Virus record (IMG/VR): IMGVR_UViG_3300017780_002571
Coordinates: 1-64,000 of that record
Strand: one strand, 5' to 3'
Origin: a virus
DNA length: 64,000 nt
The notes below the pieces were generated by a model. That model had not been told where the DNA came from. It saw only the letters and a program-made list of their open reading frames with translations, and did no database searches. The translations under genes were made by a program, and so were the position numbers. Shown piece after piece: positions 1 through 64,000 of this stretch. Numbering within the stretch: position 1 is the first letter of the stretch; every line of letters begins with the position of its first letter.

Positions 1-674
1 ACCCAGCCTATGAACTCCCCGAACCGGAACATGACCTCTGCGTGAGTGGCGCACATAAAGGTCGCAGGCAAGGGCCTCTGAACCCCTTCCAACGATAGCT
101 CTTTCTTGATGATGTTATCGGAGCTCACTCCTGACTTCACCTTGCCATGGATCGTCAATCTGTGAAATACGGTCCCTAGATACCCGTCTTGGGCTTCGAC
201 CTTCTCGAACACCACCATTGCACCTCCGGGCTTGAGCTGAGAAAACATCCGATTGAAGGTGATGCGTTGCTGTGTAGGTGGCAGGAACATCAGCACTAGG
301 AAGCAAACTAAGAAGTCATATTCCTTGAACTCAAAAGTCTGAACATCTGCTAGGTGGTTGGTCCCAACCCCATCCCAGACCTTGAACATCTCCGCGCTGA
401 TATCCAGAGACACGGCCTCCACGTTACGGCCTTCAATCTCCGCCTTGAGTGCCCGGGTGATGTTCCCTGTGCTGCTTCCCACATCGTACATTCGACCCCC
501 CTGTGGGAGGTAGTGTCGCCCTACGTGAGTGATGAGCTCTGTGGCCATGTCATACCACGGCAGTTGCTCTCTAACGTGCCTGTCGAAGTTCTCGGCTACC
601 GACTTATCCTTGAACGTCCATTCAGGGGAAATATTGGTGGGGTCTTGGTTCTCATTCGTTGCTTGATGTGACAC
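1..674 (-). CDS. CmoA-like SAM-dependent enzyme (3' end runs off the window; absent from the ORF track)
   Basis: Manual translation from GTG at 674 (RBS AAGGAG): MSHQATNENQDPTNISPEWTFKDKSVAENFDRHVREQLPWYD...YDVGSSTG...CFLVLMFL...LKPGGAMVVFEK...FRFGEFIGW. No stop before base 1. The N-terminus resembles CmoA WTFD..VA..F..M..RSVPGY. Confidence 0.8.
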   Translation of the reverse strand, partial: MSHQATNENQDPTNISPEWTFKDKSVAENFDRHVREQLPWYDMATELITHVGRHYLPQGGRMYDVGSSTGNITRALKAEIEGRNVEAVSLDISAEMFKVWDGVGTNHLADVQTFEFKEYDFLVCFLVLMFLPPTQQRITFNRMFSQLKPGGAMVVFEKVEAQDGYLGTVFHRLTIHGKVKSGVSSDNIIKKELSLEGVQRPLPATFMCATHAEVMFRFGEFIGW

Positions 675-2544
675 TTGTAGCTCCTTTGTCTTGAATAGTA
701 CGGATGTCCGTGGGGATACTGAATAGCGGGATACCTTCAATCATCCAAACCTCTCGCCGCGTGGTGAGGCCGTAGATGACTGAGGCTATGGCGTCGGAGC
801 AGTCCTTGCTCCCGGTTGGCGGGTGGTCGATCTTACCCTTAGAGACGTTACGTTCGAGCTCCGCTAGTTCCTTCTGGGCTATTGGGTGCTCAGGGCAGGA
901 TACTCTTCCATCATAAAGGGCGTTCTTTGTGAGGATGTAGGGGGCTGGGGTAACGTCCGTCGAGATTTTGCCAGTGGTGAAGCCCTGTTGACGCAGTAGC
1001 TGGATACTGTCTACAGACTGAAAGGAGTCGAACGTCACCCACTTGATAGGCACACCTGACGCCCTCAGGGAGTGAATCATCTCCCGGATACGGTGAATCT
1101 TGATTTCGTCTCCCCGTGGTGGTACCACTTGAAGAATGAAGTCAAACACGATATTGGGTAACTTCTCATGCCCACCAGCCACCGAGGTCGGCACGAACTT
1201 GGAAACGTGCCCACAGGCTACCCCGGTGCAGTCCCCGCTGATTGACAAGTCAATATGCACCCAGCGAGGCTTGGTGGGGTTGACTAGGAACTCAGGGCGA
1301 AAATGCAGAGGTATCGAAGCACTGAAGTCGTGCACCCCTAGGGAAAGAATGCTCTTCACCTTCCCGAAGGCCCCGGCTATCTTCTCGGTGTTCAGGATAA
1401 ACGGGTACCTTGAGGAGGTCCCCACCCCTGCGATATCCCGTAGAGACCCAATGATGTCCGTATCGAAGGAACCTTTGTACTCAGTCGGTACGTTCACTAT
1501 GAGGGCCTTGTCCTCATCCTTAATAGCTGCAGCCTGCTCTGCAGTGAGTAGCCTAGGCTTACGAGTGTCGTCCCCGGTGAACACCTGAAACACATCCCCG
1601 CAAAACGTACCCGCTGGCTTGATGTCCCAAACTCGCTTGTCGTAGATGTAGATAGACGGATCGGTAATAGCCTCTTGAAGCTTGATGTCTGTGAACTCGC
1701 CCGGGTAATTCTTGGAGGACACAAGGCACAGGATTCCCGGCATGCCACCACTGTTCACGAAGCGTGACTTAATTCGTCGGCTCACGCCCTCGTAGATCAC
1801 CTTGGCTTGGTCGTACTTCCCATCCCGACCCCTCTTGGACTTCTCGGTGATGGCCATGAAGTTCACCTCGTCAATCAAACCGCCCAGCACGTTCTGGCCG
1901 ATGGACCCGGCATCACTACCGATGGGCTTTGCCTCAATACGATTTGGAAACTTCAAGGAACTCTCGATGTCCTTTCGGAAGGGGAACACCGATGTGAAGT
2001 AGTACGACTGGGCGCAAATCTCCCTGAAGCGACCATAGTCCACATCTCTGGCAGTGCTGGCGTTCAGAGACTGAAAGATAAACAGAATCTCCGATGTCGA
2101 GTCCATGCGAAACATGGCATGGGGATTCTTGTAACACGACAGGAGGTAGAGCTGGTAGGCGTTCGTGTACAGGGCTGTCGTGGTCTTCGCGGACCCAATG
2201 CCTCCCGTACCAACAAACTCGGTGATCGAGTTGGTTACTCGTCCGTGATCCTCATTGATCTTGACCAGCTCATCCACCACTGCGGGGTACAGCTCATTCT
2301 TCGGGCGACGAAGGAACCTATGGCCGAACAGAAACTCATCCACCTTCACGGGGTAGCTATGGAGGGCCAAACCATGGCGCAAAGTTGAGTCGTCGCCGTT
2401 GTCGAACAAGAGCTCCAGCCCTAGGTGGACGAAGGCCCTCAGTTCAGGGTTGGTGACCCTATTTGCGTACTCACGAAGGGCGGCGTAATTCTGGCCCCTA
2501 TGAGGCCCCTCAGAAGCCTCAGGAACACTGTTGATCTGAGGCAC
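652..2544 (-). CDS. terL: Terminase large subunit
   Basis: Walker A GGIGSAKTT, Walker B LIDEVN, RNase H-like nuclease motifs HIDLS..GD and KIDHP..GSKDCSDA. Confidence 0.92.
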   Translation of the reverse strand: MPQINSVPEASEGPHRGQNYAALREYANRVTNPELRAFVHLGLELLFDNGDDSTLRHGLALHSYPVKVDEFLFGHRFLRRPKNELYPAVVDELVKINEDHGRVTNSITEFVGTGGIGSAKTTTALYTNAYQLYLLSCYKNPHAMFRMDSTSEILFIFQSLNASTARDVDYGRFREICAQSYYFTSVFPFRKDIESSLKFPNRIEAKPIGSDAGSIGQNVLGGLIDEVNFMAITEKSKRGRDGKYDQAKVIYEGVSRRIKSRFVNSGGMPGILCLVSSKNYPGEFTDIKLQEAITDPSIYIYDKRVWDIKPAGTFCGDVFQVFTGDDTRKPRLLTAEQAAAIKDEDKALIVNVPTEYKGSFDTDIIGSLRDIAGVGTSSRYPFILNTEKIAGAFGKVKSILSLGVHDFSASIPLHFRPEFLVNPTKPRWVHIDLSISGDCTGVACGHVSKFVPTSVAGGHEKLPNIVFDFILQVVPPRGDEIKIHRIREMIHSLRASGVPIKWVTFDSFQSVDSIQLLRQQGFTTGKISTDVTPAPYILTKNALYDGRVSCPEHPIAQKELAELERNVSKGKIDHPPTGSKDCSDAIASVIYGLTTRREVWMIEGIPLFSIPTDIRTIQDKGATSVTSSNE

Positions 2545-2546
2545 GA

Positions 2547-3419
2547 CTACTCAGCCCTCGGGGCGGCGGACCCTTGCGTTGTAGACCCCGGGAGCTGTAA
2601 CGGGACATGGCCCTTGGCAGCGGTAACCACCATGCTCATGAAGGACTCCAAATCATTCTCATCAGAGAACGTACCTTGACGCCCGGTATTGATGGCATGG
2701 AATGGATCGGTTGCAGCGACCACCTTGAACAGACCCACCCGGTGGAAGAACTCGTGCTTAGCCCGTTCAGCGTCAATCGCCGCACGCAGTGCAGACATCT
2801 TCACACTGTTGGACTTCTCCTCGGTATCGGAGGCGAGGCGCAGAGCCATGTTCCTGCACTCGTCGTAGAAGGCCACTGATTGGCCGATGTACAACGTGTA
2901 GTCCATCCCTTGCATCTCTTGACGCATCTCTTGGGTGATGATCCTTGCATCCATGTGGATCGTCTCTACGTTGACCCCCAGATGATTGGCGATGGTGATA
3001 CGAGGCACTCCCCGCAGTAGTAGCCTGTGCACCTGCTTACGGCGAAACTCTGCGCCGTCAGATGTCGCCCTTAGACGGTGACCCGAGCGGTCTTCTGGTG
3101 GCAGGTACATCGAATCAGGGTCTGTTGGTAGGAGACCACTATCTCCCAAGATCGCGTCCATGGAGCCTTCAGAGAAGGAGTCAGCACCCTTTGCCCCCTT
3201 GGAACCTTTACCCAATGGGTTCATCAACTTGGTGAACTTCTTCTTCACCTTTGGCGTAACTGGGGGCGTACCTGTAGCCTTCGAGGCCCCCGCAGAAATT
3301 GGAAGTTCTTCAGAATCAGGCAGGACTACCTTGGAGGGGTCTAGGCCCACCTTAGAAGGCTTAGGCCCCTTAGCTTCTATCGTTGCTTTTTCTGGCTTTT
3401 GCTTAATGGTTATTGACAT
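2547..3419 (-). CDS. Probable terminase small subunit (HTH)
   Basis: Immediately upstream of terL; HTH-like segment RRKQVHRLLLRGVPRITIANHLGVNVETIHMD followed by helical region. Confidence 0.7.
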   Translation of the reverse strand: MSITIKQKPEKATIEAKGPKPSKVGLDPSKVVLPDSEELPISAGASKATGTPPVTPKVKKKFTKLMNPLGKGSKGAKGADSFSEGSMDAILGDSGLLPTDPDSMYLPPEDRSGHRLRATSDGAEFRRKQVHRLLLRGVPRITIANHLGVNVETIHMDARIITQEMRQEMQGMDYTLYIGQSVAFYDECRNMALRLASDTEEKSNSVKMSALRAAIDAERAKHEFFHRVGLFKVVAATDPFHAINTGRQGTFSDENDLESFMSMVVTAAKGHVPLQLPGSTTQGSAAPRAE

Positions 3420-3551
3420 ATCACATCTCTCTCATGGTATTCGAGGCCTCGGCAGTACCTTGGCTGAGGAGGTTATATCACAGAGCCCTAGCCCCCAACA
3501 AGCTTTAGAGCACTTGGAATAAAGTTTGACCTTACACCCCAAGGATTAGAG

Positions 3552-5093
3552 CTACAGAGGCACCCCTAAATATTCGGAGAATATCTCTATGGCTTTGTCC
3601 TTCAGTCCCATGGTTGATCCGTCCTCATAGGGTAGATCGAACTCCAACTCCAAGGCCTCCCGCAACATCTGGGGATTAGCTCTCCGGGGCATAGTTGCCT
3701 TAACGTACAGGTTTTGCTCAACTATGGCCAGCTCTACCTTGCTAAAGAACATGCTCACCATCCGAAACAGCTCTTCTGGCTCGAAGAACTTCTGAGCTTT
3801 GAAGAACTTATTGTTGTTCCCCAGAGTCATGTTCTTCTCCACCCCGTTCATACGCATTTGATGACTTAGACCTGTCCCCTTCAGCACTTTGGTGGATTGG
3901 GTCCCGATATACAAGGTGGTAGTCATCCTTGACATGGCCCCGAGAATGCACAGGTAGGCCATTCGGTCTTCATGGTGAGGGATGGAGTTCAATACGAAAC
4001 TGGATATGAGGGAAGTCGGCCCCGACAATTTCACTGATTTGAACTTATCCAGAAAATCTGAGTTCAGCTTCCGACTGGCTTCGGGGTTGGGTACTGACTC
4101 TCCCGGAGGTGAGTAGTATGGTTCAAACGGGGTGCAGTCTAGTCCCGCCGATTTCATCAGGTTGGAGTCATGAAGAGTCCCGGCCCCCATATCGAATATG
4201 GTAGCCCCGTATTCGTCCTTGAACTTCTTGAAGGTTGCCTTGGAATACGTGGGGAGCAGCTTGAGGTCCAAGTTACCCTCTTCATGCCACTTCCCTCTGG
4301 TGTTGCTCAAGGCACGAGCATAGACGAAGTATCCGAATGTCCGTGACAACCCCACGATTTGCGACTGCACCGCCTTTCGACGGAATGCGTTGTACCTCAG
4401 CTCCTGCTTGAAGTTGCTTTGGATGTCGAAGTCCATGGCTAAGAAGTTCAAGGCTAGGTAGGCATACCCGGCTTTACCCTCGGGAATCTCCACCACATCC
4501 ACCGACTCTTGCTGCCGGGTGTAGTACCCAGCAAGTCGCCCCAACCCGTTGATGATCTTTCCGCCGCTCATGACGATTGGCATGGAGACATTGGCCCTGT
4601 GAAGTTGGCTCCCAGCATTGCGAAGAGAGTCCCCCACCCCCGATATGAAAGGTAAGAGGTCTCGGATGGGCAGACGAGACACATCCATGCAAGGGTAGTG
4701 AGTGTTGGGCTCAATGGGGGTCAGACCATCCGTTGCAGATTCGGCCCTGTTGATGTACCCGTCGAAGGACTCCCGAGCGGATTCTGAGAACGTGTCCAGA
4801 TCATTGGTGGCTTTGTTGAACACCAAGTTCAAACCACGCTCCTCCGCCTCACTTGGGGAAAGGTAGACCACAGGAACGTGGGTGTACCCAAGGATACGAG
4901 CCGCCGTGATGCGCTGGTGCCCAGACAGCAAGCGATTGTCCTTAGTGGCGTAAAGGGGGAGGAGGAACCCTAGATAGGTCAGGCTCATTTTGACCTGCTC
5001 TAGGCGCTCTGGGATGACCTTCCGAGGGTTGTAGTCGGCCCCAATCAGGGTAGCCACTGAGACGAGGACTGGAGGCTGGGTGGGGGTCGCCAT
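3552..5093 (-). CDS. Tandem ParB/Srx-like domains fused to a SAM-dependent methyltransferase-like domain
   Basis: YNPR...LLSGHQR (ParB 1), PIV...IINGLGR (ParB 2), FDMGAG SAM-binding motif, SFVLNSIP motif-IV-like. Confidence 0.75.
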   Translation of the reverse strand: MATPTQPPVLVSVATLIGADYNPRKVIPERLEQVKMSLTYLGFLLPLYATKDNRLLSGHQRITAARILGYTHVPVVYLSPSEAEERGLNLVFNKATNDLDTFSESARESFDGYINRAESATDGLTPIEPNTHYPCMDVSRLPIRDLLPFISGVGDSLRNAGSQLHRANVSMPIVMSGGKIINGLGRLAGYYTRQQESVDVVEIPEGKAGYAYLALNFLAMDFDIQSNFKQELRYNAFRRKAVQSQIVGLSRTFGYFVYARALSNTRGKWHEEGNLDLKLLPTYSKATFKKFKDEYGATIFDMGAGTLHDSNLMKSAGLDCTPFEPYYSPPGESVPNPEASRKLNSDFLDKFKSVKLSGPTSLISSFVLNSIPHHEDRMAYLCILGAMSRMTTTLYIGTQSTKVLKGTGLSHQMRMNGVEKNMTLGNNNKFFKAQKFFEPEELFRMVSMFFSKVELAIVEQNLYVKATMPRRANPQMLREALELEFDLPYEDGSTMGLKDKAIEIFSEYLGVPL

Positions 5094-5098
5094 TGGAG

Positions 5099-5890
5099 TT
5101 ACTCCGCGACCAATTCAACATCCATACCGTTGAGGGCGGCAGGGGTGAACATAAGGGCTTCACGGACGAAATCCACGACCTCCTTTGAAGTGCCGAACTT
5201 ATTCAACATCAGCGTCTCCCAAGCCAGATATACCTCCATGGTGACCCGCAACTTGTAGCTTCCAACCGAGATAAGAACGGTCAGGGCCTCCTTAGTGGAG
5301 ACCTCTACAATAGACCCACACACCCCCTCATAGGTCAAGTCACTCAGGCAGTCGGCGGTCACTTCGCCGCACAGGCAATCTAACTCAGCCTTGGTGAACC
5401 CAGTCATGTCCAGCGAGAACCCCATGTTCTGGATGTACTTCAACTCGGTTGCTAACTTGCCCTCATCCCACTTGGCATTCTCGCTGAGTCGGTTGTCGGC
5501 CAATCGAAATGCGGCCACTTGAGCTTCATTGAGATGGGACGCGACAATTACGGGGACCGACTTGAGACCCAGCTCAATAGCTGCCAGTCTCCGAGTGTGC
5601 CCGGTAACGATAACCATGTTGGCATCGACAATGATGGGCACATTGAACCCAAACTCCTTGATGGAGTTCCGCACCCCGGCAACTGCCTCCTGATTCAGAC
5701 GAGGGTTGTTCTCATAGGGGATGATGGAGTCAATCCCAATGTACATGATCTGCGCAGTAGTCCCCGCCTCTGGGGCGGCCGGAAGAGCCTTAGCCTCCTT
5801 AGTCGCCTTGGGCAGCTTAGGGCCGGGGGCGGCTTTCGCAGACTTGGTGGCAGGGGCGGCTTGAGTCTTTTTGATGGTCACTTTGGTCAT
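5099..5890 (-). CDS. ParB/Srx-like N-terminal domain protein
   Basis: IIPYENNPR...SIKEFGFNVPIIVD...IVTGHTR...RLADNR, typical of ParB domains on phage DNA methylases. Confidence 0.85.
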   Translation of the reverse strand: MTKVTIKKTQAAPATKSAKAAPGPKLPKATKEAKALPAAPEAGTTAQIMYIGIDSIIPYENNPRLNQEAVAGVRNSIKEFGFNVPIIVDANMVIVTGHTRRLAAIELGLKSVPVIVASHLNEAQVAAFRLADNRLSENAKWDEGKLATELKYIQNMGFSLDMTGFTKAELDCLCGEVTADCLSDLTYEGVCGSIVEVSTKEALTVLISVGSYKLRVTMEVYLAWETLMLNKFGTSKEVVDFVREALMFTPAALNGMDVELVAE

Positions 5891-7107
5891 TTCACTTCCT
5901 TAAAAATTCTAGTGGAGGTTTCGCGGATATTGGCGTCTTGGAGGACTGGATTCTTCAAACGAACAGTCCCGATACCAGACCCAGTGTAGAACCCGATTTT
6001 ACGGGTGTCGTGCCATGCCCCGTTATCTATGTACTGGTCTAGCAGTTGCCAGTACAAATGCTTAGGCTGCCCGACTGGCAACAACCGCATGGGTAGCCAG
6101 AATAGAAAGCCTTGGATCAAGGGGTGATTAAACAGGGTAGCCCACTGCATCCCATTACAGGTGGAGAGTGCGTCCAGCCATAGAGTGTTGTTGGTGATAT
6201 GCGTACACTTCTTGATTCGATGGGTTGACCATGCGGCATCCGTTCGAGTCGGACTTCCCACTGGGAACTCTCTATTGAAGTCGGGATAGATGTACGTGTC
6301 ATTCCCCACCAACATATCTGCAAAGTACCCGTGAAACACCAAAGTGAACCCTTGCTGCTTAATCACCCGGAGAGCAAGAGCAGTACAGCACGCCATCAGG
6401 ACATTTGAGAAGTCCCGAAGCTCGGCCATGAGCAGGGCCTCTTCAAGCATCTTCTGTAATTCAAAGTCATGGGAGGGGATTTGGACAAACTCGTACTCCA
6501 CTCCCAGTATGGAAGCATACCGCTCAGCATGAGAGGGGTCGTAAACCTCCCGAGAAGTCCCCACGGAAAAGGCCTTAACCTCGTAGCCAGCGGCCTTGAG
6601 GGCAAGGACGGTCATGGTGGAATCAGTCCCGCCCGACAGCAAAACAGCCGCCTTCTTGGTGCCGTACACGGTGGCCAAGTCCTCAGCAGCCTCAATCAGA
6701 AAAGACTCTAATTCGTCAGCGCACTCGGCCATGGTCTCCGGGTGATCGGTGGGGGTGGTGAGCCACGAGGCCTTGGGGTACGAATACCGCTTGAGGTCCG
6801 ACCCAGAGAACACGTAGACCACTCCGGCCTCGCATTGCTTGGCAGTGGTCTTTGCCTTCTGAGCCACTTCAAACTTGGAAGTCCCAACCGTAACTGTTCC
6901 ATTGGATATGGCGTAGTAGAGACTAAACAGGCCAGTATGGGAAAACCCCCAATAACTTCGCACCCGGCCTGCGTGGATGATAAGGGCCGGAGCTCCGGTT
7001 GGAACCTCCACACCTCCACCGAGGTGGCCAGTCCCGGTTGGGGTGGCTTGCGTCCTTACCTTATCAAAGGTCCTGCCGCCATGCGTCCAGTGTTCTAACA
7101 GTCTCAT
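5887..7107 (-). CDS. Asparagine-synthetase-like ATP-dependent amide ligase
   Basis: PP-loop LLSGGTDS and GYFADMLVG (ASN-B G.GADELFGG-like). Start ATG 7107 overlaps the upstream stop (ATGA). No N-terminal Cys. Confidence 0.8.
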   Translation of the reverse strand: MRLLEHWTHGGRTFDKVRTQATPTGTGHLGGGVEVPTGAPALIIHAGRVRSYWGFSHTGLFSLYYAISNGTVTVGTSKFEVAQKAKTTAKQCEAGVVYVFSGSDLKRYSYPKASWLTTPTDHPETMAECADELESFLIEAAEDLATVYGTKKAAVLLSGGTDSTMTVLALKAAGYEVKAFSVGTSREVYDPSHAERYASILGVEYEFVQIPSHDFELQKMLEEALLMAELRDFSNVLMACCTALALRVIKQQGFTLVFHGYFADMLVGNDTYIYPDFNREFPVGSPTRTDAAWSTHRIKKCTHITNNTLWLDALSTCNGMQWATLFNHPLIQGFLFWLPMRLLPVGQPKHLYWQLLDQYIDNGAWHDTRKIGFYTGSGIGTVRLKNPVLQDANIRETSTRIFKEVK

Positions 7108-7622
7108 GATGGTACAACCTCTCCGTCCTTGATGATGTATGGGAATGGCTGATACGCCACGAACCCCTCTGCGCTCTTTACCATTACAGCGATTGATCCG
7201 GGATTTAGCTTCTCCCACTCGAATGCCATACGTTGGACCCAGAGGGCGCGATCCTTTAGAAGCTCATAGGGGATCGGGCACTTTGTGTTGGAGGCCACGA
7301 TAAACTCTGTAACCTCCATGTTGGAAGGCCACAGGGGGTAGAACTGACAATCCAACGGTTTCAAGTCTTTACCGTCACAGAGTCTAGTGCAATTAACTGC
7401 AATTACACCATCCTTAGCTACGGGGTTTAAGTGGTCAGTTTTGAGGTCGAGGGATTTAGCCCGGTCCATCTCGCCGGGTAACAAGGAAATCCAGTTACCT
7501 AGGGCTCCGAACTTGCAACAAGCGAATCCACACAAATGGGTCCGAGACGAGCAGGCCTCGAACACTCCGTCCTCCCCCTCTACAACTCCTGTGCCAGTTA
7601 CAATTTTTATTGGAAATGTCAT
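7104..7622 (-). CDS. YkgJ-like Cys-cluster (Zn/Fe-S) protein
   Basis: C....CGFACC ... C...C......KPLDCQFYP pattern. Confidence 0.7.
   Translation of the reverse strand: MTFPIKIVTGTGVVEGEDGVFEACSSRTHLCGFACCKFGALGNWISLLPGEMDRAKSLDLKTDHLNPVAKDGVIAVNCTRLCDGKDLKPLDCQFYPLWPSNMEVTEFIVASNTKCPIPYELLKDRALWVQRMAFEWEKLNPGSIAVMVKSAEGFVAYQPFPYIIKDGEVVPS
7387..7402. repeat. 16-bp palindromic site
   Basis: GTGCAATTAACTGCAA, in CDS. Confidence 0.8.
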
Positions 7623-7629
7623 GATGGTC

Positions 7630-8490
7630 CTAATACATTTTTCCGCCAGTGAATGATGGGGCGAATTTGGGTCGTTTGGCTGGTGGCAAGGTAGGGTAAT
7701 CTTTCATCCAATACTTCTCCCCCATATAGGTTCGCTTGTTGGAATGATTGTCCCCCTTCCCCTGCTGGCACCACTCGACCCACACTCTGCGAGGTCGAGG
7801 GGCTATCGAAATGCAATACACATTGGACTTGTCCCATTGCATTAAGAGGTCAATATCTAAGTTTAACATCACCCAAGACGCAAACTCAGAGCGACTTACT
7901 TCGCCGTCCTCCACCGCATACGGGAGGATATCTATCCGAGCATAGACCTTTTGGCCGTAGGTCCCACGGTCCCAGTTGTGGGGAGAGGATTTGGTTGGGC
8001 CGATGTCTGGCCAACGGCTGGACATTATCTCCCTTGAGGAGTACCCGTAGGTTATGGCAAAGGAGCCAAATTGCTCCAAAATGGGCTCACAGACCTTTTC
8101 GCACAACTCCCGAGCAGACCGCTCGACCATCTCAGGGTGCTCGGGAATGTTGGGAATCCCCATGACTGAGCCGTAGGCGTGGAACATGAAGTCTCGCAGC
8201 ATGAGGTTCTTAGACACCCGAGTCCTAAGCCACTGGTCATAGTTCTCGATCAAATATTGGACTTCATTAGGGTTGTAGTCTCCACGCAAACGCATGAACT
8301 CATGGGCCGGATTCAACACTGGAAAGCAAGCCTCAGGATTCGCAGCCATGGCTTCCTTTACGTGCTTGCATGGGCCTTTAGCGTACTTAAACATCGGGCA
8401 AGTACAAGTGGCCTTGGAAAGATCAACCGTATAGAACACCCCCGGACTCGCTGCACTCTCCACCTGAACAATCACCTCTGAATTTGTCAT
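7630..8490 (-). CDS. SWIM zinc finger fused to peptidase M15-like domain
   Basis: YTVD.....CTCP.F.....PCKH (SWIM); RVSKNLMLRDF..NIP...LCEKVCEPI...FG...ITYGY..S.H...D (M15-like). Confidence 0.65.
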   Translation of the reverse strand: MTNSEVIVQVESAASPGVFYTVDLSKATCTCPMFKYAKGPCKHVKEAMAANPEACFPVLNPAHEFMRLRGDYNPNEVQYLIENYDQWLRTRVSKNLMLRDFMFHAYGSVMGIPNIPEHPEMVERSARELCEKVCEPILEQFGSFAITYGYSSREIMSSRWPDIGPTKSSPHNWDRGTYGQKVYARIDILPYAVEDGEVSRSEFASWVMLNLDIDLLMQWDKSNVYCISIAPRPRRVWVEWCQQGKGDNHSNKRTYMGEKYWMKDYPTLPPAKRPKFAPSFTGGKMY

Positions 8491-8512
8491 CCTCAATTTC
8501 TCCTTAATTTGT

Positions 8513-8540
8513 ATTATATCAGGGTTTTACCGTTTGGCAA
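8513..8540 (-). promoter_or_regulatory. Sigma70-like promoter
   Basis: TTGCCA-16-TATAAT with TGn extended -10, upstream of an AAGGAG RBS. Confidence 0.75.
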
Positions 8541-8562
8541 ATAATTTCAACCCCTTGCCTCT

Positions 8563-8997
8563 TTACTCTTCCGGTAGACTCCAAGCCTCGTGGTACACAT
8601 TTAGGAGCTTAGCCGCTTGGATAGCTTGTAGGTACGAGTTGGTCCCTGAGGTGGGTGTCCCTAGCACGTACTTCAGTTTCTTCCACTCACCCGCCTTATC
8701 TGGTTTCTTCAGATCATTCATCAGGTCGTAGGTTGGTGGGATATGGGATATGAACGCATCTAGTCCAAAGGCTGGTATTGGCTCTAGATAGGAATGAGGG
8801 ACTCTCCATACCTTCATACAGTGAGGACAGGAGTACTCTCGCATCTTTAGGAGTACATCCTCTTTCACATCTAGGTCAGGGTGCTCCCAACGTACTGGAG
8901 AGTCTGGGTCATACTTTGGACTAGTGAGGTACTCTGTACAGAGCTCTACTAGATCACTTGAACCTACTGCTTTTGGGGATGTCTTTTTGATAATCAT
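8563..8997 (-). CDS. Hypothetical protein (CPHC knuckle)
   Basis: ORF with GGAG RBS, fits operon spacing. Confidence 0.65.
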   Translation of the reverse strand: MIIKKTSPKAVGSSDLVELCTEYLTSPKYDPDSPVRWEHPDLDVKEDVLLKMREYSCPHCMKVWRVPHSYLEPIPAFGLDAFISHIPPTYDLMNDLKKPDKAGEWKKLKYVLGTPTSGTNSYLQAIQAAKLLNVYHEAWSLPEE

Positions 8998-9021
8998 GGT
9001 GATAGTTCTCCCAAAAATTTA

Positions 9022-9037
9022 GTGCTGTTAATTGCAC
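9022..9037. repeat. 16-bp palindromic site
   Basis: GTGCTGTTAATTGCAC, intergenic. Confidence 0.75.
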
Positions 9038-9197
9038 TACCAGTGCTTGCCTAGTCGAACCCGTCTCTTACCTCTTAGGCGCTCCCCAACTTCTTGAAGC
9101 ATCCCAGCAATGAACCCGGGAGCTAGGAGGACGTGGAAGAGGATTCGGGCTATCCGTAGGAGTACCCGATCCAGTAGGGTGCGCTTCTGTGTCATGG

Positions 9198-9443
9198 TCA
9201 CTTCCAGTAGTAGTCCCGGGTGCCGGGGAGGTTTCGATACGATCCAGTTCCCGGCGTAACAAGCCCCATGTGACTTCCCAACACATAGACTGGAGGTGGG
9301 AGTCCGTGCTCGTCTGCTGCAACTTTCTGCTCAGCCCCGTTTAAAGGCCCCCCTTTGAATTGGCATGGTAGGAGTAGGTGCGTGCGCTTTTGAGGCCGTG
9401 TAGGGGCTCTGGTGACTTTGTAGGGTGTATCTTGGGCGGTCAT
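9198..9443 (-). CDS. Hypothetical protein
   Basis: ATGA-coupled to the upstream ORF; F.GGPLNG motif common in small phage proteins. Confidence 0.6.
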   Translation of the reverse strand: MTAQDTPYKVTRAPTRPQKRTHLLLPCQFKGGPLNGAEQKVAADEHGLPPPVYVLGSHMGLVTPGTGSYRNLPGTRDYYWK

Positions 9444-17174: not shown

Positions 17175-18590
17175 CGATGGTGCCTTGATGTGCTGCACCT
17201 TTGCCCCAACGGAGGCATACCACTTGGCTCGGGTCTTGGCGTACCCATCGAACACTGAAGAGCTGTCATCTATCAGGTCAAAGACTACAGGCTCTTTCTT
17301 CCCCTCAACGAATCTGAGAATCCTCCCAACAATCTGACGCACGTCTGACTTCGGAGTGGCCATCACGAGAGTGTCTAGGTCCGGGATGTCAGTGGCCTCT
17401 GCGGTCATCTGGTACGTTGCCATCAGCACAGCCCCCTCCTTGGCCTTCTCCCGCTGGGCTGAAGTGAGTCCCCCCACGTAGTACGTGATCTTGGGAATAG
17501 GCACCCCAGAAGACGCGATCAGAGAGGCCAGCACCTCAAGGTGATCCTTGCGATCTGACTGCACCAGTATCTTGCGTCCAGCCTTGTAGCTCTGGGCTAC
17601 AAAGTTGGCAATGATCTTGTTTCGCGGATGGTGGTTGCTGAGCATGCGGATTACGTGGCCACACCGTCCCGCGCTGTGAGGCATCTGCTCCATCTGTATG
17701 GACCCCTTGTCAAGCACCACCACCCGACCCTCGGAATCTAGCTTGCGCCTCAGGGGAATCTTCCATGGGCTCTCTTGGGAGATTACACGGGCAGTCATAG
17801 GGGCTATGGTGGTCCGAACCAGAGTGGGGCCTATATGAGCCTCTATGACCTCTTCCCGGCCATCCTTTCGGTCAGGGGTTGCAGAGATGCCGAGACGCAA
17901 CAACGCCGGGAGCCGGAAACAAGACTGCGAGAAGAAATCGGCACCGATGCGGTGGCACTCGTCCCAGATAGCCAACCCAAAATCACGGAAGATGTGCTCT
18001 GGGTATCTTGCCTCTTTGGCGAGGGACTGCACCATCGCAATGACAACGCCGTGACCGACTGTATCCACTTTATCGCCCTTGATGATCCCGATACCTTTGC
18101 CTTTGCCAACTTGAAGACCCAAGACCTTTTCACAGGCGACAACCCACTGGTCCAGAATATCTTCCTTGGTGACAACAATGACTGTCTTCTTACCAATCTG
18201 GCTGATGATGTCCGTAGCGCACCACGTTTTACCAAAACCCGTTGGGGCTTCGAATACGAAGCTGGTCGGCTTTCGGAGTAGACCTACCACCTCATTGATG
18301 CAGCGCGACTGCTCAGAATTCCTCGGAATGAATGAGGACGTAAAGTCGTAGTCAAGGCCTTCCAGTCTGAGGTCCTCAGGGATAGAGGTTGCCATGTTCC
18401 TTGGCACCAGAATTCTCTTGGTAAATTCACTACCCACTACCCGGGCGAGGTTGTAGTCGAAATTGCCATCAGCATCTGGGTACTTGGCTTTGCGTCCGCA
18501 CGATTCAAGAATGCTGGGCACGTAGGGGTACACCGCTGCGCTTCCAACACTAATGGGGGCTCTGTGAAGTTGTGTGATCAGTTTGTACAT
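17160..18590 (-). CDS. SF2 DExH helicase (UvsW-like)
   Basis: APTGFGKT, DECH, SATP.R.DG, QIVGRILR. Confidence 0.9.
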   Translation of the reverse strand: MYKLITQLHRAPISVGSAAVYPYVPSILESCGRKAKYPDADGNFDYNLARVVGSEFTKRILVPRNMATSIPEDLRLEGLDYDFTSSFIPRNSEQSRCINEVVGLLRKPTSFVFEAPTGFGKTWCATDIISQIGKKTVIVVTKEDILDQWVVACEKVLGLQVGKGKGIGIIKGDKVDTVGHGVVIAMVQSLAKEARYPEHIFRDFGLAIWDECHRIGADFFSQSCFRLPALLRLGISATPDRKDGREEVIEAHIGPTLVRTTIAPMTARVISQESPWKIPLRRKLDSEGRVVVLDKGSIQMEQMPHSAGRCGHVIRMLSNHHPRNKIIANFVAQSYKAGRKILVQSDRKDHLEVLASLIASSGVPIPKITYYVGGLTSAQREKAKEGAVLMATYQMTAEATDIPDLDTLVMATPKSDVRQIVGRILRFVEGKKEPVVFDLIDDSSSVFDGYAKTRAKWYASVGAKVQHIKAPSLTNS

Positions 18591-18665
18591 ACTTGCCTTT
18601 AGTGAGGGGCCTTCCACCCCTCTGCCGGATTGACACATGGTTACCGGAGTCTGTCCCCGAAGGGA

Positions 18666-19454
18666 TTACACATCGTAGTTCTCAGCCGCGCCGCTTTCCC
18701 CGCCGATAGGGCCTGCAGAGGAGCCGAAGCCCAACTTGCGAAGTTCGCTGGCAGGCTGGTAAAGGCCCTTCAGGTAGTCTTCGTAGTTGACGGCCTTGGA
18801 GCGGTCCAACTCGCCTGCCTTGGACGGCTTGTACTTCGCCGCCAATTGCTGCTCAGTCAGCTTCTCGGTGAAGTCGAAGGCGCTGCCCACGGCTGGAGAT
18901 TTGTCCCCGGTGCGAGACACGTCAAAGGTGCATCCGCGCAGACCGCCACGTTTCACAGCGTACTTCTGCAACAGCTTGATGGTGTCACGCTTTGCCACGA
19001 ACAACTTCACGTTGTCCTTGTGCACTACGCCGTCCTTCTTGCTGGTGTACTCACCATGGTCGATCACGGTCATCACGCCCACGTAAGATGCCGAGCCGCC
19101 GCCTTCGCAGATGGGGCATGGCTCTTCGTCCTGCGTGCAGATAAACCAGTTCATCCAGCTTCCATTCATGTTCACGTTGTGCTCATGGTAGAACGGGATG
19201 TCAAGAATACCGTCAACGAGGTCGCCGTCCAAAAACGTGATGCTCGTACTTTCACCCTTGGGAATCCAGAAGCGGAAGATGTTGTTCTTCCCACGCATCT
19301 CCGCTTTCTTTTCTTCCTGATCCGCAATAGCTTGGGCCTGCTTCCCTCGCTTGATAAACGACAGGCCAGAGGCCTTCGCTGGTTGAGCTGCGGGAGCTGT
19401 GGCCTTGGGTGCGGCCCCTGCAGGTGCAGGTTTGGACTTGAAGTTGATAGCCAT
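18666..19454 (-). CDS. Single-stranded DNA-binding protein (gp32-like)
   Basis: H...C.....CPIC Zn site, SRTG, acidic C-terminus; between helicase and primase. Confidence 0.75.
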   Translation of the reverse strand: MAINFKSKPAPAGAAPKATAPAAQPAKASGLSFIKRGKQAQAIADQEEKKAEMRGKNNIFRFWIPKGESTSITFLDGDLVDGILDIPFYHEHNVNMNGSWMNWFICTQDEEPCPICEGGGSASYVGVMTVIDHGEYTSKKDGVVHKDNVKLFVAKRDTIKLLQKYAVKRGGLRGCTFDVSRTGDKSPAVGSAFDFTEKLTEQQLAAKYKPSKAGELDRSKAVNYEDYLKGLYQPASELRKLGFGSSAGPIGGESGAAENYDV

Positions 19455-19504
19455 TTCTGTCTTTCAGTTGATATGTGCTAGTAGCACGTTGGGTTACACA
19501 CGCC

Positions 19505-20497
19505 CTAAATGGGCACGTGATCTTTCAAGAGGGCTTCGATGCGCTCTGGGCTCATGGCTCCGGCATCACCTTCACTCTTTGTTGGTATGAGGTCCACTAT
19601 GGGGTACCCCGGTAAAAACTTTCGTATGGACTCACGGGCCGCGTCTCCGCCCTTGCCATGGTCATAGAACGTCACGATTGAGTCTGCATCAGAAATACGT
19701 TTCACCTTGGTCATGGATAAGCCGGAGGTGAATGATGCCAGAACATTCTCGTAATGCTGATAGATTCGTGCGAAGTCAATAGGCCCCTCGCACAGGACTA
19801 CAGGCTCATCGAGGTTCACCGTGTTCTCGCCCATCCAGCAGTGCATGTTGCGCTTACCCTTGTACCCGTACTGGAAGTACCGTAGCACACCCTCATCGTG
19901 CTTGTCGTCCTTGGTAGGCTCGGTCCCGATGTAGCGCCCCTGCATGCCCATTATCTCCCCCTTGAAGTTTCGGAATGGGAACCCCACGCGCTGTTGCTGA
20001 GGGTCGTACCGAACATCAAGGTCCAAGAGGGTGGACTTCATGATCCCACGGCCAGTGCAGTACTCAACAGCCTCTGGGAAGTCAAGGGCGGACTTGAAGG
20101 ATGCCAGCCACTGAGTAGGGAACACAGTCTGAACCTGCTTGACCTTGGACTCGAAGTCGGGGATGTCTTGAGCGGTGAGCTCCATCTCCTCGAACTCAGA
20201 CGCCACAAGATTTGCAGCTAATTGCAATTGGTAGTGGGGCGCGTACTCTGGATTCTTTCGTAGGCCAAAACGAATGTCCAACAAAAGGTCCGTCAGGTCG
20301 CCGGAGTACCCACAAGACAAGCACTTGCACCGTGACTTTTTCTTGGGGTCAGTGGAGACTGCAAAGGCCATAGAAGGCTCAGAGCCATGCTTCCAGCGAA
20401 TAGGGCAAGTGCCGAGCACCCACCCAGTTCTGGAGCCGATGGCACTTGAGCCAACTAGCATCAGCAGTTGCTTGATCTTGTCAGGCTTCACTTGCAC
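19505..20497 (-). CDS. DNA primase (Zn finger + TOPRIM)
   Basis: CP..H ... CLSC; YC..RG; EGPID; YD.G.GG; DAG. Confidence 0.88.
   Translation of the reverse strand: MQVKPDKIKQLLMLVGSSAIGSRTGWVLGTCPIRWKHGSEPSMAFAVSTDPKKKSRCKCLSCGYSGDLTDLLLDIRFGLRKNPEYAPHYQLQLAANLVASEFEEMELTAQDIPDFESKVKQVQTVFPTQWLASFKSALDFPEAVEYCTGRGIMKSTLLDLDVRYDPQQQRVGFPFRNFKGEIMGMQGRYIGTEPTKDDKHDEGVLRYFQYGYKGKRNMHCWMGENTVNLDEPVVLCEGPIDFARIYQHYENVLASFTSGLSMTKVKRISDADSIVTFYDHGKGGDAARESIRKFLPGYPIVDLIPTKSEGDAGAMSPERIEALLKDHVPI
20212..20227. repeat. 16-bp palindromic site
   Basis: TTGCAGCTAATTGCAA, in primase gene. Confidence 0.75.
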
Positions 20498-21017
20498 GAG
20501 CCCTAACGTAGTCGAGCAGATTGTCCGGGCCAGTGGTTGGACCTAACTTCTGGAGGTCCCACATCCACCCCATTCCTGCCCGGGTGGGGAGGCCCTTGGG
20601 GAACAATTCCCCAATATCCTGCATGGAGAGCACATTGGACTTTTTGGCCACACTGTGCCCCTTCAGGAAGAACGTCCACATGACCGCATCAGCGGGGCTG
20701 CGGCACAAGCTGGCAATGAATACAACCATCCAAGGGGTTGCCACCATACCAAGGGAGGCTAGGCGCTTCTGGATAATCTGGATGGAAAAATTGCTGCGTA
20801 TCCCCTCAGGGACCACGTGGGTCTGCGCTTCCTTGACGCACGATTGCTGGTAGTAATACATGGTCTCTGTATCCGGTACACCCACCTCCATCAGAGGCAT
20901 TTGGCTGTACCACCAAGTCAAATGGGCTTCCCGGGCAACTGGGACCATGAACCCGGCGCGGTTCTGGTGCTGATCTACTGGCGGGGCAGTAGTCTGGGTC
21001 TCTTGGGCGTCTGACAT
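20481..21017 (-). CDS. Hypothetical protein
   Basis: TAATG-coupled ORF. Confidence 0.7.
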   Translation of the reverse strand: MSDAQETQTTAPPVDQHQNRAGFMVPVAREAHLTWWYSQMPLMEVGVPDTETMYYYQQSCVKEAQTHVVPEGIRSNFSIQIIQKRLASLGMVATPWMVVFIASLCRSPADAVMWTFFLKGHSVAKKSNVLSMQDIGELFPKGLPTRAGMGWMWDLQKLGPTTGPDNLLDYVRARASEA

Positions 21018-21478
21018 TACTTCCCCAAGAAAGATGCAACGACCTTGCGGTTTTTGGTGTACGACTCTGCGCTCACCACCGTGGCCACTTGCTCTGGAGT
21101 CAGGTACTTCTCCGCGTCACCCACGGTCACTTTGGCGATCTTCAGAAAGGATTCCTGCCCCAAGAACTTGGCCACCGCACCGTTGTCCAGAATCTTGCGG
21201 GGAGACTTGGAGCAGGCCCCGGCAGTCAAAAGCCAGTGAGCCCCCTTGATCTTGATTTCGTCGGTGGAGTCGTATTGATCCAAGCGCTTCTGCAGCTCTG
21301 CCTTGGCTTCGTTGAACTGAGTGAACACGGGGTCCGTCATCAGAGCCGTACAGCGGTCCTCAAGGGAGCCATACAGGTCTGCCAGTGCATCATCGCCCAT
21401 CTTCGCGGGTTCTACCGCTTCAACCTTCGCCAGCTTGGCAACGGCCTTTGGTTTTGTCTTGTTGATTGTGATCGACAT
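21017..21478 (-). CDS. Hypothetical protein
   Basis: ORF with GGAG RBS. Confidence 0.75.
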   Translation of the reverse strand: MSITINKTKPKAVAKLAKVEAVEPAKMGDDALADLYGSLEDRCTALMTDPVFTQFNEAKAELQKRLDQYDSTDEIKIKGAHWLLTAGACSKSPRKILDNGAVAKFLGQESFLKIAKVTVGDAEKYLTPEQVATVVSAESYTKNRKVVASFLGK

Positions 21479-21487
21479 GGTGAACTC

Positions 21488-21745
21488 CTAGGCAGGGATG
21501 GTGACTGTTTCAACAACGGCGTTGGGGTAGTCGCGTTGCATTTTTGGAAGGACCTTTTCCTCAGGCCCCCACCAGCATTGGTACCCATAGACCACGGTAC
21601 CGTCATCCAGATGCAGGGTGGGGTTGGGGACTGGGAACTTAGGGGGCGTGGTTTCCCCATGATAGGTGCCGTGCCCAAGCAGCTTGATGGTTTGGGTGTT
21701 GGCACTAAGGACAGCGGTTACGCGGTCTCCGGGTTTACATGGCAT
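21488..21745 (-). CDS. Hypothetical protein
   Basis: Strong RBS AAGGAG; NP...LDDG.VVYG.QCWWG motif. Confidence 0.75.
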   Translation of the reverse strand: MPCKPGDRVTAVLSANTQTIKLLGHGTYHGETTPPKFPVPNPTLHLDDGTVVYGYQCWWGPEEKVLPKMQRDYPNAVVETVTIPA

Positions 21746-21800
21746 GTCAATACTCCTTGTAGGTTGAACTTAACTCTCTGCTTAATTTAGCAGTGCTGAT

Positions 21801-21828
21801 AGTGTAGCAGAAAATAATAGTTTGCACA
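21801..21828 (-). promoter_or_regulatory. Sigma70-like promoter
   Basis: TGTGCA-16-TACACT with TGn extended -10. Confidence 0.6.
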
Positions 21829-21843
21829 ATTAATTTCACACAT

Positions 21844-21869
21844 AAAAAACCCCGGTTGCTAGTCGGGGT
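21844..21869 (-). terminator. Rho-independent terminator after dnaB
   Basis: ACCCCGA...CCGGGGT hairpin followed by a U-tract. Confidence 0.7.
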
Positions 21870-21880
21870 ACGTGCTCTGG

Positions 21881-23167
21881 TTATCCCATGAATTCCATTT
21901 GAACGTCCTCAGCCTTCTCTGGGACTATCTCTGTGAAATTCATGGCTGGGCCAAAGTCCCAGTTGATATCGAATTCGCCTGACTCCCCGTTACGGCCCTT
22001 GAGAATCTTGACCGTCCGTTTCTTCTTTTTCTCAATCTCATCCTCATGGTCGAAGAGCCCCAGCATCACGGTAGACAACTGGGCCATTTCGTCCGAGCCG
22101 TACACGTCCTCCATGCCGTCCGAGACCTCCTTGCCACCCTTGGCCTTCTTTGCCTTTACGGAGGACTTGGTGAGCTGATAAGAGGCCACCACGGGGATTC
22201 CCAGATCAGTGGCTACTCGCTGCTTTAGCTGCCGTGCGTTGTCCGCTTGCTTGTCCCACTTGCTGAGGCGTTTATCCGGGTGATCCAACAGGTACGCCCC
22301 GTCCACAAATACAGCGGATGGTTTGAGCAGGTGGCACAGCATGATGATGTCATCCACCGTCCGCACCTTGGAGCCATCCACAACCCAGAGAGGGAACTCC
22401 GATTTCTTCAGCTTGTGCAGGTCCACCAACATGGACTGCGCCGCCTTGGTAGACAGCTCCGCCTTCATCAGGTCGGTCAGCTTCTTGTGCGTGTGCATGG
22501 CCGTAAGACGCTGATTGATGATCAGGGTCAACATCTCCATGGATATGAACAAAGGCACTCGCTCATGCTTCCATGCGTTGTGAGCCGTGTACAGGAGCTT
22601 GAAGGTCTTGCCCGCTTGAGGCCGCCCTACGAAGGTAACGAAGTCACCCCCGCGCATACCGCCAGACATCGCATCCAAGCTTGGCCACCCGAATGGCATG
22701 GACACCTCGTTGCCCATGGTCTTCTGGAGGGCATACGCCTCCTTGATCATGTCTTCGGCATTACGGAAGTCCACAAGGCTACTACGCTGCCTCTTTCGGT
22801 ACAGCAGGGATACGGATTGCATCAGCCCTGCCAATGCCTCCTCCCCGTTTTTGTTGGTGAGGAGCAATGACGCCTCTTGCACTGTCGCCTTCAACGAATT
22901 GTGCAGGTACCGCTTCTCCACCGCGTCGAGGTAGAACTCGGGTGGTTCCGGTGCCGCTACCAGTGCGTCTTCAAATGCCGGGATGTCTTCGATGGTTTCT
23001 TGCTTGGGCAACTTCCCGTACTTGGCAAGGTGCTTCGAGATGTGCTCAAAAAGAACGGCTTCGGAGTCCTTGAACAGGTGATCCTCCAAAGCCATCTTCA
23101 TGTACGTCTGTACGTTCCCGGAGTAAATCAGGGAGCTCAGTAGTTGTCTTCCTATCGTACCGCTCAT
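21881..23167 (-). CDS. dnaB: Replicative DnaB-family helicase
   Basis: GRPQAGKT, SMEM, VDG.YL, KGRNGE. Confidence 0.9.
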   Translation of the reverse strand: MSGTIGRQLLSSLIYSGNVQTYMKMALEDHLFKDSEAVLFEHISKHLAKYGKLPKQETIEDIPAFEDALVAAPEPPEFYLDAVEKRYLHNSLKATVQEASLLLTNKNGEEALAGLMQSVSLLYRKRQRSSLVDFRNAEDMIKEAYALQKTMGNEVSMPFGWPSLDAMSGGMRGGDFVTFVGRPQAGKTFKLLYTAHNAWKHERVPLFISMEMLTLIINQRLTAMHTHKKLTDLMKAELSTKAAQSMLVDLHKLKKSEFPLWVVDGSKVRTVDDIIMLCHLLKPSAVFVDGAYLLDHPDKRLSKWDKQADNARQLKQRVATDLGIPVVASYQLTKSSVKAKKAKGGKEVSDGMEDVYGSDEMAQLSTVMLGLFDHEDEIEKKKKRTVKILKGRNGESGEFDINWDFGPAMNFTEIVPEKAEDVQMEFMG

Positions 23168-23179
23168 GTCTTGTCCTTC

Positions 23180-23791
23180 TTATGCTGATTGCGTTGCAGA
23201 TTCATGAGGGTACGAAACCTCATCCGGGGAAGCGATGGCGAACTTGGACTCCAGCAGAGTCTTAAAGGAGTCGCCGTATTGCTTCTGGACTACCGCCATG
23301 CTGGTGGTGTACATGACAGTCTTGAGGCCCTTCCCCATCCGATCTATCAACATGCCCATGAGGATGGATATCTCCCACGAAGGCACGTCCCCACCGTTGG
23401 CTTTATCCAAGCAAAAGTTTGGTATCAGCAGCACGGTTGGTGCGGGCATGGAAGCGTCTTTGATGCGCTTCACCACTTCCTGCACGGACATGACCCGGGC
23501 ATCTGTGTAATTGCGCAGGCACACCCCGGTTATGGCGGTCATCTTGTCTGCAACCTCGATAGGGAACTTGGACCCGACAAACAGCAGGCCACGATCAGTG
23601 TCCGAACGCATGTTGCGTACCCAGAGACGCTCGGCCTCGGTGGTGTAGCTGGACAGCCGCATCCACACTGCGGAGGCGGGTACCCCTGCAGTGGCGATAA
23701 CCTGAGGCAGGTCCTGTATCAGGCGCTCATGGTAGTCCTTGTCCAACAGCTTGGACTTGAACACCTCATCCGGTATTTGTATCTTAGACAT
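23180..23791 (-). CDS. Probable helicase loader (degenerate DnaC-like AAA)
   Basis: Between initiator and DnaB; LIDR....KT..TT......YG....L resembles DnaC/IstB C-terminus; Walker A not intact. Confidence 0.55.
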   Translation of the reverse strand: MSKIQIPDEVFKSKLLDKDYHERLIQDLPQVIATAGVPASAVWMRLSSYTTEAERLWVRNMRSDTDRGLLFVGSKFPIEVADKMTAITGVCLRNYTDARVMSVQEVVKRIKDASMPAPTVLLIPNFCLDKANGGDVPSWEISILMGMLIDRMGKGLKTVMYTTSMAVVQKQYGDSFKTLLESKFAIASPDEVSYPHESATQSA

Positions 23792-23803
23792 TTCGTACTC
23801 CAA

Positions 23804-24862
23804 TCAATCAGTTGGCGGCTTCCAGTTCAACATGAAGTTAGCGTCAGCTATCTCGTCGGACTCTTCCACTGCCACACTCTCAGGCTTCTCGACCACATTC
23901 ACAACCACAGGCGCGGGTACAACCTTTGCCTGAACCTTTTTCGGTGCAATTAATTGCAACCCATCTTTGGCATAGTTCGCCGCTTCCACCACATGCTTCA
24001 GCAGGAACCCGATCTGCGGCACATCAGGGGTCTTCTTGAGCCCTGCCTGAGATGCCACGAAATTGCAATACCCAATCCAGTTCGGAATGATGTACTGAAT
24101 TGTTTTGTCCGCTGCCGCACCTAACGACTTGGAGATGTGCGATAGCTGCCCCACCTCCACCTTCTTGAACTCTGGCAACATGCCCACGGATGGATGATGC
24201 TTAGGCACAAGTCTCCGCCAATGGTGCTGAAGTGAGGAGGAGGTATTCAGTTTACTCGGAGCAGTCCCATTGTGCTCTTTCAAGCTCTGAAGTATAGCGG
24301 CTGAGGATGTTGGGGTTTTCATATCTATGTCCACGGTAGTCTCGGTTTGCTTCCCGAGAGGAATCTTAAAAGTCCCAGAAGTTCCTGCCGAAGGCGAAAT
24401 CTCTTTCCCCTTCTCTGGTATTAAATCTAATACCTTATTGATTGGGCAAGAAATGCCAAGGGGTATGGCAGAAAATGCCAAGGGAGGTGTGGCAGGAATG
24501 GCCAAGGGGGTGGCAGATTTTGCCAACCTAGGGTCCTCTACAACCCCGAGCAATTCATAGTTCAAGGTGTACCACTTTCGCTGGTCCCGAAGGTGAGGAT
24601 TGTAGTTCCCGGAGGTAACAATGCCCAACTCTTCCAGATGTGCAAAGGCGTAACGGATGGTCCTAGCCCCGAACATCATGATGTTGGAGGCCCATTCTTG
24701 GTACGACTTGGTATGCCATACCCGCCCATCACGGCTTTGACCCTGTGTGCTCAGTAGGAAGTGCAGTTGCTGTATCAGCACAGCCTCACACATCCCGTAG
24801 GCCACAGCAAAGCCCCGGGACACCGGAATGGCGTCATTAGTGAGCGCCGTAACCTTAGACAT
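23804..24862 (-). CDS. Replication initiator (winged HTH)
   Basis: A.LIQQLHFL......DG..W...SY.EW....RTIR.....LE..G.......KWYTLNY; internal iterons. Confidence 0.8.
   Translation of the reverse strand: MSKVTALTNDAIPVSRGFAVAYGMCEAVLIQQLHFLLSTQGQSRDGRVWHTKSYQEWASNIMMFGARTIRYAFAHLEELGIVTSGNYNPHLRDQRKWYTLNYELLGVVEDPRLAKSATPLAIPATPPLAFSAIPLGISCPINKVLDLIPEKGKEISPSAGTSGTFKIPLGKQTETTVDIDMKTPTSSAAILQSLKEHNGTAPSKLNTSSSLQHHWRRLVPKHHPSVGMLPEFKKVEVGQLSHISKSLGAAADKTIQYIIPNWIGYCNFVASQAGLKKTPDVPQIGFLLKHVVEAANYAKDGLQLIAPKKVQAKVVPAPVVVNVVEKPESVAVEESDEIADANFMLNWKPPTD
23944..23959. repeat. 16-bp palindromic site
   Basis: GTGCAATTAATTGCAA, in initiator gene. Confidence 0.85.
24452..24527. repeat. Iteron-like repeats, probable replication origin
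   Basis: Three tandem GCCAAGGG(N)TGGCAG units plus a partial one, next to an AT-rich tract (24419-24443), inside the initiator gene. Confidence 0.7.
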
Positions 24863-25136
24863 TCCGGTGCCGATCTGGCCAGAGCTGGTCCATCACTTCT
24901 TGACGGCTGAGCTCAATCTCCGAGGGTGAATGCTGGAGATGCTGCGAAGCACGCTCCAACAGGTACTGAGCGTCACAAGGATTCAACGGTATCCCCATGT
25001 AGTCCACAAGGCAGTTACGGGCCGGGTCCCAGTTGAGCTGGAATCCTGTTGGCAGTATCTGCGTTGGCAAGGTAGAGGATGCTGCCACCTTGGACAGCTT
25101 GAACACCTTCTTAGGGGGTACATAGGGCTGAATCAT
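24855..25136 (-). CDS. Hypothetical protein
   Basis: Coupled ORF. Confidence 0.65.
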   Translation of the reverse strand: MIQPYVPPKKVFKLSKVAASSTLPTQILPTGFQLNWDPARNCLVDYMGIPLNPCDAQYLLERASQHLQHSPSEIELSRQEVMDQLWPDRHRNV

Positions 25137-25357
25137 TCTGGCACCCCCTCAGTGTGCTCTGTCACGTGCAACAGCAAGTCCCCGTTCTCGGCTTGGCTCT
25201 GGTGCAACATGACACCCTTACCAGTCAGTTTCGCAAGGATAGACCGGGGAACCACCATAGAGCCTCCAGACGCCGTGACGAGGAGGATGACGGTAGAGAG
25301 CAGCCTTTGCTGGTATTCGTCGTTAGACTGGGGTACCCAGTTGGCATCGAAGATCAT
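25133..25357 (-). CDS. Hypothetical protein
   Basis: ATGA-coupled ORF. Confidence 0.65.
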   Translation of the reverse strand: MIFDANWVPQSNDEYQQRLLSTVILLVTASGGSMVVPRSILAKLTGKGVMLHQSQAENGDLLLHVTEHTEGVPE

Positions 25358-25554
25358 GGCTTGTCCTTTGCCTCAATGGATTCCCCAAGGCTCTCCGTGT
25401 ACTCCACAAGGTCTGCAGCATGGTCAACGAACTTGTCCCGGCCTGCTTGAAACCCTCCGGCGATAGCTTCCCAGATATACCCCGCTACTGCGCTTATTGG
25501 CCCAATGAGCAGGGCGGTAATCAGGACCGTCAGGATTTTGATGGCGTTCTTCAT
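25354..25554 (-). CDS. Small membrane protein
   Basis: Hydrophobic N-terminal helix; coupled ORF. Confidence 0.65.
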   Translation of the reverse strand: MKNAIKILTVLITALLIGPISAVAGYIWEAIAGGFQAGRDKFVDHAADLVEYTESLGESIEAKDKP

Positions 25555-26357
25555 TAGGAACCTGCCAGTCGTAGTCCATGTTCCCGCAATACCGCCTGAA
25601 TGTGGTAGAGGCTAACGGGTCCCATGTTCGGCCCCTTCAACAGGTCTTCCTTGGTTTTGGCTGCCACGTCTTCCAGCGTGTGGAGGCTCATGGCATGCAA
25701 ACAATTGAACACCCGGACTGAGAAGAGGTCCACGAGTTCCCGGCTGCCGTTACGAGGTCGGGTAAGGCTATAGGAGCGCTTTTGAGGCCCCTCAGGCGCT
25801 TGGGCAGGGGGTAGAGAGGGCAGGGGTCCGAAAAGCTCTTGTAGGCCCGTATAAACAGCCTTAGCGAGGGGTGCTGACATCCCGGCTATCACCGCTTTGG
25901 CTTCATCTTGATAATTGACCCCTACTGGTTGTTGCAAGCGTACCCGAGCAGGCTCAGCGGCAAATCGTCCTGTTTCGGTATTCATTCGAGCAGTCTCCTC
26001 TATCAGTTTCACTGGTGGGTCTTCTTGATCGAAGTTGAAAGGTGGAATGGGTGGGCGGGTACGCACATTGCGCTTGCGCACCGCAGGCTCAAACACGGGC
26101 ACTGCAATGGAGTACCGGAAGACAGGGGTCTCGCCCTCCGTAACGGCGAACTTCACAGCCGCCACTTGCTTGCGCTTAACCAGCTTGGACAGGAACCCGG
26201 ATGCAGCGCCAATGCTCAAATGCGGGTGGGAGCTCATTACCTGCTTGGAGGTCATGTTGGGGCGGGCTTCTAGTTGGAGCCAAATCCATGCCTCCCACTC
26301 CGCCCCGTTCTTAGGCACATACGCCGGGTCATTGAATTGCTCGGATGTCATATTCAT
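25554..26357 (-). CDS. wHTH protein with C-terminal RNA polymerase alpha-CTD-like domain
   Basis: FSVRVFNCL....I/L..L.D....T..DLLK.PNMG..SL..I..VL...GL.L matches alpha-CTD. Confidence 0.8.
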   Translation of the reverse strand: MNMTSEQFNDPAYVPKNGAEWEAWIWLQLEARPNMTSKQVMSSHPHLSIGAASGFLSKLVKRKQVAAVKFAVTEGETPVFRYSIAVPVFEPAVRKRNVRTRPPIPPFNFDQEDPPVKLIEETARMNTETGRFAAEPARVRLQQPVGVNYQDEAKAVIAGMSAPLAKAVYTGLQELFGPLPSLPPAQAPEGPQKRSYSLTRPRNGSRELVDLFSVRVFNCLHAMSLHTLEDVAAKTKEDLLKGPNMGPVSLYHIQAVLREHGLRLAGS

Positions 26358-26361
26358 CTCC

Positions 26362-26574
26362 TTAAAAACTAACAGGTACTACGATGGTGCCGGGATGCCA
26401 CCCATCCCGATCCAGAACCCCATCACGCTTCAGGGCAGGCGTAAGCTGATAGCACGTTCCGTCAGCGGTAACCTCCACATGGAAGTACCCAGCTAATCCG
26501 ACCGTCCCCACGGCGTAGATGCCTGCTACGCTGAGCATGTCTAAGACTTCTTGGTTTGGGGGCGATGAGTTCAT
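26362..26574 (-). CDS. Hypothetical protein
   Basis: ORF fills gap in operon. Confidence 0.5.
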   Translation of the reverse strand: MNSSPPNQEVLDMLSVAGIYAVGTVGLAGYFHVEVTADGTCYQLTPALKRDGVLDRDGWHPGTIVVPVSF

Positions 26575-26640
26575 GGCTAGGAGGGGATTAGAGCCCCGTA
26601 GGGCTCTTTTGTGATTACGGGTAAGGGGTAGAGTGCCGGG

Positions 26641-27453
26641 TCAGACTTTGGCGGTTTTGGCGGCCTTTAGCGCGTCCTTAGGGTGAGGTGCTGCATAAGG
26701 CACTGGCCCGGTAGGCTTAGTCTCTTTGGTGTCCACTTTGGAGGTTACCGCCGTGGGCGTCCCACGTCGAGCATAGGACTCGCCGTTGCGCACATCGAAC
26801 AGAGGCTCAACCGCGCTGCCCAAGTGGAACCTAACATTATGGGCAGAGGATGGGGCTAACACATCCTGCAGAGCCACCAGTGCCAAGGACTGCAGCAGCT
26901 CACTGAGGGCATCCTTCGGCATAAGCTCGAAGCCAGAGAACGCACTGCTCAGGGACAAGTACAACTGGTCCACAAACCCAGAAGTCACAATCTCCTTGGC
27001 CACTGCTTTGGCCTCCCACGCTGCAACAGACATAGAAAGACAACCCAGCATGGAACGGTGCCCAGCGCCGGGAGACCCGCCTGTCCAAGTGAGGTGATGA
27101 ACCCCCAGAGCGCTGAGCTCGGCATCAGTGGCAGGTTCCCCAGCCAACTTGTCCCCGATACGAATGCGGAACCCTAGGCTAGTGGTGCCTTGATTGCTGG
27201 CTTCCTTCCACAGCCGGAAGGACATACGGAGAGTGGAGGCATCCGACCCAATCACGTAGAAGACGTTTTCGTCCTTGCTCTTCAAAGTTGTGAACTTGGA
27301 CAAGTCCACCTTGAAGCCCTTCCCGGAGGCTGGGGCCATGAGGTCCTTGAAGCTCACTTCCTTGGCTTCAGATGTGGGGGTCAGCATGGAGGCCAGCTTC
27401 AGGGGAACGGCTGCGCTGATTTCGTCTTTTGGTTTTGGTAGTTTCTTGGTCAT
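26641..27453 (-). CDS. Hypothetical protein
   Basis: RBS AAGGAG before MTKK. Confidence 0.7.
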   Translation of the reverse strand: MTKKLPKPKDEISAAVPLKLASMLTPTSEAKEVSFKDLMAPASGKGFKVDLSKFTTLKSKDENVFYVIGSDASTLRMSFRLWKEASNQGTTSLGFRIRIGDKLAGEPATDAELSALGVHHLTWTGGSPGAGHRSMLGCLSMSVAAWEAKAVAKEIVTSGFVDQLYLSLSSAFSGFELMPKDALSELLQSLALVALQDVLAPSSAHNVRFHLGSAVEPLFDVRNGESYARRGTPTAVTSKVDTKETKPTGPVPYAAPHPKDALKAAKTAKV

Positions 27454-27466
27454 GATGGCTCCTTGG

Positions 27467-28045
27467 TTATGCCTTAACGTAATCTTCCAACAGCTTGGCA
27501 CCCTCTGGGGTTTCCTTCGCTATGTACTGCTCAATCAGTTCAACTTCGTGCTGCAGAGAAGATGCCAACTCCACCGCCTTGAGTCGAATGTTCACCGACT
27601 CGGTTACCTGATCTTCAAGCCGGAAGCGCCAGCCGATGGTGCAGCTCGTCTCGTCTTCAGGCGTCAACCACACTCGGATGCCGCCCACAATGGAGGACTT
27701 CTCCACAAGGGTGACACGGTGAAACACGTTCCCGGTCTTGGGATTCTTCAGACGCTTAGGAGTCTCCACCGCGCCCTGCCCGTGCAGCATGCGATAGAAG
27801 TCCACCATCAGCAGGTTCTGGAAGTCATCCACCGACATCAGCCACTCCATGTCTGGGCAGTATTTCAGGATGGTCCGGTACACGTACCCACCAAAGTTCT
27901 GATGCTTCAAGACCGCCATCAGCTTTCGAGGGTTACTGAAGCTGAGCGGGATAGATGCAGCACGTGCGATGCTGGCATGGATGGAGGACCCGCCTGTCCA
28001 CTCCGCCTTGGGAAACACGATAGAAGCTTTTTCTTTGAAGTGCAT
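27467..28045 (-). CDS. Hypothetical protein
   Basis: RBS AAGGGG before MHFK. Confidence 0.7.
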   Translation of the reverse strand: MHFKEKASIVFPKAEWTGGSSIHASIARAASIPLSFSNPRKLMAVLKHQNFGGYVYRTILKYCPDMEWLMSVDDFQNLLMVDFYRMLHGQGAVETPKRLKNPKTGNVFHRVTLVEKSSIVGGIRVWLTPEDETSCTIGWRFRLEDQVTESVNIRLKAVELASSLQHEVELIEQYIAKETPEGAKLLEDYVKA

Positions 28046-28055
28046 GACGTTCCCC

Positions 28056-29396
28056 TTACTTGGACTTCTTGGCAGCCTTGGCCAGTTTGACAGTCGTGGT
28101 GTTGTTGGAAACATCCAACTCAACCACGGTACTCTTCTGCCCCTCTTGAGGTGCTGGGGACTCGCCCACGTTCGGCTCCTCGTCCACCGAGCTCAAGGCT
28201 TCTCGCACCAGCGCATAAGTTGTCTGGGTGATCTTGGACTGAGGCACTGGCATGTTATCCACGAAGAGGGACTTCACCCGCTTGGTCAGTTCGGTGTAGT
28301 CCTCAGCGCTAGCGGTGGCCTGCATCTCGTTCAGCATGGAATCAAACGCGCCCTTGGCAAAGTCGTAACCGCCCTTGAAGGACTCGATGCCCAAGAATTG
28401 CATGGTCTTGTCGATACGCCCTTCACGGTGGAGCTCTGCCGGGATGGTCTTGACATTGTTGGTGGTCATGACGGTGAACACCTTGGTCTTGTGCTCTTGC
28501 AGCCACCAGAGCAACTGACTCAGCAGGCGAGAAGTCACGCCGCTGTCGCTTGTGCCTTGGAACACTTTTTCCACTTCATCAAAGATGATCACACATGGCT
28601 CCACCTCATCCACTTGGGCAAGGGCAGCATTCAGGTTGCCTTCCGACTCACCCACGTACTTGCCCATCATTGCGCCAAGGTCCAAGCGGTACAGAGGCAC
28701 ACCGAATTCCTGCGCAATGTGCTTGGATGCCAGCGTCTTGCCCGTACCCGGAGGGCCGTCAAACAACAGGCCACGAGGGGTCAGGCTTGGATGCTTGGGG
28801 GCCTTGAAGAAACTGGTGTTCGCCTTGAGCCAGTTTTGGAGGTCAGGGGGGCAGACATAGTAGTCCTGCTCGGTATTCACTTGCGTGATGCCTTGGAGCT
28901 TGTTGTATCCACGGCGCGTCTCGCTGACACCACGAGGGGTCAGGGATTCGTCACGGGTCATGGTCATCTTGGCGATTTCACCGATGTCCTTCAGAGTCAG
29001 GCCGCCAAATGATGGCAGCAGTTCTTCAGGCTCTTCGCACACCCCCATTTCCGTCAGGAACTTGAGTACCAGTTCCTTTGGGGGAACCAGCGTGCCACCA
29101 TCAAATTGGAGCACCGACTTTTCAGTGTTGATAAACACGATGGTCTTTTCCATCTCCACTGCCAGCCGATACAGCTTGGCTAGGGAGCGGCATTCAGAGG
29201 AGGTGTACAGGACCCGAGCCTCAGGCAGCTTCAGGTCACTGGCCTTTGCGATGGTCTCCGGGAGGTTTATGGGGGTGGCTGATTCGTTCGAAATGAACGA
29301 CAAGACCTCCTCCACGTTGATCACGTCATCAGTGCGGACGTAGATCAGAGGCAACGTAGATGCCAGAGCTAGCTCAAGCGGATTTTTGAATTCCAT
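28056..29396 (-). CDS. AAA+ ATPase (Ycf46-like)
   Basis: GPPGTGKT, KYVGESE, FDEVEK, R.GRID; N-terminal PLIYV.T.D. Confidence 0.88.
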   Translation of the reverse strand: MEFKNPLELALASTLPLIYVRTDDVINVEEVLSFISNESATPINLPETIAKASDLKLPEARVLYTSSECRSLAKLYRLAVEMEKTIVFINTEKSVLQFDGGTLVPPKELVLKFLTEMGVCEEPEELLPSFGGLTLKDIGEIAKMTMTRDESLTPRGVSETRRGYNKLQGITQVNTEQDYYVCPPDLQNWLKANTSFFKAPKHPSLTPRGLLFDGPPGTGKTLASKHIAQEFGVPLYRLDLGAMMGKYVGESEGNLNAALAQVDEVEPCVIIFDEVEKVFQGTSDSGVTSRLLSQLLWWLQEHKTKVFTVMTTNNVKTIPAELHREGRIDKTMQFLGIESFKGGYDFAKGAFDSMLNEMQATASAEDYTELTKRVKSLFVDNMPVPQSKITQTTYALVREALSSVDEEPNVGESPAPQEGQKSTVVELDVSNNTTTVKLAKAAKKSK

Positions 29397-29435
29397 GGTA
29401 AGTACCCTTCTCAGTTAAAAATTAGGCCAGAAGTA

Positions 29436-29463
29436 ATTATAGCATATTTGACAAGTTTGCCAA
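29436..29463 (-). promoter_or_regulatory. Sigma70-like promoter
   Basis: TTGGCA-16-TATAAT with TGn extended -10. Confidence 0.75.
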
Positions 29464-29467
29464 ATAA

Positions 29468-29947
29468 TTATTCGTTGCAGTTAATTGCAAAGTCCCGGCT
29501 GTGAAACTCCCCCACGTTCAAGCCGAACAGCTCCCGATTGCCATGGTTCCAGAGGATCGAATAGATACCCGTCTTCACGGCAGTGACTCTTGCGTACACG
29601 ATATCGAATGGGATTCCGAAGTAACTTGAGCCTAGAGCCCTCCACGTTGGGTCAATCACATTCCCAGCCGAGTCCACACACCAAGCATGGTGCATTGGAA
29701 TAACTGTGGTGGCGTACCCCTCAACATACGTTAGGCCCTCCTCATGAGCCAAGTGCAGGGCGTTGGAGAAACACTCACCCATCTTGCCGTACCCCACAGA
29801 GTCTGGCTTGATGGTAGGTGCCCACAACTTCCCATACTGAGCCAATAGGTGGTAGGGAGACTTCACACCTTGTTGAACTCGGGTGTACATGCGGATGTGA
29901 TCCTCAGCGGAGGTGTTCACGGCGTCTTCGTTAAAGGTTTGTTTCAT
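29468..29947 (-). CDS. Transglutaminase/papain-like Cys-His-Asp protein
   Basis: ECF.NA ... YVEGY ... HAW ... IDPTW. Confidence 0.65.
   Translation of the reverse strand: MKQTFNEDAVNTSAEDHIRMYTRVQQGVKSPYHLLAQYGKLWAPTIKPDSVGYGKMGECFSNALHLAHEEGLTYVEGYATTVIPMHHAWCVDSAGNVIDPTWRALGSSYFGIPFDIVYARVTAVKTGIYSILWNHGNRELFGLNVGEFHSRDFAINCNE
29475..29490. repeat. 16-bp palindromic site
   Basis: TTGCAGTTAATTGCAA, just upstream of a promoter. Confidence 0.8.
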
Positions 29948-29948
29948 G

Positions 29949-30452
29949 TTAGTCGCACAGGTTGGTTGATTCTCCGAGGACCACGTAGCCCTCTTCACGA
30001 TTGATGCTCACTAGGCCACACCCGCCACTAGCGCGAAGTGCCCCAGACAAGGATTGAGCGGGAGTCGAGATTGCCTGACGAAACTCATCATCTGTGCCGT
30101 CCCCGTTGAATGGAATCTTCCACTCGGTGTAGTCACTCCAAGCGTGCATCTTGGTCTTGCTGTCAAACGGAGAATCAAAGCAGAGCCCAAGCTTCTCGAT
30201 CAGGGCCTTTCGATCCGCCACAAGCTGAGCACGTCGAGCCTCCAAGGCTGCCATGTCCGCAAGGGCCTTGGCATTCTTCGCGTCACGAGCTGCGAAGAGC
30301 CCAGCAGACTCAGCAGGGAAGCAGCTACGGCACCCGATGGCCCAAGGGCCTATGCCGAATTGGCGGAAGCAAATGCCGTCAGTGGCATGAACCTTGGTTC
30401 CGCACTTGAGGCATTTACCTGCGTACTTGTTAAGGAAGTAAGAGACTTGCAT
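29949..30452 (-). CDS. Hypothetical Zn-finger protein
   Basis: NKYAGKC..CG ... CxxC. Confidence 0.7.
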   Translation of the reverse strand: MQVSYFLNKYAGKCLKCGTKVHATDGICFRQFGIGPWAIGCRSCFPAESAGLFAARDAKNAKALADMAALEARRAQLVADRKALIEKLGLCFDSPFDSKTKMHAWSDYTEWKIPFNGDGTDDEFRQAISTPAQSLSGALRASGGCGLVSINREEGYVVLGESTNLCD

Positions 30453-30460
30453 GTGAGCTC

Positions 30461-30718
30461 CTAGTTAACCACGTTGAAACCCGATTGGATGGCGACCTGA
30501 AGTCCACCATCTTCTTCGTTAGTACCAAAGATCATAGGAAAGAAGCGACCATCCACGGTAGCGAGGACCGTCACGCGAAACACGTACCGGATGTTGTCGT
30601 TAGGGGAGCCAAGTTTCTTCTCTACCGCCTTCAAAGCATTGGCTGCAGTGGCGTAGGTCTTACTTGGGGTGATGTTCAGGACAACGTACATAGGAGTCTC
30701 CAGTGCAATTAATTTCAA
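30461..30718 (-). CDS. Hypothetical protein
   Basis: KTYAT.ANA..AV...GRF.P motif; start uncertain. Confidence 0.65.
   Translation of the reverse strand: MKLIALETPMYVVLNITPSKTYATAANALKAVEKKLGSPNDNIRYVFRVTVLATVDGRFFPMIFGTNEEDGGLQVAIQSGFNVVN
30703..30718. repeat. 16-bp palindromic site
   Basis: GTGCAATTAATTTCAA. Confidence 0.8.
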
Positions 30719-30720
30719 AG

Positions 30721-30912
30721 TTAGATGGACATGGCTTGCATAACAATTGCAAGGGATGCTGCTTTCATCACGTAGCGGCTACCTGTAAGGGTCTCCCCGG
30801 TGTACACAGGCTCGGAGGTCACGTACTGGCTGAGGTACATGGAAAACTCGTCTTTGAACTCCACTTGGAAGAGGTCGCTTACTGAATCTTGAACCGTAAT
30901 CTTGAGTGACAT
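30721..30912 (-). CDS. Hypothetical protein
   Basis: First ORF after the promoter at ~30960. Confidence 0.6.
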   Translation of the reverse strand: MSLKITVQDSVSDLFQVEFKDEFSMYLSQYVTSEPVYTGETLTGSRYVMKAASLAIVMQAMSI

Positions 30913-30956
30913 GCTGGTTGCCCTTTCTTGGCTGGGGAAGCTGTTTCCTTGAATTA

Positions 30957-30986
30957 ATTATAACATAGGCTTTGCCAGTTTGTACA
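30957..30986 (-). promoter_or_regulatory. Sigma70-like promoter at start of early region
   Basis: TGTACA-18-TATAAT with TGn extended -10, AT-rich. Confidence 0.65.
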
Positions 30987-30996
30987 ATTATTTTCA

Positions 30997-31012
30997 GTGC
31001 AATTAGCTGCAA
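30997..31012. repeat. 16-bp palindromic site
   Basis: GTGCAATTAGCTGCAA, upstream of a promoter. Confidence 0.75.
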
Positions 31013-31030
31013 TTTTTAGGGTCTGAAGAC

Positions 31031-31063
31031 AAAAAAAAAGCCCTACCGGATTAGGGTAGGGCT
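31031..31063 (-). terminator. Rho-independent terminator ending the late/lysis operon
   Basis: AGCCCTACC-loop-GGTAGGGCT followed by a long U-tract. Confidence 0.85.
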
Positions 31064-31106
31064 ATGAATGGGCTACGCCCACCTTGGAGACACCACGGAG
31101 ATTAGG

Positions 31107-31307
31107 TCACTGAGGTCGAAGGAAGTTACGCAGATCGCACACAAGGGAGTCATGCTGCATGGACTCAGAATTGGCATAGAGCTCTCGCCATTCCTGAGTG
31201 GTCTTGTCCGATTCAAAAAAGAAAATCTTGTTCTCCACCTTGATGAGGGAGGCACCCTTCATTCGGACGTATGCGGCTAGGCCTAGTTGCTGTACTTGAA
31301 TCTGCAT
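31107..31307 (-). CDS. Hypothetical protein
   Basis: L.LAAY....G..L......FFF motif typical of small phage proteins. Confidence 0.65.
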   Translation of the reverse strand: MQIQVQQLGLAAYVRMKGASLIKVENKIFFFESDKTTQEWRELYANSESMQHDSLVCDLRNFLRPQ

Positions 31308-31320
31308 CTCTATCTCATTC

Positions 31321-31878
31321 TCAGTTGGTTGGTAATGTGGAAGCTCTGGCGTCTTCGTATGCCTTGTAGCACCCGAGGAGCTCAAGCCTTATTTGGTCGG
31401 CTCGGTAGGCTTCAGAGATGAGCCCGTCAATAACTGGGTCAGGTTCTGAAGAAAACTTGGCTCCGTCACTGACTCTGGGAGACGCGGCAGCAACGGCAAC
31501 TGCGCTGTGGCTACCTTTGCTGGCGGTAACGATTCCTGAGATGGTCTTGGTTTCGGAGGCCATGCGCACCCGAAGAGCATCGCGCACAGAAGCAAGCTGA
31601 GCAAGGTTTTCATTGGTCTTCTTTCGTTGAGTATCCAGAGCTACTTGAAGGGCCTGCTCCTTAGCCCGTTCGACCTCCACCTCGGCTGCATGATTCAGTG
31701 CGGCAGTCTTCAGCACTTCGGCATGGCCAGTCTTGAGTTCGGCAATGGTGGTCTTGCCCTTCTCGATTTCCAAGGCAAGCCCATTCTTGTCCCACGTGAG
31801 TTTACAGGACGTGGCAGACAGGGCCACCACAAGGGCAGCCAGTACCCACTTTGGAATCAGAGAGAACAGTGCAGACAT
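31321..31878 (-). CDS. Rz-like inner-membrane spanin
   Basis: N-terminal TM, coiled coil, C-terminal RADQ...L..C..AY. Confidence 0.85.
   Translation of the reverse strand: MSALFSLIPKWVLAALVVALSATSCKLTWDKNGLALEIEKGKTTIAELKTGHAEVLKTAALNHAAEVEVERAKEQALQVALDTQRKKTNENLAQLASVRDALRVRMASETKTISGIVTASKGSHSAVAVAAASPRVSDGAKFSSEPDPVIDGLISEAYRADQIRLELLGCYKAYEDARASTLPTN
31389..31613 (-). CDS. Rz1-like outer-membrane lipoprotein spanin, nested in Rz
   Basis: MKTLLSLLLCAMLFG-C lipobox, Pro-rich, fully embedded in another frame. Confidence 0.85.
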   Translation of the reverse strand: MKTLLSLLLCAMLFGCAWPPKPRPSQESLPPAKVATAQLPLLPRLPESVTEPSFLQNLTQLLTGSSLKPTEPTK

Positions 31879-31885
31879 AGTAGCC

Positions 31886-32113
31886 TCACTCAGGAGTTGG
31901 AGGGGTTGACGTGGAGGTATCAGAAGGTCCACGTATCTTCTGGGTGGTGTTGGCCGTCAGGTACGCACCCACCGTGCCAAGCACAACCAGCATGTAGGTG
32001 TTGCCGTCCTTGTCCAGCTTCTCCAACAACTGCAGGATGGTGGTAGTGATGCCTGCGCCCATGGCAAGCACGAAGCGGCGGCCACCGGAGTTTTCCATTG
32101 CCTTGCGGATCAT
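31886..32113 (-). CDS. Holin (2 TM)
   Basis: GGRRF-TM...TM-AY..AN; position in lysis cassette. Confidence 0.7.
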   Translation of the reverse strand: MIRKAMENSGGRRFVLAMGAGITTTILQLLEKLDKDGNTYMLVVLGTVGAYLTANTTQKIRGPSDTSTSTPPTPE

Positions 32114-32703
32114 TATGTACCTTTCGAACATAGCGTAACTACTCCCTCAGGGCCTCCAGCCCATTGAGCCCTCACCTCCCCGTATGGAGCGGCGATGGTG
32201 GGCTTGGTCAGATCACACAACGCAAGGTTAGGAGCCCTGCCCATTATCTTGGTTTGATCCAGTGCACCATTGGCAAGGCGGTACCCGGGGCGGGAGAGGT
32301 ACGGCAAGTTGGACTTCACTCGCCACACCGGGGGCTTGAGCACATCGACCTGCTCCCGGCACAACGCGGCGGCTGTGGCGTCTGGTGGCGCGTCACAGCT
32401 CCACTTCAGGTACTTGTCTACTGCAGCCTTATAGGCCGCTTCCTGATTCGAGGAGGTGAGGATGCCAGTAACTACCCCACCAAACACCTGAGGGTCACAC
32501 ACCGCATGGGTGCAGCTTAGTATCGGGACTACCCTCCCATCGGCGCATGGGAAGAACAAATGCTGCCCCACATTCGCGGACTTGTAGATCACAGGCAAGG
32601 CGGTCATCACACAGGATTGAGCCCGGGCCACGGACACGCCTAAGAGGTTGATAGCTCCAACAATGAGGAGACCAAGCAGCAGGGATAGGAATCGGAGGAT
32701 CAT
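32113..32703 (-). CDS. Secreted Cys-rich protein
   Basis: Signal peptide ending ARA-Q; multiple Cys. Confidence 0.65.
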   Translation of the reverse strand: MILRFLSLLLGLLIVGAINLLGVSVARAQSCVMTALPVIYKSANVGQHLFFPCADGRVVPILSCTHAVCDPQVFGGVVTGILTSSNQEAAYKAAVDKYLKWSCDAPPDATAAALCREQVDVLKPPVWRVKSNLPYLSRPGYRLANGALDQTKIMGRAPNLALCDLTKPTIAAPYGEVRAQWAGGPEGVVTLCSKGT

Positions 32704-33131
32704 GGCGATGGTGGGAGTATCTCCCAGTAAACAGCTTCTTTGGCTAGGAGGGCTGGGAGGATGTACCCCTTCAGCATGGTTAGGGCAGACTGTGAGCGCA
32801 CAATGCTCTGCGTGCCAGAGCGATACCCCGGCAACAAGCACCCCTCGGTGTGGGTTGCCAGATTGCCCCCATGGATGCGGATGTACTTGTACCCGGGCAC
32901 TTCGGTGAGGGTCAGGGTGTCAGGTCCGAAGCGATTGCTCAGCTCGGCAATTACGCGATAGGTCCCCACAGGGATGGCGGTGATGCCGGGGCGTTTCCAC
33001 TTGCTGACGGGTACGCCTGCCTGCTCTCGCACCTCGTCTTCTAGGATGTCGCACAAGGCCATGGTGCCCATGGTCAGCTTGGAGAGGGTCGTAACCCCAA
33101 TGGACTTTTCTCGGCGTTGCACAAATTTCAT
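32700..33131 (-). CDS. Endolysin, DUF5675/L,D-transpeptidase-like
   Basis: LED, TAIP.GTY, VPG...IRIH.GN....TEGCLL.G. Confidence 0.8.
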   Translation of the reverse strand: MKFVQRREKSIGVTTLSKLTMGTMALCDILEDEVREQAGVPVSKWKRPGITAIPVGTYRVIAELSNRFGPDTLTLTEVPGYKYIRIHGGNLATHTEGCLLPGYRSGTQSIVRSQSALTMLKGYILPALLAKEAVYWEILPPSP

Positions 33132-33532
33132 GTCGTCTCCTTAGAGTCTGTGGCTCGGGTGCGGGAGTCCACTGGGCGCTCTTCAAGGATGTCATCCAGC
33201 TCTTCCTGCATGTACCCCGGCACCGTGACACCGTGCTCCTTGACCAAGCCCATGAATTGTCGCACCAGCATCTCAGTGCGAGTCAGCTTGGTTTGCTGGC
33301 GGTGCAGCTTGGTGTCCATCACGTGAAACTCCTTGCGCAACAGCACATTGTCGGCCTGCAGAGCTTCGATCTGAAGTCGCAGCGTCTTAAAGCTTTCAGA
33401 CGTAGCCGTACTGCCGTTCTGAGCCGCCTGCTCGGAGCGTAGGAAGCTGATGCCTTTGGCAATGGCTAAGGCCAGCATAGCTGTTACCCCTGCGCCTCCA
33501 GCAACCTGCTTTGGAATTTCCCACTCATCCAT
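33128..33532 (-). CDS. TM + coiled-coil protein (holin/antiholin-like)
   Basis: One N-terminal TM then a heptad coil; upstream of endolysin. Confidence 0.6.
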   Translation of the reverse strand: MDEWEIPKQVAGGAGVTAMLALAIAKGISFLRSEQAAQNGSTATSESFKTLRLQIEALQADNVLLRKEFHVMDTKLHRQQTKLTRTEMLVRQFMGLVKEHGVTVPGYMQEELDDILEERPVDSRTRATDSKETT

Positions 33533-33932
33533 TTTGGTTTGCCTTCTCAAGAGTGTGTGCCCCGACCCAAACCTCCGCCAGTACCAAGTACACCAAGATC
33601 ACATCCGCAGCACCCATAGGCCTGTTTGGATTGTTGGCGAAGGACATGATAGTGAAAAGCCAAAGGTAAGAGCCTAGTAGCACCACGACCAAGGCACCCA
33701 GTCTCTTGATGGGGCGAGGCCACTCGCAGACGATCATGACCTTGGAGACCCCGTACCCAAAGAAGGCAATAGACCACAACCAATGAGGGGCCTGCTTGAG
33801 CATCTCATCGTACGCACCGTTATGGGCATTGGCGAACATCAAGCCAAAAGAAAATAGGAGTGCACAGACTGCGATGGTCAGCCGAATCGAGGTGACATCA
33901 GCGAGCATTATGGAAGTAAGTCGAGTAGTCAT
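33525..33932 (-). CDS. Four-TM membrane protein
   Basis: Four hydrophobic segments. Confidence 0.65.
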   Translation of the reverse strand: MTTRLTSIMLADVTSIRLTIAVCALLFSFGLMFANAHNGAYDEMLKQAPHWLWSIAFFGYGVSKVMIVCEWPRPIKRLGALVVVLLGSYLWLFTIMSFANNPNRPMGAADVILVYLVLAEVWVGAHTLEKANQNG

Positions 33933-34210
33933 GCGTAGAACCCCTGTGGATTGCACCAGTCCACCCACCGCAACATGCCATGGGCAATTTTTCCCCTCCA
34001 CCCGGGGCAGGTATCCAACCCCCATAGTCTATCCGTGAATCGCTCTCCCCGCACGTTTGGTGACCCATAAATTAGGGACATTTCTGTGAGATTCACTAGG
34101 ATGTCCAACTTCACTGTAAGCCAATGAAGCGGGGACAGAAGGACCCACCATCCTCCCCGTACGGACTGCACGGTTATGGGGTAGGCCGCCAGAAGGAAGA
34201 GGGTAAACAT
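33929..34210 (-). CDS. Hypothetical protein
   Basis: Coupled ORF, hydrophobic N-terminus. Confidence 0.55.
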   Translation of the reverse strand: MFTLFLLAAYPITVQSVRGGWWVLLSPLHWLTVKLDILVNLTEMSLIYGSPNVRGERFTDRLWGLDTCPGWRGKIAHGMLRWVDWCNPQGFYA

Positions 34211-34217
34211 AGGTCTC

Positions 34218-36947
34218 TCAGTGAGATATGGAATCAATAAGCCTGACAGCCACCAAAGGCTGCCCAGCCTCATAGCTTGTGTGAGTGGGGACCTCCAAGT
34301 CGGTTACATGAGTAGCCTCCAAGGACACCGAAGTATGCCACAACTCGCCCAATCCTGAGATGTGCGTAGCCTCTAAATGTTGACTCAGGTGGTGGACATC
34401 TAGTCCGAAATCGCGTAGGACTTCCCGGAACGCTACAAGGTCCCCGGATAGGGCTGCTTGAACTAGTGCCGCCGCCGCTATCCGAACCTGAAGGTCCAAG
34501 GTAGCTGACGTGTTCGGAGTCAGGCTAGCGTCAGCAGCTAGGCGAGATGCCTTAGCCATACTGGCTTGAGAGGATGCTAGGGCCGTAGCACTAGACCTCA
34601 TGGCCTTCTCTACAGCGATGGTGGCCTGCAGAGTGGACGCTACCAAAGCGATAGCAGCCAATGGTATCCGAGCCACTAGTGCAGCCGCTAGCACTGCCTG
34701 AGACTGAGATGTGGACCCCAGAGGCTTGCCTACCGACGCTGTACACGCCATCTGTGCAATTGATTGCACTGAGCTGGCAAGCTGAACGCTAATCTGCAAG
34801 GCCCCCGATAGCGCGGCGCGAGACTGAGCTGCAGCCTCCAATGGCACAGCAGTAGCGGCCAAAGACGAAGAGCTAGAAGCCTGCGCTACTGCCCCGGCCT
34901 GCAGACGTACTACGACTCCAAGAGTAGCTTGAACAACGGTGGCAGTCACAGCCGCTGCGGACAGCAACGAAACCGATTGACCCACTGCAGCCAGCCCAGA
35001 GGCTATGACTTGGGCGGAGGTCGCCAATGGCTTCGAGACCGAGACCTGAGCAGTCAGGGAACTGAAAGCCTGTGGTCCGGTGGCAAGGACTACCCGAACC
35101 CCAAGGCCGGAGGTCAGTACGGCTTGAACCTGTGGAGCTGCAGCCAGCGACACTCGAACGGTGGAGGCCCCCACCAAAGTTGCCTGCCCCAGCGCGGCAG
35201 ATGCAAGGGACTTGGAAACCTGCAGTGTGGCCCCAAGCGAGGCTGTGGCGGCACCCGTGGTGGCTAGGGTTGCGTTGCCCAGTGACTCCAGCTCGGAGGT
35301 GAATATGGCCAGAGCTGAGGGGCTGGCAGACAACCGGACCTGAACACCCAGAGAGGCGGTCCCGGTGGCTACAGCGTTGGCGACGGTACCTACTGGCTTG
35401 GACACCTGCAGGGCTGCAGACACTACCGTGGCCGTAGAGGCTAGGCTTCCAAGAATCTGGATGCTCTGGGAGACTGCGGCTATCGAGGTCGATATGCTTT
35501 GCGCGGCTGCAGCCAGAGGCACTGCATGGGCCACTGAAGCCGTCAGAGACGCAACCCCCTGAGCAGAGGCCCCTAGAAGGGGTCGAACACCCAAACTGGG
35601 GGTAAGGGTGGCAACTGCCTGTGATGCGCTGGCTAAGGGCACTCCAAGGCCCAGCGCGGGGGTAAGCGTTGCGATGGCCTGAGGCCCTGCCCCGAGTCGT
35701 GCCGTCACAGACACTGCAGCCGTCAGGGTTGAGGATGCCTGAGGGGCGCTGGCCAGAGCTACCCGAACCCCCAGAGGGGCAATCAGGGTGCTAACCGCTT
35801 GAGCAGCGCTTGCCAGAGGGACCCTCAGGTTCAGGGCGGCGGTCAGGGATGCAACTGCCTGAGCCGTGGTCGCTAGGGTGGAGTCCCCCAGAAGCGAGGC
35901 AGAGAGCTGGGCTAGGGCCGTGGCGCTGGAAGCCAGTGGCTTGCCCACTGCGAGAGATGCCGTAAGGCTGGATACCGCTTGAGCAGCACTGGTGCACTGA
36001 GCCCCATTGGCGAGGGGGGCAGACAGAGTGGCAATGGCTGTGCCAGTAGAGGCCAACGACACTCGCACACCCAACCCAGCGGACAGAGACGCCAGACCCT
36101 GAGGAGTTGCAGCCAGTCGAACCTGAGGGGCTACCGCTGCAGTAAGGGTGGCAGTTGCAGAGCCTGACGCCGACAGGGCCACACGATTCAGGACCCCCGC
36201 TGCCAAGGACGATTCAGCTAGTGCCGTGGCACCCAAGTCCTTAGAGACGGCAAGGGTGGCGGTGGCCGAGGCCGTTGCAACAGCGAGAGCCTCCAGCGTG
36301 TTGGCCCCGGCTGCGGCAGTGTCGAACTCGATCCACGATACCCGGACCTCCATCCCGAAGGTGGAAGACATGGAGGCCTGTGCAACCGCCCCGGCAGCTA
36401 GACTAACCACAACTGTGGTCGATGCAGTCGTGGTGCTCAGGGCAGATGCATTCGCTGACAACGACACGCCGGAGGTTAGTGCTGAGAGGGCAGTCGCCTG
36501 TCCTGTAGCCAAAGTTGCCAGTGGCTTGCCTACGGAGGCCTCTGCACTTAGGGCACCAATTGCCTGAGGGGTAGCGGCTAGCCTTGCACCAACCGCCAGA
36601 GCTGCGGTGGCCGTGGCAACCCCAGTTGGGCCAGCCTGCATGCGAACAGTAGGCTGGACCCCGGCAGTCAGTGTGGCAATGGCAGTAGGTGCGGATTGCA
36701 GCCTAGCAGTCTGGAGTATCGCCCCAGTAGCCGTGGCGGTTACGGTGGCCGTGGCTCCGAGGAACTTCTGAACCCGCAAGCCTGCAGTGGCCGTTGCAAT
36801 TGATTGCACAGCCGAAGCCAGAGTACCGTCCCCACTTGGAGGAGTCCCCACCACAAGCCCGGTGTCAAACCAAGCTTCAGGGCGTAGCTCCGCATCAAAC
36901 CAAGCGTCTGGACGTAGCTCCCCGTCGAACCAGCCCAGTTGGCTCAT
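34218..36947 (-). CDS. Ala/Ser/Thr-rich repetitive virion protein (~20-aa period)
   Basis: Dozens of (V.V.)LA....A.A.L.A.L repeats; N-terminal WFD.ELRP repeats. Confidence 0.75.
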   Translation of the reverse strand: MSQLGWFDGELRPDAWFDAELRPEAWFDTGLVVGTPPSGDGTLASAVQSIATATAGLRVQKFLGATATVTATATGAILQTARLQSAPTAIATLTAGVQPTVRMQAGPTGVATATAALAVGARLAATPQAIGALSAEASVGKPLATLATGQATALSALTSGVSLSANASALSTTTASTTVVVSLAAGAVAQASMSSTFGMEVRVSWIEFDTAAAGANTLEALAVATASATATLAVSKDLGATALAESSLAAGVLNRVALSASGSATATLTAAVAPQVRLAATPQGLASLSAGLGVRVSLASTGTAIATLSAPLANGAQCTSAAQAVSSLTASLAVGKPLASSATALAQLSASLLGDSTLATTAQAVASLTAALNLRVPLASAAQAVSTLIAPLGVRVALASAPQASSTLTAAVSVTARLGAGPQAIATLTPALGLGVPLASASQAVATLTPSLGVRPLLGASAQGVASLTASVAHAVPLAAAAQSISTSIAAVSQSIQILGSLASTATVVSAALQVSKPVGTVANAVATGTASLGVQVRLSASPSALAIFTSELESLGNATLATTGAATASLGATLQVSKSLASAALGQATLVGASTVRVSLAAAPQVQAVLTSGLGVRVVLATGPQAFSSLTAQVSVSKPLATSAQVIASGLAAVGQSVSLLSAAAVTATVVQATLGVVVRLQAGAVAQASSSSSLAATAVPLEAAAQSRAALSGALQISVQLASSVQSIAQMACTASVGKPLGSTSQSQAVLAAALVARIPLAAIALVASTLQATIAVEKAMRSSATALASSQASMAKASRLAADASLTPNTSATLDLQVRIAAAALVQAALSGDLVAFREVLRDFGLDVHHLSQHLEATHISGLGELWHTSVSLEATHVTDLEVPTHTSYEAGQPLVAVRLIDSISH
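34754..34769. repeat. 16-bp palindromic site
   Basis: GTGCAATTGATTGCAC, in CDS. Confidence 0.8.
36794..36809. repeat. 16-bp palindromic site
   Basis: TTGCAATTGATTGCAC, in CDS. Confidence 0.8.
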
Positions 36948-38141
36948 TTACTTCTCCATTACTACCAGTTCACCAGCAAAGAACGTAGCGGTGGTGGAAC
37001 TAGCCAGTATGCAATGGTGGATACACGATCCGTTGTACAGGCGTATACCCGGGCTCCCGATGACCTTCTGTGCAGTGACGTTGGGTATGGTGGTGCCAAT
37101 GGTGGTGATACCCCGGGCAATAAGCAGGTTTACCGTCCCGGTCAAGAATGACGTTGCCCCGATGTTGAACCCTTGGATGCTCCGCACTCCAGTGTCCCCA
37201 GCCGCAAGGTTGAACCAGACCAGAGTACCGATTACGGGGGTGGCTGGAATCTGGGAGCCCTGAATGCCCGTCAGGGTGGCGATTCTGTTTGCCACTCCAC
37301 GGCTGTTGGTGTATGTCACTTGAGCCAAGGCGTTGACTGCGGCAAGAGTGGACGCGGCGCTGAAGTACAGGCCAATAATACAGCCCTCACCGTCCGTGGT
37401 CCCGTTCAAGTCTCGTGGCGGAAGGGTGGGGCTTGCAATGGCCTGAACCGACGAAACCGTGGTCAAGCTGATACCGCTGTTGACCCACAGCGTGTCGTAG
37501 AAGTAGTGCGAGTGGCCGATGCTGGACGCCATCTGAACCTCAGTCAGATAGTTGGCCCCCACCGAGGGATTAGGAATAGGGATACATCCGAAGTCCGCTG
37601 TCAGAGCGCCGTCAGTGATTCGCCCGTTTATACCCGGGGTGCCGGGTGCCCATGCTCCGGGAAAGCCTGCGTCCTTGGAGGTCCCATACCAGTACCCAAC
37701 CGTGTCTGCACCCCCAGCCGATTTCATGAAGCTAACACTGCGACCATTGTAGGAGCCCAAACCTGCAGGTGGGTACGCTCCACCCCGTGCGTCAAGGTGT
37801 ACGAACGAACCATCTTCCTGATAGCCAAGGGTCTCCCCGGGTAGCAGGATGCAGGAAAACAACTCCACTTGGTTGGTGCCATCAAAGTGATCCACAGCAA
37901 CCACGCAGCTTGTGCCCGGGCTGTCATTCGTGATGTACAGGCCCTTCAAGTTTCGAGTCACACCAGACCCGGGAGAAGGCACTACCGTTGTGGTGGTTGC
38001 CGTGCTGATGATGGTGTTCTGGCGGCCCGGGGTTACCGTGGTGCCGTTGGTGTCCATCCAGCTTGCATGGCAGTCAATAGTGGAGGCCGCTGCGCTGGTT
38101 ACAACGCGAACAACGTCTGAGATAGAGGTTAGGAGCAACAT
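36948..38141 (-). CDS. Putative virion structural protein
   Basis: Beta-rich, LPPRD.NG..DG.G, L.AGDTGVRSI; in late operon. Confidence 0.65.
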   Translation of the reverse strand: MLLLTSISDVVRVVTSAAASTIDCHASWMDTNGTTVTPGRQNTIISTATTTTVVPSPGSGVTRNLKGLYITNDSPGTSCVVAVDHFDGTNQVELFSCILLPGETLGYQEDGSFVHLDARGGAYPPAGLGSYNGRSVSFMKSAGGADTVGYWYGTSKDAGFPGAWAPGTPGINGRITDGALTADFGCIPIPNPSVGANYLTEVQMASSIGHSHYFYDTLWVNSGISLTTVSSVQAIASPTLPPRDLNGTTDGEGCIIGLYFSAASTLAAVNALAQVTYTNSRGVANRIATLTGIQGSQIPATPVIGTLVWFNLAAGDTGVRSIQGFNIGATSFLTGTVNLLIARGITTIGTTIPNVTAQKVIGSPGIRLYNGSCIHHCILASSTTATFFAGELVVMEK

Positions 38142-38212
38142 GGCGTAGGCTTCGCGGTAGTGGACTAGGTTGAGTTTATCAGATGCAGGTTGGGAGGCAC
38201 TGGATTCTGAGA

Positions 38213-38662
38213 CTACTCAGTTGAAGTTAATTGCAAAGATAGCCCAGCCCCAGCCGTGATGCTGGCTATCTGGGGGGCGGTCAAGGTTTGGGAGTACAGC
38301 GTGTCAGTGCCCGTCAAGGCGTGGCTCCACGTGGCAATAGTCGTGCCCCCTTGCCGTAGAGTTACGGTCAGGCCGTTCCCGGAGCTGGAACTGGCACGGT
38401 ACCTAAGCACCTGAATGGCACTCCCCGGATGGGAGGTCTCCGATAAGGCCACCTCACAAGTGCTGAGGGACCTAACGTAGATGTAGTCCGCATCATTAGG
38501 GGTCTCCTCGTCCAACATGGAATAGAGGTCGGTACCAGTGCTTGGTAGCCACTCCCCCAACCCCACATCAGTAGAGGGTCTGCCAAGGGTACCAACAGAG
38601 ACAACTGAGCCCCAGAATCCTGCGGACCAGAAGCCGGGAGCCCAGAAGCCGGGAGCCCACAT
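38213..38662 (-). CDS. Putative virion protein with N-terminal WAPGF repeats
   Basis: MWAPGFWAPGFWSAGFWG; 15-bp DNA repeats. Confidence 0.65.
   Translation of the reverse strand: MWAPGFWAPGFWSAGFWGSVVSVGTLGRPSTDVGLGEWLPSTGTDLYSMLDEETPNDADYIYVRSLSTCEVALSETSHPGSAIQVLRYRASSSSGNGLTVTLRQGGTTIATWSHALTGTDTLYSQTLTAPQIASITAGAGLSLQLTSTE
38221..38236. repeat. 16-bp palindromic site
   Basis: TTGAAGTTAATTGCAA, at gene end. Confidence 0.75.
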
Positions 38663-41600
38663 TATGAAGGCCTCATTGGGTCAAGGGTGGTACCGGAGCC
38701 CTGCAGGTCCACCCCGTTCACCTCTCGCACGTCTGATGCAATGGGGTTAGCGTTAGCTGCAGTCAGCACGTTAGCAGGTACGTTCCCCACTGCGGTCAAC
38801 ACGGCTGAGATGTCTCCGGTAATGACAGGGGAGCCCAGTGTCTGGTAGGCCACCACGTGGTCAGGGGCTAGGAAGATGTTACCAGTGCTTCCCGCTGTGT
38901 CGATGATGTCCCGGCTGGACAACGTAGTGGCGTCCCGTCCGTACCCACCAGTGACCAACAGGTCCACCGCACTCACGTTTCTGATCTTCATGCTGGACAA
39001 CAAGTAGTTGGCTGGGTCTGGGGCAGAGATGTACGTGAAGTCGTTGGCGATACCTGCCGCAGTGTAGGTCCAGTACGCAAACGCAGCATAGATTTCACCC
39101 CACGTGACCAAGCCTCCAGCGATGTTGCAGTTTACGAGGTCCACCGCGTTGTCAGTGAATGTGATCCCCGTAATCGAGGAGCCAACCAAGCCATTGGCGT
39201 TGTAGGTCGCATCCGGCACCTGTGACACGATGTACTCCCGGGCACAGGTCTCGGCGGTGATCCCGCAGGTACCAGCCAAGTATTCCTTGAACTGATCTGC
39301 GTCAGCGCCATTCACTCTGGCCACTCGAACACGGATGTCACGGGAGAGGACTGCAGGCGCTGGGTCTACCCAAGAGTACCCGGATATGCCGTTGAATAGT
39401 TCAACGTCATTTTTGTAGTCGTAAATCTGGACTCGACTAGCCGGAGGAACCCCAAGCAAAGTCACGGACTGAGTGACTGAAGGGGTCTGCACCGTGATGC
39501 TCGGGCCAGTGTTCACGAACGACACTCCGACTGGTGCCTCCACGATCACAGCCCCGCCAGACGTGTTCACCAGCGTGACCGTGCCCGAGAAGACGGTAAG
39601 GCCCATGGCGTAGGTGCCAGCGGCTTCAAAGCGGATGGTGCACCCAGACAGTCGGTACGTGTGCACTCCCGGTGCCGCCAACCGCAGAATGCCTCCAGAA
39701 AGGGTGCCATCCGTGCTCATTCCCGGCCACGAGACTTCGCAGTTAGTGGGGACAGTAAACGTGATGTCATCCGTGGTGGTGAGCAGCACTGGGGAGTCTA
39801 CGTTCAAGCAGGCCCAAGCCTGAATGTAGTCATACACCTTGTGGAACGTGTTGGCCGTACCCGCCCCGATGGTAATGCTGGGCGTAACGGTGTTTAGGGT
39901 CACACCTGTGTATGCAATGGCCTCGGCCTCCAACACCCCCACGAACGGGTTTACTTCCTGTGTCGTGGAAGTCTCATTGATCTTGTACCCGTAGTGGCGG
40001 GACCGTTGGATCATGTTCCCGATAACCGTACCGGACAACCAGCACTTGCCAGTTACGGAGGTGGTCTGATGCTCAAACCGGAATTCCACGGGTCCTGTCT
40101 GGCCTGAACTTTGAACGTAGTCCAAGGTGAAGTCCCACCACGTGTCAGTGACATCTGGCATGGTCTGAGTGACTGTGACTCCGAATCCGACAATGCTTAC
40201 GGTTGGACGGGTCCCAGAGCCATACGCAGCGTCCTTGCGCAGACTCCCCTTCACGCGGATAGGCACCCCGGATATCGTCTGGATGGTTTGAACTCTGGCC
40301 ATGACGTAGGTGTGCGAGAACCTACCAACCAAGCTGCTTGGGGAATTCTTGGCCAACACGTTGTCTCTCGACCATAGCGGTACAGAGCTATTCAAGTGGG
40401 CGGAGTACACCTGTTGAATGGTGGGGTCGCCGTTCACGCCATTCACCGTGTAAAACGTCTGCAAGGGTGCAGCTTGCAGGTACACGTTCTCTAACCAAGA
40501 AACAGGCCACGAGTGGGCATTAGGGAACGGCGTGTCACAGTTCACGTACTCAACCTCGCCAGACCCAGAAGCACGCCCTATGGAGCGGCGGTTACCTGAG
40601 AACCCAGTCACGAACTTAGCGAACGAGGAATCTACAAATTTCGTAATGCCAGTGCCGTAGGCTACTAGCTCGTAACCGTAGGTCTCCAGACCATAGTGAG
40701 TTAAATACCCCCCCGAGTTTATCCACATAGGGATGGTAGTCCCGGATAGGTGAAGGTTTCGAGTCACGCACTTCAGGTTACCTCTGAAATCTGCACCCTG
40801 ATCTGGCCGAGACCAAACTGAGGCCCATCCCGTTATCTCCTCTGGGGCGCTATACCCGCTAATCTCAAAAGCATGACCTCCAATCAGGGTTTGGTAGAAC
40901 ACATTTTCAAAGTTAGGAAAAGTGGTGGAGGTACCGCCCGTAACTCGAAGGCCCCTGCTGTGCTCAAAAAAAGCATTGGAGTTGATCCCCCCAATAGAGT
41001 GGTCGATACGGTCCCCGCCCATCATAATGTCGAGGCTGTAGGCCCAACCAACCCCCAGACTATCAAATAGGACGTTTTCCACAAAAGTGGATCGAACCGC
41101 ATCGGTAGAGCCTGTCAGGTACTGCTCACTGTTGTTGAACCCGTCTTGGCGGCTTAGATGTATGTGACCTCGCTGCCCGTCCGCCTTGTTGAAACTCTCA
41201 AAGATCACGTTGGAAGTAAAGTTACAGACAAGACCTCCCACCAAATGCGGGTTGTTAGTGGTGTTGCCTCCAGCCCCACTTCCAGTGAACGTGATAGTGG
41301 CAATAGTGCCTGCCCCGGGGGTGATGCTGGCAATGAAGACCGTACTGGCCCGGAGGGCAGTGGAGCCATTGCGAGGTTGAGTGGCGGAGAAGATCAGGCG
41401 GTCGCCAACTTCCCACCCAGTGGCGTCGGACACTTGAAAAGAGGTGGACACGTCTTGGGTAAGCGTGGTCAACAGGTTTGCTCTGCGCTTACGAAACTTC
41501 CCACGAAGGACGTGATAGTTAGAGTCCTGCTGAATCCGCAGACTTTGGGACCCCCACCCGCCTAGCCCGGGAAGTAACCACTTAAACGTGCGAGTTGGAT

Positions 41601-42141
41601 GGGCTAGAAGATCAACGGCCAGCTTACCCCCTCCGTAGCAGGTGGAGACCGCGATAGTACGGAGCTGGGTGGACATCGTGGTGGCCGCTTGGAACGTGGC
41701 ACCAACGTGAACAAACAGCGCGTCTACCACAGTATCGGCCATGTCAAAGACCATCACATAGGGGCGGGCAATAAACACCCCCGCGCCAGAACCTCCAAAG
41801 TAGCCTCCTTGGTCCACCAGAGGAGTGCCTCCGGGGGTTCTCGCAATTTGAAAAGTATTAGCCGTCACGTTCCTCATGTAGTACACGTTGCTGTACATGA
41901 GTGGGGCACGCACCTGAGCCCCGGTAGGGCAGCCGAGTACAAAGGGCTCGTCATTAACGTACCCGTGGGCGTTTGAGGTGACGGTGAGGATGGACCCCGG
42001 TGCTTGGGGAATGGCCGTGATCAGAGTCCGAGGGTTGCCAATCGTCACCTGATCTAGGGAGTCGGGTACAAGACCCGTAGACCAAGCGGATGGGTTGGAC
42101 CAATTCCCACCTGTACCCGGCACCGTTGTGACTGCTGGCAT
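38662..42141 (-). CDS. Large virion/fibre protein (G8-like N-terminus, beta-helix-like core)
   Basis: GNWSNP.AW..G.VP...D.V.I; beta-rich 1159 aa. Confidence 0.65.
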   Translation of the reverse strand: MPAVTTVPGTGGNWSNPSAWSTGLVPDSLDQVTIGNPRTLITAIPQAPGSILTVTSNAHGYVNDEPFVLGCPTGAQVRAPLMYSNVYYMRNVTANTFQIARTPGGTPLVDQGGYFGGSGAGVFIARPYVMVFDMADTVVDALFVHVGATFQAATTMSTQLRTIAVSTCYGGGKLAVDLLAHPTRTFKWLLPGLGGWGSQSLRIQQDSNYHVLRGKFRKRRANLLTTLTQDVSTSFQVSDATGWEVGDRLIFSATQPRNGSTALRASTVFIASITPGAGTIATITFTGSGAGGNTTNNPHLVGGLVCNFTSNVIFESFNKADGQRGHIHLSRQDGFNNSEQYLTGSTDAVRSTFVENVLFDSLGVGWAYSLDIMMGGDRIDHSIGGINSNAFFEHSRGLRVTGGTSTTFPNFENVFYQTLIGGHAFEISGYSAPEEITGWASVWSRPDQGADFRGNLKCVTRNLHLSGTTIPMWINSGGYLTHYGLETYGYELVAYGTGITKFVDSSFAKFVTGFSGNRRSIGRASGSGEVEYVNCDTPFPNAHSWPVSWLENVYLQAAPLQTFYTVNGVNGDPTIQQVYSAHLNSSVPLWSRDNVLAKNSPSSLVGRFSHTYVMARVQTIQTISGVPIRVKGSLRKDAAYGSGTRPTVSIVGFGVTVTQTMPDVTDTWWDFTLDYVQSSGQTGPVEFRFEHQTTSVTGKCWLSGTVIGNMIQRSRHYGYKINETSTTQEVNPFVGVLEAEAIAYTGVTLNTVTPSITIGAGTANTFHKVYDYIQAWACLNVDSPVLLTTTDDITFTVPTNCEVSWPGMSTDGTLSGGILRLAAPGVHTYRLSGCTIRFEAAGTYAMGLTVFSGTVTLVNTSGGAVIVEAPVGVSFVNTGPSITVQTPSVTQSVTLLGVPPASRVQIYDYKNDVELFNGISGYSWVDPAPAVLSRDIRVRVARVNGADADQFKEYLAGTCGITAETCAREYIVSQVPDATYNANGLVGSSITGITFTDNAVDLVNCNIAGGLVTWGEIYAAFAYWTYTAAGIANDFTYISAPDPANYLLSSMKIRNVSAVDLLVTGGYGRDATTLSSRDIIDTAGSTGNIFLAPDHVVAYQTLGSPVITGDISAVLTAVGNVPANVLTAANANPIASDVREVNGVDLQGSGTTLDPMRPS

Positions 42142-42249
42142 GCTGACCTCTATTTGATTGATTTCAAGATAGGCAGTCTACCAGACTCACACCTGTGAGG
42201 GCTCGAACTGCCCTAGCTAGAGGGGCAACAAGGCCCCTCCCGTAGTCAC

Positions 42250-42720
42250 TTAGTTGTCCAGTTGGAAAGACAAGCTGGAGATGGGGAATGTCACGGCATC
42301 CCCGGAGTTGATCACCTTGGTAGCAGTCAGGGCGGAGTACACCAACAGGTTACCGCCAGTCAGGGCGTCATAGATGCCCACACCTGTGAGAGTGCCCCAG
42401 CCAGAGGGGGTAGGGGTTGGGAAAGTGATCACTGCATTGTTGCTGGTGGTCCCAGTGTTCCCGGAGGATGCAACCGTGGTCGTAGGGCCTTGAGTACCAG
42501 CCCAATTGGCCATGGAGGAGGCCACGGACACCCGGGCGTAGGCGTTACCAGCCACCTCAGTACCCGCAGTGGAGTCGGTTGGGTTGGCAGTCAACAAGCC
42601 AATGAACAAGGCGGTTGGGCCGGAGCCTGCGCCAGCACTGCCACCAGTGATGCCCAAGGCCTGACCGCGAAACAGCCAGTCGATCAATTTGTTTTCAGCG
42701 AAATCGGAAAAGGCAGACAT
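42250..42720 (-). CDS. Conserved phage tail-associated structural protein
   Basis: SDFAENKLID, E..G..YARV, N...ITFP, IYDALTGGNLL. Confidence 0.75.
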   Translation of the reverse strand: MSAFSDFAENKLIDWLFRGQALGITGGSAGAGSGPTALFIGLLTANPTDSTAGTEVAGNAYARVSVASSMANWAGTQGPTTTVASSGNTGTTSNNAVITFPTPTPSGWGTLTGVGIYDALTGGNLLVYSALTATKVINSGDAVTFPISSLSFQLDN

Positions 42721-42760
42721 GAAATTCTCCTAGGTGGATAAAGTTAAACCAAACACCCCT

Positions 42761-43366
42761 CTAGGAGGTGACTTCTTTCGTAACGGACACGGGGCCAGTC
42801 AGAATGCACGTAACCACGCCAGTTGGAGATTCTACCTCCAGATCGTACACCCCGGAAGTAAAACTCAGGGCTGCAGTCTCAGTGGCGGTTAGCTGAATGG
42901 TGATGGTGAAGCCTGATACGTCCAGAGCGATCCGTCCATCAACGGAGCCCAAGGATAGGAGCAGGTCTCCATCCACCTTTCGCTTGATGTGCATTCGAGC
43001 CACGTAACCTGTAAGGTCCACGGGACTGTAGAACTGGAGGAACCCGCCGCCAGCGTAAGACTTGGAGGCTGCAGTGCTAACCCCGTTGAGCTCCACCGAA
43101 GTAGAGGAGACCACCGTAGCTTTCTTGAAGTCCTTGGGGGCTGGAGGACTCTTCGAGGCATTGAGCTCAGAAGGCCCTTTAACGCCCACCAGAGCCACTC
43201 TCCAGCCGTTGGGAATACCATGGGGTAGGGCAGTGCTAATAACCGCTGAGGCGGCATTAGATATGCCTGATACCGGAACTGAGAGGAATGGCTCAGCCTC
43301 CCAGCGCACGGCTTGAGATAAGGTGCGACCCTTCTCAATCACTAACGGGAAGAGAGTACCGGGCAT
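42761..43366 (-). CDS. Virion protein (FCCH-like insert, BppU-like C-terminus)
   Basis: ISNA.SAVI....HG...G..V; PVDLTGY.ARM; GVYDLEV. Confidence 0.65.
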   Translation of the reverse strand: MPGTLFPLVIEKGRTLSQAVRWEAEPFLSVPVSGISNAASAVISTALPHGIPNGWRVALVGVKGPSELNASKSPPAPKDFKKATVVSSTSVELNGVSTAASKSYAGGGFLQFYSPVDLTGYVARMHIKRKVDGDLLLSLGSVDGRIALDVSGFTITIQLTATETAALSFTSGVYDLEVESPTGVVTCILTGPVSVTKEVTS

Positions 43367-43683
43367 TAAAGGCCCCCATGAGTGATAGTCACGGATTGGG
43401 TAGCGCCAGCCGACAGCAAGGCTACACAATCATGGCTGCTATGGCGCTTGAAGTGTCGAACTGTGCCGGGTGGGACGTACTGGGAGGCTGGAGTAGCCAC
43501 GGGAGACGAGGCAAACGGGCCACTCGTGATGTAGACCCCAACAGGTCCGGGGTTGGACACCGACAGGATACTACTGGTAGTGGCAGCGTTGGCTTGAGCC
43601 CCTGCGGACCACTGAGTAATGGCGGAGGCTCCCGTGGCTGAAATGACTTGGCCAACTGCGTGGAGGGAAAAAATGTGTGACAC
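43366..43683 (-). CDS. Hypothetical protein
   Basis: RBS AAGGAG, GTG start. Confidence 0.65.
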   Translation of the reverse strand: MSHIFSLHAVGQVISATGASAITQWSAGAQANAATTSSILSVSNPGPVGVYITSGPFASSPVATPASQYVPPGTVRHFKRHSSHDCVALLSAGATQSVTITHGGL

Positions 43684-43707
43684 GATGGGCTCCTTAATTA
43701 CGTGGCG

Positions 43708-43736
43708 AGTTTACAGATTCAAACATTGGTGGTCAA
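43708..43736 (-). promoter_or_regulatory. Sigma70-like promoter
   Basis: TTGACC-17-TAAACT. Confidence 0.6.
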
Positions 43737-43751
43737 GGTGAGAGATGGGGT

Positions 43752-43767
43752 TTGCAGTTAATTGCAC
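43752..43767. repeat. 16-bp palindromic site
   Basis: TTGCAGTTAATTGCAC, overlapping a stop codon, upstream of a promoter. Confidence 0.8.
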
Positions 43768-44312
43768 AGAACCTGATCCGGCTCATACTTATGACTTCTG
43801 CCAGAGAACTTACGGTGGCTCAGCCCCCTGTCTATGTTCCAGCGGTACCCTACCCAGTCCATGTGCACATAGGGTAACAGAGACTGAAGTCCATAACTAC
43901 TAAGGGCTATCTTGTCTAACCCCTGAATGATGTCCTGATGCTGTGGAATCAAGGGCATGAGTAGCTCCCGTCTCGCCACCCACAGGTGGTGGAATGGCCT
44001 AGCCGCCTGCACCTGACCGTCCTTGCACGCATGCTCCATGGTGAAGAGAGAGGAATGCCCTCCCCGCTCCATCTCCTCTACCACCTTCTCCATGGTATTA
44101 GGGGTCACGGTGTCATCGTCATCCAAGAAGGTCACGTACTTAGCAGTGCCCATCTGGAAGCCTTCCATGCGACCCCTCGTGATGTCCCCACGATACCCGG
44201 GGAGCACGAACACGTTGCAGGCCTGCCCTTGCAAAGACTCCAAAGCCTCATCAAGCCAAGCCTGATTGAGGTCCGGGTTAGTCAGGACGTGGCAGTCTAT
44301 ATCGTAGGTCAC
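43758..44312 (-). CDS. Glycosyltransferase family 2-like
   Basis: WL.EALESL..Q, R..GF..G.A.YVTFLDDDD (DxD motif). Confidence 0.8.
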   Translation of the reverse strand: MTYDIDCHVLTNPDLNQAWLDEALESLQGQACNVFVLPGYRGDITRGRMEGFQMGTAKYVTFLDDDDTVTPNTMEKVVEEMERGGHSSLFTMEHACKDGQVQAARPFHHLWVARRELLMPLIPQHQDIIQGLDKIALSSYGLQSLLPYVHMDWVGYRWNIDRGLSHRKFSGRSHKYEPDQVLCN

Positions 44313-45319
44313 GCAAATCCCTTGTCTAACCTGCAGAGGAACACGGCCAGCTCAGCATCGTAGGTGCAAGACAATAGGTCTACAGAGTTGGGAGCGGTAC
44401 TGAGGACCTTGCTCATACCTGTTGGAAAGACATAGACCGGATCAAACGTAATGACTCGGTTGCCAGTGGCATCTTGGCGAATACGAACGAAGAACTCCTG
44501 ACCATCTAGGGGGTTGGTGAATGGGGCCAACGATCCGTTTTGAATCATGGTTAGGCGGTACTTAGAGCCCAGCCCAGACCCCAGCGCGCTCATGGCACCT
44601 GAGGAGGGTATGACCACCATGGGGTTGCCATGTACGATATCCCCGGTGGAGCGCTGATGATATACCACTCGCCAGTTACTACCGCCTGTGCAAATTACGA
44701 GCATCAGGTCATTGATGTAGGGGCGTCGGTTCACGGCCCCGGGGATATCTAGGGCCGCGCTGTGGGTCATGATCGGAGCCCCGGTAAACCACAAGATGCG
44801 CATGGCCCCACTAGTGGCTCCTCCAAGGTTGTTGATGGTCGTGGAGCCGGAAACAACAACGAAATTAGAGGAGACAGCCCCCAAAAACATATTACCTGCG
44901 GAGGCCACTGTAGGCGCATCGGCAAAGTCCAAGGGGGTAGTAAGCTTTCCTCCACCGAACTTGCCGAAGATACCTCCCGGGCTAGAGCGCCAGTCCGTGA
45001 TAGAGCTCACCCCTCCAGCGTTCGTAACCACGAGGTACAGCCTAGCGTACCCGTTCCCGTTATTCCAGTTAGTGGTGCTGTTGGAGCTAGACACCACACC
45101 TGTAACGAGGTCCAAGACGATGTAGTTGTTGTTCAGAGAAAGGAGGGTCACAGTTCCATTTGGAACCACAACCCCGGCCCATGTTCCGCCCCAGAACCCC
45201 CAAGTAAGCCCTGCGGAAGTGGCAGGGTTTCTAGCGCCCATCTCGAAAGGCAGCAAGGCGGTAAAGTTGGCGTTGATTGGCAGCTCTGGGCTTACCTGAT
45301 TGGACAAGACGTTTAGCAT
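44309..45319 (-). CDS. Tail fibre/tail tip protein
   Basis: E.PIN.NF, GLTWGF.GG, C-terminal QDATG.R...F...F......LST..N.VD. Confidence 0.75.
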   Translation of the reverse strand: MLNVLSNQVSPELPINANFTALLPFEMGARNPATSAGLTWGFWGGTWAGVVVPNGTVTLLSLNNNYIVLDLVTGVVSSSNSTTNWNNGNGYARLYLVVTNAGGVSSITDWRSSPGGIFGKFGGGKLTTPLDFADAPTVASAGNMFLGAVSSNFVVVSGSTTINNLGGATSGAMRILWFTGAPIMTHSAALDIPGAVNRRPYINDLMLVICTGGSNWRVVYHQRSTGDIVHGNPMVVIPSSGAMSALGSGLGSKYRLTMIQNGSLAPFTNPLDGQEFFVRIRQDATGNRVITFDPVYVFPTGMSKVLSTAPNSVDLLSCTYDAELAVFLCRLDKGFA

Positions 45320-45330
45320 GTTGTTAGTAC

Positions 45331-47151
45331 CTAAGAAAAGAACATGGAGCCCTGCAGGGCATGACCCCTACCGACCACTGAAGACATTTGATACACGCGA
45401 ATGTACACCCGACTCTGGACCCCGCCAAACAACGTAGTCTGCTGGGCCAACGTGAGTGTGAAGTTAGGAACTGAAACGGTAAAGGTTGCCAACACTGTGG
45501 AGTACGCACTGGAAGAGTACACCTCAACTTGGTAGCTCTCACTGGTCTCCCCCAGAGGGGTTAGCCAGCCCGTAGTCCCAACCCACCGGGAGGACAGTCT
45601 GGTCCGTCTAGACCAACTGCAAGAATGAGTACCGTTAGCCTCGTCTGGAATGTTGGTAAGGCCAACTGGCGCATACGGGCGTAATGTGTTGCCTGTGAGC
45701 GTTATAGAAGCCTGCGCACGGGTACTAACCGCCTCGGCAGTCTGCAGGCCAGTGGTGATAGATTTGTAGTGCCTAGTGGTCCCTAGCAGCGAGGTCTGCA
45801 GCTTGGAGAACTTCATGGTCGGCTCTAGAAACACCAAGACCTCGTTGTTGGCGTGGGTGGTCATCCGGTGCCCAGTACCATAGCAGCCTCGAATCAAGCC
45901 ACTAAGGATGTACACGGTTGGGCTGTACAACACCGCGCTTCTAAACCTGATTATCTCGCCCCCAGTAACCAGCATATTCAAAGTGGCGTTCAGGGTCAGA
46001 CGCTCGAAGGTAACCCCCTCAGGCACGGTGCCCGGGTTATCCACTCGGACAATGATGGCAAGCTCTTCGAAATTCTCCACCCCGGATTTGGAGGCGTTCA
46101 ATAAGGCATGAGTATTATCCACCAGTAGCCCACTTGGAACCTTGCCTGTGGCTGGTCCGTTCGTACCCCAGTTGATAGGCACTGCGGAGCTGTTCGTCTC
46201 GCTGGTCTCGTAGATAGTGGCCGAGTTCCAAGAGCCCCAAGGGGAGGCACCGTACATCGGATCGTCTACGCCACAAGCAAGGTACACCCCCGGGTAATCG
46301 TCCACGTCTCGCAGCATCGGCAGGTCTAGCGGGAACATCAAGGTCATGCACTTGGGGATTTGGGCGGACTCCGGGTAGTACGACTGATCCGTACTGGACG
46401 TGGAAGTGGCTAAGGTCAGGGCAGAGTCTTGCACGCACTCCAACTCAATAATCGACCCGGAATCCATACGAGACAAGACCCTGAGACGGTAAGTCTTACC
46501 CGGAACAACAGTGGGAACCTCTCCCACCATGACCACACGAGACTTGTCCGTCACTTGGATGATGTCTGAAGGTTCAACCCCTGCGTACTTGAGGCCTACT
46601 CGAATGGTCGCAGTCAGTCTGGAGAATACCTTCTCCCGCACGATGGCGTCTGCGATCTGCTTGGCGTCCCTCGGGTGTAGTAGGAGAGGCAGGGAGACCA
46701 CCTTGGCAGCGGAGTGGGTGCCAGTCAATGCCTGAGACATCTGAGAGTCGGTCTGCTGATCATCCAAGATATTGGAGTACGTGACGTTGACTGCTGTGTT
46801 TGTCTCCAACCCGGAAGCCACTACCAAGGGCAAGGCGTCCGCCTCTTGCCCACCTAGGCTCACGAACCCTAGGTCTTCGTAAGGGATCGTGACCACTGAG
46901 TTAGGCGCAAACTCACGGTACCGAAAATACAGCTTGTCGCTAAGCCTAGTCTCGAAGTAGTAGGCCGTGGCCAAGATGTCGAGGGCAGATCGAGAGGAGC
47001 TAAGAGTGGACAGGGCGAGGGCACTCACACCAGAGTACTGTGAGTAGATGCCTGCGGTGTCTATGTCATCGTCGGCCATTCCCGCACGGCGACACAGACC
47101 ACGTACCACGGACCATAGAGGCTCGTTGCTGGAGTCAGACTGGAAGTCCAT
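45331..47151 (-). CDS. Tail hub/central fibre protein, C-terminal part (Phage-tail_3-like)
   Basis: V..LC.RAG, LDLP.LRD.DD, GEIIRF..A, LSGL.RG..GT, W.RRTR. Confidence 0.8.
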   Translation of the reverse strand: MDFQSDSSNEPLWSVVRGLCRRAGMADDDIDTAGIYSQYSGVSALALSTLSSSRSALDILATAYYFETRLSDKLYFRYREFAPNSVVTIPYEDLGFVSLGGQEADALPLVVASGLETNTAVNVTYSNILDDQQTDSQMSQALTGTHSAAKVVSLPLLLHPRDAKQIADAIVREKVFSRLTATIRVGLKYAGVEPSDIIQVTDKSRVVMVGEVPTVVPGKTYRLRVLSRMDSGSIIELECVQDSALTLATSTSSTDQSYYPESAQIPKCMTLMFPLDLPMLRDVDDYPGVYLACGVDDPMYGASPWGSWNSATIYETSETNSSAVPINWGTNGPATGKVPSGLLVDNTHALLNASKSGVENFEELAIIVRVDNPGTVPEGVTFERLTLNATLNMLVTGGEIIRFRSAVLYSPTVYILSGLIRGCYGTGHRMTTHANNEVLVFLEPTMKFSKLQTSLLGTTRHYKSITTGLQTAEAVSTRAQASITLTGNTLRPYAPVGLTNIPDEANGTHSCSWSRRTRLSSRWVGTTGWLTPLGETSESYQVEVYSSSAYSTVLATFTVSVPNFTLTLAQQTTLFGGVQSRVYIRVYQMSSVVGRGHALQGSMFFS

Positions 47152-47798
47152 TAGTTACTCGCGTAGTGAGAAATTTCAAACTGCAGATTAGGGATACTGC
47201 CAGACTCCCCGAGGTCCAAGTTCTCGATGAACACGGTGGTACGTCCTCGATAGGCAACCGCGTTGGCTATCCCCACAGCCGCCTCGTACACAGGGTCAGG
47301 CATTTGGCTGGGGTCCCCGTTGTACATGGTCATCCGAGTCCATGGCCCCGGGCCTCCGAATGTGGACACTACCTTATTGTTAGACCACACCTTCCTCAGG
47401 CTAGAGGATATCCGGCAGTCCAAAAGGTACAGCACGTCAATAGCGTAGGTGTAGGACGTAACCGTCTGGGCTGGGGCTGGGGGAGCTCCTCCGCCTTTAC
47501 CCCCGCCGCCACCACTGGTGGAAGTGTGGGCAGTCTCTTTTTTGTTGGAAGACCACACAACGTTCCCGGCTGAGCGTGGGTGCCCAATCAGGTAGGGAAT
47601 GACAGCCCCGTAACTGCTCGTACCACTGGACAGGTCTCGAAGCCGGGGACCTTCGCTTTTCTGCGGAGACCCACTGGCCTCTGGGGCCACGACCCCAGCT
47701 ACCACGCCACCCAAGGCCCAACCAAGCTGAGCCCCGGCAGGTCCACCAAAGGCGCCCCCTACGGCAGCCCCGGCAACTCTCAATACCATTTGTGCCAT
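47151..47798 (-). CDS. Tail hub protein, N-terminal part
   Basis: EGPRL.DL....SSYG..IP...G..R.AGNVVW, AYRG, IPNLQFEI. Confidence 0.8.
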   Translation of the reverse strand: MAQMVLRVAGAAVGGAFGGPAGAQLGWALGGVVAGVVAPEASGSPQKSEGPRLRDLSSGTSSYGAVIPYLIGHPRSAGNVVWSSNKKETAHTSTSGGGGGKGGGAPPAPAQTVTSYTYAIDVLYLLDCRISSSLRKVWSNNKVVSTFGGPGPWTRMTMYNGDPSQMPDPVYEAAVGIANAVAYRGRTTVFIENLDLGESGSIPNLQFEISHYASN

Positions 47799-47799
47799 A

Positions 47800-48231
47800 T
47801 CAGACTCCGTGGTATCGGAACATGCCAACCAGCTTGATGGTGGACAGAAACACCAGACGTTGCTCCACCACTTTCCCGGAACCACTGGAGGAGTGGATCA
47901 GGCTGCAGCGACCACCGGGATAGTCCCCGACGATGCCTACATGCTGAGGGTCAGACTCAATGGCGATGCAACACACGTCCCCAAGCTGAGCATCCTCAAA
48001 TGGGACCTCTCTCAGATTCTGTGCAATTAGTTGCAGAAAGCTAGTCCCATCTGGCACTCTGGGATAGCAGTTGACATCGAAGTTCGGATCAACAAGACCA
48101 AGATTTCTGGCCACCCCAATTACCAACCCCACGCAGTCCACACCCACCCCCTTCACCCGTGCTTGATGGTGAAAGGGAGTACCAAGCCAGCTTCTTGCCT
48201 CGGTAACAATGGATTCTTTTGAAACGGTCAT
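47800..48231 (-). CDS. NlpC/P60 tail-associated peptidase
   Basis: ARSWLGTPFHHQ..VKGVGVDC.GL..GV, HVGI, IH. Confidence 0.92.
   Translation of the reverse strand: MTVSKESIVTEARSWLGTPFHHQARVKGVGVDCVGLVIGVARNLGLVDPNFDVNCYPRVPDGTSFLQLIAQNLREVPFEDAQLGDVCCIAIESDPQHVGIVGDYPGGRCSLIHSSSGSGKVVEQRLVFLSTIKLVGMFRYHGV
48021..48036. repeat. 16-bp palindromic site
   Basis: GTGCAATTAGTTGCAG, in NlpC/P60 gene. Confidence 0.75.
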
Positions 48232-49091
48232 ACAGCGGACCTCGTTTGTTTGTCTATTCCCGGAATATGTGGCTCACCTTGAAAGTTGAGCACATTGTTC
48301 CATTTTACACGGCACTCCTCCAAGGTTTTCTTACACCCTGCAGTCAGATGCACCAACTCCCCCGGGGACACCGTGAAGTGCATTGGGAAGTCCAGAGTGA
48401 TAGTTCCATAATTGAAGCCACGTATGGTGGCAGACAGGCCGATGTTAGGTCCAGAGAGGAATCGAATCACCCCGTTGGTAAACCAGTCATACGGGTAGAT
48501 GTAGTAGTCGTCAAGGACCATGAAATACAAGCTGGTCTGAGAGCCAACAGTAGTCACAGCAACAGACGGCACTACCCGATTCACATGAGAAGCTGAACAT
48601 GGCGTGCTGTTGAACACGGCCCTGCAGGTCTTGGAGGTGATAGGCCCCACCGCTTGTTGCAGCTTCTGCTGTAAGCCTCGAAGCTCCACAGTGATAGTAG
48701 CCCCCTTCACCTGAATCTCCCCGAGGTGCCCGGTCAACAGGACCTCGGAGCCCCAACTGGGGTTCTCCCAACAGTACCTGCGTAGAGAGAACCTTGCACT
48801 GGTCCACCGCCCACAAAGGATATCGTCCTGAGTGAACACGGACCCATCATCGAAGGTGGTCAGCTCCATGTTATCCACGGATAACGTGTTGGTTGTCTTG
48901 ACCCCGGTAACGTCTAGCCCTACTGTGGCGCTCAGGGCCGGGAGGCCCGATATTACTCCGGCAGCTACCCCTTCGGCAGCGGAGGTGAATCCATAGACCG
49001 TACCGTCTTGACGTGTGATTACCAGCGCGTGGGCGACCTTCAGGTTCCCTGAGGCGTAATGCGCGAGTAGGGGGGCTGGGATGAATTTCAT
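48228..49091 (-). CDS. DUF2163/BR0599-like baseplate hub protein
   Basis: R.DG...GFT, CRA.F....C, GC.KT...C..K.NN.LNF.GEPHIPG.D. Confidence 0.88.
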   Translation of the reverse strand: MKFIPAPLLAHYASGNLKVAHALVITRQDGTVYGFTSAAEGVAAGVISGLPALSATVGLDVTGVKTTNTLSVDNMELTTFDDGSVFTQDDILCGRWTSARFSLRRYCWENPSWGSEVLLTGHLGEIQVKGATITVELRGLQQKLQQAVGPITSKTCRAVFNSTPCSASHVNRVVPSVAVTTVGSQTSLYFMVLDDYYIYPYDWFTNGVIRFLSGPNIGLSATIRGFNYGTITLDFPMHFTVSPGELVHLTAGCKKTLEECRVKWNNVLNFQGEPHIPGIDKQTRSAV

Positions 49092-52000
49092 TGGCGAATC
49101 TCACGAATACCTAAACCGGAAATACTGAACAGGCGCTCACCGTCTTCTTCTCGGAAGTTAACGAACTCACACGGCAGATGGTCCGTAGTGAACTTCACCC
49201 ACTTATCGAAGGTGCCAGTCCAACGAAGGTTCGGAGCATCTGCGTCCGTGCGCCCAGTGATGAGCCCTGTCTCAAAGTCGATGTTGTAATCCGTTTCACG
49301 TACCAAAAGAGTGCGTGCAAGTGTCGTTGGGTCCTGTGACCAAAGCTGAAACCCTAAGGGAACTGGCCTGCGAATAGGTACATCTACCATCGCCGCAACT
49401 ACTTGGTACCGCTTGAATAGCTGCAGAACGTTGGCAGTGGCAGTCAGAGAGGTTCGGCCCTCATCCCCAGAAGCCTCAAAGTCCTCCCAAGCCTTGAACC
49501 TAAAGGCTTGGGCTTGCCCTCTGCAAATCATAAAGAAGTTGTAGATGTCCACCAGCTCCAGACGGGTGTAGAGGTCCGGCCCCGTGGTCCACTTCCCAAG
49601 AGGGATACTCCAGTGAGAGTTACTGCTCTCGTGCCCGGAAACGCTGGTCACAACGGTGGTGCTGAACCCGGGTCCCCCAGAGAGGCCGTACCTGAATTCG
49701 GTGTTGAACCGAGGAGTGGTCGTAGGCAGCGGTATAGGCTCTGGATCAGGGGGATCAATAGTGGGCAGGGTGGTGAGAACCCCCACGGTACCGCGCTCAC
49801 TAACGAATACCCCGGCCACGGTCCCGGTGCCTATCCATGGTCCATTCACCAGCGTGGGGGTAAGGTTGTTGGTAGTCAGGCCATTACCTATGCCACCCTT
49901 AGACCCGTTACCCCAAACAAACACCTCTCCACTGGCGTTGTAGGCTGCTGCGTTCCAATCCCCCATAGCCACGCCAACCCAGTTGGTTGCCGTACCAATC
50001 TGTGCTGGTGCAGATAATGCGGAGGTGGTGTTTCCGTTACCGAGCACTCCAAGGGCGTTATTGCCCCATGTCCATAACGTACCGTCAGTCTTTACGCCAA
50101 TGGCGTTAGTCCCGTTCACCTGAACATCAAGCCATGGCCCCGCTGCAGCCAGCGTGAACATGCCGTCCTGAACACTCGTCGGAACTCCGTCTAGATATGG
50201 ATTCCCGGCGTAGTACAAGGCCCCGCCAACACGAAGGGCGAAAGTGGCACCAGAGGCTGGTTGGCGGCTTACAACCTTAGACCAATTGGTGTACGCCCGG
50301 GACTCCTGAGTTAGGACCGACTTGGAAGTGAAGTCACCCACTCCAAGTTGTCCCGCTGTGTTGAATCCGGTGGACCACAGCGTCCCGTTAGTACGGATGC
50401 CTGTAGTTCTGGCACTTCCTGTAGAGACACTAGCCCAAGGCCCTGCGTCGATAAGGGCAGGGGTGGGTCCTCCGGGAAGCTGAGCCATGTTCCCGTTCGA
50501 AGTACTGCCGAAGCCATACATGGCCCCATTAGCCTTTAGGGCAATGGAGTATCCATTGCCTGCAGCTACCTTGGCCCAGTCTGTGTCTGTACCGACTTGG
50601 ACAGGAGACGGGAATCGGTCCACCCCGGACTGACCACACTGGCTTGAGAAGTTCTCTCCCCAAGCCCACAAGGTACCATCTGCCCGGACAGCGAGAGAAT
50701 GCTCTGACCCCATGCTGAGGTCTCTCCAACTCCCGGTGATTTGAGTAGGGGACAACACGTCCACCAGCGTCCCCACTCCAGCCTCCCCGCTCGTATTCTC
50801 GCCCCATGTGTACAAGGCCTTGGGGGCTGGTGGTGTTGGCGGTGCTACTGGAGGGGCTGCGAGTATCCCCACTGCCCCGTACCCGCTAAGAGCGACTTGA
50901 ACTGCCGTACCCCATGGCCCTGTCACTTTTTTAGGGGTGTAGGAGTTAGCAGTCAGCCCGTCCCCAAGCCCACCACTGGACCCGTCGCCCCAAACAAATA
51001 TCTCCCCATCGGAGTTGATGGCCGCCGCATTTTGCCCAGCCACAGCCACCATAACCCAATTCGTAGCCGTGCCTACCTGAGTAGGGGTACTTATGTTGGG
51101 GGTGGTGGTCCCGTTGCCAAGTTTCCCGTAAGCGTTCTCCCCCCAAGCCCACAAGGTACCATCAGTTTTGACACCCAGTACGTCTTCTCCGTTCGTGCGA
51201 ACGTGCAGCCATGGACCCGGAGCTGATAGGTTGTACCTCGCCTCATCTAAAGCCCCCGCCACGCCGTCAAGGTAGGGGCTCCCGGTGTAGTACAGAGCTC
51301 CACCTGATCGCATGGCGAAGATGCTGCCCCCAGATTGACCCGTGGTACATAGGTCTACCCAGTCTGTGTACCCTCGGGACTCAGCCGTAAACGAAGTCTT
51401 TTGGGAGTAGTCGTTGTATATCCCTAGTTCGCCGCTTCCGTTACCGCCCGTGCTCCACAGCGTCCCGTTAGTTCTGAGACCAACGGTAATGTCATAGGCA
51501 GAAATAACCTTGGCCCATGGACCTGCGTGTATCAGAAGAGGGGTTGTCCCGCTAGCGATCCCGGCCATCCGACCACCGACGTTAAATCCGAATCCGTATA
51601 GGGCTCCGTTAGCCTTGATGGCAAGAGAGTAGCCGTTCCCGGCTGCCACTTTGGACCAATCTGTGTCCGTCCCAACTTGGGTTGGGGAGGTGCGCCGAAA
51701 AGGGGACACTGCAGGGGTGCCGCACTGACCGTAGTTGTTATCTCCCCAAGCCCACAGAGTGCCATCAACAGCTACCGCTAGGGAGTGATTAATCCCCATG
51801 CTTAGAGCAATCCAAGCCCCTGCCACCTGCGTGGGGGACAAGACATCCACCGTGCCCCCCTGCCCAGTCTCCCCGGAAGAGCTCTCACCCCACGTGTACA
51901 ACACACGGGAGGTTGGGAGCACCACGGGGGGTTGAGGGGTAAACGGCTGAGAGGTTAAGGTTAGCCCAGACCCACTCTTACTGATGGTCAGGGTGTTACT

Positions 52001-53071
52001 CGGCTGCCCATCGTAGAACGTATTGATGGTTGCGACCTGAAGACCAGATGGGAAGGCTGCCTCGTTTATGGATACGATCCTAGCGCCTGCCACATCTGCA
52101 ACTATGGTGTTTGGATTCGCAAAGGGATTAGCCAGAGCCCCTGCGGACCATGAGGTCGTCCATGTGAACGTAGTAAACGGCCCTGTTGGGCCAAAGCACA
52201 TGGCGGTGCCATCTACCGACTGATCCCAGAACGCGTTTATTGGGCTGTTCTCTCGGGCGAAGTACCCGTTGCGAATTCCACCCCAACCGACGCCCCAGCC
52301 AACTAATCCAGTAGGGCTGGCTGGTGGAGTAAATGCCGGAGGTGCTGGCCAATCATCCAGACCGGGGAATGCCGTTGTGTAGATTGAGGCTGGGGGTGGG
52401 GTTGCATACCGCTCAGCACCATCGGTGATCCGGTACTGACAGAAGTTTCCGATCATCCGCTGCATGGTCCCAGCGGCACCAATGACTAACGGGGTAGCGG
52501 TGTACGGCACGTATGGGTTGGCCAGACTGTCCTCTATGAACGGAGTCATCTGGCGGTCTACCATCAGCCGGAATCCGAAGCGCCCGCCTTGCGTGGTTCG
52601 GATGATGGCGATGTGAGTCCACGTCCACGCTTGGAACTCCCAGTCCGTAGTAATGGTCAGATCGTTGCCGTACCCAAAAGTCCTGAATCGCACATTCCCG
52701 TTGGAGGTCAGGCTTAGCACCCATCCGTTCGTCAGGTTCTCGTCACAGCAAGAGGCTATGGCGTAGTTATTCCAGCTCTCGCAGTTCACGAACAGCTCGT
52801 GGGTGTGGTGGCCCGTGGCCGGGAACGTGCGGGACGCCACACCGTTGACAGGGCAGAGCGGTACGTTAATCTGAGTTGGTGGGTTCCCGGACATCCCAAT
52901 ACTGGTATCCGCCCATGTAGGGTCCCACTGAAGCACTACGCTGCTCTCTGACACAGCCCCCTGCTTTTGGGGGGCGGCCATGTAGAACTTGGAGTGGTCC
53001 CGAGTCTGGTTGTCGTCGTAGGCCGTACCCTTGATCAACAGGGTAACGTTATTAAATAGTGAATCTGGCAT
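49088..53071 (-). CDS. Distal tail protein (DUF2460-like C-terminus) fused to LamG and two RCC1 propellers
   Basis: C-terminal YG.SGGP.FST.V....SG.E..N..W, FF....G....FRFK.W.DF; LW.WG.N..G repeats; WTHIAI.R LamG. Confidence 0.85.
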   Translation of the reverse strand: MPDSLFNNVTLLIKGTAYDDNQTRDHSKFYMAAPQKQGAVSESSVVLQWDPTWADTSIGMSGNPPTQINVPLCPVNGVASRTFPATGHHTHELFVNCESWNNYAIASCCDENLTNGWVLSLTSNGNVRFRTFGYGNDLTITTDWEFQAWTWTHIAIIRTTQGGRFGFRLMVDRQMTPFIEDSLANPYVPYTATPLVIGAAGTMQRMIGNFCQYRITDGAERYATPPPASIYTTAFPGLDDWPAPPAFTPPASPTGLVGWGVGWGGIRNGYFARENSPINAFWDQSVDGTAMCFGPTGPFTTFTWTTSWSAGALANPFANPNTIVADVAGARIVSINEAAFPSGLQVATINTFYDGQPSNTLTISKSGSGLTLTSQPFTPQPPVVLPTSRVLYTWGESSSGETGQGGTVDVLSPTQVAGAWIALSMGINHSLAVAVDGTLWAWGDNNYGQCGTPAVSPFRRTSPTQVGTDTDWSKVAAGNGYSLAIKANGALYGFGFNVGGRMAGIASGTTPLLIHAGPWAKVISAYDITVGLRTNGTLWSTGGNGSGELGIYNDYSQKTSFTAESRGYTDWVDLCTTGQSGGSIFAMRSGGALYYTGSPYLDGVAGALDEARYNLSAPGPWLHVRTNGEDVLGVKTDGTLWAWGENAYGKLGNGTTTPNISTPTQVGTATNWVMVAVAGQNAAAINSDGEIFVWGDGSSGGLGDGLTANSYTPKKVTGPWGTAVQVALSGYGAVGILAAPPVAPPTPPAPKALYTWGENTSGEAGVGTLVDVLSPTQITGSWRDLSMGSEHSLAVRADGTLWAWGENFSSQCGQSGVDRFPSPVQVGTDTDWAKVAAGNGYSIALKANGAMYGFGSTSNGNMAQLPGGPTPALIDAGPWASVSTGSARTTGIRTNGTLWSTGFNTAGQLGVGDFTSKSVLTQESRAYTNWSKVVSRQPASGATFALRVGGALYYAGNPYLDGVPTSVQDGMFTLAAAGPWLDVQVNGTNAIGVKTDGTLWTWGNNALGVLGNGNTTSALSAPAQIGTATNWVGVAMGDWNAAAYNASGEVFVWGNGSKGGIGNGLTTNNLTPTLVNGPWIGTGTVAGVFVSERGTVGVLTTLPTIDPPDPEPIPLPTTTPRFNTEFRYGLSGGPGFSTTVVTSVSGHESSNSHWSIPLGKWTTGPDLYTRLELVDIYNFFMICRGQAQAFRFKAWEDFEASGDEGRTSLTATANVLQLFKRYQVVAAMVDVPIRRPVPLGFQLWSQDPTTLARTLLVRETDYNIDFETGLITGRTDADAPNLRWTGTFDKWVKFTTDHLPCEFVNFREEDGERLFSISGLGIREIRQ

Positions 53072-56000
53072 TACGAATTCCTAGATGTGGCGCGATCTGC
53101 AGAGCGCATAGCCTCTTCCTGCAGTTGGGCTTGAGATTTACGGAAACTGTTTGCGTCAGGGGTTGTGATGTTCTGCACCACGGTAACACTCGGCCTTTGA
53201 CCTTGTGCAATTGATTGCACTGGGGACCCCCGAGCTGGCATGACTGAGCCCCCGGATGCGAAGTGAGTACGCCCGGGGAAGTTGACCGCACTGGGAGTCA
53301 TCTTCCCGAAGTTGATTGCGTTCAGGAACGGTAGCCATGCAGCGGTTGACTTGGCATTCACCACGTACTCACCAGCGGAACCCCAGATGGGAACACTGTC
53401 ACTGGTGCCTGTGCCGGGGCCGTTGATCGGGCCGCCTTCAGCAAAGAATGAAGCAGCGAGATTGAACAGGCTACCCACTCCACCATCACCCCCACCAGAG
53501 CCACCAGAACTGCTTGTAAGGCTACTAAAAATGCTGGTTAGGGTGTTGCCTAGGGAACTGGCCAACTCGCCTAATCCAAGGCCCCCACCGCTAGCCTGCC
53601 CAGATAAGCTGGAGAACACCCCAGACAGAGACTCGGACATGGAAGAGAACAGACCAGAGATGCCGCCACCCTCAGCCGTCAGGGACTCGCTGATACCAGA
53701 GAAGGCTTCCCCGATGCCAGTGCCCAACCCCTTGATGGAATCAAAGACCGTACCACCAACACCTTGGAAGACTGCACCAACGCTGCTTAGAGCCTCTCTG
53801 GACACGTCTTCGAAGCCCTTGAAGGCCTCCCCAGCCTGCTCCTTGATGTAGGCCAGCGCGGTGCCTGCAGGGTCTTGGGCGGCAGCCTCCAAGTTAATGC
53901 CAGCGCCGTCACCCCCGGCACCACCTGCGCCACCTGCAGCCCCGGGCGCAGCGGGTAGGCCCTTCACCACGTTAACGAAGAGAGGATCGGTAGGCTTCTC
54001 GCCCCGGGTCTTGGTCTTTTGGCCGGAGAACAAGGAACCCAAGGATGCAAAGATGCCACCGCCCCCATCCTTGGAGGATGCACTGGTGAGTGCCCCAGCG
54101 GCGGTCTCTGCGAGGTTGCGGCTGATGTTCTGGTTCACAGACTTGATCAGATCGTTCTGCACTCCCTTGAGCACCTGTCCGATGTTCTGAGTGCCGTCAA
54201 GCAGCTTCTCAATGCCGGAGGACAGACTGTCGGTGAACACCTGTTGCAAGGTGTCGCCAAAGTCCTTCAGACTGCCCTTCAACTGGGCGATCTGGGTCTC
54301 GAACTGCAGGACCTGTGCCTGAGCATCAGCCGCAGTGGTGGCGTTGTCCTTGTTGTCCTTGTTCTGATCGTAGATGGCCTGCTGAGCAGCTTGCTGCCTG
54401 CGTAGTAGCTCAACCCGAGCAAGGATCAACCGATTACGAATGTCTTCCGCCTGATTGCTGGTCAGGGCGGAGGAGCGGCGCTGCAAGTTGACCGTGGCCT
54501 CTGTGAGGTCCAGTAGGCTGGTCTCCAGCGATATGCGCTTGGTCAGAAGCTCATTAGCCTGCGATAGCTTCAAAGCCTCAACGTCCCGGACTTGCAACGA
54601 GCGAAGTGCTGCAGCCTCATCTGTGCTACCAGCCTTACGAATCTTCTCTTCGTACTGAGCATTCAGAGTGGCTATGGCGGCGGCCTCCCGGTCCACACTG
54701 GTGGATAGGAGGTCTCGCTTTAGCTGTGCCACTCGAAGTTCGACATCCTTGCGCTGATTCTCTTGCTCCCGGAGCGTGGCTCTTTCAACCCCAGTCTCCC
54801 GGGCTAGAACCTCTTGGCGTCTAGCAGACAGGGCTTGGATTTCCGCTTTCTTGGAGTCCCGCTCAGCCTGAGTCCCGCTAGGAGCAGATTCGGCTTTCTT
54901 CAAGTCTGCAGCGATGTCCTTCAGCTCCAAAGCGGATTCACGCTTGGCAAGGTCCCGCTTACGGGCATAGTACTCAGACGCTGATATCAGGTTATCTGCA
55001 TAGGCATTCTCATTGATGGCTGCAGCCTCGGCCACAGCGATGCGGCTCAGGGAGTTCTCCTCCTTGGCAGTCTGGGCGGTAAGTGCCACTACCGCTGCAG
55101 CATGTGCCTTTCTCTGGGCAATGATTTGGGCATTCCCGGCTTTATTGACGGCTTGACGTTCCTTGAGCTGAGCGGCGGCGGTAGCCTTGCCAGCATTAAG
55201 GGTGGCGTCTATGCTGGGCAGTCCCAGCTCAGTGTTCTTGCCAGACAGCGCTGCTGACAATGCGTTGAATCGTGCAAGGGCCTCAGGCGAAGAGATGTCA
55301 TTGGCCAGCTTGTTGTACTCCACGAGGAGTAGGGTCATGGTCCTGCGTGCTTCGTCAGTACCCTTGGTCAGGCCAGTAAGACCGGACTCAATGCCGTTCA
55401 GGATGGTATTCGTCTTCTCGTCTATACCCGTGGCGATGACCCCAACATCAATCCCGATTGCCTTCAAGGCATCAGTACGCGCTTGAATCCTAGCGGCGTC
55501 AGCGATGTCGGAAGCCCTCTTTGCCGCGTCGGCCTTCTCCAAGTCCTCTCGCTGCTTCTTTAGGCCCTCATTACCGGGAGCCTTGTCGAGAGCCTCCCCT
55601 GCTTTCTTGAGCTGGGCGTCCAGAACCTTACGCTGCTCAGACAAGTCTTTCTGCTCTGCAGTGAGCTGGGCCTTCTGCGCGGCAAGCTGTGCCTTCTGAG
55701 CATCCGTAGTGGCCCCGAATTCCTTGGACTGCACGTCCCGCAATTCTTCACTTACTTTCTTGAGCCGAATAGAGACCGCAGTGGACTCTTCCATGGCCTT
55801 GGAATATGCCTTGAACGCTGCAGCCCCATCCAAGATCGTATCCGATGGGATGGCATCCTTGGACTTGTTGAAGTACTCATAGAGCTTGTAGGCTCCGAAA
55901 CCCAGCGCAGCTATAGCGGCCACAGCCAAGGTCACAGGTGCGAAGAGGGTAGCTAGGGTCCCGATGAATGCCACGAGGCCGCCAGTCCCTAGGGCCAGCA

Positions 56001-57177
56001 ACCCCGTAAACGTGGCCACGGCCCCGCTCACCACCCCGAATGCCGCGATAGCCCCGGTGATCAGGGATGTGACTACCCCGATTACCTTTAGGGCTACCCA
56101 AGCTGTTGCAAGTAATTGCAATGCATCCACTACCAACAGGATGATGTTTTTGTTCCTCTCCATCCATTTGATGAAGTCCACGATCTTCCCGGACACCGAA
56201 GTGATTGCGTCCGCAAGAGTGAACATCCCTGTGGCGGAGTCCCCTGTCGCGCTTTTCACCCCGGCAAAGGTGTTCATCATCGAGTTGATGGCCTTGAGGA
56301 TATCCCCTGTGGCCTGCACCAGTGCGGCATACGCGGGAAGTAGCAAGTTCCCGATAGAGAGTTGAATTTCCTTGATGATCCGAGGCAGGGAGCTAAGCTG
56401 CTTCCCGGCGCTAGACATGGAGGCCTCATAGGTCCCGGTAAGACCTGCGGCAGCGGCCAAGGTGGCATTACCGAACGCGATTACTTGCTCAGTCTTGGTC
56501 AGCTCCCTGCCAGCCAAAGCTGCGGCTCTAGCCAGCGCAGCCTCCCGATCCACGATCAGGCCCATGAACTTCAGGCCTTGGGTATCCATCTGTTGGACGT
56601 TGGTGACCAACCGCTGCATGGTCTCGGAAGAGCCCTCCCCAGACACCACGGCCAAGTCTTGGGCGGCCCGTGCGAAGGGTGCCGCGAAGTCCAAGGGTAT
56701 CTTAGCCTGCAACAGACGGGTCAGAGACTCCCGGCTAGCGTCTGCGGTGATGCCGAGTCGCTGAACCGCCTTGTCCGCTTTAGTGAGTTCGTCCCGCGTG
56801 TACCCTGCGTTCTTACCTACGACCCCCAGAACAATGTCGAGAGTCTCAGCCCGAGCTGCAACGTCAGCCAGACTCTTGACAAAGCCCACGGCCTGAATGG
56901 CAAGGAAGCCCCCGGCTAGGAACTTAGCGCCCCTAACCGCACCTGCGAAAGCCCCCTCCAGTTGAGAGGCAGTATCCTTGAGGCCCCCCATGGTAGCGGC
57001 TGCGGCCTTGGCGTTAGCTCCGAGGCCCCCTAGCTGCTTCTCTAAGCCGCCAAGGTTCACCCCACCGACTCCGGCTATGGCTTCCTTGGTTTGAGAAAAG
57101 TCCCTCCGAATATCCGTCAGGGTTTTCCCAACCGTGTTTACGGCGGAGATGACTATCTGCAGATTATTCGTTGCCAT
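53071..57177 (-). CDS. Tape measure protein
   Basis: 1368 aa helical, Ala-rich; C-terminal FAEGG...GPGTGTSDS.P...S.GEYV and I.TPDANSFRKSQ.Q. Confidence 0.92.
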   Translation of the reverse strand: MATNNLQIVISAVNTVGKTLTDIRRDFSQTKEAIAGVGGVNLGGLEKQLGGLGANAKAAAATMGGLKDTASQLEGAFAGAVRGAKFLAGGFLAIQAVGFVKSLADVAARAETLDIVLGVVGKNAGYTRDELTKADKAVQRLGITADASRESLTRLLQAKIPLDFAAPFARAAQDLAVVSGEGSSETMQRLVTNVQQMDTQGLKFMGLIVDREAALARAAALAGRELTKTEQVIAFGNATLAAAAGLTGTYEASMSSAGKQLSSLPRIIKEIQLSIGNLLLPAYAALVQATGDILKAINSMMNTFAGVKSATGDSATGMFTLADAITSVSGKIVDFIKWMERNKNIILLVVDALQLLATAWVALKVIGVVTSLITGAIAAFGVVSGAVATFTGLLALGTGGLVAFIGTLATLFAPVTLAVAAIAALGFGAYKLYEYFNKSKDAIPSDTILDGAAAFKAYSKAMEESTAVSIRLKKVSEELRDVQSKEFGATTDAQKAQLAAQKAQLTAEQKDLSEQRKVLDAQLKKAGEALDKAPGNEGLKKQREDLEKADAAKRASDIADAARIQARTDALKAIGIDVGVIATGIDEKTNTILNGIESGLTGLTKGTDEARRTMTLLLVEYNKLANDISSPEALARFNALSAALSGKNTELGLPSIDATLNAGKATAAAQLKERQAVNKAGNAQIIAQRKAHAAAVVALTAQTAKEENSLSRIAVAEAAAINENAYADNLISASEYYARKRDLAKRESALELKDIAADLKKAESAPSGTQAERDSKKAEIQALSARRQEVLARETGVERATLREQENQRKDVELRVAQLKRDLLSTSVDREAAAIATLNAQYEEKIRKAGSTDEAAALRSLQVRDVEALKLSQANELLTKRISLETSLLDLTEATVNLQRRSSALTSNQAEDIRNRLILARVELLRRQQAAQQAIYDQNKDNKDNATTAADAQAQVLQFETQIAQLKGSLKDFGDTLQQVFTDSLSSGIEKLLDGTQNIGQVLKGVQNDLIKSVNQNISRNLAETAAGALTSASSKDGGGGIFASLGSLFSGQKTKTRGEKPTDPLFVNVVKGLPAAPGAAGGAGGAGGDGAGINLEAAAQDPAGTALAYIKEQAGEAFKGFEDVSREALSSVGAVFQGVGGTVFDSIKGLGTGIGEAFSGISESLTAEGGGISGLFSSMSESLSGVFSSLSGQASGGGLGLGELASSLGNTLTSIFSSLTSSSGGSGGGDGGVGSLFNLAASFFAEGGPINGPGTGTSDSVPIWGSAGEYVVNAKSTAAWLPFLNAINFGKMTPSAVNFPGRTHFASGGSVMPARGSPVQSIAQGQRPSVTVVQNITTPDANSFRKSQAQLQEEAMRSADRATSRNS
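53205..53220. repeat. 16-bp palindromic site
   Basis: GTGCAATTGATTGCAC, in tape measure gene. Confidence 0.8.
56106..56121. repeat. 16-bp palindromic site
   Basis: TTGCAAGTAATTGCAA, in tape measure gene. Confidence 0.8.
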
Positions 57178-57179
57178 AA

Positions 57180-57515
57180 TCAGTCCAATGATTCCATGTA
57201 TTTGGTGAAGTCTTTCCCATCCGCATGATACACGCTACGCATCGTATAGGCTAGGTCCCGGAGGTCCCGGGCACTACGTTTGTGAGCCATCTCTAAGAAG
57301 GCTTGAACCCTAGGCATGGGGTACCTAAGGATGGCGTCATAGGAGTGCCCAGCGCCCACTAGGGCATCCACGCACTCCACCAGCTCATAGTGGAACCGCT
57401 CTACTGGGGTCAGCTTTGCGAGGTGCTTTGGGAGTTTTGGGGAACCGGATTTTCCGAGGGTGCGAGCCGCTTGACCTGTTCCATCAATTTTGATAGCGAC
57501 TCTAGCAGCTTTTTT
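57180..57515 (-). CDS. Tail assembly chaperone, -1 frameshift extension (gpGT-like)
   Basis: A AAA AAG slippery site at 57515-57509; the -1 frame is open to 57180. Confidence 0.8.
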   Translation of the reverse strand, partial: KKAARVAIKIDGTGQAARTLGKSGSPKLPKHLAKLTPVERFHYELVECVDALVGAGHSYDAILRYPMPRVQAFLEMAHKRSARDLRDLAYTMRSVYHADGKDFTKYMESLD

Positions 57516-57844
57516 GCGTCAGGCACCGAGATGGACCAAATCGCTTCGAGCAACTGAATCTGGGTTCCCGGGGCCAATTTGAGGATGGTGTCTTTCTGGT
57601 CTTCCAGATCAGCCCCGTAGGCGATGATATCCGCCACTAGGAGGGGCAGAGCAGCTAAGACTAGGGGGTAGTTAGGTACTTCGGACTTTGCTTCGTTAAA
57701 CAGGTTTATGGCTGCTTCACGGTAGGAGATGACCAACTGGGCTATCTCGTTCAAAGTAAGGGCTCGGATGGGTAGCTCTTTACCGGGAGCAATTTCCACA
57801 TTCGTAGTCACGGCGATCAGATCACTCAGCACAATTTTAGACAC
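57410..57844 (-). CDS. Tail assembly chaperone (gpG-like)
   Basis: Between tail tube and tape measure; carries the slippery site. Confidence 0.85.
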   Translation of the reverse strand: MSKIVLSDLIAVTTNVEIAPGKELPIRALTLNEIAQLVISYREAAINLFNEAKSEVPNYPLVLAALPLLVADIIAYGADLEDQKDTILKLAPGTQIQLLEAIWSISVPDAKKLLESLSKLMEQVKRLAPSENPVPQNSQSTSQS

Positions 57845-57871
57845 AACACATCTCCTATAAACCTAAACAAC

Positions 57872-57891
57872 AAAGGGGCCGAAGCCCCTTT
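57872..57891 (-). terminator. Terminator after major tail protein
   Basis: AAAGGGGC-TTCG-GCCCCTTT followed by GTTGTTT. Confidence 0.7.
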
Positions 57892-57908
57892 ACTCATGAC
57901 GTTAGCAG

Positions 57909-58925
57909 TTAGCGAACCATCATCTGGCGGAAGAACTTGCTTCCGTCAGCACGGCCAGCGTCTGCCAACACGTTTCCTTCCAAGGCGAAGTTGTTGATGG
58001 TATCACCAATCAACGCCATTTCCTTCAGAGGATCGGTCAGGAATCGGAAGATGTCCACAACCACTGGGTTGTTGTTGTCCGCAGTGTTCAGACCCTCGAA
58101 GCGCATCCAGCGCTCTTGAGAACCGTACACCAATGGGTTCACGATGAACTGACTGATGTGGGTGTAATCCACTGCCAGAGCTGCACCATCAAACACTGCC
58201 AGAGGCGTGCCTATGGTGATTGTGCGACCAAAAGTGTTGGTAGCCAGAACCACACCAGTGGGGGTGGCAGACACCACGAGGTGGGTTTTTCCGTTCAGGT
58301 AGGCTGCATCCGCACCAGAGAAGCCAGCCAAGGCCACGCGGCTGCCAGCCACAGCGGTGTTAGCCACGGTGACGGAGGTAGTAGCGCCGACCACAACTGC
58401 GGTAGGAACCACGCCACCCACGGTACCGTTCGTGGAAATTGGAGTGACAGCACCATCGTTGAACATGATGGACCCGCCCTCAGGGTTCACCTTGAAGTCG
58501 TAGGGGGTAGCGTTGTTCGTGAACGCGGTCAGGGCTTGAGCCCCACGACGAACGGCAACAGCGGATACGCCCAAGGCACCCAGAGGTGTGACCTTGCCAA
58601 AGTAAATCTTGTGAACCTCACCCACTACCGCAGTGGAGGGGCGCTCAGTGCTGCTACCGCGAAGGGCGATAGCCAAACCATTGGAGTCAAAGTGCTCCAC
58701 GGTCATGCTCAAGTTAGCCTTGGTTTCAGTGGTCATGCGCAAGTCGATAGCGCGTGCGCCAGTCTTCGACTCTTTGTGCTCGATGACCGAGGTAGCCACG
58801 GTGATCTTCAGGTCCGACACGTTGCCCACGGGCACTAGGCCTGCAGGGTTGCCAGCCGCATCGCGCATGCCAATAAGCACAACGCCCTGTCCAGAAAAGT
58901 AGTAGTCAGTATTGTCCCATGCCAT
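57909..58925 (-). CDS. Major tail (tube) protein
   Basis: YFSGQG.V, VGNV..L, EHKES.TG, RFEGLNTA.....V.VD, L.G.VLAD. Confidence 0.88.
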   Translation of the reverse strand: MAWDNTDYYFSGQGVVLIGMRDAAGNPAGLVPVGNVSDLKITVATSVIEHKESKTGARAIDLRMTTETKANLSMTVEHFDSNGLAIALRGSSTERPSTAVVGEVHKIYFGKVTPLGALGVSAVAVRRGAQALTAFTNNATPYDFKVNPEGGSIMFNDGAVTPISTNGTVGGVVPTAVVVGATTSVTVANTAVAGSRVALAGFSGADAAYLNGKTHLVVSATPTGVVLATNTFGRTITIGTPLAVFDGAALAVDYTHISQFIVNPLVYGSQERWMRFEGLNTADNNNPVVVDIFRFLTDPLKEMALIGDTINNFALEGNVLADAGRADGSKFFRQMMVR

Positions 58926-58980
58926 GATGATTCTCCTAAAAAGATGAGTGCAGAGGGGCGCTAGGCCCCCCGAGAGTTAA

Positions 58981-59994
58981 TTACTTCTTGTTGGTCCAGA
59001 AGAGGATCAACGTGGCGGCGGCCAAGTTGGTGGTGGAGCGGATGGCACCAGTGTTAGTGCCGCCAGCCAGAAAAGCGCCAGACACCCCAACGTTGGTGCA
59101 AGCTTCGGCCACTGCAATGGCGTTACCAGTGGCAGGGGACATATGGCTCAGAGTCACCACACCAGTGGTTGGGTGAGCAGTAGCCACCACATCCAAAGTG
59201 CCGAACTTGAACTGGTAGGCGTTGATCAGCTTGGCGAGGTACTGGCCGCAAGCCAAGTCTGAACCCGCTGCGCCACCACCGGGGAATGCGGGAGCGGCTG
59301 CGCGGGTGTAGAACTGAACGTCACCTGTGGGTGTCGCAGAAGCAGTGAAAGTCACGCCGTTGATTACGGCAGTGTTAGTCGCCACCACGCTGACGGGGGT
59401 CAGGGTTGCAGTGCCAGTGTTGGTGCCTGCAGCAGCCAGAACCGTAACGGTACCAGTCACTTGAATGGCGTTGCCGGGACCTTCCACGGTTGCAGTCAAG
59501 GTAACCACGTTGGCTGCTACCGAAGCCACCACTGCGGATTGACGTTGGCCGTCACCATTCAGTTGAGACTCGTAGCGGTTCTCGTAGGCATTGATGGCTG
59601 CAGCCAAAGATGCGGCCATTGCGTTGTTGTTGCCTGCAGAAATCAGGACATCGTTAGCCTTGGTAGGCACGGCACGCCATGTGTAGGTGCTACCTTCGAT
59701 GGTGAGAGTCTCACCCGCTACTGGGTTACCCGAGATGGTGAATGTGGCGGTGGCCTTCACTGGCTGGATAGTGATGTTGGCGCGGTCACTGACGGGGGGT
59801 GCCCAAGTGTCGGCCAGCACGATAGCTTGGATGATCGTGTCTTCAGGACGGATCAAAGCCACGGGCATGTTGGTGCCAGCGGCTACGCCGTCGATCACTT
59901 CAACTTGTGCGCCTTGCATTTCTTGCAGAGCGGCACGCAGCAACTGAGGATTCGCCAACAGGGCGTGAGATTGAGGAAGGGTATTCAAGGGCAT
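58981..59994 (-). CDS. Virion structural/decoration protein with duplicated sheath-insert-like domain
   Basis: Two copies of AT.T....G....I.G.T.T...A..LA..IN...V.A.....VVTL...G..GNAI. Confidence 0.6.
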   Translation of the reverse strand: MPLNTLPQSHALLANPQLLRAALQEMQGAQVEVIDGVAAGTNMPVALIRPEDTIIQAIVLADTWAPPVSDRANITIQPVKATATFTISGNPVAGETLTIEGSTYTWRAVPTKANDVLISAGNNNAMAASLAAAINAYENRYESQLNGDGQRQSAVVASVAANVVTLTATVEGPGNAIQVTGTVTVLAAAGTNTGTATLTPVSVVATNTAVINGVTFTASATPTGDVQFYTRAAAPAFPGGGAAGSDLACGQYLAKLINAYQFKFGTLDVVATAHPTTGVVTLSHMSPATGNAIAVAEACTNVGVSGAFLAGGTNTGAIRSTTNLAAATLILFWTNKK

Positions 59995-60038
59995 GAAAAT
60001 CTCCTAAAAAATAGGGGTTTAAGATTGAGGACAGGTGG

Positions 60039-60067
60039 ACTCTACCAGATCAAACCGCTGTTTGCAA
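60039..60067 (-). promoter_or_regulatory. Promoter whose -35 lies within a palindromic site
   Basis: TTGCAA-17-TAGAGT with TGn extended -10. Confidence 0.55.
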
Positions 60068-60077
60068 TTAATTGCAC
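60062..60077. repeat. 16-bp palindromic site
   Basis: TTGCAATTAATTGCAC, overlapping a -35 box. Confidence 0.85.
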
Positions 60078-60523
60078 TAGTCGGATTTCACTGGAACCAG
60101 TTGGGCGGCGGTGGTCCACCGTTGCACCCATAGCTGAGAAGTACCCTTCTGAGCTGCAGGGGCCTCTAACTGCCACTTCCAAGCATGGCCAGTGGGGGAT
60201 CGGGTCCCATGAATGGCCGTACGAATGGAATCCAGAAGCTTGTGAGCCACCGTGGTCATATCCACCTGCTTGGATACCACGGAGGTCTCACAGAGGAGCA
60301 GGATGGAGAAGACGACTTCCGCGCTTATGACGACCTGCTTCCCAGCGTCGGAGGCTGCAGGCCTTGACCCTTCGTAAAGGACCCCAGCCACAGGCTTCAC
60401 CGCAGTGGTCATGGACGCCACAAGATCGTCCACGGACAGAACCTTGACGGTCTTGCCAGTCAAGGCTGCTACTGATCTAACTTTGGCCTCTAGGTCTAAG
60501 GCGCAAGGGGAGACGTAATTCAT
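60077..60523 (-). CDS. Tail terminator-like protein
   Basis: Size and position upstream of tail genes. Confidence 0.65.
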   Translation of the reverse strand: MNYVSPCALDLEAKVRSVAALTGKTVKVLSVDDLVASMTTAVKPVAGVLYEGSRPAASDAGKQVVISAEVVFSILLLCETSVVSKQVDMTTVAHKLLDSIRTAIHGTRSPTGHAWKWQLEAPAAQKGTSQLWVQRWTTAAQLVPVKSD

Positions 60524-60951
60524 GATTCAAGGGCCTCTGAAATTTTCTTAAAAAACACCTTCAGGGCCAAGTCTGAATCGGCGGCGCTGAAGCCAAGGAA
60601 CTCCCGGCGCTCTTGACCTATTCCAAGCTGGTGCGACTTTGCGTAGGGCACATCGGTACCTATCGCGCCCTCCAAGGGACTGACGCTGAATAGCTGAATG
60701 CTGTGAAACAGAGTACCCGTATCAAACAGGGTACCACCACCCCGCCCAGAGAAGGATCGCTTAAAGGCGGCGAAGGATGGGTCCCATGCAACCCCATCTG
60801 GAGATACCTGATCTAGGAACCGGGTTCGTGTACGGTTCAATAGGAGGGCCGTAGACTCGGTTACAGCCTCCCGCAGGGCGTCATCCAGCCCAGCCCCTTC
60901 TAAGACGGATAAGACCCCTTCAAGGCCGTCCAGAGAGACTTGTAGGCGCAT
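60520..60951 (-). CDS. Virion morphogenesis/tail completion protein
   Basis: RF..Q.SPDG..W, L.DTG.L..SI, GT.V.YA..HQ.G, R.FLGFS. Confidence 0.85.
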   Translation of the reverse strand: MRLQVSLDGLEGVLSVLEGAGLDDALREAVTESTALLLNRTRTRFLDQVSPDGVAWDPSFAAFKRSFSGRGGGTLFDTGTLFHSIQLFSVSPLEGAIGTDVPYAKSHQLGIGQERREFLGFSAADSDLALKVFFKKISEALES

Positions 60952-60952
60952 G

Positions 60953-61627
60953 CTACTCCACGAGTATGGAGCTGACAGGCTTCAGGACGTTACCCACCAA
61001 GCGCAGGTACAAGGACACCATGTCGGTGCTCAGGGCGTCCAAGGAAGCAGACTTGGAGGCTGCGGCCTGTTGTTGCTTAGGGTCAGTCACGGCTTGACTG
61101 GTGCTGAGCAACATAGATGGCACCAAGCACAGGATAGCTTGCTGCACTTCCATGGGGGTCTTCTCTTGGGAGTCAAACCCGGAGCTGTAAGCCACACGGA
61201 TATGCTTACCTAAAAGGTAGTCGGTGGTGGAGCCTACGCGGCCACGCAGGACCTGAGGCTCTGCAAAGGTGCTGGCCACCACAGAAACTATTCCCTTGTC
61301 GTAATCCACAGAGAAGCCCGAAGTCATAGACTCTTCGCGCCCGTTGGAGTCTATGAGACTCACCGACACTGCAGGGTCGGCGGCAACCACGCCGTTGGTC
61401 AGGCGCAGCTTGTACCGGGTGTTGATCGGGGACCCATCCAGCCCACTGACGTAGAAGGTGTCAACCCGGGACTGAGGCCGGAGGCACGTCTTGAGGACGG
61501 TCTCCAGCTTCAGAGTTGCCCTGACGATGGCGCTGGCGATGGCTGGAGTGGACTCCTCCATCAAGTCTGGATTCTGCCCCATGGCTTCAAGGGCGTCCGA
61601 CACTGAAACCAATAGGGGGAATGCCAT
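60953..61627 (-). CDS. Head-tail adaptor
   Basis: V.Y.SGF....P..VQQAIL; position. Confidence 0.75.
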   Translation of the reverse strand: MAFPLLVSVSDALEAMGQNPDLMEESTPAIASAIVRATLKLETVLKTCLRPQSRVDTFYVSGLDGSPINTRYKLRLTNGVVAADPAVSVSLIDSNGREESMTSGFSVDYDKGIVSVVASTFAEPQVLRGRVGSTTDYLLGKHIRVAYSSGFDSQEKTPMEVQQAILCLVPSMLLSTSQAVTDPKQQQAAASKSASLDALSTDMVSLYLRLVGNVLKPVSSILVE

Positions 61628-61629
61628 GC

Positions 61630-62094
61630 TTACACCGTGACTGGCTTGCTACCCTTGCCGCCCAGAGTTACCTTCTTGGGAGCAGTGGTGGTAGCTGTGT
61701 CGCCCTCAGTTGTAGGGGTCGTTTCACCAGTGGATTCGCCCTCAGCCAATTGGCGCTCAATCTCTGCCTCTTCAGCAGCCAGACGGGCAGCCTCGACTTC
61801 ATCCAGTGCAGCAATGCTGTCCAATGTGTGCTCCACGGCACCCGTATCCACCTCACCAGAGAGGCCGGAATCGCGCAGATCAGAGGCCTGCATGTCGCCG
61901 CGAGAGGTGTCCACCTTAGGGGGCAAGTCTGCGGTCAAGCAGAAAAGCTTGGCCCCGGTGGCGATGTTCTTTTCTTTCTTCAGCTCTGCCCATGCGCTAT
62001 GCGTCACAGGGTAGCTGCGGTCCTGCTCAAATACGCGAGTCAGTGTGCCGTAGGTCTTCGCACCCACCAAAGAAATTTCAACGGTATCAGTCAT
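61630..62094 (-). CDS. Hypothetical head-associated protein
   Basis: Follows the capsid gene; acidic. Confidence 0.65.
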   Translation of the reverse strand: MTDTVEISLVGAKTYGTLTRVFEQDRSYPVTHSAWAELKKEKNIATGAKLFCLTADLPPKVDTSRGDMQASDLRDSGLSGEVDTGAVEHTLDSIAALDEVEAARLAAEEAEIERQLAEGESTGETTPTTEGDTATTTAPKKVTLGGKGSKPVTV

Positions 62095-62120
62095 GTCGGT
62101 CTCCATCACAAAAAAGTACT

Positions 62121-62158
62121 AAAAAAGAAGAGGGGACTAGCATAACACCAGCCCCCTC
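62121..62158 (-). terminator. Terminator after major capsid gene
   Basis: GAGGGG.../...CCCCTC hairpin then TTCTTTTTT. Confidence 0.7.
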
Positions 62159-62183
62159 AAGGATCAACTCAGTCCACAGACCC

Positions 62184-64000: not shown

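What the first reader, a model, noticed from the sequence alone, without database searches (positions are those of the whole stretch)
7387..60077. Genome-wide 16-bp palindrome KTGCAATTAATTGCAM, at promoters and written into protein sequences
Seen: 17 copies with at most 2 mismatches (7387, 9022, 13194, 16593, 20212, 23944, 29475, 30703, 30997, 34754, 36794, 38221, 43752, 48021, 53205, 56106, 60062), plus degenerate copies at 8535, 13217 and 21824, mostly 2-5 kb apart. A rough estimate of chance expectation in a GC-rich 64 kb is below about 0.1. Most lie in CDSs and leave recurring peptides (VQSIA three times, LQLIA, LQLLA, VQLTA, FAINCN, IAVNCT) in unrelated proteins. Others overlap or abut -35 boxes (8535, 13194, 21824, 29475, 30997, 43752, 60062). 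Established analogies: mycobacteriophage stoperators, parS, and matS/Noc-type chromosome-organising sites. Inference: one dimeric phage protein coats the genome for global repression, segregation, or compaction and protection. Candidate binders are 12198-13106 (two sites at its own promoter), the MerR-like protein, the wHTH-alphaCTD protein and the ParB-like proteins.
Basis: partly seen in the sequence, partly recalled or inferred. Interest (0 to 1): 0.8.

Follow-up and report, generated by a model that had tools for sequence, protein, structure and literature searches.

The report
Evenly spaced palindrome lattice in phage
This 102-kb phage and a wide clade of 80-110 kb phages of proteobacteria keep one palindrome (TGCAA-N4-TTGCA) about every 2-4 kb, even inside genes, most likely as docking sites for the phage's own ParB/KorB-like DNA-binding protein; no paper I could search describes it.

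Summary
Observation confirmed. All 17 copies are at the stated coordinates (0.05 expected), and the complete 102,276-bp genome has 29. A synonymous-codon shuffle removes almost all in-gene copies (29 to 11.2 +/- 1.3), so they are kept at the DNA level. Sites are about 6-fold enriched in non-coding DNA. They are spaced more evenly than random in 10 of 14 genomes, also under a null that keeps the intergenic/CDS split.

The core TGCAA-N4-TTGCA recurs with lineage-specific inner bases in 13 related phages. Eight are cultured: RcZahn, RcMenchie, DLP5, KarBoss, VHS1, TM16, RHph_I4 and HJ05. BHU-1 is weak. Two phages of one host strain use different dialects, which points to a phage-encoded reader.

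Its fold resembles ParB/KorB DNA-binding domains but has no CTPase domain. It is present in 14/14 genomes. A site lies upstream of its gene in 12/14, against 14% of all genes. No ParA is encoded. The alpha-CTD, MerR-like and ParB_N candidates fare worse.

The function (global regulation or organisation, KorB/Noc-like) is inferred. This scan has already reported the same lattice on at least seven other genomes. No searchable paper describes it.

The parts
7388..7401 (.). site, 1 mismatch (TGCAATTAACTGCA); inside ORF 7104-7622(-), read as IAVNCT
9023..9036 (.). site, 2 mismatches; intergenic, 26 nt upstream of ORF 8563-8997(-)
13218..13231 (.). degenerate second site (3 mismatches), 23 bp from 13195; the same 23-bp pair occurs upstream of the orthologs in G003 and G007
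13159..13186 (-). sigma-70-like promoter TTGGCA-16-TG-TATAAT (11 of 12 matches) of the candidate reader gene
12198..13106 (-). candidate reader (P0001, 302 aa, phrog_17202): disordered Lys-rich N-terminus, ParB/KorB-like helix-turn-helix domain (about residues 76-205), small C-terminal helical domain
16594..16607 (.). site, 1 mismatch; in ORF 16177-16650(-), VQLTA, 43 nt from the ORF start
20213..20226 (.). site, 2 mismatches; in the primase-like gene 19505-20497(-), LQLAA
23945..23958 (.). exact site; near the 3' end of gene 23804-24862(-), LQLIA; the equivalent position is occupied in 5 relatives
29476..29489 (.). site, 1 mismatch; last codons of ORF 29468-29998(-), 12 nt upstream of TTGGCA-16-TATAAT for the AAA ATPase gene 28056-29396
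30704..30717 (.). site, 1 mismatch; at the 5' edge of ORF 30461-30718(-)
30998..31011 (.). site, 2 mismatches, with a 3-mismatch neighbour at 30983; 11 nt upstream of TGTACA-18-TATAAT
34755..34768 (.). site, 1 mismatch (TG centre); deep in the 909-aa gene 34218-36947(-), VQSIA
36795..36808 (.). site, 1 mismatch; same 909-aa gene, VQSIA
38222..38235 (.). site, 2 mismatches; 9 nt from the stop of ORF 38213-38662(-)
43753..43766 (.). site, 1 mismatch; intergenic, 16 nt upstream of TTGACC-17-TAAACT
48022..48035 (.). site, 1 mismatch; at a gene boundary between the tail genes
53206..53219 (.). site, 1 mismatch; in the 1368-aa gene 53071-57177(-), VQSIA
56107..56120 (.). site, 1 mismatch; same 1368-aa gene, LQLLA
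60063..60076 (.). exact site; intergenic, 69 nt upstream of gene 58981-59994(-)
8536..8549 (.). 3-mismatch copy; intergenic; individually not above chance
21825..21838 (.). 3-mismatch copy; intergenic; individually not above chance
5099..5890 (-). rival or partner: ParB_N (CTP-binding type, GHTRRLAA) protein without a confident ParB HTH

Best explanation
The repeats are binding sites for a dimeric, phage-encoded helix-turn-helix protein, most likely the product of window 12198-13106 (-).

The site is an 18-bp palindrome, W-K-TGCAA-N4-TTGCA-M-W. The two TGCA blocks lie one helical turn apart.

The protein has a ParB/KorB-type DNA-binding domain. It has neither the ParB N-terminal CTPase domain nor a ParA partner. 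It probably controls its own promoter through one or two sites centred near -50 and -73.

Selection keeps a site about every 2-4 kb along the whole chromosome. Sites use intergenic slots where these exist. In long genes they are written into codons, in the two frames that avoid the TAA stop.

My inferred mechanism has two parts. Promoter-proximal copies modulate RNA polymerase: they end 8-18 nt upstream of the -35, which is UP-element and class-I territory. The full lattice gives the bound protein genome-wide coverage for silencing, bridging or compaction, or maintenance of the episomal form. This resembles how KorB on RK2 or Noc on the Bacillus chromosome use dispersed palindromes.

Shown here: the sites, the selection on them, the even spacing, the clade-wide conservation with dialects, and the fold and promoter association of the candidate. 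Inferred: physical binding, dimerisation and the biological role.
For: Enrichment: 17 sites against 0.05 expected. 29 in the genome with reversed control 0.

Selection at the DNA level: a synonymous-codon shuffle gives 29 to 11.2 in G000, 52 to 33 in G003, 35 to 12 in DLP5 and 43 to 19 in KarBoss.

Placement: 124 of 303 sites are intergenic or at gene boundaries, against about 7% non-coding DNA.

Even spacing: gap CV is 0.49-0.62 against a null of about 1. It is significant in 10 of 14 genomes, also under a null that preserves site class.

Clade-wide conservation with dialects:
- TTAA centre: G000, G003, G007, KarBoss
- TCAA: DLP5, RcZahn
- TCGA: RcMenchie
- TGCAAC..GTTGCA: RHph_I4, HJ05
- TGCAAG-CG: BHU-1
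- TGCACT-TA: L198
RcZahn and RcMenchie share the host strain YW1 but differ in dialect.

Candidate protein:
- AF2 model with pLDDT above 90 over residues 70-200.
- Matches to ParB-parS 6s6h (Z 8.1, 120 aa), KorB-operator 1r71 (Z 7.4, 107 of 114 aa), Spo0J 1vz0 (Z 7.2) and KorB 8qa8 (Z 6.5).
- Ortholog in 14/14 genomes.
- A site within 260 nt upstream in 12/14 genomes, against 14% of 1159 genes and 0-50% for 15 other core families.
- The same layout (site, 8-9 nt, -35, about 17 nt, -10) in at least 8 divergent genomes, always in the local dialect.
- The recognition helix Y-R-K-x-x-Y is conserved along with the invariant outer TGCAA. Homologs without an array lack it.

Negative control: Trogglehumper has neither the protein nor the sites.

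Lifestyle: DLP5 persists as a phagemid (PMC5834331).
Against: No binding experiment exists.

The fold Z-scores (7-8) lie in the range that helical domains can reach by chance. The top hit is the Raf1 alpha-domain (Z 9.8), not ParB.

The protein co-occurs with the whole replication module, so presence or absence cannot separate it from other core genes. Primase is also in 14/14 genomes.

Residue-to-base covariation is not clean and is confounded with phylogeny. DLP5, L203 and BHU-1 lack Tyr133 yet keep TGCAA.

VHS1 and TM16 show no good site upstream of the ortholog.

G007, G002, VHS1 and BHU-1 show no significant evenness. G002 is a fragment and BHU-1 has 5.5 kb of N.

The biological role is not addressed by any data here.
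Confidence: 0.55

Rival explanations
1. The reader is the ParB_N protein next to the terminase (window 5099-5890), or a two-part ParB. In the two-part version the HTH protein 12198-13106 recognises the site and the separate ParB_N CTPase is recruited, giving a CTP-driven clamp that spreads from each site.
For: The ParB_N domain keeps the G-x-x-R-x-x-A signature. Its fold matches PadC (Z 11.0) and KorB (Z 10.3). The protein occurs in 11/14 genomes, and two of the three absences are fragments. A spacing of 2-4 kb matches the reach of sliding ParB/KorB clamps (PMC11790492). DLP5 and DLP3 authors link their ParB-domain proteins to the phagemid state.
Against: The C-terminal half shows no confident ParB-type HTH (6s6h Z 2.4). 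The protein is absent from the complete VHS1 genome, which still has sites. Only 1 of 11 genes has a site upstream. Close homologs are widespread in phages as ParB_N-methyltransferase fusions. Nothing here shows an interaction between the two proteins.
Confidence: 0.15
2. The sites are only promoter-associated operator or activator sites (class-I position) of a phage transcription factor. The in-gene copies then mark internal promoters rather than a genome-wide lattice.
For: Sites are about 6-fold enriched in non-coding DNA. There is a recurrent layout: site, 7-9 or 17-18 nt, -35, N17, -10. It occurs in G003, G006, G007, RcZahn and G000 (13195, 29476, 30998, 43753).
Against: No flanking promoter element is conserved when all 303 sites are aligned. 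Most window sites have no detectable sigma-70-like promoter downstream. Many intergenic copies sit between a stop codon and the next RBS. Even spacing persists under a null that preserves site class. Copies lie deep inside 900-1400-aa tail genes.
Confidence: 0.12
3. The palindrome is the target of an enzyme rather than a structural binder. Examples are a nicking or recombination-initiating endonuclease, a priming or helicase-loading signal, or a site-directed DNA modification.
For: The candidate gene closes a recombination module (RecA, Cas4-like nuclease, two resolvases). DLP5 DNA is heavily modified. Even spacing would suit replication or recombination initiation.
Against: The best candidate has no recognisable catalytic domain. 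Symmetric cleavage would fragment the genome. Packaging strategies differ across the clade (DTR here; P1-type headful and circularly permuted in the Rhodobacter phages) while the motif stays the same.
Confidence: 0.1
4. A conserved host protein (a nucleoid-associated protein or global regulator) reads the sites.
For: The 5-N4-5 palindrome geometry resembles CRP/FNR-type sites (my own knowledge). Positions at -50 and -60 are typical of activators.
Against: Dialects follow the phage, not the host. RcZahn (T[C/T]AA) and RcMenchie (TCGA) both grow on R. capsulatus YW1. TM16 and RHph_I4 both infect Rhizobium yet differ in the half-site. Hosts span Alpha- and Gammaproteobacteria.
Confidence: 0.05

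Closest known systems
KorB and its 12 O_B operators on IncP plasmid RK2 (PMC11790492)
   Same: A ParB-family HTH domain reads a 13-14 bp palindrome that is dispersed over the whole replicon. Some sites lie next to the -35, some are far from any promoter, and the system is autoregulated. The candidate's fold matches the KorB DNA-binding domain on its operator (1r71, Z 7.4, 107 of 114 residues).
   Different: The candidate lacks the CTP-binding N-domain that makes KorB a sliding clamp. No IncC/ParA partner is encoded and no KorA-like partner was looked for. There are 29-55 sites per genome instead of 12. Sites are evenly spaced and often written inside coding sequence. The setting is a tailed phage, not a plasmid.
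ParB-parS and Noc-NBS (chromosomal ParB-family systems)
   Same: Palindromic sites of 14-16 bp are read by a dimeric ParB-type HTH. Noc sites are scattered over the chromosome and need no ParA. The fold matches ParB-parS 6s6h (Z 8.1) and Spo0J 1vz0 (Z 7.2).
   Different: There is no fused ParB_N CTPase domain. parS sites cluster near the origin, whereas these sites cover the genome evenly. No ParA is encoded. A membrane-targeting helix like Noc's was not shown.
17-bp dyad repeats of Cluster O mycobacteriophages, TGTTCGG-N3-CCGAACA (PMC4351075)
   Same: More than 30 copies of one dyad-symmetric repeat lie throughout a siphovirus genome. They lie between and within genes, have a variable centre and no orientation bias, and their function and reader are unknown.
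   Different: The sequence, host phylum and phage lineage are unrelated. That paper reports neither even spacing nor a candidate reader.
Stoperators of Cluster A mycobacteriophages (L5 gp71 repressor)
   Same: Dozens of sites for one phage protein are spread over the genome, giving global control (my own knowledge).
   Different: Stoperators are asymmetric 13-bp sites oriented with transcription, and they lie in short intergenic gaps. The sites here are symmetric, show no orientation bias, and about 60% lie in coding sequence.
Dispersed sopC-like centromere sites of the linear plasmid-prophage N15 (my own knowledge; not checked in a paper here)
   Same: A phage that lives as a plasmid carries palindromic ParB/SopB-type sites dispersed over its genome. 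A relative of the phage studied here, DLP5, is a phagemid.
   Different: N15 has four sites and a full SopA/SopB pair. Here there are 29 or more sites and no ParA/SopA.

Membership tests
ParABS partition system (type Ia) | The centromere-binding protein has a ParB_N CTPase domain fused to the HTH | tested here: not met
   P0001 has no ParB_N domain. Residues 1-61 are disordered and the fold match starts at about residue 76. Pfam and NCBIfam give no hits. ParB_N lies in a separate protein, 5099-5890.
ParABS partition system (type Ia) | A partner ParA (deviant Walker A) ATPase is encoded | tested here: not met
   PF01656 finds 0 hits in the complete genome, while all 14 control genomes hit. No credible ParA in the 14 genomes: the only KGGxxK[ST] match lies in a Gly/Thr-rich stretch of a 1499-aa RcZahn ORF.
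ParABS partition system (type Ia) | Palindromic parS-like sites of about 16 bp | tested here: met
   The palindrome spans 14 bp (18 bp with flanks), with half-sites one helical turn apart.
KorB/O_B-type global regulator | ParB/KorB-type HTH DNA-binding domain | tested here: met
   Matches are 1r71_A Z 7.4 (107 of 114 aa), 8qa8_A Z 6.5, 6s6h_B Z 8.1 and 1vz0_A Z 7.2. Foldseek also lists ParB, Noc and Spo0J chains, at non-significant E-values. Caveat: Z-scores in this range are not decisive for helical domains.
KorB/O_B-type global regulator | CTP-dependent clamp (N-terminal CTPase domain) | tested here: not met
   The candidate has no such domain.
KorB/O_B-type global regulator | Multiple palindromic operators dispersed over the replicon, both promoter-proximal and distal | tested here: met
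   The genome has 29 sites. A subset ends 8-16 nt upstream of a -35, and others lie deep in genes.
KorB/O_B-type global regulator | Operator at the regulator's own promoter (autoregulation) | tested here: met
   A site lies within 260 nt upstream of the gene in 12/14 genomes, against a 14% background. In the window it lies 8 nt upstream of the -35 of an 11/12-match promoter. This shows sequence placement only, not regulation.
KorB/O_B-type global regulator | The protein binds the palindrome and represses transcription | not testable with these tools
   This needs EMSA, ChIP and reporter assays.
Stoperator system (Cluster A mycobacteriophages) | Asymmetric sites oriented with the direction of transcription | tested here: not met
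   The sites are palindromic. The asymmetric one-mismatch variants (TGCAG.. versus ..CTGCA) occur 6 to 5 on the two strands of a genome transcribed mostly one way.
Noc/NBS nucleoid occlusion | ParB_N CTPase plus an N-terminal membrane-targeting helix | tested here: inconclusive
   There is no CTPase domain. A conserved N-terminal peptide (K-S-P-x-M-K-L-M-K) precedes a disordered Lys-rich linker, but its role is unknown.

The most novel reading that the evidence does not exclude
The lattice is a previously unrecognised way for a large clade of tailed phages to organise their chromosome. A CTPase-less ParB/KorB-type protein, possibly working with the separately encoded ParB_N protein as a split ParB, docks every 2-4 kb. 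It forms a genome-wide nucleoprotein scaffold needed for episomal carriage, global silencing, or protection of phage DNA. Each lineage evolves its own site dialect together with its reader, so co-infecting relatives do not cross-talk.
Probability: 0.25. Interest if true: 0.85.

Novelty: new variant of a known kind. Interest (0 to 1): 0.75.

Why it matters
Dispersed palindromes read by ParB-family proteins are known from plasmids (KorB) and chromosomes (Noc, parS). I found no report of an evenly spaced lattice that selection forces into coding sequence across a whole clade of 80-110 kb phages.

The clade contains cultured phages with genetic hosts: Stenotrophomonas DLP5 and DLP3, Rhodobacter RcZahn and RcMenchie, Vibrio VHS1-like phages, Rhizobium TM16 and RHph_I4, and Aeromonas HJ05. 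A specific candidate reader is now named. The question is therefore directly testable by EMSA, ChIP-seq and deletion.

Such work could explain how phagemid prophages such as DLP5 are silenced or maintained without ParA. It could assign a function to an abundant unannotated protein family (phrog_17202, with hundreds of metagenomic members). The lineage-specific dialects also offer a natural system for studying co-evolution of a DNA reader and its sites.

Tried and rejected
- **Chance or composition:** rejected by dinucleotide shuffles, reversed-pattern controls and Markov simulation.
- **By-product of protein sequence:** rejected by the synonymous-codon shuffle.
- **Mobile or MITE-like repeat:** rejected, because nothing is conserved beyond 18 bp and the copies are in frame inside conserved genes.
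- **Evenness as a side-effect of gene boundaries:** rejected by the null that preserves site class.
- **Rho-independent terminators:** rejected, because the stem is at most 5-6 bp with an AT-rich loop and there is no T-tract rule.
- **wHTH-alphaCTD protein 25554-26357 as reader:** rejected, because it occurs only in this genome.
- **MerR-like 16652-17122 as reader:** unlikely, present in 6/14 genomes.
- **HTH gene 23804-24862 as reader:** unlikely, present in 9/14 genomes.
- **Sequence searches of the candidate:** Pfam, NCBIfam and PDB sequence searches found nothing.
- **Ribbon-helix-helix C-terminus:** my idea got no Pfam support and stays speculative.
- **Residue-to-base covariation:** suggestive but inconclusive.
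- **Megablast of 20 kb against phages:** no match.
- **Literature:** the motif strings gave only an unrelated primer hit, and the RcZahn, DLP5 and DLP3 papers do not mention the repeat.
- **Host identity of G000:** not established. Relatives in MAGs are binned with Burkholderiaceae, Acetobacteraceae, Loktanella and others.

Full report
**1. Observation**

The pattern KTGCAATTAATTGCAM with up to 2 mismatches occurs 17 times in the window, at exactly the coordinates given. The expectation is 0.05, with a maximum of 1 in 100 dinucleotide shuffles.

The window is bases 1-64000 of a complete 102,276-bp virus record with a 123-bp direct terminal repeat. The whole genome has 29 copies and none of the reversed control.

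The three 'degenerate' copies exist with 3 mismatches. That class is only weakly enriched: 5 observed against 1.6 expected.

The recurring peptides are real. They have a simple cause: frame 0 reads TGC-AAT-TAA, which contains a stop. Only two frames are usable, giving x-Q-L/S-I-A or A-I/V-N-C.

**2. Selection**

I permuted synonymous codons within each gene, keeping every protein and all intergenic DNA. This reduces the genome count from 29 to 11.2 +/- 1.3 (maximum 15). Ten of those are the untouched intergenic copies. Similar drops occur in G003, DLP5 and KarBoss.

So the coding copies are maintained by codon choice.

Across ten genomes, 124 of 303 sites are intergenic or at gene boundaries, against about 7% non-coding DNA.

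Gaps between sites are more even than random. The gap CV is 0.57 in this genome against a null of 0.99 (P = 0.0003). The largest gap is 7.0 kb, against 12.2 kb expected. Evenness is significant in 10 of 14 genomes, also under a null that keeps the numbers of intergenic and coding sites.

Most in-gene positions are lineage-specific (29 of 35 position groups). A few are shared across very divergent phages, for example in the pyruvate phosphate dikinase gene in five genomes. This indicates turnover under continuing selection.

**3. Phylogenetic spread**

An exact-motif scan of IMG/VR found other viral records with 10-52 copies and reversed controls of 0. They are distant relatives with a syntenic replication module. 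Amino-acid identity is 49% for TerL and 34-47% for RecA, DnaB and the helicase.

The lineage includes cultured phages:
- Rhodobacter RcZahn and RcMenchie
- Stenotrophomonas DLP5
- Vibrio KarBoss and VHS1
- Rhizobium TM16 and RHph_I4
- Aeromonas HJ05
- Pseudomonas BHU-1

The invariant core is TGCAA-N4-TTGCA. The inner bases are lineage-specific:

| Dialect | Genomes |
|---|---|
| TTAA centre | G000, G003, G007, KarBoss |
| TCAA | DLP5, RcZahn |
| TCGA | RcMenchie |
| TGCAAC-NN-GTTGCA | RHph_I4, HJ05 |
| TGCAAG-CG-YTTGCA | BHU-1 |
| TGCAA[C/T]-AT | TM16 |
| TGCACT-TA-AGTGCA | MAG contig L198 |

RcZahn and RcMenchie were isolated on the same strain (YW1) yet differ in dialect, and so do the two Rhizobium phages. 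This argues for a phage-encoded reader rather than a host factor.

Only W-K and M-W flanks are conserved beyond the 14 bp.

**4. Relation to promoters**

A subset of intergenic copies precedes a sigma-70-like promoter at a fixed distance. The gap to the -35 is 7-9 nt in G003, G006, G007 and G000, and 17-18 nt in the RcZahn early region.

In the window this holds for 13195, 29476, 30998 and 43753. The best case is 13195: TTGGCA-16-TG-TATAAT with 11 of 12 matches, and the site ends 8 nt upstream of the -35.

Many other intergenic copies sit between a stop codon and the next ribosome-binding site. Most in-gene copies have no detectable promoter downstream. Promoters therefore explain only part of the array.

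**5.

Core-proteome analysis leaves few conserved candidates. The product of 12198-13106 (P0001, phrog_17202, no Pfam or NCBIfam hit) occurs in all 14 genomes.

Its AlphaFold model was built from 36 homologs. It has a disordered Lys-rich N-terminus, a confident helical domain (pLDDT above 90 over residues 70-200) and a small C-terminal helical domain.

An all-against-representatives structural search returns several ParB-family DNA-binding domains. Several were solved on their palindromic sites:
- ParB-parS 6s6h: Z 8.1
- KorB-operator 1r71: Z 7.4
- Spo0J 1vz0: Z 7.2
- KorB 8qa8: Z 6.5
- SopB, P1 ParB and VirB: Z about 4.5

Foldseek and atlas leads point to the same fold class. The Z-scores are moderate. 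The top hit is the Raf1 alpha-domain, whose Pfam annotation includes an HTH domain.

The most discriminating evidence is site placement. A site lies within 260 nt upstream of this gene in 12 of 14 genomes. The figure is 14% for all 1159 called genes, 1 of 11 for the ParB_N gene, and 0-50% for 15 other core families.

The site is always in the local dialect. At least eight divergent genomes share the same promoter layout. G000, G003 and G007 carry two sites 23 bp apart. In DLP5 the only TA-centred perfect palindrome is the one upstream of this gene.

The predicted recognition helix (Y-R-K-x-x-Y) is conserved, as is the outer TGCAA. Homologs without an array lack it. L198, which has an altered half-site, has F-R-K. 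This covariation is confounded with phylogeny and inconclusive.

**6. Other candidates**

| Candidate | Window | Finding |
|---|---|---|
| RNAP alpha-CTD domain protein | 25554-26357 | Unique to this genome |
| MerR-like protein | 16652-17122 | In 6 of 14 genomes |
| ParB_N protein | 5099-5890 | See below |

The ParB_N protein keeps the CTP-binding signature and the ParB_N fold (PadC Z 11.0). It has no confident ParB HTH (6s6h Z 2.4). It is absent from the complete VHS1 genome.

No ParA-type ATPase is encoded. A classical ParABS system is therefore excluded. A split ParB, with the HTH protein and the ParB_N protein acting together in trans, remains possible.

**7. Context and prior knowledge**

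DLP5 replicates as a phagemid when lysogenic and has heavily modified DNA (PMC5834331). The DLP3, DLP5 and RcZahn papers do not mention the repeat. The motif strings occur in no searchable paper except as an unrelated primer.

The closest described systems are:
- KorB and its O_B sites on RK2 (PMC11790492)
- ParB-parS and Noc-NBS
- the unexplained 17-bp dyad repeats of Cluster O mycobacteriophages (PMC4351075)

This scan has already reported the same lattice on at least seven other genomes, with similar conclusions. Those are unchecked AI notes, and I re-derived the points used here.

**8. Verdict**

The role (global regulation, organisation, or episome maintenance) is inferred, not shown.

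I class it as a new variant of a known kind: a ParB/KorB-like dispersed-palindrome system with four differences. It lacks a CTPase domain and a ParA partner. It is evenly spaced. It is partly written into coding sequence. It is conserved with dialects across a large phage clade.

Noticed in passing
window 25554-26357 (-): A 267-aa protein whose C-terminus is an RNA polymerase alpha-subunit C-terminal domain (PF03118, E 7e-11; rpoA models match residues 212-265). It has no homolog in the 13 related genomes. It could be a phage decoy or adaptor for UP elements or class-I activators.
   Followed up: partly
G000 101135-102128 (outside the window, last 1.2 kb before the 123-bp terminal repeat): Three sites (101135, 101748, 102115) cluster at the right genome end, much denser than the spacing of about 3.4 kb elsewhere. 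RcMenchie and DLP5 also have a site within 70 nt of a record end.
   Followed up: no
window 5099-5890 (-) and 3552-5093 (-): Two adjacent ParB_N-type proteins lie just upstream of the terminase genes. The first has invariant Cys residues (C172, C191) in its C-terminal half and no recognisable HTH. Its close homologs elsewhere are fused to N6/N4 DNA methyltransferase domains.
   Followed up: partly
G003, G007, G006, G002, L200 (e.g. G007 78516-79034, G006 60924-61571): These phages carry a second, short paralog (170-245 aa) that consists of little more than the ParB/KorB-like DNA-binding domain of the candidate reader. G000 has only one copy.
   Followed up: no
No palindrome array lies in the surrounding 20 kb.
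   Followed up: partly
G000 76374 and homologous codons in G003, G006, G007, DLP5: One in-gene site sits at the same codons (D/S-A-I/V-N/D-C-K) of the pyruvate phosphate dikinase-like gene in five very divergent phages. The PPDK-phosphatase module itself is conserved across much of the clade.
   Followed up: partly
Vibrio phage KarBoss (PQ758715), whole genome: Many KarBoss sites are hybrids, such as TGCAATTAAGTGCA. They join a TGCAAT half to the TGCACT half that is the sole dialect of MAG contig L198, as if the specificity were in transition.
   Followed up: no
window 49088-53071 (-): A 1327-aa tail protein combines seven or more RCC1 repeats (RCC1-like domain, E 2e-79) with a C-terminal DUF2460 (GTA-type tail) domain.
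   Followed up: no
window 7630-8496 (-) and 9635-10420 (-): A SWIM zinc-finger protein (also present in BHU-1) and a radical SAM protein flank the site cluster at 7388-9036.
   Followed up: no
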